A stretch of 32,000 nt of DNA. Origin: Phycisphaera mikurensis NBRC 102666. Its GTDB lineage: Bacteria > Planctomycetota > Phycisphaerae > Phycisphaerales > Phycisphaeraceae. A program made the position numbers and the translations under genes. Below, one piece after another: positions 1-32,000 of the stretch; within the stretch, counting starts at the first letter, position 1, and each line of letters opens with the position of its first letter. The notes beneath the pieces were generated by a model. It had not been told where the DNA came from and searched no databases. It was given only the letters and a program-made list of their open reading frames with translations. The stretch is taken from positions 690,001-722,000 of the forward strand of contig NC_017080.1 of the NCBI RefSeq assembly GCF_000284115.1. The letters are read 5' to 3'.

Positions 1-723
1 TCCCCTCCCGCCCCGTCCACCCGCGCGGGCTTTACCCTGATCGAGCTGCTGGTGGTGATCTCGATCATCGCCCTTCTGATCGGCATCCTGCTGCCGGCGC
101 TGGGCGCCGCGCGCAACACGGCCCGCTTGTCGGCGTGCCTGAGCAACCAGCGGCAGATCTCGATCGCCTACGCCGTCTACGCGGCCGACTTCAAGGAGAC
201 CTGGCCGCTCGCCTTCGGCCTGGGCACCTTCTTCAGCTCGCCGCCGATGCCCTTCATGTCGTGGAACGAGACGCACCTGTGGCCGCAGATGCAGGGCCGC
301 GAGCAGCCGTGGAACTTCGACAACGTCGTGAGCTCGGTCTTCGTCTGTCCCGAGTACGAGAAGTCCAGCGTCGCCCAGCCGCACGACATCTCCTTCGGCA
401 TGAACCAGATGCTGCCGTCCGTGGGCTCGACCGGCCCCAGCGGCCCGGTGCCCTTCTACTGGGACTATAAGAAGCCCGAGCAGATCAAAGACGCGACGGG
501 CGCGATGGTGGTGATCGACAACAACGGCTCGGCGATCTCCGGCCAGGCGGCGCAGATGCAGACGCTCAAGGAGGTCTCGGACCGGCACATGAACGCCGTG
601 ACGATGCAGTTCGCCGACGGGCACGCGGAGTCGCGGAAGTTCGAGGAGATCCCCCCGAACCTCGAGGCCGACGGAGCCACCAGCGCCGGTCACGCCGAGG
701 ACACCTTCTGGCGTGGCGACTGA
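1..723 (+). CDS. Prepilin-type N-terminal cleavage/methylation domain protein (DUF1559 / H-X9-DG type pseudopilin-like), 5' end outside window
   Basis: Frame 1 reads ...[31 protein letters not shown] from nt 1, with no start codon before the GFTLIE motif, so the gene is 5'-truncated. C-terminal [15 protein letters not shown] fits the H-X9-DG motif. Stop at 721-723. Confidence 0.9.
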
Positions 724-857
724 ACGCCGCCGTGGCCGCGCCGGCGCGCGGCCCGGAGCTCGCCCTGCGGGAGCCAACCCTCCCGCGCGGCCTTCAAACC
801 CGGCGGAGCGTTCCGTCGACACCTCACACGCCGCATCCTGCGGCAGAAACGGATTGG

Positions 858-1682
858 ATGAAAATGATGAGCACGACCCCCTCTTGCCGTCTCCCACGGG
901 TCGCCGCGGCCGCGATCGCAGCGGCCGGCGTCGCCTCCAGCGCCTCCGCGGCCTCCTTCAACGACACCTTCGACAGCGCGGGCGACATCGCCAGCAACTA
1001 CACCGGCTTCGAGCTGACCAGCTCCGAGACGGCGGCCGGTGTCGACAGCAACACCTACAGCAGCGGCAGCAGCTTCGCGCTGGACCCCGTGGACGGCCAG
1101 GTGGACTTCACGGTGACGATCCCCAGCGGGTTCAACCTGAACATCCTCCAACGCAGCGTCGACGCGGCGAACCTCTACGACATCAACCAGGGCATGAGCC
1201 TGACGATGAACGCCAGCGGCCTCGATCCCACGTTCTTCGACGCGATCCGCAACCCGGCCACCTTCGGGACCTCCGGCGGCACGCTCAACGCGGACATCAC
1301 CGTCTCGGTGCAGAACATCGACTTCGGCCAGTACCGCCTCGGGGTGCAGGTGGGCGGCGTCGATCTGCCCGGCGGCGGCCAGCAGAACTACGCCGGTTCG
1401 CCGGACGGGGTGAACTTCACGCTGAACATCGACAACGACAGCTACAGCGTGCTGGCCGACGGCGCCGAGCTGATCGCCGACACGGCCCACGGCATCGTCT
1501 TCAGCTCGCTGGAGGGCGTGACGCCCACGGTCGGCGCCCAGAACGTCTTCGCGGGCGGGGGCAACACGTCGCTGTCCATCAACAGCTTCGCGGGGACCGG
1601 CGTCGCCGTGCCCGAGCCCGCCACCGCCACGCTCGCCGCCGCCGGCCTGGGCCTGCTGACGCTCCGCCGCCGCGGACGGTGA
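858..1682 (+). CDS. PEP-CTERM sorting-domain secreted protein
   Basis: ATG at 858 (MKMMSTT...) followed by a signal peptide (AAAIAAAGVASSASA). C-terminus VPEPATATLAAAGLGLLTLRRRGR is a PEP-CTERM motif plus TM plus Arg cluster. High GC3. Confidence 0.85.
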   Translation: MKMMSTTPSCRLPRVAAAAIAAAGVASSASAASFNDTFDSAGDIASNYTGFELTSSETAAGVDSNTYSSGSSFALDPVDGQVDFTVTIPSGFNLNILQRSVDAANLYDINQGMSLTMNASGLDPTFFDAIRNPATFGTSGGTLNADITVSVQNIDFGQYRLGVQVGGVDLPGGGQQNYAGSPDGVNFTLNIDNDSYSVLADGAELIADTAHGIVFSSLEGVTPTVGAQNVFAGGGNTSLSINSFAGTGVAVPEPATATLAAAGLGLLTLRRRGR

Positions 1683-1715
1683 GCTCCGACGCCGAGATGC
1701 ACCCCCGATCCGCGG
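1670..1715. repeat. 46-bp hairpin repeat, degenerate copy H
   Basis: CCGCGGACGG (1670-1679), exactly 26-nt loop, CGATCCGCGG (1706-1715). One mismatch per arm. Spans the stop codon of the 858-1682 gene. Confidence 0.5.
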
Positions 1716-1744
1716 GCGGCCCACCGGCCTCCCGCGGCCTTTTG
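1710..1744 (+). terminator. Putative intrinsic terminator after the PEP-CTERM gene
   Basis: Stem CCGCGGG (1710-1716) pairs with CCCGCGG (1731-1737), followed by CCTTTT. Confidence 0.5.
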
Positions 1745-1780
1745 AGTCCGCGTCCCACTCCTTCCCTTCAGGATCACTCG

Positions 1781-3379
1781 ATGCCCTCCACCCTCCTGCT
1801 CGCCGGCGGCGGCCTGCTCGCGCTCACCTCCACGCTGCTCGCCGCCGGTGCCGCCTCCGCCGCGCCCATGTCCGGCGTGACCGTCGGCTTCGGCGAAGCG
1901 GTGCCCGTGAACCGCGGCGCCTTCGGCCTCAACAACAACAACGCGGCCGCGGACGCCCGCACCAACGGCGACGCGTACCCCGCGCTCATCAAGGCCTTGG
2001 GCGCGACCTCGTCGCGGTACCTCGGCGGATCCTCTTCGTCCTTCTGGGACTGGCGGACCGGCAAGTACATCCCCGCCGACGAGATCACGGCCATCTGGCC
2101 CGAGCACCACGGCAACTGGATGCTCCCGCTGGTGGCCGACGTCGCGCGGCTGCCCGACGGCACGCTCGGGCCCGACAACTATGCGGCCTTCGCGGAGAAG
2201 GCCGGCGTGGACGTGCAGTGGATGACCAACTTCACCACGCGCGAGGACGACCAGGCGGACATGGTCCGCCACCTCCACGACGAGGGCATCCCGGTGAAGT
2301 ACCTCGAGCTCGACAACGAGACCTATTTCTGGGGCGCGGAGTTCGGCGGCGGGGAAGACCGCTCGCGGAAGTACATCGAGCGGGTGAAGGACTTCACGCC
2401 GCTGCTCCGCGAGCTCTACCCCGACGCCCGCGTCGGCGTCGTCGCCAGCGAGAACGGCGTCTTCGCCGACGAGATGCACGAGAAGGAGGACGCCCACACG
2501 CTGTGGAACGGCGTGATCACCCGGCCGGCGTACCGTGACCTGTACGACGCCTTCATCCTGCACCACTACGTGATGAATCAGGGCACGCTCGACGGCGTCG
2601 CCGACGGCAACGTGTCCGACGCCACGCTCGGGCCGGCCTTCCTCACCTGCCCCGAGGTCACGCTCGGGCACGCCATCGACGTGCTGGCGGAGGAGCACGG
2701 CGGCATCCCGATGTGGATCACCGAGTTCAACGTCATCGGCTACTACCGCATCGGCAACCCCGACGACGAGAAGCCCGACACCGGCGTCACCGACGCGGAC
2801 GCCTGGATCGCCCGCACCGCCCACACGCCCTGGAACGCGATCTACCAGGCGGGCTTCTGGCTGATGGCGCTGCAGCACCCCGAGGCGATCGAGATCCTTA
2901 ACCACCACAGCGTCACCAACGTCGACCTCGGCTGGGGCCTGGGCCTGCCGGTGAGCACCGAGGAGGCGGACCTCACCGCCACCGGCCAGCTCTTCGCGCA
3001 CCTGTCTCACCTGGCGGTCGGGGCCGACGGCGTGATGCCGCTGACCTTCGAGGGGAACCCGGACCTGGGTTCCGCTTTCGGCGGGGAAGAAGCGGGCGCC
3101 CTGCAGGGCGTCGCCGTCGAGCGGGACGGGAAGAAGCACCTCATCGTCATCAACCGCGGCGCGGACCCGGTTTCGATCGCGATGCCTGGCGGCGGGGCGG
3201 CGGAGCGGATCAGCTACCGCACCGACCGCGAGAACCCGCGGACGAGCCGGGTGAAGCTTGCGGGCGAGACGCCGGTGTGGCGGCAGGGGCCGATGGAGCC
3301 CGAGACGGTCGCCGTCGGGGCCGGCGGCCGGGTGGAGCTGCCGGCGTTCTCGCTGTCGGTGCTGATGAGCGGCCGGTGA
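1781..3379 (+). CDS. Secreted glycoside hydrolase, clan GH-A (beta/alpha)8-barrel type, family not assigned
   Basis: ATG at 1781 with signal peptide MPSTLLLAGGGLLALTSTLLAAGAASA. YLELDNETYFW (NE acid/base-type motif) and MWITEFNV (TEFN nucleophile-type motif) are spaced as in clan GH-A. The upstream part of the 713-3379 ORF is Arg-rich non-coding read-through. Confidence 0.75.
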   Translation: MPSTLLLAGGGLLALTSTLLAAGAASAAPMSGVTVGFGEAVPVNRGAFGLNNNNAAADARTNGDAYPALIKALGATSSRYLGGSSSSFWDWRTGKYIPADEITAIWPEHHGNWMLPLVADVARLPDGTLGPDNYAAFAEKAGVDVQWMTNFTTREDDQADMVRHLHDEGIPVKYLELDNETYFWGAEFGGGEDRSRKYIERVKDFTPLLRELYPDARVGVVASENGVFADEMHEKEDAHTLWNGVITRPAYRDLYDAFILHHYVMNQGTLDGVADGNVSDATLGPAFLTCPEVTLGHAIDVLAEEHGGIPMWITEFNVIGYYRIGNPDDEKPDTGVTDADAWIARTAHTPWNAIYQAGFWLMALQHPEAIEILNHHSVTNVDLGWGLGLPVSTEEADLTATGQLFAHLSHLAVGADGVMPLTFEGNPDLGSAFGGEEAGALQGVAVERDGKKHLIVINRGADPVSIAMPGGGAAERISYRTDRENPRTSRVKLAGETPVWRQGPMEPETVAVGAGGRVELPAFSLSVLMSGR

Positions 3380-3487
3380 CGGGAGGGCCCGGCGGGGCCA
3401 CGAGGCGGGGCCGTGGCGGCAGCGAGTGCGAACGCGGGATCACGCGGCGGCCACACGCACGCTGCGGGTTGCCGTCGCGCCGGGAGA

Positions 3488-3538
3488 AATTGTTAACAAT
3501 TCTGCCGGCTCGGGAGCCGGCTTCAAATTGTTTGCAAT
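3488..3538. promoter_or_regulatory. AT-rich operator-like region: two ATTG-N4-CAAT palindromes flanking a GC hairpin
   Basis: Perfect 14-bp palindrome AATTGTTAACAATT (3488-3501). GC hairpin GCCGGCT-CGGG-AGCCGGC (3504-3521). Second site AATTGTTTGCAAT (3526-3538). Lies about 110 bp upstream of the 3648 start. Confidence 0.4.
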
Positions 3539-3647
3539 CTTGAGCCGCCGGAGCTAACGTACTTAAGCCTCCGCGCCGTCTAGCTGAACCTCAGCTCGGT
3601 CAGGAGCACTCGTCACCCGTGCCGTTCGCACTTTTCGGAGAACCTTC

Positions 3648-4379
3648 ATGAAGATTTCGACCACCCCTCTCGCCGCCGGCCTCGTCGCCTCCCTCGTTGC
3701 CCCGTCGGCGCTCGCCGTCACCTTCGACTTCACCGCGGCCGAGGGCTTCAGCGACGGCGCTCTGGCCGGGCAGAACGGCTTCGCGTCGCAGGCTGGCTAC
3801 CAGGTCGACTCCACCGGCACCGGCGTCGTCTCGGGCGTCACCAACGGCTTCGAGCGTTTCCTCGTCGGCGAGGACGCGATCGTCCTCGACGCGACCACCG
3901 ACTCCGTGGCGCTCGGGATCACCGGCTTCTCGATGAACCGTCCCGCGGCCGACGCCCCGGGCGGAACCTTCGGCCTGTCGAACGACTTCAACATCGCCTC
4001 GTCCGGGACCGACATCGGCATCCAGCTGCGCTACAACGCGAACGGCGATCTCCTCCTCGACGAGGTCGGCTTCGGCGACTCCGGCAGCTCGATCGACACC
4101 GGCTTCAACCTCGGCGACGTCTTCGACATCGACCTGAACGTCGTCGTCTCCGGCACCGATGCCGTCACGACCGCGACCATCGGCAGCGCCACGGCGAGCT
4201 ACACGAAGGCCATCGGTGCCGACACGTCCTTCGCGCTGATCTACCAGTCGCAGGGTCCGTCGGCCGGCACCGCAACCTTCGACTCGGTGAGCTACACCGT
4301 GACGCCGGTGCCGGAGCCCGCCTCCGCCGCCCTGGTCGGCCTCGGTGCTCTCGCTCTGCTCGGCCGTCGCCGCGGCTGA
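3648..4379 (+). CDS. PEP-CTERM sorting-domain secreted protein
   Basis: GGAG 7 nt upstream of ATG 3648. Signal peptide MKISTTPLAAGLVASLVAPSALA. C-terminus VPEPASAALVGLGALALLGRRRG. Confidence 0.88.
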   Translation: MKISTTPLAAGLVASLVAPSALAVTFDFTAAEGFSDGALAGQNGFASQAGYQVDSTGTGVVSGVTNGFERFLVGEDAIVLDATTDSVALGITGFSMNRPAADAPGGTFGLSNDFNIASSGTDIGIQLRYNANGDLLLDEVGFGDSGSSIDTGFNLGDVFDIDLNVVVSGTDAVTTATIGSATASYTKAIGADTSFALIYQSQGPSAGTATFDSVSYTVTPVPEPASAALVGLGALALLGRRRG

Positions 4380-4399
4380 AGCCGAGCCTGAACCAGAAC

Positions 4400-4436
4400 G
4401 CGGCGGGAGCTTCTCCAGGGGCTCCCGCCGCTTTCG
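4400..4436 (+). terminator. Intrinsic terminator
   Basis: Perfect 11-bp stem GCGGCGGGAGC (4400-4410) pairs with GCTCCCGCCGC (4421-4431), followed by TTTCG. Confidence 0.65.
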
Positions 4437-4527
4437 TGCGCGCCCAAGGGCTCGAGGTGTCGAGGAAGCGGGCTCGGCCTCAGCCCCTCAAGAATCTCTT
4501 GGGTTGAACCGGACGCTCGTCACTGCC

Positions 4528-4633
4528 GGTGCCACGCCGCTTGCGGGGTGGCGGTCGCCGGAGGCGACGCCAGGAGAGGCCCCGAGCCGCCGCGTGTCCT
4601 GCGGACATCCCACCCCGCAAGCGGCGTGGTGCC
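4528..4633. repeat. Long inverted repeat / hairpin in a 395-bp non-coding convergent gap
   Basis: CCACGCCGCTTGCGGGGTGG (4532-4551) is the perfect reverse complement of CCACCCCGCAAGCGGCGTGG (4610-4629). The 58-nt loop contains an inner hairpin GTCGCC-GGA-GGCGAC. Confidence 0.7.
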
Positions 4634-4774
4634 CGGGCATCGGCCGGTTGCGGGAGATGGGTCGACGCTTGAGCCCTCCAGGGGTTGGAGGAACCGACGT
4701 GCGGAGGCACTGCCCACCCCCGAGCGGGATGGGCACCCCGCGAGCGAACGACCAAGGAGGTCCATGCACGCGTG

Positions 4775-5830
4775 TCAGGCCAGCCGCGCGTCGCCCGCGG
4801 GGAAGGTCACCTCCAGCCAAGCCGCGTCCGCCGTGACCTCCAAGTGGCCGTCGCCCATGGCCGCGGGCAGCAGCAGCGTGTCCCCGGCCCCGCAGGCGAC
4901 CGACTCGCCGCCGCCGGCGAGGGTGAGCGAGCCGGAGAGGACCATCCAGGCGACCGGCCCGGTGGAGCCGGCGCCGGCGGTGTCGGTGAAGCCGGCGGGG
5001 GCTTCGTGGCGGTCGATGCCGAAGTGCTCGCAGCGGACAAGGGCGATGCTCTTCGAGCCGCCAGGGCCATCGGTTTCGGTGCCGGGCTCGAAGCGGGAGG
5101 AGTCCGCCGGACCGAAGGTGCTGCACTCGATCGCCGCGTCGACGTGCAGCTCCCTGCCCTCGCGCCCCCAGTCGTACACGCGGAAGGTGGTGTCGCTGGG
5201 CGTCTGCACCTCGGCGACGAGGATGCCGCCGCCGAGGGCGTGGCACGTGCCCGAGGGCAGGTAGTGGCACTCGCCGGGAGAAACCTCGAAAGCCTCCAGC
5301 AGCGGGACGACGGCCTCGTCGGTGTTCTTCTCGAGCGCCGCCCGCAGGTCGTCGGGGGTCGTGCCGGCGGCGATGCCCTTGTAGATCTTCGCCCCGGGCT
5401 CGACGGCGACGATGTACCAGGCCTCGCTCTTGAGCTTGGCCTCGGGGTGCTCCGCCGCGTAGGCGGGCGAGGGGTGGACCTGCACGCTGAGGTTCGCGTT
5501 CGCGTCGAGGTACTTCAGCAGGATGGGGAAGCCGCCGTCGGGGCTCAGCGGGAGGTCGCGGAGCACGGCGTCCCGCGCCGCGTCGTCGGCGAGCACCGCG
5601 TGCAGCGTCCGCCCGGCGAGCGGCCCGTTGTCGATCGTGGAGAAGGCGGCGTCGCCGCCGCCGCCCGAGGCGGAGGTGGAGGCAAGGTCGACCAGCTCCC
5701 AGCTCTCGCCGATCGGGGCGTCGTCGGCGCCGGGCAGGTCGCGGCCGAGCTTCTGCTCCAGCGTCCGGCCGCCCCAGACCTTCTCCTTGTAGATCGGCCG
5801 GAGCTTCAGCGGGTAGGCGGCGGTGCTCAT
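4775..5830 (-). CDS. manA: Mannose-6-phosphate isomerase, class I
   Basis: Starts MSTAAYPLKLRPIYKEKVWGG (ATG complement at 5828-5830). Contains LSVQVHPSPAYAAEHPEAKLKSEAWYIV and YLPSGTCHALGGG, typical type I PMI cupin motifs. Confidence 0.9.
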   Translation of the reverse strand: MSTAAYPLKLRPIYKEKVWGGRTLEQKLGRDLPGADDAPIGESWELVDLASTSASGGGGDAAFSTIDNGPLAGRTLHAVLADDAARDAVLRDLPLSPDGGFPILLKYLDANANLSVQVHPSPAYAAEHPEAKLKSEAWYIVAVEPGAKIYKGIAAGTTPDDLRAALEKNTDEAVVPLLEAFEVSPGECHYLPSGTCHALGGGILVAEVQTPSDTTFRVYDWGREGRELHVDAAIECSTFGPADSSRFEPGTETDGPGGSKSIALVRCEHFGIDRHEAPAGFTDTAGAGSTGPVAWMVLSGSLTLAGGGESVACGAGDTLLLPAAMGDGHLEVTADAAWLEVTFPAGDARLA

Positions 5831-5844
5831 CGCCGGATCGTAAT

Positions 5845-5890
5845 CCGCGGACCGCGACGCCAGCGGGCGCGCGAGGCCGACGGTCCGCGG
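5845..5890. repeat. 46-bp hairpin repeat, copy A
   Basis: CCGCGGACCG (5845-5854), 26-nt loop, CGGTCCGCGG (5881-5890). Lies between the manA start and the GT4 stop. Confidence 0.9.
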
Positions 5891-5895
5891 CTCGC

Positions 5896-6966
5896 TCACC
5901 TCCCGCGGGCGGCGGCCCGCAGGACGCCCAGCAGGCGGTCGACGTGGGCGTCCATGGTCGCGCCCGCGGCGGCCGCGGCGGTGGCTTCCCTGGCCGCGGT
6001 CAAGGCGGCGGGTTCGCAGAAGCCCAGCATCGCCGAGGAGAGCGCAGCGGCGTCCCCGGCGTGGTCGAGGATGCGTCCCGCCGCCGATCCCTCGATCAGG
6101 TCGCACGCCCCGTTGGTGCGGGTGGTGATCACCGGCAGGCCGGCGTGCAACGCCTCGGCGACGACCTTGGAGGCGGGGTCGTAGCGGCTCGGCAGGACGA
6201 GCACGTCGGCCGCGGCGAGGGCGGCGGGCATGTCGTCGGTGGGGCCCGCGGCGGTGATCGCGTCGCCGCGGACCGCGGGCGAGAGAGCGACCAAACGGGC
6301 ACGGTCCGCGGATCCGACCACGCGGGGCCAGGCGCGGGCGAGCGCCGGCCAGCCCTTGCGGCGGAGGTCCGCCGACGGGAAGAGGAAGACGATCGCGTCT
6401 TGCGCGACGCCCCACGCGGCCCGCTGCCGGGCCCGCGTCCTCCGCGCCGGGGGCGGAACCCGCGGCGCCCCGTTCGCGATCACCGGCACCTCCGCCTCCG
6501 GCCGCCCCGTGTGCCGGACGATCTGCCGCTGCATGAAGCGGCTGATCGCCACCCACGTCCTCACCGACGGGTCGCGGAGCGTTGCGGCTTCCGCCGCCCA
6601 CATCGCCCGCCGCTTCCGCTGGAAGATCCCCGGCCGGTCGGTCGCCCACATCTCGCGGTAGATCCCCGCCCGCGGCTCGACCACGGCCGCGGGGCAGAGC
6701 GTCGTGACCGAGAGGCTGGTGTCGAAGGCGCCGACAAGCCGCCGGTCGGCCACGAAGCGGCGGTACCGGCGGACGTCGCGGGCGGACCGCATCCGTCGCT
6801 CGCCCGCCGCCTCGGTCTTCACGCCGTCGATCGCCCGGCCGGCCGGCGCGAAGCCGGTCAGCAGCGTGACGGCGCAGCCGCGGTCGCGGAGGCCCTCGCA
6901 GATCTGGCGGGTGGAGCTCTCGGCGCCCCCGTCGCCGAAGCTCTCGATCGTGACGGCGACCCTCAC
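5896..6966 (-). CDS. Glycosyltransferase family 4 (WaaG/RfaG-like GT-B)
   Basis: N-terminus MRVAVTIESFGDGGAESSTRQICEGL. C-terminal half has VLVLPSRYDPASKVVAEALHAGLPVITT (EX7E-type region). Its start overlaps the upstream heptosyltransferase stop by 4 nt. Confidence 0.85.
   Translation of the reverse strand: MRVAVTIESFGDGGAESSTRQICEGLRDRGCAVTLLTGFAPAGRAIDGVKTEAAGERRMRSARDVRRYRRFVADRRLVGAFDTSLSVTTLCPAAVVEPRAGIYREMWATDRPGIFQRKRRAMWAAEAATLRDPSVRTWVAISRFMQRQIVRHTGRPEAEVPVIANGAPRVPPPARRTRARQRAAWGVAQDAIVFLFPSADLRRKGWPALARAWPRVVGSADRARLVALSPAVRGDAITAAGPTDDMPAALAAADVLVLPSRYDPASKVVAEALHAGLPVITTRTNGACDLIEGSAAGRILDHAGDAAALSSAMLGFCEPAALTAAREATAAAAAGATMDAHVDRLLGVLRAAARGR
6266..6311. repeat. 46-bp hairpin repeat, copy B (inside the GT4 CDS)
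   Basis: CCGCGGACCG (6266-6275), 26-nt loop, CGGTCCGCGG (6302-6311). Confidence 0.9.
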
Positions 6967-7994
6967 ACGCCGACCGCGGCGGGCTCGCGCTCCCGCGCCG
7001 GCTCGAGCAGGCCCGACGCGGCGTCGACCACCTCGTCGACGGTGATCCCGCTCATCTCGCCGCTCCGCGCGACCACCTGCGCCTCGCGGTCGAAGCCGAT
7101 GGTCGTCCAGCCCGGCGCGGTGGGGCCGAAGAGCGTGACCACGGGCGTGCCGCAGGCGGCGGCGAGGTGGCGCGGGCCCGTGTCGCCGGTGAGCAGCAGC
7201 GCGGCGTCGGCCATGACGGCCTTGCCCGCGGCCAGGCCCGTGCCCGCTGCGACGAGGTCGGTGGCGTCGCTCCGCATCGCCGCGACCACGGCCGCGGCTT
7301 CCGCGGCTTCGCCGGGCGCGCCGGTGACGGCGGCGGCGAGGCCGTGGCGCTCGGCGAGCGCGTCGGCCGCCGCGGCGAAACGCATCGGATCCCAGCGTTT
7401 CTCCGGCTTCGCCGCGCCGGGGTTGAGCACGAGGGTGCGGCCGGGGGGCAGGCCGAGCCCCGCCGCGGCCCGGCGGTCGGCGTCGGTGGCGGTCACCCGC
7501 ATCCGCGTGTCGGCCCCGGCCGCGCCGAGGTAGCGGGCCAGCTGCAGGTAGTACTCGACCGTGGGGACCGGCACGAACTTCCGCTTCTCCCGCCGCGGGA
7601 TCAGCCGGTCGGTGAGCAGCAGCCCCCGGCCATCCCGCTCGTAGCCGATCCGCCGCGGGATGCCCGCGAGGCGTGCGAGCATCGCCGAGCGGAGGCTGTT
7701 GGGCAGCAGCACGGCGGTGTCGAAGCCGCCCGCGTGCAGCCGGTGCCCGGCTTCGATCACGTGCGGGCCCTTGCCGCCGGCTTCCAGGGCGATGACCTCG
7801 TCGAGGTCGCCGTTGCCGTCGAGCAGCGGCACCAGGTCGGCCCGCACCGCGGCGGCGAGGTGCAGCCCGGGGAGGTGCTCGCGGAGCGCGTGCAGCGTGG
7901 GCGTGCCCATCAGCACGTCGCCGAACCAGGTGGGCATCAGCACCACCAGGCGCTTCGGCGGCGGCGGGGGCGGCGAGTCGGCGAGCAGGGACAT
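6963..7994 (-). CDS. ADP-heptose:LPS heptosyltransferase (GT9)
   Basis: Starts MSLLADSPPPPPPKRLVVLMPTWFGDVLMGTPTLHALR. C-terminus has LLLTGDTGPRHLAAACGTPVVTLFGPTAP, the GT9 signature region. The upstream ORF extension to 8294 looks non-coding. Confidence 0.85.
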   Translation of the reverse strand: MSLLADSPPPPPPKRLVVLMPTWFGDVLMGTPTLHALREHLPGLHLAAAVRADLVPLLDGNGDLDEVIALEAGGKGPHVIEAGHRLHAGGFDTAVLLPNSLRSAMLARLAGIPRRIGYERDGRGLLLTDRLIPRREKRKFVPVPTVEYYLQLARYLGAAGADTRMRVTATDADRRAAAGLGLPPGRTLVLNPGAAKPEKRWDPMRFAAAADALAERHGLAAAVTGAPGEAAEAAAVVAAMRSDATDLVAAGTGLAAGKAVMADAALLLTGDTGPRHLAAACGTPVVTLFGPTAPGWTTIGFDREAQVVARSGEMSGITVDEVVDAASGLLEPAREREPAAVGV

Positions 7995-8010
7995 GGCGGC
8001 GAGCGTAGAG

Positions 8011-8056
8011 CCGCGGACCGCCGCCGGTTCCCGGCCCGCCGGCCGGCGGTCCGCGG
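8011..8056. repeat. 46-bp hairpin repeat, copy C
   Basis: CCGCGGACCG (8011-8020), 26-nt loop, CGGTCCGCGG (8047-8056). Lies in the divergent region between the heptosyltransferase and ferredoxin starts. Confidence 0.9.
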
Positions 8057-8072
8057 GTTCTACGGTCACGCC

Positions 8073-8348
8073 GTGCTCCCCCCGAGCCTCCAGCCTGGAA
8101 CCGTCACGCTCGCGGGCTCCGGCCAGCGCCTCGCGTGGAAGCCCGGCACCGCGACGATCCTGCAGCTCCTGCACGACGCCGGCGTCCCGCACCCCGCCGG
8201 CTGCCAGGAGGGCGACTGCGGGGCGTGCACGACGCCGCTGCTCGGCGGCCGCGTCGCCTACACCAGCTCGCCGAACGCGATGCACGACGACCACACGTGC
8301 CTGCCGTGCTGCTGCCGGCCGGTGGGCGACGTGGTGCTGGAGGCCTGA
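8073..8348 (+). CDS. Small 2Fe-2S ferredoxin (fer2-type)
   Basis: GTG at 8073 is the first in-frame start after the divergent gene. GCQEGDCGAC (C-x4-C-x2-C) plus a distal Cys cluster TCLPCCC. High GC3. Confidence 0.6.
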   Translation: MLPPSLQPGTVTLAGSGQRLAWKPGTATILQLLHDAGVPHPAGCQEGDCGACTTPLLGGRVAYTSSPNAMHDDHTCLPCCCRPVGDVVLEA

Positions 8349-8420
8349 GCGGTTTGCGGTGGGCTGGTCCTTCGCCCGCTGGCGGGCGGCCCGCGCCGCC
8401 GGTGGCGTCTACGGTCCGCC

Positions 8421-8603
8421 ATGCGAAACCTCCCCAACCCCGCCGCCCTGATCGCCGCTGCCGCCGCCGCTGCCCTCTGCCTCGGCCTCGCCTCGGGCTG
8501 CGCCACCTCCGGCACCGACGCCGGCGTGCAGGACGACAGCGAGCTGCGGGTGCTCGACGACACGGGCAAGGTGGACGACGGCGGGCTGGGCGACCGGAAC
8601 TGA
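8421..8603 (+). CDS. Small putative lipoprotein (60 aa)
   Basis: MRNLPNPAALIAAAAAAALCLGLASGC has a lipobox-like LASGC. Strong GC3 bias. Confidence 0.55.
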   Translation: MRNLPNPAALIAAAAAAALCLGLASGCATSGTDAGVQDDSELRVLDDTGKVDDGGLGDRN

Positions 8604-8750
8604 GCCGGCGGCCCGGCTTGCGGCCGACCGGTCGCGAGGCGGCGCCGGGGCGGTGGCGGCAGCGGGGGCGTGCGCGATGGAGCCGGGCACGGTGCGCGGA
8701 GCGTGCGGTCGTACGCTTCCTGGGTGAAGAAAAGCTTCTCGCTCTCAGGG

Positions 8751-9953
8751 ATGGTGCTCGACAACGCCGCCACCGCGGACACCGGCGGCGTCGCGTTCAT
8801 CAAGCGGAAGAAGCCGGATTGGCTGCGGGCGAGGCTGCCCGGCGGGCCGGGCTTCCGCGACACGCGGGAGATGGTCGACCGCTTCAAGCTGCACACCGTG
8901 TGCGAGTCGGCCAAGTGCCCGAACCTCGGCGAGTGCTGGGAGCGGGGCACGGCGACGATGATGATCCTCGGCGACGTGTGCACGCGCAGCTGCGGGTTCT
9001 GCCACATCAAGACCGGCCGGCCGCCGGAGTACGACCTCGACGAGCCGCGCCGCGTGGGCGAGGCGGCGGCGATCATGGGCTTGAAGCACCTGGTCATCAC
9101 CAGCGTGAACCGCGACGAGCTGCCCGACGGCGGGGCGGAGGTCTGGGCGGAGACGATCCGCGAGATCCGCCGCCAGAGCCCCGGCACCGCGGTGGAGGTG
9201 CTGATCCCGGACTTCTGCGGCGACTGGGACGCGCTGCAGATCGTCCTCGACGAGCGCCCCGAGATCCTCAACCACAACCTCGAGAGCGTGCCGCGGCTGT
9301 ACCGAGCGGTCCGCCCGCAGGCGATCTACGACCGGTCCGTGGAGCTGCTCCGCCGCGCGAAGGCGCAGGGGCTCAACGTGAAGACCGGCATCATGGTTGG
9401 CATCGGCGAGCGGGAGGAGGAGGTGCACGCGCTGATCGAGGACGTCTGCGAGCGGACGGAGGTGCCCGGCATCGACGCCGACGTGCCCGCGACGAACCTC
9501 GACCCCGGCCCGCCGGACCCCAACCGCATGCTGCCCGGGGGGCACCTGATGGAGCCCGGCGAGAGCGCCCACGAGAACCTCGGCACCGAGAAGCCCGACG
9601 CCGCGAGCAAGCTCCGCCGCGGCGGCTACCTGGTCGACCACCTCTCGCCGGGCTGGGGCCACCACGCGCCGGTGAAGGCGGACCCGGTCGCCATGGCCGC
9701 GCACCGCGACGCGGCCGAGGCCGGCACGTACCCGGGCATGCACCCGCGCTGCGACATCCTGACCATCGGGCAGTACCTGCAGCCGACGCGGAACCACCTG
9801 CCGATCTCCCACTGGGTCACGCCGGACCAGTTTCGGGCTTACAAAGAGTTCGCCGAGGCCGCGGGGTTCCGGCACTGCGAGAGCGGCCCGCTGGTGCGAT
9901 CGAGCTACCACGCGGACGAACAGGTCATGGCCGCGCAGACCGCCCGCGCCTGA
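8751..9953 (+). CDS. lipA: Lipoyl synthase with an atypical internal insertion of about 93 aa
   Basis: [12 protein letters not shown], radical-SAM [13 protein letters not shown], and the C-terminal LTIGQYLQP...VRSSYHAD motifs. ATG 8751 preferred; an in-frame alternative start exists at 8670. Confidence 0.9.
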
Positions 9954-10031
9954 GCGCGGCGTGCCCGGCACGCTCCGCGCGCCGGATGCTCGTTCCTGGA
10001 AACGCTTCTCGATCCCGGTCGCGCCGACCGC

Positions 10032-10715
10032 TCATCCCAGCGCCGCCTCCAGCGGGCAAGGCGCGGGCGGCACGCCGCCGTCCCGGTACCGCCCCAGCAG
10101 CCGCTTGCTCTCCGCCGCGAGCGCCCGCCGGACCTCGCGGCGTCTCCCCTTGACCCGCGGGATGCGCATGTGGTCGTAGGCGGTGGTCCGGTGGCGGAGC
10201 CACGCGATCACCGCGGCGGCGGCCCGCTCCTGGATCGGGATCCGCTGCGTGCGGGCGACCGTGCCCGAGCCCACGGGCGTGGCGTGTGCCGCCACCGCCG
10301 CGGCGACGCGCCGCCCGAGCGGCGCGTGGGCCGGAGCGAAACCCAGGTAATCCTCCACCGCCGCGGCGAAGCCCGCCGCGTAAGCGGCTTCCTTCCTCGC
10401 CCGGGCGGCGCGGCCGGTCTCGAGCTTCCTGCGGTACACCGGGTCGGCCCGCTCCGCGGAGCGACGGGCCGTCTCCGCGGCGATCGTGCCCGCCGGGGCG
10501 AGCACGCCGCGGGAGAACGTGCGGCGGCCCCGCTTCTCCTGCACCGCCCAGTGCGGGCCCGCGGCCTTGACGCGCTTCGTCAGCGCGGCGTCGCCGGGCG
10601 GCAGCAACGCCCAGCCGTCGGGTGCCCGGAAGCGGGCGGCCCCGTCGCGGAAGACGCCGGGGATCGGGCCGGGCCCGACGGTGCGGGTGTCGGGCGGACC
10701 GGGGAGGACGGGCAT
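10032..10715 (-). CDS. DUF2293-like conserved hypothetical protein
   Basis: ATG complement at 10713-10715 (MPVLPGPPD...). The C-terminal region AWLRHRTTAYDHMRIPRVKGRRREVRRAL resembles DUF2293, recalled from memory. Confidence 0.6.
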   Translation of the reverse strand: MPVLPGPPDTRTVGPGPIPGVFRDGAARFRAPDGWALLPPGDAALTKRVKAAGPHWAVQEKRGRRTFSRGVLAPAGTIAAETARRSAERADPVYRRKLETGRAARARKEAAYAAGFAAAVEDYLGFAPAHAPLGRRVAAAVAAHATPVGSGTVARTQRIPIQERAAAAVIAWLRHRTTAYDHMRIPRVKGRRREVRRALAAESKRLLGRYRDGGVPPAPCPLEAALG

Positions 10716-10737
10716 GCGCGAAACGCTACCGCAGAGC

Positions 10738-10783
10738 CCGCGGACCGTCGGCGAAACCCCCCGCTTCCGGCCACGGTCCGCGG
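10738..10783. repeat. 46-bp hairpin repeat, copy D
   Basis: CCGCGGACCG (10738-10747), 26-nt loop, CGGTCCGCGG (10774-10783). Flanking C/G and T/A extend the stem. Lies 23 nt upstream of the DUF2293 start. Confidence 0.9.
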
Positions 10784-10804
10784 GATCGACCCGGCAGACG
10801 CGGG

Positions 10805-10828
10805 CCCCCGCCGCAGGCGGAAGCACAG
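10805..10828. repeat. 24-nt direct repeat, copy 1
   Basis: CCCCCGCCGCAGGCGGAAGCACAG matches 10951-10974 at 22 of 24 positions. Contains the mini-hairpin CGCC-GCA-GGCG. Confidence 0.5.
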
Positions 10829-10950
10829 ACCGGCCGCACGCTCGGTTCCCCCCGTGCCGGCCGTGGCAACCCGCTCACACGCAGAGCGGGCTCCGCCCGC
10901 TCGGAGGCGCACACGCGAAACAAGAGCGAGCGCAGCGACGCGAAAGCCTC

Positions 10951-10974
10951 CCCCCGCCGCAGGCGGGAGCGCAG
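10951..10974. repeat. 24-nt direct repeat, copy 2 (abuts the ppc stop; possible weak terminator hairpin on the minus strand)
   Basis: CCCCCGCCGCAGGCGGGAGCGCAG. On the minus strand the hairpin is followed by GGGAGGCTTTCGCG. Confidence 0.45.
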
Positions 10975-10978
10975 CCCC

Positions 10979-13771
10979 CTAGCCCGTCCCGCGGAGGCCC
11001 GCGGCGAGCCCCTGGACCGTCTGGCGGAGGGCGTGGTCGGTCGCGGCGAGCTTGGCGTCGCCCTCGGCGAGCTTGGCGCGGCGGCCGAGCAGCTCGACCT
11101 GGACGAGGTTGAGGACGTCGACGTAGGGGTTGCGCTCCTCGACGCTGGCCTTGAGCCAGGCGGCGCCGTCGAGCAGGTCCTCGTGGCCGATGACCGCGAG
11201 CACCGCCTCGCGGGTCCGGGCCATGTCGGCCCGCAGCACGCCGGCGACCTCGCGGCCGGCCCCCTCGGGGACCAGCGCGGCGTACCAGGCGATGGCATCG
11301 GGGTTGGCTTTCACGAGCGCCAGCTCGACGTTGTGGATCAGCGTGTGGAACCACGGCCAGCCGCGGTACATGTCGCGGAGCAGGTCGGTGCCGCCGGGCG
11401 CCTCCGCGGCCGCTTCGGAGAGGCCCACGCCGAGGCCGAAGAAGGCGGTGACCGGGCAGCGGGCCTGCGTCCAAGCGAAGGTGTAGGGGATCGCGCGGAG
11501 GTTCTCGAGCTTGCGTTCTCCGGCTCGTCGGGCGGGACGGCTTCCGATCGGCAGCCGCTCGATTGCCTCGATCGGCGTGGCGTTGCCGAAGTAGGCGAGG
11601 AAGCCGGGGTGCTCGACCAGGGCGCGGTAGGCGGCGCGGGAGCGTGCCGACGCGGCGTCGATGAGCGAGATCCAGGCCGCCGGCAGGTCGGCGTCGCCGG
11701 CGGCGGTCACCTGCAGCGTCGCGTTGGTCACCTGCTCGAGGTGGCGCTGGGCGATGTCGGGATCGTCGTACCGCTCGGAGAGGATCTCCCCCTGCTCGGT
11801 CGTCCGGAGCGTGCCGGCGACGGCGCCGGCGGGCAGCGCCCGGATCGCCCGGGCGGCCGGGCCGCCGCCGCGGCCCAGCGAGCCGCCGCGGCCGTGGAAC
11901 ACGAGCAGGCTCACGCCGCGGCCGGCGGCCAGGTCGGCCAGCGCTTGCTGGGCGGCGTAGAGGCCGCGGTTGCTGGAGAGGTAGCCGCCGTCCTTCGCGG
12001 AGTCGGAGTAGCCGATCATCACGTGCTGGCCGGTGCCGGACGCCTCCAGATGGGCGCGGTAGCGGTCGTCGTCGAAGAGGCCGGCCATCAGGTCGGGGCC
12101 GGCGGCGAGGTCGTCGATGGTCTCCAGCAGCGGCGCGATTGGGGGAGAGAAGGCCGGCGCGGCGTGGCCCTCGGCGGCGGCGGCGACGCGGGTGAGCCAG
12201 AGGCCGGTGAGGGCGTCGGCCGCCGTCTGGGTCATGCTCACGATGCGGGCGCCCAGCGCCTCGGGGCCGTAGGCGCGGGCGACGCGCTCGAGCAGGCGGA
12301 AGGTTTCGAGCGTCTCGGCGGCCGCGTCGCCGAGGGAGCCGGCGGCCGCGGCCTCCGCGACGCGGGAGCCGGCGTCCCCGGGCAGGTCGGTCAGCAGGAA
12401 GTCGGCCCGGGCCCGCGCGTCCCGGCGCGGCGGGATCGACAGCCCGGCGGCTTCGGCCACGCCCTCGACGGCGGCGTGCATGCGGTCGGCGTGCTCCCGG
12501 AAGTCCAGCCGTGCCGAGTGCAGGCCGAAGGCGTCGATGCGGTCGAGCCAGGGCAACAGCTCGGTGTCGACGAGCTCGTCGTGGCCGCTCTGCCGCAGGG
12601 CGGAGGCGATGCCCGCGACGTCGGCGCGGAAGGCGGCGGCGTCGGGGTAGGCGGCGGGCACGGGCTCGCCGCCGGGGGTCACCCGCAGGCTCGCCTCCAG
12701 CCGGGAGCGGACGACGCGGATTGCGCAGCGGTAGGGCTCGACCTCCGGAGGCCGTCGCGGCGCGGCATCGGGGAAGCGGGCGAGCGAGTCCGCGAGCGCC
12801 GCACCGAAGGCGGCGGGAACCGCTTCCCGGTCCGCGGAGATCGTGAGCACCGAGTCCAGCCGGTTGCACGTGGCGGTGTGGCGGTGGATGGCGGCCGCCC
12901 GCAGCGTCGACAGCGCTTCGGCCGTGACGGAGGCGGTCACGAAGGGGTTGCCGTCGCGGTCACCGCCGATCCACGAGCCGAAGCGCAGCGGGCAGCTCAG
13001 CCGCGCGTCGGCCTCGCCGCTGCGCTTGGCGACGGAGTCGCCGTAGGCCTCGGCGAACCCGCGGCGGGCTTCGGCGCAGAGGCCGGGCACGGCTTCCCAG
13101 AGGGCGTCGAAGGCGGAGAGGCTGCGGCCCAGCTCCTCCATCACCGTGGGCTTGCGGTTGCGGAAGGAGTCGGTCTGCCACAGGCAGCCCAGGTCGCCGC
13201 GGATGCGGTCGAGCCGCTCGCGGCGGTCGGCCGGGTCGCTCTCACTCTCGATCTCCTCGAGGTGCTCGCGCAGCCGGCGGAGGCCCTGCCGCACCGCGCG
13301 GCGCTTGCTCTCGGTGGGGTGGGCGGTGAAGACCGGCTCGATCTCCAGGCCGTTCCACGCGGCCACCGCCCGCCGCGCCGAAAAGCCCGCGGCCGCCAGG
13401 CCGGCGAAGGCGGCGGCGACGGAGTCGGCATAGGGCGTCGGGCGGCGGCCGCGGCGGCGGGAGGTCCGCAGCACGCGGACGCGCTGTCGTTCCTCGGAGA
13501 GGTTGAAGAGGTCGAAGGTCACCGCCGCCGCCCGCGCCAGCGCCTCCAGCTCCGCCTCGCTCATATTTGCGAGCCGCTCCCGCAGGGCGTCGCCCGCGGC
13601 CTCGCTCCCCGCCCGCCGCTCCCGCGCCAGACGGCCCGCCTCGGCCCAGCGGCCACGCAGCCCCGGCTCGGCGAAGCGGTCGATGACGCCGCCGAGCAGG
13701 CGTGTCAGCAGGCGTCGGTCCCGCTCGAGGCGGCTCCGGGCGGGGGAAGAGGTCGTCGGGGGTTGGGCCAC
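10979..13771 (-). CDS. ppc: Phosphoenolpyruvate carboxylase
   Basis: 930 aa with VFTAHPTE, GYSDSAKDGG, FHGRGGSLGRGGGP and a C-terminal ...GLRGTG, all canonical PEPC motifs. Confidence 0.95.
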   Translation of the reverse strand: MAQPPTTSSPARSRLERDRRLLTRLLGGVIDRFAEPGLRGRWAEAGRLARERRAGSEAAGDALRERLANMSEAELEALARAAAVTFDLFNLSEERQRVRVLRTSRRRGRRPTPYADSVAAAFAGLAAAGFSARRAVAAWNGLEIEPVFTAHPTESKRRAVRQGLRRLREHLEEIESESDPADRRERLDRIRGDLGCLWQTDSFRNRKPTVMEELGRSLSAFDALWEAVPGLCAEARRGFAEAYGDSVAKRSGEADARLSCPLRFGSWIGGDRDGNPFVTASVTAEALSTLRAAAIHRHTATCNRLDSVLTISADREAVPAAFGAALADSLARFPDAAPRRPPEVEPYRCAIRVVRSRLEASLRVTPGGEPVPAAYPDAAAFRADVAGIASALRQSGHDELVDTELLPWLDRIDAFGLHSARLDFREHADRMHAAVEGVAEAAGLSIPPRRDARARADFLLTDLPGDAGSRVAEAAAAGSLGDAAAETLETFRLLERVARAYGPEALGARIVSMTQTAADALTGLWLTRVAAAAEGHAAPAFSPPIAPLLETIDDLAAGPDLMAGLFDDDRYRAHLEASGTGQHVMIGYSDSAKDGGYLSSNRGLYAAQQALADLAAGRGVSLLVFHGRGGSLGRGGGPAARAIRALPAGAVAGTLRTTEQGEILSERYDDPDIAQRHLEQVTNATLQVTAAGDADLPAAWISLIDAASARSRAAYRALVEHPGFLAYFGNATPIEAIERLPIGSRPARRAGERKLENLRAIPYTFAWTQARCPVTAFFGLGVGLSEAAAEAPGGTDLLRDMYRGWPWFHTLIHNVELALVKANPDAIAWYAALVPEGAGREVAGVLRADMARTREAVLAVIGHEDLLDGAAWLKASVEERNPYVDVLNLVQVELLGRRAKLAEGDAKLAATDHALRQTVQGLAAGLRGTG

Positions 13772-13816
13772 GGGGGCAGTATGGGCAGGGCTCGCTCCGC
13801 GTCGCCGGACGAGGCC

Positions 13817-14632
13817 TCAGTCCGCCGTCCCGAAGGGGTCCCAGATCGCGTCGTGCTGGTTGTACGCGCCGGGCGCGCCGGTGACCGCGTCGATGCCGGG
13901 CGTCGTGATGGCCTTGTTCTCCGCCCACGCGGCGTGGCCGTCGGCGAAAGCGAGGTGGCCCCCGCCGCTGTGGCGGGCGGCGAAGCGCTGCCAGTCGGCC
14001 TTCTGGCGGTTGAGCGCCTCGCCGTAGAAAGGATCCGACGCCGGCAGCTCGTCGGGGTTGGCCCGCAGCTCCAGCATGAGGATCGTGTTGCTCGCGTCGG
14101 GCAGGTCGCCGAGCTTGATCGCTTCGACGCCGCTCAGTGTGCGGAGGTTGCGGCTGCGGACCTTCGCGGTCTCGTTGGCGAGCTCGGCGTTGAAGACGTA
14201 GTTGAAGTAGAAGTCCAGCGGGCCGCCGGGGCCGGTGTACCGCCAGCCGGTGGCGGGCATGGACGCCGCGGGCTCGGCGACCTGGTCGGTGAAGATGGAG
14301 GGGTCGGCGCCGGGCAGCGGGATGGGCGAGAGGTTGCGGTAGCGGTCGCTGCCCATGTACAGCGGGACGCTGTTCGCCCACCAGAGGTCCTCGGCGAAGT
14401 TGCGGTCCATCTTGCTCTTGTGGCCGTCCCAGGGGAGGAAGTCCCGGTCGTCGAGCGTGTGCTGCACCAGGGCCTGGGCCCACGAGCGGGTGTTGGCGAG
14501 GCTTACCAGGGCGCGGGCGGACCCGCGGGCGGCACCGAGCGCGGGGAGGAGGATGCCGATGAGCAGGGCGATGATCGAGATCACCACGAGCAGCTCGATG
14601 AGGGTGAAGCCGGGGCGGTGACGGTTGATCAT
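13817..14632 (-). CDS. Prepilin-type N-terminal cleavage/methylation domain protein (DUF1559 / H-X9-DG)
   Basis: [37 protein letters not shown]-terminal HSGGGHLAFADGHAAW fits H-X9-DG. Confidence 0.9.
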   Translation of the reverse strand: MINRHRPGFTLIELLVVISIIALLIGILLPALGAARGSARALVSLANTRSWAQALVQHTLDDRDFLPWDGHKSKMDRNFAEDLWWANSVPLYMGSDRYRNLSPIPLPGADPSIFTDQVAEPAASMPATGWRYTGPGGPLDFYFNYVFNAELANETAKVRSRNLRTLSGVEAIKLGDLPDASNTILMLELRANPDELPASDPFYGEALNRQKADWQRFAARHSGGGHLAFADGHAAWAENKAITTPGIDAVTGAPGAYNQHDAIWDPFGTAD

Positions 14633-14716
14633 GGGCGGAGGTTCCGGGCGGGGCGCAAGCGGAAGGCCGGGCCGGGCGGTGGGCCCGACGCGGCGCTGCG
14701 TGGAGCGGGAGGCGGC

Positions 14717-15595
14717 TCAGCCGCGTCGGCGGCGGGAAGCGAGCAGGCCCAGGCCCGCGGCCGCGAGCGCGGCGGTGCCGGGCTCGGGGATCTGGTTGCG
14801 GAGGGCGGACACGTCCTGCTCGATGACGAAGCTGCCGTCGGGCTGGAGGTCGGCGTTGAGGCTGCCGTAGGTCGTGCCGGAGGTGTCGTCGTAGAGGGAG
14901 CTGTCGGCTCCGATCGCCTGGAAGTCGGCGAGCGTCGCGCCGGCGCCGGGGCCCTCCAGGGCGAAGCCTTCGCGGCTGTTGACCTTGTCGCCGGCGTAGC
15001 CGGGCGCGCCCTCGCCGGTGGCGGCGGCGCGGACGACGCCACCGGCGTCGAGGATCGTCAGCGTCCAGTCCTCGTTGCCGACGGAGAAGTCGCCGGGGCT
15101 CCCGTCGTTGGTGGTCGTGGTCACGAGGCCGGCGGCCTTGCCCGCCTCCTCGCGGGTGGCGACGTTGATCGTCCAGTCGCCGGCGACGGGGTCGTAGGAG
15201 GTGTCGGTCGAGGTGTCGAGCAGAGAGCCCCCGCCGTCGGCGGTCTCGATGAAGGTGATCAGCGAGCCGGCCTTGACGTCGCTCCACAGCGCGTCACCGG
15301 TGAGCGTGAGCGTGCCGGCGGTGTTGATGCCCGAGCCCGTGAAGGTCTCCTCCGCTTCGGTCCAGGCGAGCTGCCAGCCGCGCAGGTCGGTGTCCTCGAT
15401 CACCAGCAGCTCGAACCAGTTGCCGCCGTTGCCGTCGATCGTGCCGAAGAAGGCGTCGGCGCCCGCTCCGTCGTCGAGCTGCTTGCTGCCGCTGACGGCG
15501 TTGTACTCGTTGAGGACGACGGGGGCCGCCGAGGCGGCGGGGGCGGCGAGAGCGGCGGCGGCGATCAGGGCGACGGGGCGGGGGGTCATGAGCAT
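14717..15595 (-). CDS. Lamin-tail-domain-like PEP-CTERM protein
   Basis: MLMTPRPVALIAAAALAAPAASA signal peptide. VVLNEYNAV...GNWFELLV is LTD-like. C-terminus IPEPGTAALAAAGLGLLASRRRRG. Confidence 0.85.
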   Translation of the reverse strand: MLMTPRPVALIAAAALAAPAASAAPVVLNEYNAVSGSKQLDDGAGADAFFGTIDGNGGNWFELLVIEDTDLRGWQLAWTEAEETFTGSGINTAGTLTLTGDALWSDVKAGSLITFIETADGGGSLLDTSTDTSYDPVAGDWTINVATREEAGKAAGLVTTTTNDGSPGDFSVGNEDWTLTILDAGGVVRAAATGEGAPGYAGDKVNSREGFALEGPGAGATLADFQAIGADSSLYDDTSGTTYGSLNADLQPDGSFVIEQDVSALRNQIPEPGTAALAAAGLGLLASRRRRG

Positions 15596-15685
15596 CTCCG
15601 GGGCGGGCGTGCAGGACGCGGCGCGTCTTCTGCGGGAGGGAACATCGCGCCGCCGCGTGAGCAAACCGTGGCGGGTGTGTGAGAA

Positions 15686-17215
15686 GTGGGTGAGCGGCCG
15701 CCGCGCGGGTACACCGCCGCCATGCCGCTCCCCCCGCCGCCGCCGCCGCCGGAACCGCCCGGGCTGGTCGAATCCGCACCGCCCGCGCTCACGCTGCGGG
15801 AGATCGGCCGCTGGGACAGCGGCCGCCCGGGCGTGTCCGCCGCCGAGGTCCCCGCCTGGACGTCCGACGGGCTCGGCTTGCTGGTGACCGACGCCGAACG
15901 CGGCCTGCGGCTGCTCGACGCGTCGGACCCCGCGGCACCGCGGGAGGCGGCGCTCTACGAGGCTCCCGGCGTCAACTCGGTGGCGGTTTCGGGCGGCCGG
16001 ATCGCCGCGGCGATCGCCGGCGGCGATCCCGCCGGGCCGGGCCGGCTGGTCGTGCTCGACGCGGAGCTGCGGCCGGTTGCCGAGGCCGCGACCGGCGTCG
16101 GCCCCGACATGGTGGCCGCGGGCCCCGACGGCTCCTGGCTCACCGCCGACGAGGGCCAGCCCGCCGCCGGCGTGGACCCGCCCGGGGGACTCACCCGCGT
16201 CGCTCCCGACGCGGGCGAAGCCGGGGTGGTCCGCCTCCCCGCCCGCCCCGGCGGCATCCGGTCCGGGGCCAGCGGCGGCGGGCCCGAAACGCTCGAGCCC
16301 GAGTACGTCGCCGTCTCCGCCGACGGTTCCTTCGCCTGCGTCGCCCTGCAGGAGAACAACGCGGTGGCCTTCTTCGACCTGCAGGAAGACCGCTTCACCG
16401 ACGTCGTCGGCCTGGGGTTGCTCGAACGCTCCGCGCCGGGGGCCGGGTTCGACGCCTCGGACCGGGACGGCGGCGTCCGCATCCACCGGTGGCCGGTGTC
16501 GGCCATGCCGCAGCCGGACGCGGTCGCGCTCCGCACCGTCGGCGGCCGCACCTTCCTCCTCACCGCCAACGAGGGGGAGACACGGGACGCCTCCGGGGGC
16601 GACCCTTTCACCGACGCCACCCGCGTGGCCGACCTCCCGCTCGACACCGACGCCTTCCCCGAGGCGGCGTGGCTGAAGCAGGACGACACGCTCGGCCGGC
16701 TGGAGGTGGTCCGGCCCGGTGCCCATCCGGCGGTGGATCCCGACGGCGACGGCGACGCCGACCGGCTGGTCGCCTTCGGCGGCCGCTCGGTGTCGGTGTT
16801 CGAGGTGCTCGGGGCGCCCGGCTCACGCGAGCTCGCGCTCCGCTGGAACTCCGGCGACCTCTTCGAGCGCCTCGCGGCGGAGCGGGCCCCGGGCAGCTTC
16901 AACGCGGGGACCCGGGCCGCCGACAGCCGCTCGGAGAAGCGGGGGCCCGAGCCGGAGGGCCTCGTGCTCGGCGAGGTCGGCGGCCGCGTCCACGCCTTCG
17001 TCGGGCTCGAGCGCTCGCACGCCGTGGTGGCTCTGGACGTCACCGACCCGCTGGCGCCGACGCTGTCGGGCAGCGTCTTCGCCGGCGTCGCCGACCGCGC
17101 CCCCGAAGGCCTCGCCTTCCTGCCCGCCGGCCGCAGCCCCACCGGCGGGCCGCTGCTCGCCGTCGCGTACGAGGCGACCGGAACGCTGGTGATCTACGCC
17201 ATCGGCGAGAACTGA
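15686..17215 (+). CDS. Beta-propeller protein, choice-of-anchor-I-like (phosphatase/esterase-like fold), no obvious signal peptide or anchor
   Basis: Motifs VALQENNAVAFFDL, LLTANEGETRD, GPEPEGLVLG and APEGLAFLP...TGTLVIYAI. Start is GTG 15686 or ATG 15722. Poly-Pro N-terminus. Confidence 0.65.
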   Translation: MGERPPRGYTAAMPLPPPPPPPEPPGLVESAPPALTLREIGRWDSGRPGVSAAEVPAWTSDGLGLLVTDAERGLRLLDASDPAAPREAALYEAPGVNSVAVSGGRIAAAIAGGDPAGPGRLVVLDAELRPVAEAATGVGPDMVAAGPDGSWLTADEGQPAAGVDPPGGLTRVAPDAGEAGVVRLPARPGGIRSGASGGGPETLEPEYVAVSADGSFACVALQENNAVAFFDLQEDRFTDVVGLGLLERSAPGAGFDASDRDGGVRIHRWPVSAMPQPDAVALRTVGGRTFLLTANEGETRDASGGDPFTDATRVADLPLDTDAFPEAAWLKQDDTLGRLEVVRPGAHPAVDPDGDGDADRLVAFGGRSVSVFEVLGAPGSRELALRWNSGDLFERLAAERAPGSFNAGTRAADSRSEKRGPEPEGLVLGEVGGRVHAFVGLERSHAVVALDVTDPLAPTLSGSVFAGVADRAPEGLAFLPAGRSPTGGPLLAVAYEATGTLVIYAIGEN

Positions 17216-17307
17216 GCCCGCGGCCGACCAGGCCGCCGCACGACCCCGCGTCGGGCGAGACGCGATCGATCCCGCTCGCAGCCCCGGCGAGGTCCTGCGG
17301 CGTCCCG

Positions 17308-18585
17308 CTAGCGGTACCTCACCACCGGCTCGAAGCCGATCGCCGATGCCTCCCACTCCAGGACCGGCTCGGGCGAGAGGCCCACGGCGGCGATCCGCGG
17401 CGGCTGGCCCCGCCCGGCGGCTTCGAGCAGCACGAACCGGCGGTGGCCCCCGGCGGGCGTGACGTAGCCGTAGAGGCGGGCGTCGCCGGCGTCGAAGACC
17501 AGCTCCCCGTCCTCCCCGAGGCGGCGGAGCGTGAAGCCGCGGCGGACCAGCGTCCGCTCCAGCGTCTCGAGGTCGCGCGGCATCGGCCAGCCCTCCCGCC
17601 GGTGGTAGGCGAGCGCCTGCCCGAGGAACTCCAGCCGCTGGGCGGCCTCGCTCACCGGCGGCGGGGCGGCGCCGGCGAGCCAGGCCGCCCACCGGCCCTG
17701 CATCGCGGAGGCGTCGGTGATCCCGAAGGCGGTGCGGAGCGCGGTGTCGGCGTTCTGGCCCAGCGAGAGCTGCCGCAGGTAGTTGAGAAAGGCCTCGCGG
17801 TAGCGGCCGTTCTCGGCGTGGATGAGGAAGTAGACCAGCGACCAGGACTGCGCGTACAGCGTCCGCGAGCGGTCCGGGTCGCGGTGCAGCAGGTCGATCC
17901 AGGTGCGGCCCTCGGCGCGGAGCAGCGTCGGCAGCGGCCACGCGGTGCCGCGGATCAGCGCCGAGCGGACCCCGGCGAGCCGCTCGGCGTTGAGCTCGCC
18001 GACGAAGAGCCGGCCGTTCACGAGCGGGGCGTCCTCGTAGTACTGCGCCAGCCCCTCGTTGACCCAGTGCGGCAGCTGGCCCAACCGGGCGGCCGCGAAC
18101 TGGTGGAAGCCCTCGTGCTGCAGCACCGCCCGCGTCGCCGCCGGGTCGCGGCCGCTGACCCAGGTCGCCAGCGCGTCGCCGCGTGGCCCGCCCGAGAAGA
18201 ACATCCCGCCGGAGTGGTCGGCGGCGACCCCGCGGCTCTTGAGGTACGCGTGGTAGCCGGCCGCGTGGCGGAAGAGGTAGACGTCCAGCGGCGCTCGCGA
18301 GCGGCCGGTGCCGAAGCCCTCGAAGCGCCGCTCCAGGTCGTCGTAGACCGCGTCGAGGTGCAAGCCCAGCGGCGCGGCCTCCGCGCGGGGCAGGTCGGTG
18401 TGCACGAGGTAGTGCCGAGAGCGGTAGAGCGACAGCGGAGCCGCGGCGTCGGGCACGAGCCCGGCGGCGGCCGCGGGGGGAGCCGATGGAGCCGCCGCCA
18501 GCAAGACGAGCGCGAGCGCCAGGGCCAGCATCGGCAGCCCCGCCCGCCGCGGCGGCTTCGCAGTGGTCAGGGGGCGTGGCCGCAC
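17308..18585 (-). CDS. DUF1570-like putative zinc metallopeptidase, secreted
   Basis: Signal peptide LPMLALALALVLLAAAPSA. LQHEGFHQF (HExxH) followed by WVNEGLAQYYE, as in planctomycetal DUF1570 proteins. Confidence 0.75.
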   Translation of the reverse strand: MRPRPLTTAKPPRRAGLPMLALALALVLLAAAPSAPPAAAAGLVPDAAAPLSLYRSRHYLVHTDLPRAEAAPLGLHLDAVYDDLERRFEGFGTGRSRAPLDVYLFRHAAGYHAYLKSRGVAADHSGGMFFSGGPRGDALATWVSGRDPAATRAVLQHEGFHQFAAARLGQLPHWVNEGLAQYYEDAPLVNGRLFVGELNAERLAGVRSALIRGTAWPLPTLLRAEGRTWIDLLHRDPDRSRTLYAQSWSLVYFLIHAENGRYREAFLNYLRQLSLGQNADTALRTAFGITDASAMQGRWAAWLAGAAPPPVSEAAQRLEFLGQALAYHRREGWPMPRDLETLERTLVRRGFTLRRLGEDGELVFDAGDARLYGYVTPAGGHRRFVLLEAAGRGQPPRIAAVGLSPEPVLEWEASAIGFEPVVRYR

Positions 18586-18800
18586 GGGTCCGGCATCGAC
18601 CCGCCGCGGCCGACGCTTGGGGCCGGCTCGCTTATGGGACGGATCGCGCGGTTATGGGGCCCATGCAGCCGGTGCAGCCGTTTCCCGCGGCGGGGTGGAT
18701 TTCCGGAGGCCTCGCGCTAGCGTCCCCGTTGAACCGGGCCTCCGAGCCCACCGCCGCAGACGCGGCCCCGTCTGCCTCCGACTCCTGAAAGGAATCCCCC

Positions 18801-19313
18801 ATGAGCGACCACGACACCAAGCACGGCGACCCCAACCGCGACCCCATCACCGACGAGAAGGGCGCCCATCCGGTCGGCGCCGGCCTCGGCGCCGCCGCCG
18901 GCGGCGCCGCCACCGGTGCCGCCGTGGGCACCGTCGCCGGACCCGTCGGAACCGCCATCGGCGTGATCGCCGGCGGCCTCATCGGCGGCCTCGCCGGCAA
19001 GGGCGTCGCCGAAGCCGTCGATCCCACCGAGGAGGACGCCTACTGGCGCGACGAGCACGCCAACAAGCGTCGCGACTACTACAAGGACGACCGCGACTAC
19101 GACACGCACTACAAGCCCGCCCACCAGTACGGCTGGGAGAGCTACTCCAAGAGCAAGCACGAGAAAGGCGAGGCCGAAACCTTCGACCAGCTCTCCCCCC
19201 GCATGAAGCAGGAGTGGAACGAGCACCGCAGCGACAGCGACCTCACCTGGGAGGAGGCGCACCCCGCCGCCCGCGACAGCTACAACCGCGCCTACGAGAA
19301 GAACGCGAGCTGA
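18801..19313 (+). CDS. Glycine-zipper protein with a charged Tyr/His-rich C-terminal domain (stress-protein-like), function unknown
   Basis: AAAGGAA upstream of ATG 18801. GAGLGAAAGGAATGAAVGTVAGPVGTAIGVIAGGLIGGLAG glycine zipper. Followed by a terminator. Confidence 0.8.
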   Translation: MSDHDTKHGDPNRDPITDEKGAHPVGAGLGAAAGGAATGAAVGTVAGPVGTAIGVIAGGLIGGLAGKGVAEAVDPTEEDAYWRDEHANKRRDYYKDDRDYDTHYKPAHQYGWESYSKSKHEKGEAETFDQLSPRMKQEWNEHRSDSDLTWEEAHPAARDSYNRAYEKNAS

Positions 19314-19338
19314 TCCGCGTCGCCGGAATGCGAGCATG

Positions 19339-19373
19339 GAGCGCCCCTCGGCCCGGCCGCGGGGCGCTTTCGT
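19339..19373 (+). terminator. Intrinsic terminator
   Basis: Stem AGCGCCCC (19340-19347) pairs with GGGGCGCT (19361-19368), followed by TTCGTG. The tail is identical to that of the 4400 terminator. Confidence 0.55.
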
Positions 19374-19468
19374 GCGCGAGCACGGGAAGAGCGGGTCCCA
19401 GATCGACCGTTTCCGGGGCTCCCGGCGGTGGAAAGCCGCGTCGGCAGATCCGCCGGGCGCCGCCCCGG

Positions 19469-19514
19469 CCGCGGACCGCGCGTGGAAACGCCGCGGAAAC
19501 CCGACGGTCCGCGG
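19469..19514. repeat. 46-bp hairpin repeat, copy E
   Basis: CCGCGGACCG (19469-19478), 26-nt loop, CGGTCCGCGG (19505-19514). Lies in a convergent gap, 43 nt past the DUF1194 stop. Confidence 0.9.
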
Positions 19515-19556
19515 CGTGGGTGCTCGTGCCGGGGCCGGCCGGGCCCGGGCGTCGGC

Positions 19557-20516
19557 TCAGTCGTACGCCGTCGGCTCCAGCTCCCGGACGAGCTTCTCGC
19601 GGATGCCGATGGCGAACTCCTCGAAGTCCGCGGCGTGCATCGAGAAGCTGTTGGGCCCCTGCGCCAGCTCGTCGGCGTACCAGCCTGCGAGGCCCTCGAC
19701 GTCGCCGATCGAGATGCCGTTGATCGTGACGTTGGGCCCCCGGTTGCCGAGGATGAAGTCCCAGGTGGGCCCCATGAGCCGGTCGAGGTCGTGGTCGTCT
19801 CCACGCTCGTTTGCCGCGTAGTAGGCCTGGTTCTCGCAGACCCCGTCGCCGGACACGTCGATGACCTCACGCCGGCCGTCGAACTTGTTCCGCTTCATGA
19901 AGTGCATCGCGGTGCCCAGGGCGTTGGACATGATCGTGTTGTCCGCGTGCCGCCGCTCGAAGTTGGCGATCCGTTGCGCGAAGCGGCGGCAGTCCGCCGC
20001 CGTCCGCAGATCGTGCCAGCCGGAGTTGCTGTGCTGCCACGTCGACGACCACGTCATGAACATGACGGCCACGCCGTCGCTCCGCATGATCTGCGCCTGC
20101 ACCGCCGGATCCTCGAAGGCCTTCACGTAGCCGTCGATCTGCAGCTCCCACTCCCGGTCGTCCACGCTCTTGGAGGCGTCGACCAGCAGGGCGAGCTCGA
20201 TGTCGACCGCCGTGTTCGGCGGCGGCGGCGGGGGCGGTGCCACGGGCTCCATCGGCGGGGCGGGCGGCGGCGGGTTGCGGCGGCGCTCCTCCTCCTCGAG
20301 GCGGCGGCGCTCCGCCGCCTCGGCCTGGCGTCGCTCCCGCTCGGCGATCTCCTCGGGGGTCGGCGGCGGCGGCGGCGGCGGGGGCGGGGCGACGTAGGGC
20401 CAGCCCTCGCTCGCGTCGGGCTCGGCGGCGCTCGCGGTTGTGGCGGGCGCGAGCACCGCGGCGGCGAGCAGCGCCGCCATCGGGAGTCGGAGGGCGTGGG
20501 AGAGGGAAGGCTTCAT
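19557..20516 (-). CDS. DUF1194 (vWA-like) domain protein with a poly-Pro / charged N-terminal linker
   Basis: ATG complement at 20514-20516 with signal peptide. VDIELALLVDASKSVDDREWELQIDGY, REVIDVSGDGVCEN and TINGISIG match the DUF1194 pattern, recalled from memory. Confidence 0.8.
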   Translation of the reverse strand: MKPSLSHALRLPMAALLAAAVLAPATTASAAEPDASEGWPYVAPPPPPPPPPTPEEIAERERRQAEAAERRRLEEEERRRNPPPPAPPMEPVAPPPPPPPNTAVDIELALLVDASKSVDDREWELQIDGYVKAFEDPAVQAQIMRSDGVAVMFMTWSSTWQHSNSGWHDLRTAADCRRFAQRIANFERRHADNTIMSNALGTAMHFMKRNKFDGRREVIDVSGDGVCENQAYYAANERGDDHDLDRLMGPTWDFILGNRGPNVTINGISIGDVEGLAGWYADELAQGPNSFSMHAADFEEFAIGIREKLVRELEPTAYD

Positions 20517-20731
20517 GTTCAGCTCCGGAAGTCGGGGATCGGCTCCCGGACGCGGGAGCACCGCCGCCTTCATCGGATCCGGCGCCAGCCGTTGCCACGC
20601 CACGCTTTGCGGGGGCGGCGGTCGGCGCCCGGTAGCGCGGCCTGGCCCGCTTGCAACGGCGGCGCCGGTGCCGCCTTGGCGTCCTTTACCCTCGCGTCGG
20701 ACTTCCTTCTCCTTCGACCCCGAGCCCGCTT

Positions 20732-21730
20732 ATGCCCCGCAAGATCGACGGCGACTTCGTCACCTTCACCCAATTCATCCAGGAGGAGCAGAACCGGCAC
20801 CCCGAGGCGACCGGCGATTTCTCCTGGCTCATGTCCGGCGTGGCGCTGGCGACGCGGATGATCGGCAGCTACATCCGCCGGGCCGGGCTCATCGACGTGT
20901 GGGGCGACCAGGGCACCACCAACGTCCAGGGCGAGACGGTCAAGAAGCTCGACATCATGGCCAACGACGCGCTGAAGCGCACGCTGGGCTACCGCGGCAA
21001 CGTCGGCATCATCGCCAGCGAGGAGGACGACGAGCCGCGGGTGATCAGCGAGGTCGAGGGCGAGGACAGCTACATCGTCATGTTCGACCCGCTGGACGGC
21101 AGCTCGAACATCGACGTGAACGTCAGCGTCGGCACGATCTTCACGGTGTTCAAGAACCCCCCGGAGATCGAGGGCGCCGCCAAGAGCGTGCTCCAGCCGG
21201 GCTCGAAACAGATCGCCGCGGGCTACGTGCTCTACGGCAGCTCCACCGTGCTGGTCTACACCTGCGGGCAGGGCACGCACATGTTCACGCTCGACCCGCA
21301 GTACGGCACGTACCTGCTCACGCGCGAGAACATCACGATCCCCCAGCACACGCCCAGCTACTCGGTCAACGAGGCGTACAGCCACGGCTTCCCCGAGGGC
21401 TACCGCCGCTACCTCGACTGGGTGAAGCTCGAGAAGCCGCGTTACTCCAGCCGCTACGTCGGCAGCCTCGTCGCCGACTTCCACCGCATCCTGATCAAGG
21501 GGGGCGTCTACTTCTACCCCGAGACGAACGCCAACCCCGAGGGCAAGCTCCGGCTCATGTACGAGAGCAACCCGCTGGCCTTCCTCGCCGAGCAGGCGGG
21601 CGGCGCCGCCAGCACCGGCACGCAGCGCATCCTCGACGTGATGCCGGGCGACGTGCACCACCGCACGCCGCTGGTCATCGGCGGGAAGAGGAACGTGGAC
21701 GAGGTGCTGGACATGCTCCAGGCCGGCTGA
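20732..21730 (+). CDS. fbp: Fructose-1,6-bisphosphatase class 1
   Basis: MPRKIDGDFVTFTQFIQEEQ..., ASEEDDEP, VMFDPLDGSSNIDVNVSVGTIF, GGVYFYP and RLMYESNPLAFLAEQAGG. Confidence 0.93.
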   Translation: MPRKIDGDFVTFTQFIQEEQNRHPEATGDFSWLMSGVALATRMIGSYIRRAGLIDVWGDQGTTNVQGETVKKLDIMANDALKRTLGYRGNVGIIASEEDDEPRVISEVEGEDSYIVMFDPLDGSSNIDVNVSVGTIFTVFKNPPEIEGAAKSVLQPGSKQIAAGYVLYGSSTVLVYTCGQGTHMFTLDPQYGTYLLTRENITIPQHTPSYSVNEAYSHGFPEGYRRYLDWVKLEKPRYSSRYVGSLVADFHRILIKGGVYFYPETNANPEGKLRLMYESNPLAFLAEQAGGAASTGTQRILDVMPGDVHHRTPLVIGGKRNVDEVLDMLQAG

Positions 21731-21762
21731 AGATCCGGGTCGCTGCGCGATAGCTTCGCCCG

Positions 21763-23265
21763 GTGAGCCCGCCGTCCCTTCCGCCGCTGCCGGCCTCGGC
21801 CCCGCCGGCGCCTCCGCCTGCGAGCGGGCCGGGGGTGGGCCCGGCCCTCACCTACCTCGGTCGCAGCCGGCTGGGCAAGGACCGGGCAAACCTCCTGCAG
21901 ACGCTGCAGACCGTGGCGGCGCTGGAGGGCATCGGCCACCCGACGCGGCTGGTGCTCCCGGGGTGGAGGCGCCGGATCGACCCGCGGGCGCTGCTCGCGG
22001 GCTTCGGCGTCGACCCCGCGCTCGAGCTCGAGGGGCACGAGGGCTTCCGCGAACGCCACGGGTACCTGCCGTACCTGCGACGCCACCGGGCGGAGCTGCG
22101 GGACGCCCGCGCGTACTGCCGCTACGTGCGGCAGGCGGGCGCCTGCTGGTCGCTGGGCATCCCGGTCACGCTGGAGGTGCACAACCGGGCGATGCTGGAG
22201 GAGCGGGGCTGGGTCCCGCGGCTCGTGGAGGCGCAGCGGCGGCGTTGGCTGCCGGCGGTCGTTTGCATCAACCGCGCCGACGCCGCGGCGTTCGCGGCCG
22301 CGGGGATGGAGCCCGAGCGGCTCCACGTCGCGCCCTCCGGCGTCGACCTCCGGGCCTTCGGCGGGTTGCCCGAGCCCGATCTTCTCGGCGGCGGCCCGCC
22401 GCGGGTCGCCTACCTCGGCCGTCTCAGCGAGGACCGCGGGCTGGGGCTGCTGCTCGCGCTCCACCGCCGGGGGGTGCTGCGCCTGTCGCTCGCCGGCGAC
22501 GCGGACACCGCCTTCGAGCCCCCGCCCGGCGTCGCCTCCCGCGGCTTCGTCCCGCCGCGGGAGGTGCCGGCGCTGCTGGGTGCGACCGACCTCGTGCTGC
22601 TCCCGTACCAGCCGCGGCTCGCCCACGCGGGCTCGATCAGCCCGATCAAGCTCTTCGAGGCGATGGCGGCGGGCCGGCCGGTGATCGCCAGCGACCTGCC
22701 CGCGATCCGCGAGGTCGTGCGGGACGGCGTGAACGGCCTCCTGGTGCCGCCCGCGGACGCCGACGCCTGGGCCGCCGCCGTCGCGCGGCTCCGGGCGGAC
22801 CCGGGGCTAGCCCGCCGGCTGGCCGACGCCGCGCGCACCGACGCCGCCGCCTACGCCTGGCCGCAGCGTGCCCGCGTCGTGGCCCGTGCGCTGGGCCTCC
22901 CGCCCGCAGGCGGCGGGCGTGGCCCGGACTGGGCGGAGACGCTCGCCGCCGCCCGCACCCACCCGCGTCTCCGCCGCCGCCTCGCCCGCGAGCTGGGCCG
23001 CCGCCTGGCCGCCGGCGACCGCCTCGATCCGCTCGCGGCGGTCGAACTCGGCCCCGACCGCCGGCTCCGCGGGCCGGCGCGGGGCGGCTCGCTGCGGCGC
23101 CGGCTGGCCGCGGCGGCGTCGGCGCTGCGAGCGGAGGCCGGGTTCGGCGCGACGGACCTCCAGCGGCTCGTCGGCGCCGCGCTCGCCGACGTCCGGCGGC
23201 CGTGGCGGGGGGGGCGGCTGCGCCGGAGCCTCCTGCGCCCGCCCGGCGTTGCGAATCCGCCGTAG
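21763..23265 (+). CDS. Glycosyltransferase family 4 (GT-B) with an Arg-rich C-terminal extension
   Basis: GTG 21763. SPIKLFEAMAAGRPVIASDLPAIREVVRDGVNGLLV is a GT4 C-terminal signature. Confidence 0.8.
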   Translation: MSPPSLPPLPASAPPAPPPASGPGVGPALTYLGRSRLGKDRANLLQTLQTVAALEGIGHPTRLVLPGWRRRIDPRALLAGFGVDPALELEGHEGFRERHGYLPYLRRHRAELRDARAYCRYVRQAGACWSLGIPVTLEVHNRAMLEERGWVPRLVEAQRRRWLPAVVCINRADAAAFAAAGMEPERLHVAPSGVDLRAFGGLPEPDLLGGGPPRVAYLGRLSEDRGLGLLLALHRRGVLRLSLAGDADTAFEPPPGVASRGFVPPREVPALLGATDLVLLPYQPRLAHAGSISPIKLFEAMAAGRPVIASDLPAIREVVRDGVNGLLVPPADADAWAAAVARLRADPGLARRLADAARTDAAAYAWPQRARVVARALGLPPAGGGRGPDWAETLAAARTHPRLRRRLARELGRRLAAGDRLDPLAAVELGPDRRLRGPARGGSLRRRLAAAASALRAEAGFGATDLQRLVGAALADVRRPWRGGRLRRSLLRPPGVANPP

Positions 23266-23343
23266 GGAGCCCGGAGCGGCCGCACCGGCACCGCGTACCG
23301 CGGACGCCAGCCCGCGCCGGGCAGGTGGCTCACCGACGCCGCT

Positions 23344-25242
23344 TCAGACCAGCTGCGCGTCCACCAGCCGCCGGTAGATCTCGCTGGCCCCGAGCAGCTC
23401 CTCGTGCGTGCCGCGGTCGACGATGCGGCCGTCGTCCATCACGACGATCTCGTCGGCGTCGACCACGGTCGAGAGGCGGTGCGCGATCAGCAGCGTGGTG
23501 CGGCCCTCCGCGAGGCGATCCATCGCCAGCTTGATCTTCAGCTCGCTGTCGGCGTCGACCTGGCTGGTCGCCTCGTCGAGGATCAGCACCGGGGCGTCAC
23601 GCAGGATCGCCCGGGCGATCGAGATCCGCTGGCCCTGCCCGCCGGAGAGGCCCACGCCGCCCTCGCCGAGCACCGCGTCGTAGCCGTCGGGCAGGCGGTC
23701 GATGAAGTCGTGCGCGAAGGCTCGCTTCGCGGCGTCGACGACATCCTCGCGGGCGGCGTGCCCGCGGCCGTAGGCGATGTTCTCCGCGATCGTCCCGCCG
23801 AACAGCGCCGTCTTCTGGCTCACCACCGCGATCCGCTCGCGCAGGCTCTTGAGATCCAGCGAAGCAACGTCCACGCCGCCGAGCAGGATCCGCCCGCGGG
23901 TGGGCTCGAGCAGCCGGGGCAGGTGATTCACCAGCGTGGTCTTGCCCGACCCATTGCCGCCGACGATGGCGACGCGGTGGCCGGCGGGCACGTGGAGGTC
24001 GACGCCGGCGACGGCGTCGCGGTCGGCGTTGGGGTAGCGGTGGACCACGCCCTCGAAGGCGACCGAGAGCGAGCCGGCGGGGGCCGGGGGCAAGCCCCGG
24101 CGGCCGGGCCAGTCGGTGGGTTCGGCCGGCAGCTCCTCGTCGAGGGCGATCACCCGGTCGGCGGCGGCGGCGGCGGCCTGCAGCTCGTTGGTCAGGTTCG
24201 CCAGCGGCTTGAGCTTCGAGCCCGCCGCGACCAGCGCGCCGAGCACCACGACCAGCTCCTCGGGCTGCACGCCGCGGTTGAAGACCCACCACGCCGCGAC
24301 CGACGCGGTAAGCACCACGCCGATCAGCGCCAGCGTGTCCATCAGCGGCGAGGAGGCCGCCTTGATCCGCCGCACCTTCAGCCGCTCCCGCAGCACCCGC
24401 CGCTGCACGTTCTGGAAGCGGCGTCGCTCCACGCCCTCGGCGTTGTGGGTCTTCACCGTCGCCAAGGCGGTGAAGGCCTGCGTCAGCGTCCGCAGCACCG
24501 AGCCGCGGTAGGACAGCTCGCGTCGCGTGCTCACGCGGATCCGCTTGCCGGAGAGCACGATGATGAAGCCCAGCAGCGGCGCGACGATGAGCGCCACCAG
24601 CGAGAGCCGCCAGTTCATGATGAAGGCGACCGCCACGCCGACGGCGCCCTGGAGCAGCGCCTCGAAGGTGCGGCCGAGCAGGATGGGGTAGCCGGCGCAC
24701 ATCTGCGTCACGTCGCCGGTGAGGCGGGCGATGAGGTCCGAGACGCCGCCGGTCGGCCCCTTCTCCAGCCCCGCCGGCGGCCCCCACCGCTTGCGCTCCC
24801 GCTTCACGGCCGCGTCGGAGTGCAGCCGCGGCAGCGGCACGCGGATCGCCCGGCGGAACAGCCGCTTCCGCCACCACTGCTCGGCGTAGATCGTGACGTC
24901 CTGCACCGAGGCGGTCTGCAGGTAGCGGCCGATGCTGCCGACGATCGTGAAGAGCACGATGACGCCCAGCAGGCTGACGAACTGGGTGAAGGGCGTGCCC
25001 GGCAGCAGGTCGATGACCCCGTTCGCCGGCCCCTGCAGCCAGCCCGGCCCGCGTTGCGCCGCGTCGCGGAGGGTCGGTCGCAGGTCCGTCTGCGGGTTCA
25101 GCAGCAGCTGCATCACCGGGAACAACATCCCCAGCCCGGCCCCGAACGAGGCGGCCGAGAGCAACGCACCCGCCACGAGCAGCACCAGCAGGCGCTTGAA
25201 CCGCAGAAGCACCCGACAGGATCGCCACAATGGACCACGCAT
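23344..25242 (-). CDS. ABC transporter, fused permease/ATPase, MsbA-like lipid/glycolipid exporter
   Basis: ATG complement at 25240-25242 (MRGPLWRSCRVLLRFKRLL). Six-TM exporter domain, Walker A GGNGSGKTT, signature LSGGQGQRISIARA, Walker B VLILDEATS. Confidence 0.9.
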   Translation of the reverse strand: MRGPLWRSCRVLLRFKRLLVLLVAGALLSAASFGAGLGMLFPVMQLLLNPQTDLRPTLRDAAQRGPGWLQGPANGVIDLLPGTPFTQFVSLLGVIVLFTIVGSIGRYLQTASVQDVTIYAEQWWRKRLFRRAIRVPLPRLHSDAAVKRERKRWGPPAGLEKGPTGGVSDLIARLTGDVTQMCAGYPILLGRTFEALLQGAVGVAVAFIMNWRLSLVALIVAPLLGFIIVLSGKRIRVSTRRELSYRGSVLRTLTQAFTALATVKTHNAEGVERRRFQNVQRRVLRERLKVRRIKAASSPLMDTLALIGVVLTASVAAWWVFNRGVQPEELVVVLGALVAAGSKLKPLANLTNELQAAAAAADRVIALDEELPAEPTDWPGRRGLPPAPAGSLSVAFEGVVHRYPNADRDAVAGVDLHVPAGHRVAIVGGNGSGKTTLVNHLPRLLEPTRGRILLGGVDVASLDLKSLRERIAVVSQKTALFGGTIAENIAYGRGHAAREDVVDAAKRAFAHDFIDRLPDGYDAVLGEGGVGLSGGQGQRISIARAILRDAPVLILDEATSQVDADSELKIKLAMDRLAEGRTTLLIAHRLSTVVDADEIVVMDDGRIVDRGTHEELLGASEIYRRLVDAQLV

Positions 25243-25342
25243 GGGCGGCACACTAAAGATGACCCGCCGCGGCCGGGCGGCGGCCGCGCCGCGGGACGCT
25301 CCCGGGCGGCGGGGCGGCGGGGCGGCTCGCGGCGGGCGTGCG

Positions 25343-25388
25343 CCGCGGATCGCACGCTCGGAGGCGGGTTCAGGGCCGCGGTCCGCGG
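25343..25388. repeat. 46-bp hairpin repeat, copy F (one arm mismatch)
   Basis: CCGCGGATCG (25343-25352), 26-nt loop, CGGTCCGCGG (25379-25388). Overlaps the stop codon of the 25370-26566 CDS. Confidence 0.8.
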
Positions 25389-26566
25389 CGGGCGCCCGCC
25401 CACCGGTGGGCGTGCCAGGCCCCGATGCCGCCGACGACGACCGCGCAGAAGAGGGCGCACGCGGCCCAGCGGAGGTCGACGGCGGGCGGAAGCCGCTGCT
25501 GCAGCGGGTCCAGGCCCCAGACGGCGCTGCCGAGGAAGACGGCCAGGAGGACCGCCAGGACCGCCGGGCGCGGCCGCGCGAAGGCCGCGCCGACGGCATG
25601 GCGTGCCCGCCGGACGCCCGGCAACGCCCCCATCCGACGCCAGGGCAGGAACGCCGCGTAAGCGAGGAAGCTCTGCACGAAGAAGATGTCCATCGTGAAG
25701 AACACCGCGGTGTGGAACAGCACCAGCACCACGAGGTTCACCCGGAACAGCAGCGGCAGGAACACCAGGAACGCCGGCGCCCCCTCCGCCAGCACGGTGG
25801 CCCAGTCCTGCGCCTCCCAGACCCACCACGGCATCGGCAGCTCGATCGTCAGCCGGGTGGTGGGCGTGTCGCGGCCGGTCAGGTGGAAGTTCCGCAGCGT
25901 GTGGTAGAGGACCGCCTGCTTCTCGGTGTCCAGCCAGCCGCCGCGCAGCTTCGGGAGCGCGGAGGTGAACAGCGAGCAGCCGACGATCCACGCCCAGAGC
26001 GTGAGCAGGTAGCCGGCGCGGGCCGGGCTCACCCGCGGCCGGCCGCCGGCTCCGTCTCGGGCGCGAGCGCGGGCGCGGGCCTGTGCGTCCAGCGAGAGCC
26101 GGTCGCCCCAGCCGGCGTAGGCCATCACCAGCGGCATGATCACCAGCGTGATGTTGTGGCCGATCTTGCCGGTCGTGAACAGGCCGCCCTGCATGAGGAG
26201 GAAGCCCAGGGCGAGGCCGACCGACGCCGTGCGCGTCCACTTGCCGACGAACAGGAGGAAGGCGAGGACGCCGAGCACCGGGTTCAGCACGCCGTACAGC
26301 CAGGCCGGGGGCGAGCCGCCGAACGCCGCCACCATCAGCCAGGGCAGGCCCGGCGGCGGCTGGGCGGGGAAGCTCTCGAAGGCGGCGACCCAGCGGCCCG
26401 ACGGCAGCGATGCGAGCACGAAGAGCAACGCGAACGCCATCCGCAGGAAGGGCAGCCCGGCGATCGAGTCGGCGTAGAGCGTGTTGGCGCGGCGGACCAG
26501 CCGCTGCTCCCAGGTGGGGGCCGCGGCGTCGCGTGGCCCGGACGCGGCGGCCTCAGGCGGGGGCAT
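25370..26566 (-). CDS. Polytopic integral membrane protein, possibly HTTM (vitamin-K-carboxylase-like) domain
   Basis: Multiple TM segments. GLPFLRMAFALLFV and GHNITLVIMPLVMAYAGWGDRLSLDA resemble the HTTM N-terminal pattern, from memory and unverified. Confidence 0.75.
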   Translation of the reverse strand: MPPPEAAASGPRDAAAPTWEQRLVRRANTLYADSIAGLPFLRMAFALLFVLASLPSGRWVAAFESFPAQPPPGLPWLMVAAFGGSPPAWLYGVLNPVLGVLAFLLFVGKWTRTASVGLALGFLLMQGGLFTTGKIGHNITLVIMPLVMAYAGWGDRLSLDAQARARARARDGAGGRPRVSPARAGYLLTLWAWIVGCSLFTSALPKLRGGWLDTEKQAVLYHTLRNFHLTGRDTPTTRLTIELPMPWWVWEAQDWATVLAEGAPAFLVFLPLLFRVNLVVLVLFHTAVFFTMDIFFVQSFLAYAAFLPWRRMGALPGVRRARHAVGAAFARPRPAVLAVLLAVFLGSAVWGLDPLQQRLPPAVDLRWAACALFCAVVVGGIGAWHAHRWAGARRGPRP

Positions 26567-27038
26567 CGATCTCCTCGGCGGTGGCGCGGCCCCGGTGGAA
26601 GCTCCAGCGGCGGAAGCGGACCTCCACCCGCTCCACCTCCCCGTACCGGCCGCCCCCGCGGGCGTGAGCGATCATCCACGCCGGCGTCTCCACCGGCCGC
26701 CCGGCTTCGAAGTCGCGGCGGAGGCTGCGCAGCGGGATGTGGATCGTGCTGGTGGGCAGCGGGTCCAGGAAGGCCGCGGGCTCCACGTCGCGGTGGGAGC
26801 CGTCGGGCGCGTACACCCGCAGGAAGGGCTCGAGCTTGTGGACCACCTCCTCCCAGGCGATGCCCTCGTCCTTGAAGGAGGGCATCATCAGCGCGGGGTA
26901 GAACTCGTGCCGCACCACGTGCTTGATCGCGAGCATCTGGACGATCACGAGGATCGGCACGGCCAGCAGGCCCCAGGCGAGGCGGCGGGCTCGGCGGAGG
27001 TCGGTCTCGGGCCGGTCCGTTTGCCGCGGGAACGCCAT
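26553..27038 (-). CDS. N-terminally membrane-anchored hypothetical protein (161 aa)
   Basis: ATG complement at 27036-27038. MAFPRQTDRPETDLRRARRLAWGLLAVPILVIVQMLAI is a TM anchor. Its 3' end overlaps the downstream membrane-protein start by 14 nt. It is the C-terminal part of the spurious 1313-aa ORF. Confidence 0.65.
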   Translation of the reverse strand: MAFPRQTDRPETDLRRARRLAWGLLAVPILVIVQMLAIKHVVRHEFYPALMMPSFKDEGIAWEEVVHKLEPFLRVYAPDGSHRDVEPAAFLDPLPTSTIHIPLRSLRRDFEAGRPVETPAWMIAHARGGGRYGEVERVEVRFRRWSFHRGRATAEEIDAPA

Positions 27039-27048
27039 GCCGCCGAGC

Positions 27049-27215
27049 CTAGCAGGCCGCTGCAGAACCCCATCGGGGCTGCGAGCGGGCAGAATCGCGT
27101 CTCGCTTCGTCGAGCGTGACCCACGTAGTAGACGGCTACGCGGGTCCCGCTCTCCTCGCGAGACACGATTCTGCCGCGCTCTCGCCTGACGCGAGGTTCT
27201 GCAGCGGCCTGCTAG
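27049..27215. repeat. Long near-perfect palindrome H1 (167 bp)
   Basis: 21-bp perfect outer stem: CTAGCAGGCCGCTGCAGAACC (27049-27069) pairs with GGTTCTGCAGCGGCCTGCTAG (27195-27215). Inner paired blocks are GGCAGAATCG.GTCTCGC and GAGCG.GACCC. Apical hairpin CGTAG-TAGACGG-CTACG. Confidence 0.85.
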
Positions 27216-27216
27216 A

Positions 27217-27366
27217 GCATCGTGCGCAATCTTCCGATCGGCCTGCGTCCGCGCGTCGTGTTCCTCGTGAGGAGGCGGAGCAGCCCTGCCCCTGCAGGGC
27301 GATGCAGCCGACGAAGCGAGGGGCACAACTCGCCCGCAGAGGCGATCGGAAGATTGCGCACGGTGC
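27217..27366. repeat. Long palindrome H2 (150 bp), related to H1
   Basis: 20-bp perfect stem: CGTGCGCAATCTTCCGATCG (27221-27240) pairs with CGATCGGAAGATTGCGCACG (27343-27362). Apical GCCCTGC-CCC-TGCAGGGC. Shares CTCGCTTCGTCG with H1 (27100-27111), present as its reverse complement at 27308-27319. Confidence 0.85.
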
Positions 27367-27367
27367 G

Positions 27368-28780
27368 CTAACGGGCGGCTTCCGCGCCCGCGGCCCGCAG
27401 CCGCCAGACGCGGTGCCGCGCGTCGCCGAGGCCGGCGTCCTCCTCCCACACGGCCGCCGGTGGCTCCCGCGCCGCCACCGCCCGCACGACGCCCGCGGCG
27501 AGCTCGGCGGAGCGGCCGGCCCAGGGCGTGCCCGCGGTGGCGACGTGGCGGCGGACCAGCGACGCGTCGGCGTCGTCGTCCGCGTCCTCGCCGAGGTGGG
27601 CCACCACGCCGGCGGGCTCGGTGAAGCGGGGGCACAGGCCGCCGGCGATGAAGCCGTACATGTCGGTGGTCCCGCCGAAGTCGAAGCTGCAGACCCGGCG
27701 GCCCGTGGCGGCGGCCTCGAGGAGCACGCCGGAATCCCCCGCGACGAGCCCGCCGACGCCGGCCAGGAAGACCGCGGCGGGCTCGGCGGTGGCGTCCGAG
27801 AAGCCGAGTCCCAGGCGCTCGGCGAGCTCGTGCTGGGCCGCGAGGGCGTCCCCCTGCGTCCGCGGGTGCGGGCGGAGGCGGAGCGTGCGGCCGGGCCAGC
27901 GGGTCCGCATCGCCGCGAGCAGGCGCTCGACGGACGCGAAGGGGTCGAGCATGTTGGTGCACACGCCAAGCGCCGCCGGCCGCTGCCCCGCCCCGGCCCG
28001 GGGCAGCGCATCGAAGCGGGCCGGCCCGGCGAGGAACGCCTCGGTCCGCTTGCCCGCCGGCCAGAACGACGGCGGGGGGGTGCGGGCCGCGGCCGCGCGG
28101 TACCGCTCCAGCGTGTCGACGCCGTCGAGCAGCGCCGCGTCGAAGGCCAGCGGCGGCGAGCAGGCCATCACGGTCGCGTGCTGGGCGTAGACGCAGGGCA
28201 CGCCCGCCAGCGCCGCCGCGGCCTGCCAGGCCCGCGTGGAGTGGCTGTGGTCGTTGGCGATCACCACCGCACGCACCCCGCCGCGACGCATCCACCGCCC
28301 CAGCATCCACGCCCAGCCGGGCAGGTGCAGGTACGCGTCGGCCGCCCAGCCGAAGCTCCGCCTCCCGTACGCCCCCGCGCGGCGGCCGGCCGCGGCGACA
28401 CCCGGCAGCGCCAGCGGGGCGAGCAGGAAGGGCACCGGGTGCCGCCACCCCCGCGAGCGGTCCGCGTCGTCGGGGGTGAGGAGCAGGCGCGGCGTGTCGG
28501 CGAGCCGCGCGTCGATGGCCCGCAGCGCCGCGTGCTGGTTCCCCGTCGACGCGACCAGCACCACGGGCGCCGCTTCGGGCAGCAGCGCCGGCCGCCGCCA
28601 GGCCCGCGATCCCCGCTTGCCCAGGAGCCGCAGCCGGCCCCGCACGCCCACCGCCTGCCGGGGCGCCGGGCCGAAGATCCCCGGCCGGCTGGCCCGGTAG
28701 GTCGGGCCCATCTCCTCCCGCGAGGCCTCCCAGGCGATCTCCAGCGGGTCCTGGCGCAGGCAGCGGAGGAGGTGACGCAC
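27368..28780 (-). CDS. Putative GT-B fold glycosyltransferase / capsule-biosynthesis-like protein (possibly CMP-sugar dependent)
   Basis: 470-aa ORF with high GC3. Rossmann-like VVLVASTGNQ and VVIANDHSHS, RLRPHPR (HP motif) and VAGDSGVLLEAAATG. Family assignment is weak. GTG start 28780; alternative ATG at 28711. Confidence 0.6.
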   Translation of the reverse strand: MRHLLRCLRQDPLEIAWEASREEMGPTYRASRPGIFGPAPRQAVGVRGRLRLLGKRGSRAWRRPALLPEAAPVVLVASTGNQHAALRAIDARLADTPRLLLTPDDADRSRGWRHPVPFLLAPLALPGVAAAGRRAGAYGRRSFGWAADAYLHLPGWAWMLGRWMRRGGVRAVVIANDHSHSTRAWQAAAALAGVPCVYAQHATVMACSPPLAFDAALLDGVDTLERYRAAAARTPPPSFWPAGKRTEAFLAGPARFDALPRAGAGQRPAALGVCTNMLDPFASVERLLAAMRTRWPGRTLRLRPHPRTQGDALAAQHELAERLGLGFSDATAEPAAVFLAGVGGLVAGDSGVLLEAAATGRRVCSFDFGGTTDMYGFIAGGLCPRFTEPAGVVAHLGEDADDDADASLVRRHVATAGTPWAGRSAELAAGVVRAVAAREPPAAVWEEDAGLGDARHRVWRLRAAGAEAAR

Positions 28781-28796
28781 GCGGGCGAGAAGCTAC

Positions 28797-28841
28797 CCGC
28801 GGCCGGGCCCGGGCCGGGTCGGCATCCCGTACGGTCCGCGG
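28797..28841. repeat. 46-bp hairpin repeat, copy G (1-nt deletion in left arm)
   Basis: CCGCGG-CCG (28797-28805), 26-nt loop, CGGTCCGCGG (28832-28841). Flanks ACC/GGT extend the stem. Lies between divergent starts 28780 and 28842. Confidence 0.8.
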
Positions 28842-29822
28842 GTGCCCCGCCCCGCTCCCCTGCCACGCGTCGCGGCCGTGCTCGTGCTCCGCAACGAGGA
28901 GCGGTTCCTCCGCGAGCACCTCGCCTGGCACCGCGCGGTCGGCGTCGAACGCTTCTACGCGTTCCTGGACCGCTGCACCGACGCCACGGCGCAGATCGTC
29001 GCGGGAGCCGACGACGTGGAGGTCCGCGAGCGGGACCGCGGCGAGGAGCACGCCTGGATGAGCGCCTACCAGACCGAGCGGATGGACGAGGCGTTGGCGC
29101 TCGCCGCCGCCGACGGCTTCGACTGGCTGCTGCACGTCGACGCCGACGAGTTCGCCCGCGGCGGGGGGCCGGGCGGCGACCCCGCCGAGCGGGACGCGCT
29201 CCCGCGGCTGTGCGCGCGGGCGGACCGGTGGGCGAGCCGGCTGCGCACCCGCGGCCGGCGGGTCGACCAGGTGATCCTGCGGCCGTCCGAGGCGGTGCCC
29301 GAGCGGGGCGCGGTTCCGGGCTCGTGGGCCGAGCGGGCGTGGTTCCAGGACGGCGGGGCCCTCGAGCGGGACGTGCTCGACCCCGCCGACGGGCGGGTCC
29401 GCCGGCTCGACCACCTCATCGGCGCCAGCCGCGGGAAGAGCCTGGTCCGCATCGTGGCCGGCGCCCGCGCCGCCAGCGCCCACCACTGGACCGCCGCCGA
29501 CGGCTCGCCGCTGGCGACCCGCCGCGACGGCCTGCACCACCACTACGTCGTGACCGACGCCGCCCACTGGCGGGAGAAGTACCGCAAGTTCGCCGAGTAC
29601 CCCGACCACTGGCAGAAGGGCAACGCCGTGCAGTTCCCCAAGCAGGCCTGGAAGGAGGCGAGCACGCGGCTGAGCGACGACGAGGCCGCGGCCTATTTCG
29701 AGCGTTGGGTCGCGGCCGATCCGGCCCTCCTGGTCGAGGGTCCGCACCTCGTGCACGACCCCACGATCCGCGACTTCGTGCGCGGGCTCGGCCTCCCGCC
29801 GCTGCGCCCAGCCGCCGCCTGA
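28842..29822 (+). CDS. Glycosyltransferase family 2-like protein (Glyco_tranf_2_4 type)
   Basis: GTG 28842. AAVLVLRNEERFLREHLAWHRAVGVERFYAFLDRCTD and LLHVDADEF (DxD-like). Confidence 0.7.
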   Translation: MPRPAPLPRVAAVLVLRNEERFLREHLAWHRAVGVERFYAFLDRCTDATAQIVAGADDVEVRERDRGEEHAWMSAYQTERMDEALALAAADGFDWLLHVDADEFARGGGPGGDPAERDALPRLCARADRWASRLRTRGRRVDQVILRPSEAVPERGAVPGSWAERAWFQDGGALERDVLDPADGRVRRLDHLIGASRGKSLVRIVAGARAASAHHWTAADGSPLATRRDGLHHHYVVTDAAHWREKYRKFAEYPDHWQKGNAVQFPKQAWKEASTRLSDDEAAAYFERWVAADPALLVEGPHLVHDPTIRDFVRGLGLPPLRPAAA

Positions 29823-29848
29823 CCGCTTCTCACCGATCCCGTCTCCCC

Positions 29849-29857
29849 GAAGGAAGG
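29849..29857 (+). promoter_or_regulatory. Shine-Dalgarno-like GAAGGAAGG, 7 nt upstream of ATC 29865
   Basis: Purine-rich GAAGGAAGG sits in an otherwise C-rich spacer at canonical spacing to the first plausible initiation position of the cytidylyltransferase. Confidence 0.45.
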
Positions 29858-29864
29858 TCCACCG

Positions 29865-30566
29865 ATCGCCACCCCCACCTACACCGCCGTCATCCCCGTC
29901 CGCGCCGGCAGCCGCCGCCTCAAGAACAAGAACATCGCGCCCTTCGGCGGCACGAACCTCCTGCTCTACAAGATCGCCCAGCTGCAGCGGGTCAAGGCCA
30001 TCGACCGCATCGTCGTCTCCTCCGACTCCGACGCGATGCTCGAGATGGCCGCCAACGCGGGCGCCGCCACCCACCGGCGGGCGCTGGAGTACTGCGACGA
30101 GAAGACCCGCAGCTTCGGCGAGGTCGTCCGCCACATCGCCGAGAGCGTCGAGGGCGAGCACGTGCTCTGGGCCACCTGCACCTCGCCGCTCGTGTTCCCG
30201 ACCGCCTACGCCCGGGCCTTCTCCGCCTACGAGCAGGCGCTCGCCGAGGGTTACGACTCGCTGATGTCGGTCTACACCTTCCGCCGCTACCTCTGGAACG
30301 CGGAGGGCCCGCTCAACTACGAGCTGGGCCTCAAGCACGTGCCCTCGCAGCAGCTCCCGCCGCTGCAGTTCGTGACCGACGGCATCCTGATCGCGCCGCG
30401 TCAGCGGATGATCGAGTGGTCCTACTTCCACGGCCCCAACCCGCACCGCTTCGAGGTCACCAAGCGGGAGGCCGTCGACATCGACGACACCCACGACCTG
30501 CTGGAGGCCCGCGCCCTGCTCGACACCGACCCCTCGGTGATGGAACGCGACCCGTACTTCACGTAG
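29865..30566 (+). CDS. Acylneuraminate (CMP-nonulosonate/CMP-sugar) cytidylyltransferase family protein; start codon unresolved
   Basis: TAVIPVRAGSRRLKNKNIAPFGGTNLL (CTP-binding N-terminal motif), TCTSPL, SQQLPPLQFVTDGILIA and AVDIDDTHDLLEA match NeuA-type enzymes. The first ATG/GTG/TTG is at 30036, downstream of the essential motif. ATC 29865 is proposed as the start. Confidence 0.7.
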   Translation: MATPTYTAVIPVRAGSRRLKNKNIAPFGGTNLLLYKIAQLQRVKAIDRIVVSSDSDAMLEMAANAGAATHRRALEYCDEKTRSFGEVVRHIAESVEGEHVLWATCTSPLVFPTAYARAFSAYEQALAEGYDSLMSVYTFRRYLWNAEGPLNYELGLKHVPSQQLPPLQFVTDGILIAPRQRMIEWSYFHGPNPHRFEVTKREAVDIDDTHDLLEARALLDTDPSVMERDPYFT

Positions 30567-30639
30567 CGCGGTCGCGAGGCCGCTCCACGTGCTCGGGAGA
30601 GAATCGCAAGGAGCGAGCGGGCGGTGCCGTGCCGCCGTG

Positions 30640-31335
30640 TCAGGCGGCGGGCGAGCGCGTCGCGACCAGGTCCGGGTGCCGCGGCAGCCGCTGCGCTCCG
30701 TCGGGCAGCCGCGGCCAGCAGGTCAGCATCGCCCGGTAGAACCGCATCCGGTCGCTACGCGTGATCCCCGCCGCCGCCGGATCGGGCGCTTGCGATGCCG
30801 CCGCGTTCAGCGTCCTGAGCAGCGTGAGCAGCATCGGCAGCGACATCATCACCAGCGGGATCCCGCGGGCCCCCCGGAAGCCGGGCGTGTCGAGGATCCG
30901 CACCTCGTCGAGCCCCGCGCCCAGCACCAGGTTGCTCGCCTTGTGGTCCCGGTTGCGGATGCGCTGGTAGAGGATCTTCCCCGTCAGCACGCCCGCCTGC
31001 CGCGTCACCCGGTGCCGCGTCGCCGGGTCGTCCAGCCGGCCCGCCGCGACGGCGTCGTGCAGGCTCGGCCCCGCGTGCGGCGTCGCCACCCACGAGCGGC
31101 CCTGCTCGTCCACGCCCGAGGCGATCACCGGCACCGTCGGCACGCCCGCCGTCGCCAGCTTCTCCGCCCACTGCACCTCCTTCTGCGCCGGATGAACCCC
31201 CAGCCGCCGCGTCAGCGCCTGCTTCCACCGCGGGTGCTCGTAGCGCTTGAAGACCTCGTCGCCGCTGCGCCAGACCGTCGATCGACCGTCGCGCTTGAGG
31301 ACCTGGCCGTCGCGGGGGGGCGGGGGGAGCTGCAC
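30640..31335 (-). CDS. Lipopolysaccharide kinase (Kdo/WaaP) family protein
   Basis: VLKRDGRSTVWR...VFKRYEHPRW and the catalytic-loop-like RNRDHKASNLVL. GTG start at 31335 preferred. The ORF extends to a TTG at 31425 through a C-rich repeat that is probably not coding. Confidence 0.75.
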   Translation of the reverse strand: MQLPPPPRDGQVLKRDGRSTVWRSGDEVFKRYEHPRWKQALTRRLGVHPAQKEVQWAEKLATAGVPTVPVIASGVDEQGRSWVATPHAGPSLHDAVAAGRLDDPATRHRVTRQAGVLTGKILYQRIRNRDHKASNLVLGAGLDEVRILDTPGFRGARGIPLVMMSLPMLLTLLRTLNAAASQAPDPAAAGITRSDRMRFYRAMLTCWPRLPDGAQRLPRHPDLVATRSPAA

Positions 31336-31366
31336 GCGCGGAAGGTAGAGGCAGAGGGGCGCAGGG

Positions 31367-31390
31367 GCGGGGAGGCGGGGAGGCGGGGAG
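31367..31390. repeat. Tandem octamer (GCGGGGAG)x3 within a G4-type run
   Basis: Three exact tandem GCGGGGAG units. Five GGGG tracts lie between 31356 and 31388 with loops of 1-4 nt. Confidence 0.7.
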
Positions 31391-31501
31391 ACGATCAGCT
31401 GAACCGACGCAGACGGCCGAAGCAAGCCGTCGCCTGCCCCTGCCTTGCTCTCTCCTTCGGTCTTCCTCCCGCTCTTCCCGCTGCTTTACCCTCCCGCCCC
31501 C

Positions 31502-32000
31502 GTGCGGATCTGCCTGTTCACCCCCACCTTCTATCCGCACGTCGGCGGCGCCGAGCTCGACGCCGACCTCATCGCCCGCGGCCTCGTCGCCCGCGGCCAC
31601 CGCGTCACGGTGCTGACGCAGAAGCTGAAGGCCGGCCCGCCGCCGGCCGACCTCCCGTACCCGGTGGCCTTCTACCGGCGGCTCTTCAAGCAGCACCGCC
31701 TGCCCGCTGCGCCCGCGCTCGCCCTGCACCGCCTGCACAAGCGGGAGCGATTCGACGCGGTGCTGGCCTTCTACAGCTACCCCTGCGGCTACGCGGCGGT
31801 GCGGTGGGGCCGCCGCGAGCGGCGGCGCGGCCGCGAGCGGCCCGGGATCGTGCTCTCGCCGCGCGGCGGCGACCTATACCCCCGCTTCCACGGGCTCAAG
31901 AAGCGGGGCGTGCCGGAGGTGATCGCCAAGGGATACCGCGCCGCCGACCGCATCGTCAGCATCAGCGCGTGGATCAGCGACCGCCTGCGGGAGGTCTGCG
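31502..32000 (+). CDS. Glycosyltransferase family 4, N-terminal part (3' end outside window)
   Basis: GTG 31502, then RICLFTPTFYPHVGGAELDADLIARGLVARGHRVTVLTQ (GT4 N-terminal G-rich motif). Open to the window end in this frame. Absent from the ORF track because it has no stop. Confidence 0.75.
   Translation, partial: MRICLFTPTFYPHVGGAELDADLIARGLVARGHRVTVLTQKLKAGPPPADLPYPVAFYRRLFKQHRLPAAPALALHRLHKRERFDAVLAFYSYPCGYAAVRWGRRERRRGRERPGIVLSPRGGDLYPRFHGLKKRGVPEVIAKGYRAADRIVSISAWISDRLREVC

What the first reader, a model, noticed from the sequence alone, without database searches (positions are those of the whole stretch)
1670..28841. Dispersed 46-bp hairpin repeat CCGCGGACCG-N26-CGGTCCGCGG: 7-8 copies with constant loop length, variable loop sequence, almost all intergenic
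Hand scanning found exact or near-exact copies at 5845-5890, 6266-6311, 8011-8056, 10738-10783 and 19469-19514 (all with perfect 10+10 arms). Further copies are at 25343-25388 (one mismatch), 28797-28841 (1-nt deletion) and 1670-1715 (one mismatch per arm). A possible further degenerate copy lies near 18604-18651. In every case the two 10-nt arms are separated by 26 nt, and the loops share no obvious sequence. I listed roughly 130 CCGCGG sites in the window; the only pairs at the diagnostic 40-nt offset are these elements. My rough composition-based estimate is about one chance occurrence of either 10-mer arm in the whole window on both strands. Seven of eight copies sit in the short intergenic spacers: between operon genes, in divergent start regions, in a convergent gap, or across stop codons. 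There is a consistent asymmetry: an A precedes the right arm in 5 of 8 copies. Orienting elements by this asymmetry puts them on the transcribed strand of the adjacent gene in the informative cases (A, B, H; E as a 3' UTR; G as a 5' leader). That hints at an RNA-level role such as processing, stability or termination. I cannot match this to REP/BIME, Correia, ERIC or any repeat family I know.
Basis: seen in the sequence. Interest (0 to 1): 0.8.

Follow-up and report, generated by a model that had tools for sequence, protein, structure and literature searches.

The report
Conserved 46-bp palindromic genome repeat
The window holds eight copies of a 46-base palindromic repeat that occurs about once every 4 kb in Phycisphaera mikurensis and its close relatives; its two 10-base arms and 26-base gap stay almost letter-perfect at inherited sites, even inside genes, which points to an undescribed DNA signal read by a dedicated protein rather than a gene-by-gene RNA switch.

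Summary
CCGCGGACCG-N26-CGGTCCGCGG occurs 7 times at up to 3 mismatches (0.17 expected), plus one copy with a 1-nt deletion. A covariance model trained only on copies from other genomes recovers exactly these eight.

The window is Phycisphaera mikurensis. The same element, with identical arms and gap, is found in four related genomes and a marine metagenome, at about 1 per 4 kb. It is absent from Mucisphaera and a more distant Phycisphaeraceae MAG.

Copies at orthologous sites (Fer2/GT9 spacer, after the GT4 stop, inside RecR, QueG and GT4) have arms 99% identical and loops only 64% identical. There is no tail of decayed copies, and 38 of 44 copies have a gap of exactly 26.

The loops are not random. 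They share a weak polar consensus with two T tracts about 10 nt apart.

In 150 kb, 44% of copies lie inside coding sequence, in all three frames. Orientation shows no significant link to transcription (8 sense, 16 antisense).

My best reading is a vertically inherited, selection-maintained bipartite palindrome read on DNA by a sequence-specific protein. It resembles REP elements in form and HIP1 or uptake sequences in evolutionary behaviour. A role as an RNA hairpin on the transcribed strand is not supported. Its origin (transposition or substitution) and its reader remain unknown.

The parts
1670..1715 (-). Copy A: arms CCGCGGACGG / CGATCCGCGG (one mismatch each), gap 26. It overlaps the last 13 nt (RRRGR*) of PEP-CTERM gene 867..1682(+) and lies 65 nt upstream of gene 1781..3379(+).
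   Evidence: Model R1 gives 30.2 bits on the - strand. Loop PWM score is at the 96.6th percentile.
5845..5890 (-). Copy B: perfect arms, gap 26. It lies 5 nt after the stop of GT4 gene 5896..6966(-) and 14 nt before the ATG of the mannose-6-phosphate isomerase-like gene 4775..5830(-), with TACGAT (-10-like) in between. The position is orthologous in L183 (5387) and L128 (11139).
   Evidence: R1 gives 50.2 bits.
6266..6311 (-). Copy C: perfect arms, gap 26, inside the GT4 coding sequence, where it encodes SADRARLVALSPAVRG. It is shared with L183 (4973-5018, loop 24/26 identical) and absent from the L126 and L128 orthologues. The alignment to those orthologues shows no indel at either element end.
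   Evidence: R1 gives 49.0 bits.
8011..8056 (+). Copy D: perfect arms, gap 26. It fills the 78-bp divergent spacer, 16 nt from the ATG of GT9 gene 6963..7994(-) and 16 nt from the GTG of ferredoxin gene 8073..8348(+), each preceded by a TACGNT -10-like box. A perfect copy occupies the same spacer in L126, L128 and L183.
   Evidence: R1 gives 51.6 bits.
10738..10783 (.). Copy E: perfect arms, gap 26. It lies 22 nt upstream of the ATG of DUF2293 gene 10032..10715(-) and 195 nt after the stop of ppc 10979..13771(-). Complementarity extends to 23 nt per side.
   Evidence: R1 gives 51.4 and 50.9 bits on the two strands. The L126 DUF2293 upstream region has no copy.
19469..19514 (-). Copy F: perfect arms, gap 26, in a convergent gap. 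It lies 42 nt after the stop of DUF1194 gene 19557..20516(-) and 155 nt after the stop of 18801..19313(+). The loop carries two GAAAC motifs.
   Evidence: R1 gives 46.6 bits.
25343..25388 (+). Copy G: left arm CCGCGGATCG (1 mismatch), gap 26. It overlaps the last 19 nt and the stop of membrane-protein gene 25370..26566(-) and lies 130 nt upstream of the ABC transporter gene 23344..25212(-). The outer flanks extend the palindrome to 23 nt per side.
   Evidence: R1 gives 34.8 bits. The loop is not family-like, at the 74th percentile.
28797..28841 (.). Copy H: degenerate left arm (CCGCGGCCGG, 1-nt deletion), perfect right arm, gap 25. It fills the 61-bp divergent spacer, 16 nt from the GTG of 27368..28780(-), and abuts the GTG of 28842..29822(+). 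There TA plus the right arm reads TACGGT-CCGCGG-GTG.
   Evidence: R1 gives 19.1 bits, E about 0.008, the weakest accepted copy.

Best explanation
The eight sites belong to a genome-wide family of 46-bp bipartite palindromes found in the Phycisphaera mikurensis clade. The density is about 1 per 4 kb, which would mean roughly 1000 copies per genome if the 150 kb sampled is representative. The consensus, read on the T-rich strand, is (A)T-CCGCGGACCG-TCGCCGTTTCGGCC.GTTCC.GG.CSR-CGGTCCGCGG-(A)T. I think the element works on DNA. The two invariant 10-bp arms act as paired half-sites, or as the stem of an extruded DNA hairpin or cruciform, for one sequence-specific protein, most likely a dimer. The 26-bp spacer sets the distance between the arms, and its two T tracts about 10 bp apart may pre-bend the DNA. 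Copies are inherited vertically and kept intact by purifying selection or another maintenance process acting on nearly every copy. Their effects on neighbouring genes (a stem-loop in a transcript, occupancy of the -17 to -62 region of leaderless promoters, 16 extra codons in a protein loop) are incidental. Shown: the family, its distribution, vertical inheritance, the constraint on arms and spacing, the polar loop consensus, and the lack of a significant link to transcription direction. Inferred: action at the DNA level, the existence of a protein reader, and bending.
For: Chance is excluded: 7 hits against 0.17 expected. In 150 kb of the clade there are 28, 9 and 2 copies with 0, 1 and 2 arm mismatches at gap 26, against about 0 at each of the control gaps from 16 to 36. 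The same arm pair in 120 other high-GC genomes occurs only as singletons at all spacings.

The family is wide but clade-limited. Identical arms and gap occur in L126, L128, L183 and L184 and in 53 metagenome stretches. There are none in 21 kb each of Mucisphaera calidilacus and a 63%-GC Phycisphaeraceae MAG.

Vertical inheritance with constraint is shown at five sets of orthologous sites. Arm identity is 337/340 and loop identity 283/442. Orthologous loops share 12-25 of 26 positions, against a mean of 9.8 (95th percentile 15) for non-orthologous loops.

There is no excess of copies with 3 or more arm mismatches, and solo arms occur only at about the count I estimate from base composition. The gap is exactly 26 in 38 of 44 copies although the loops are 36-50% diverged. 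Fixed spacing matters for two-site reading of duplex DNA but hardly for a hairpin loop.

I saw no compensatory changes in the arms, and beyond the 11th pair there is no covariation: pairs 12-35, 14-33 and 15-32 are random S-S. So sequence is conserved, not just pairing.

The constraint also holds inside genes. The recR copies of four genomes keep the arms, including GGA and GGT glycine codons that I would expect to be rare at this G+C content, while the loop peptide varies (TGKDETA, GGTAGND...).

Orientation is 8 sense and 16 antisense to transcription. T tracts sit at element positions 17-19 and 27-28.
Against: No reader protein has been identified, and none of the roughly 150 kb examined encodes an obvious candidate next to a copy. 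Arm centres 36 bp apart (about 3.4 helical turns) is an unusual geometry for a dimer on straight DNA. The hairpin is thermodynamically strong (-21 to -39 kcal/mol as RNA). The 11th pair shows T-A 16, C-G 9, T.G 12 and C.A 1, which is what a single-strand (RNA or ssDNA) stem on the T-rich strand would give. An accessory 6.5-kb island in L128 carries five copies, which suits transposition better than site-by-site selection. Purifying selection on about 1000 separate sites needs a strong general function that I cannot name. Only about 4% of one genome was sampled.
Confidence: 0.45

Rival explanations
1. A selfish, non-autonomous mobile element of the REP/REPIN or MITE type. The arms are terminal inverted repeats, or the stem of a ssDNA hairpin, recognised by a transposase encoded elsewhere in the genome (a RAYT-like HUH enzyme or another type). 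Copies spread by transposition and persist where they do little harm.
For: The element is a high-copy short palindrome with 3-fold spacer enrichment. The whole element, loop included, shares a polar consensus, as expected from descent from a master copy. There are five copies in a 6.5-kb accessory island and clusters of copies in inverted orientation. There are lineage-specific copies, for example C in P. mikurensis and L183 only, and E absent upstream of the L126 DUF2293 gene. Copies sit in protein loops: recR carries a 23-residue insertion relative to the D. radiodurans RecR structure, as I recall for Rickettsia palindromic elements. REPIN-RAYT systems are described as vertically inherited and long-lived (abstract of 10.1101/2022.05.22.493013). 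HUH class 3 genes with REP-like structures are reported mainly in Planctomycetes (PMC6006769).
Against: Old orthologous copies should decay, but the arms are 99% identical while the loops are 64% identical, and there is no tail of copies with 3 or more mismatches. No target-site duplication is evident in the flanks. There is no GTAG or CGTC tag. The two insertion sequences found next to copies have unrelated terminal repeats. No Y1 transposase gene is listed in the Pfam annotation of any fetched locus. Copy C is colinear with element-free orthologues and has no indel at its ends. At 46 bp the element is too short for its two ends to be brought together by looping duplex DNA (inference).
Confidence: 0.3
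2. One reading: an RNA hairpin acting in cis on the transcript that contains it, for 3'-end protection, termination or processing, and oriented on the transcribed strand.
For: The stems are stable. Several copies lie a few nt after stop codons (B at 5 nt, L128 11139 at 4 nt, L182 5979 at 12 nt; A and G run across stops) or in a convergent gap (F). In L126 a different, unique long hairpin occupies the spot downstream of DUF386 where P. mikurensis has a family copy, which suggests that hairpins at gene ends are useful. The 11th pair tolerates T.G but not C.A on the T-rich strand, and that strand folds 1.4 kcal/mol better.
Against: Orientation is 8 sense and 16 antisense. Of the copies, 44% are inside CDS and are conserved there (recR x4, queG x2), where a terminator or processing site would be harmful. 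There is no U tail and no Rfam match. All 10 stem pairs are invariant rather than covarying, and the loop length is fixed, neither of which RNA stability requires. Copies D and H lie upstream of both divergent start codons, at leaderless-type promoters, so they are probably not transcribed with either gene (inference). The mismatch in G gives a wobble pair only on the non-coding strand.
Confidence: 0.12
3. A self-DNA signal kept up by a population-level drive, like the uptake sequences of Pasteurellaceae and Neisseriaceae or cyanobacterial HIP1. Under this view the motif accumulates and is restored by biased uptake and recombination or by biased repair, mostly through point substitutions, not transposition.
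For: The mismatch spectrum is steep at 28, 9, 2 and 0. Copies are conserved at orthologous sites within and between ORFs, as reported for HIP1 (PMC5861425). The share of copies in CDS (44%) is like the 34-65% reported for uptake sequences, which also sit at poorly conserved residues (PMC2817400). The core is strong and the interior is weaker, with phased T tracts; I recall a similar layout for the extended Haemophilus USS. Copy C arose without an indel. The same motif is shared across related genera and absent outside the clade.
Against: Uptake sequences and HIP1 are single 8-12-bp motifs, whereas here solo arms are not enriched and the unit is a 46-bp pair. Building 20 fixed positions by substitution is far less likely than building 8-10. 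Genes lacking homologues in related genomes also lack uptake sequences (PMC2817400), whereas an accessory island here is rich in copies. Natural competence is not known to me for Phycisphaerae, and I could not test for it.
Confidence: 0.1
4. An operator for a transcription factor controlling a regulon, or a promoter module of leaderless genes.
For: B, D, E and H lie 14-22 nt upstream of start codons, immediately upstream of TANNNT boxes. D is exactly centred between two divergent starts, and it keeps its position next to the ferredoxin -10 box in four genomes.
Against: TANNNT 6-7 nt before the start codon is a general feature here, seen at about 17 of 40 genes and mostly without the element. 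The distance from arm to -10 box varies from 1 to 9 nt or more. Copies also lie in convergent gaps and in CDS. A density of about 1 per 4 kb is far above any regulon. The -35 position falls in the variable loop.
Confidence: 0.02

Closest known systems
REP / BIME elements and REPIN-RAYT systems (GTAG- and CGTC-tagged palindromic repeats)
   Same: Both are short, high-copy, GC-rich palindromic units, mostly in spacers with some intragenic copies, often paired in inverted orientation. Both are lineage-specific, vertically inherited and capable of forming hairpins. REPs are proposed to be recognised by a dedicated protein (PMC3733652; 10.1101/2022.05.22.493013).
   Different: There is no GTAG or CGTC tag. 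The loop is 24-26 nt, whereas described families have 2-20 nt. The arms are not themselves REP hairpins, as they would be in a REPIN. No RAYT has been found so far. The arms are identical across genera and at old orthologous sites. The arm spacing is strictly fixed.
Rickettsia palindromic elements (RPE)
   Same: Both are palindromic repeats found inside protein-coding genes in frame, where they add a short peptide in a tolerant surface region. Here that is 16 codons in RecR, QueG, GT4, GH38 and others. The comparison rests on my recollection of Ogata et al. 2000; PMC3733652 equates some RPEs with CGTC REPs.
   Different: RPEs are 100-150 bp, AT-rich and restricted to Rickettsia. They are unrelated in sequence and, as far as I know, have no fixed-gap bipartite core.
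HIP1 (GCGATCGC) of cyanobacteria
   Same: Both are hyper-abundant palindromes conserved at orthologous positions both within and between ORFs, with no gene-level (peptide, RNA or expression) role evident. A chromosome-level function has been proposed for HIP1 (PMC5861425).
   Different: HIP1 is a single 8-bp site linked to orphan methyltransferases. Here the unit is two 10-bp arms plus a 26-bp polar spacer, and density is lower by one to two orders of magnitude.
DNA uptake sequences (USS / DUS)
   Same: Both are present in hundreds to thousands of near-perfect copies shared by related genera. A third to two thirds of copies lie in ORFs at poorly conserved residues in several frames (PMC2817400). 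From memory, intergenic USS/DUS copies often form inverted pairs, and the extended USS has phased AT tracts.
   Different: USS and DUS act as single 9-12-bp motifs, so paired copies are optional and their spacing is variable. Here unpaired arms are not enriched. Competence has not been demonstrated in this lineage.
Bacterial MITEs such as Correia elements
   Same: Both have terminal inverted repeats, are non-coding, are dispersed, and can sit next to promoters.
   Different: MITEs are usually 100-400 bp, carry target-site duplications and have a related autonomous IS. None of these features was found here.

Membership tests
REP (GTAG/CGTC-tagged) / REPIN-RAYT | Short stem-loop unit (stem 5-13 bp, loop 2-20 nt per PMC3733652) in high copy, mainly extragenic | tested here: inconclusive
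   The stem of 10-11 bp fits. The copy number and 3-fold spacer enrichment fit. The loop of 24-26 nt is outside the described range.
REP (GTAG/CGTC-tagged) / REPIN-RAYT | Conserved unpaired GTAG or CGTC tetranucleotide at one end | tested here: not met
   The flank profile of 75 copies shows only a partial (A)T next to the arms and no GTAG or CGTC. The GTAG seen beside copy D and its orthologues is the reverse of the ferredoxin -10 box.
REP (GTAG/CGTC-tagged) / REPIN-RAYT | A cognate RAYT (Y1 HUH transposase) gene, typically flanked by the repeats | not testable with these tools
   Only about 67 kb of the 3.8-Mb genome could be read. No Y1_Tnp domain appears among the genes of any fetched locus.
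REPIN | Two REP units, each an imperfect palindrome, in inverted orientation around a spacer | tested here: not met
   The arms are 10 nt long and do not form hairpins of their own. Solo arms are at chance level.
MITE | Terminal inverted repeats plus a target-site duplication | tested here: not met
   TIR-like arms are present, but the dinucleotides flanking the two ends usually differ. Copy C shows no indel relative to the empty orthologue.
MITE | A related autonomous IS with the same terminal repeats | tested here: inconclusive
   The two ISs adjacent to copies (L128 11438-13222 and L184 1680-3120) have unrelated terminal repeats. The rest of the genomes was not searched.
Intrinsic (Rho-independent) terminator | GC-rich stem with a 3-8-nt loop followed by a T/U run | tested here: not met
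   None of the copies is among the 5 terminator-like sites in 1-20000, a count at shuffle level. The flank profile has no T run. Copies are conserved inside CDS.
Any Rfam RNA family | Match to a curated covariance model | tested here: not met
   There are 0 hits at gathering thresholds over the window and 0 hits at E<=1 over 5700-11000.
Structured cis-acting RNA (generic) | Base pairs maintained by compensatory changes, and a fixed orientation relative to transcription | tested here: not met
   The ten arm pairs never vary and the inner pairs show no covariation. Only pair 11-36 covaries, with T.G allowed. Orientation is 8 sense and 16 antisense.
DNA uptake sequence (USS/DUS) | A single short motif enriched on its own, with uptake bias in a naturally competent host | tested here: not met
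   Unpaired arms occur only at about the count I estimate from base composition. Competence and uptake bias are not testable here.
HIP-like iterated palindrome | Over-represented palindrome conserved at orthologous sites in and between ORFs | tested here: met
   Arms are 99% identical and loops 64% identical at five sets of orthologous sites, three of them inside ORFs. This is a resemblance in behaviour only; the motif architecture differs.
Integron attC | R''/L''...L'/R' with a GTTRRRY core, variable length of 57-141 bp, in cassette arrays next to intI | tested here: not met
   The arm sequence is unrelated, the length is fixed at 46 bp, the copies are dispersed among housekeeping genes, and there is no integrase nearby. 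The attC definition is from memory.
Transcription-factor operator / regulon | Sites confined to promoter regions of a limited gene set | tested here: not met
   Of 39 copies, 15 lie wholly inside one CDS (17 are fully covered by coding sequence), 14 in tandem gaps, 6 were classed divergent and 4 convergent, at about 1 per 4 kb.

The most novel reading that the evidence does not exclude
The element is a previously unrecognised kind of chromosomal signal. It would be a highly iterated bipartite palindrome (10 + 26 + 10 bp, about 1000 per genome) with its own dedicated reader protein, maintained copy by copy across genera. It would serve a genome-wide function such as nucleoid or supercoil organisation or recognition of self DNA (for example in DNA uptake or repair), and it would be able to arise or be restored in place by substitution, even inside genes. 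In effect it would be a planctomycete counterpart of HIP1 or USS with a new architecture.
Probability: 0.25. Interest if true: 0.8.

Novelty: new variant of a known kind. Interest (0 to 1): 0.6.

Why it matters
Dispersed palindromic repeats are common in bacteria, but their function is mostly unsettled. This family offers unusually clean constraints. There are two invariant 10-bp arms. The 26-bp gap is fixed. Decayed copies are absent. Conservation holds at orthologous sites across several related genomes, including inside recR, queG and a glycosyltransferase gene.

It also offers a test case for the open question, raised by HIP1 and uptake sequences, of how thousands of identical short motifs are kept in a genome: by selection, by drive or by transposition.

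Practically, the element is a marker for the Phycisphaera clade in metagenomes. It also warns annotators that 16-codon insertions in proteins of this clade are repeat-derived.

Tried and rejected
It is useful only as a negative control: spacings were uniform, with 3 of 120 at 26.

2. Full-text search for the arm sequence returned only primers. Searches for Phycisphaera plus palindromic, and for Planctomycetes plus REPIN or RAYT, found no description of this element. The supplements of the HUH phylogenomics paper do not mention Phycisphaera.

3. Promoter or operator idea: the TANNNT boxes next to B, D, E and H turned out to be a general leaderless-promoter feature of the genome, not part of the element.

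4. Extended-stem idea: some copies fold further, but the pooled copies show no covariation beyond pair 11. Loops fold only about 2 kcal/mol better than shuffled loops, z = -0.8.

5. Strand assignment from G.U against A.C gave mixed results. The 11th pair favours the T-rich strand, while the mismatch in copy G favours the other strand relative to its genes.

6. Parent-IS idea: the insertion sequences next to copies in L128 and L184 have unrelated terminal repeats.

7. The idea that the arms were written around ancestral sequence in copy C could be neither confirmed nor excluded. The loop is family-like (99.9th percentile) yet colinear with, and 60% identical to, the element-free orthologue.

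8. The candidate at 18604 and a 3-mismatch, gap-27 pair at 23067 are at background level.

Full report
**1. The observation**

A search for CCGCGGACCG-N26-CGGTCCGCGG with up to 3 mismatches finds seven sites at the coordinates given: 1670, 5845, 6266, 8011, 10738, 19469 and 25343. Five of them are perfect. Dinucleotide shuffles give 0.17 on average and never more than 2. The eighth site, 28797-28841, has a perfect right arm and a left arm with a 1-nt deletion.

The window has 148 CCGCGG hexamers. The only pairs 40 nt apart are these seven elements, and every other offset from 20 to 60 has 0-4 pairs.

A covariance model built from 48 copies, none from the window, gives the eight copies 51.6 to 19.1 bits; the next hit scores 17.7 bits. 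The suggested ninth copy at 18604 is not supported.

**2. Source and gene context**

The window is contig JACHEL010000006.1 of assembly GCA_014207395.1, and the proteins are those of Phycisphaera mikurensis. G+C is 70-77%. Gene calls for this genome place the copies as follows.

- B lies between the GT4 stop and the start of a mannose-6-phosphate isomerase-like gene.
- C lies inside the GT4 coding sequence.
- D is exactly centred in the 78-bp divergent spacer between a GT9 heptosyltransferase-family gene and a ferredoxin gene, 16 nt from each start codon.
- E lies 22 nt upstream of a DUF2293 gene.
- F lies in a convergent gap.
- A and G run across stop codons.
- H fills a 61-bp divergent spacer.

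About 17 of 40 genes in and around the window have TANNNT ending 6-7 nt before the start codon. Leaderless-type promoters are therefore common here. The -10-like boxes next to B, D, E and H are a property of the genome, not of the element.

**3. The family beyond the window**

Extending the window by 14 kb adds perfect copies at window coordinates 32773, 34886 and 38239, one with gap 27 at -5011, and weaker ones. A second P. mikurensis region (L182) has four.

Loci from four related, uncultured genomes were reached through GT4 and RecR homologues. They are 78-95% identical to each other or to P. mikurensis in the blocks that align. All carry the same element with the same arms and gap: L126 has 5, L128 has 9, L183 has 7 and L184 has 6, in about 21 kb each.

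A scan of metagenome contigs with the exact pattern gave 53 stretches, mostly from one marine assembly.

Two more distant relatives have none in 21 kb each: Mucisphaera calidilacus at 66% G+C and a Phycisphaeraceae MAG at 63%.

In 120 unrelated high-GC genomes the two arms co-occur only once per stretch and at all spacings.

In 150 kb of the clade there are 39 copies with at most 2 arm mismatches at gap 26, which is 1 per 3.8 kb. Extrapolated to the 3.8-Mb chromosome, that is on the order of 1000 copies. This figure is an inference from 4% of the genome.

**4. Anatomy**

Pooling 75 distinct copies shows that the loops are not random. When each copy is read on its T-rich strand, there is a consensus. 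Position 11 is T (43 of 75) and position 13 is G (56 of 75). T tracts sit at positions 17-19 and 27-28, and position 34 is C. In a leave-one-out test, 75% of loops score above the 95th percentile of random 26-mers from the locus. The element therefore has a polarity.

The flanks show a partial (A)T on both sides.

Pair 11-36 behaves like a base pair that tolerates T.G but not C.A: T-A 16, C-G 9, T.G 12, C.A 1. Pairs 12-35, 14-33 and 15-32 are random combinations of C and G. Loops fold only about 2 kcal/mol better than shuffled loops. The supported stem is therefore 11 bp. The further pairing seen in single copies is not a family feature.

**5. Evolution**

Five sets of copies sit at orthologous positions:

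- the Fer2/GT9 spacer, in 4 genomes;
- just after the GT4 stop, in 3 genomes;
- inside recR, in 4 genomes;
- inside queG, in 2 genomes;
- inside GT4, in 2 genomes.

Pairwise identity is 337/340 in the arms and 283/442 in the loops. Orthologous loops share 12-25 of 26 positions, against a mean of 9.8 (95th percentile 15) for non-orthologous loops read in the same polarity. The copies are therefore inherited, not independently inserted.

The mismatch spectrum at gap 26 is 28, 9 and 2 for 0, 1 and 2 mismatches. There is no excess over control gaps at 3 or more, and unpaired arms occur only at about the count I estimate from base composition. The gap is exactly 26 in 38 of 44 copies found with gaps of 22-31 allowed.

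The model search over 220 kb finds nothing between the true copies (at least 29 bits outside the window) and noise, and I saw no copy with compensated arm changes.

Arms and spacing are therefore under strong constraint in nearly every copy, while the loop drifts.

**6. Copies inside genes**

Of the 39 copies, 17 lie wholly in coding sequence. That is fewer than the 82% coding fraction predicts (p = 8e-8) but far from none. They occur in all three frames and add about 16 residues: PRTV..., xADR... or RRGP... at one end, and ...AVRG...DGPR or ...RSAD at the other.

In RecR the element lies in a 23-residue insertion relative to the D. radiodurans structure. The motif RGPS-x7-DGPR is kept in P. 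mikurensis and three relatives while the seven loop residues vary. Two other lineages show shortened, decayed versions. At the DNA level all four recR copies have perfect arms.

Copy C is a puzzle. Its 16 codons align one to one with the element-free orthologues and include a core beta-strand (LVALSP against WVALGP). There is no indel at either end. Yet its loop is family-like, at the 99.9th percentile, while the aligned 26-mer of L126 is not. I cannot tell whether this was an insertion coupled to an equal-sized deletion or an origin in place by substitution.

**7. Orientation and transcription**

I oriented copies with a loop matrix trained only on metagenome copies. For copies whose transcriptional context is unambiguous, 8 have the T-rich strand as the sense strand and 16 have it as antisense (p = 0.15). 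These counts are not independent because of orthologues.

There are no Rfam matches and no terminator-like T tails. In the wider sample, however, it does not track the transcribed strand.

**8. Mobility**

Evidence for past or present mobility:

- There are lineage-specific copies, such as C, and E absent upstream of the L126 DUF2293 gene.
- Five copies lie in a 6.5-kb island of L128 that L183 lacks, and the island junction lies at a degenerate copy.
- Some copies are clustered in inverted orientation.

Evidence against simple transposition:

- No target duplication is evident.
- No parent IS was found.
- No Y1 transposase gene appears in the fetched loci.
- Copy C is colinear with its empty orthologues.
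- Decayed copies are lacking.

**9. Interpretation**

The combination of features is best explained by sequence-specific reading of the DNA itself. Those features are invariant arm sequence without compensatory change, fixed spacing, no enrichment of solo arms, no significant orientation bias relative to transcription, and conservation even in variable protein loops.

On duplex DNA the phased T tracts would bend the spacer.

I hold this reading at 0.45. The REP/MITE-type selfish element is next, at 0.30. The RNA hairpin model is at about 0.12, an uptake- or HIP-like drive at about 0.10, and a promoter or operator role at about 0.02.

**10. Comparison with known families**

In form, the element is closest to REP elements, but it fails their defining tag. 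Its loop is outside their described range, and the RAYT test could not be run (PMC3733652).

In its presence inside genes, it recalls Rickettsia palindromic elements.

In evolutionary behaviour, it is closest to HIP1, which is conserved within and between ORFs with no gene-level role found (PMC5861425). It also resembles uptake sequences, which have a similar share in ORFs at poorly conserved residues (PMC2817400). Those, however, are single short motifs.

I found no description of this family. I rate it a new variant of a known kind, the dispersed bacterial palindromic repeats. Its conservation pattern is unusual enough to be worth experimental follow-up.

Noticed in passing
window and flanks, e.g. 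5831-5844, 7995-8010, 8057-8072, 8409-8420, 8712-8723, 10716-10737, 21751-21762, 27039-27051: About 17 of 40 genes have TANNNT ending 6-7 nt before the ATG or GTG and no Shine-Dalgarno sequence. This suggests widespread leaderless transcription in this planctomycete. The other genes have long C/T-rich leaders.
   Followed up: partly
window 29823-30566: The cytidylyltransferase (CTP_transf_3) gene is called with an ATC start at 29865. There is no ATG, GTG or TTG in frame before 30036, although the conserved N-terminal motif (TYTAVIPVRAGS) lies upstream of that. This could be a non-canonical start codon, or coupling to the preceding gene, which ends at 29822.
   Followed up: no
L126 5729-5906 and 6610-6711; L128 17794, 17927; L183 5556, 5691, 17387, 17463: A second, unrelated hairpin repeat family, CCGGCAAC-N3-4-GTTGCCGG, occurs in the relatives. 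In L126 it forms three tandem 80-nt units upstream of DUF2293. None was found in 67 kb of P. mikurensis.
   Followed up: partly
L128 11230-17747 (compare L183 5479-5509): A 6.5-kb island is absent from L183. It carries an IS (DDE_Tnp_1; terminal repeats at 11438-11464 and 13196-13222) and remnants of defence genes (SLFN/AlbA_2, HATPase_c_4, DUF2726, an MmeI_N fragment). It holds five copies of the 46-bp element, and its right junction lies at a degenerate copy. The synteny break between P. mikurensis and L183 after GT4 also falls at a copy.
   Followed up: partly
L184 1192-1539: The copy at 1336-1381 sits at the centre of a larger nested palindrome, with arms 1249-1282/1396-1429 and 1192-1234/1497-1539. 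This may be a composite or a larger element.
   Followed up: no
window 10716-10978: The ppc-DUF2293 spacer contains two copies of TCCGCCTGCGGCGGGGG, a short GC hairpin motif, in addition to copy E.
   Followed up: no
L125 15760-15817 (window coordinates 34601-34658, beyond the window): This is a divergent 58-bp spacer in which an arm-like CCGCGGACGGTA abuts a start codon, reading TACCGT-CCGCGG-ATG. As in copy H, the arm doubles as the -10 box plus the spacer of a leaderless gene. The partner arm is degenerate and the gap is about 38 nt.
   Followed up: no
L183 4320-5382: The GT4 orthologue of L183 is called only as a 168-residue C-terminal fragment, and 4321-4875 is uncalled. It may be a pseudogene or contain a frameshift. 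It carries the same internal element copy as P. mikurensis.
   Followed up: no
window 1-4379 and 13817-15589: Several DUF1559-type prepilin-like genes ([11 protein letters not shown]-termini) and PEP-CTERM proteins ending in RRRG(R) are present. The RRRGR* tail of 867..1682 is encoded by the left arm of copy A.
   Followed up: no
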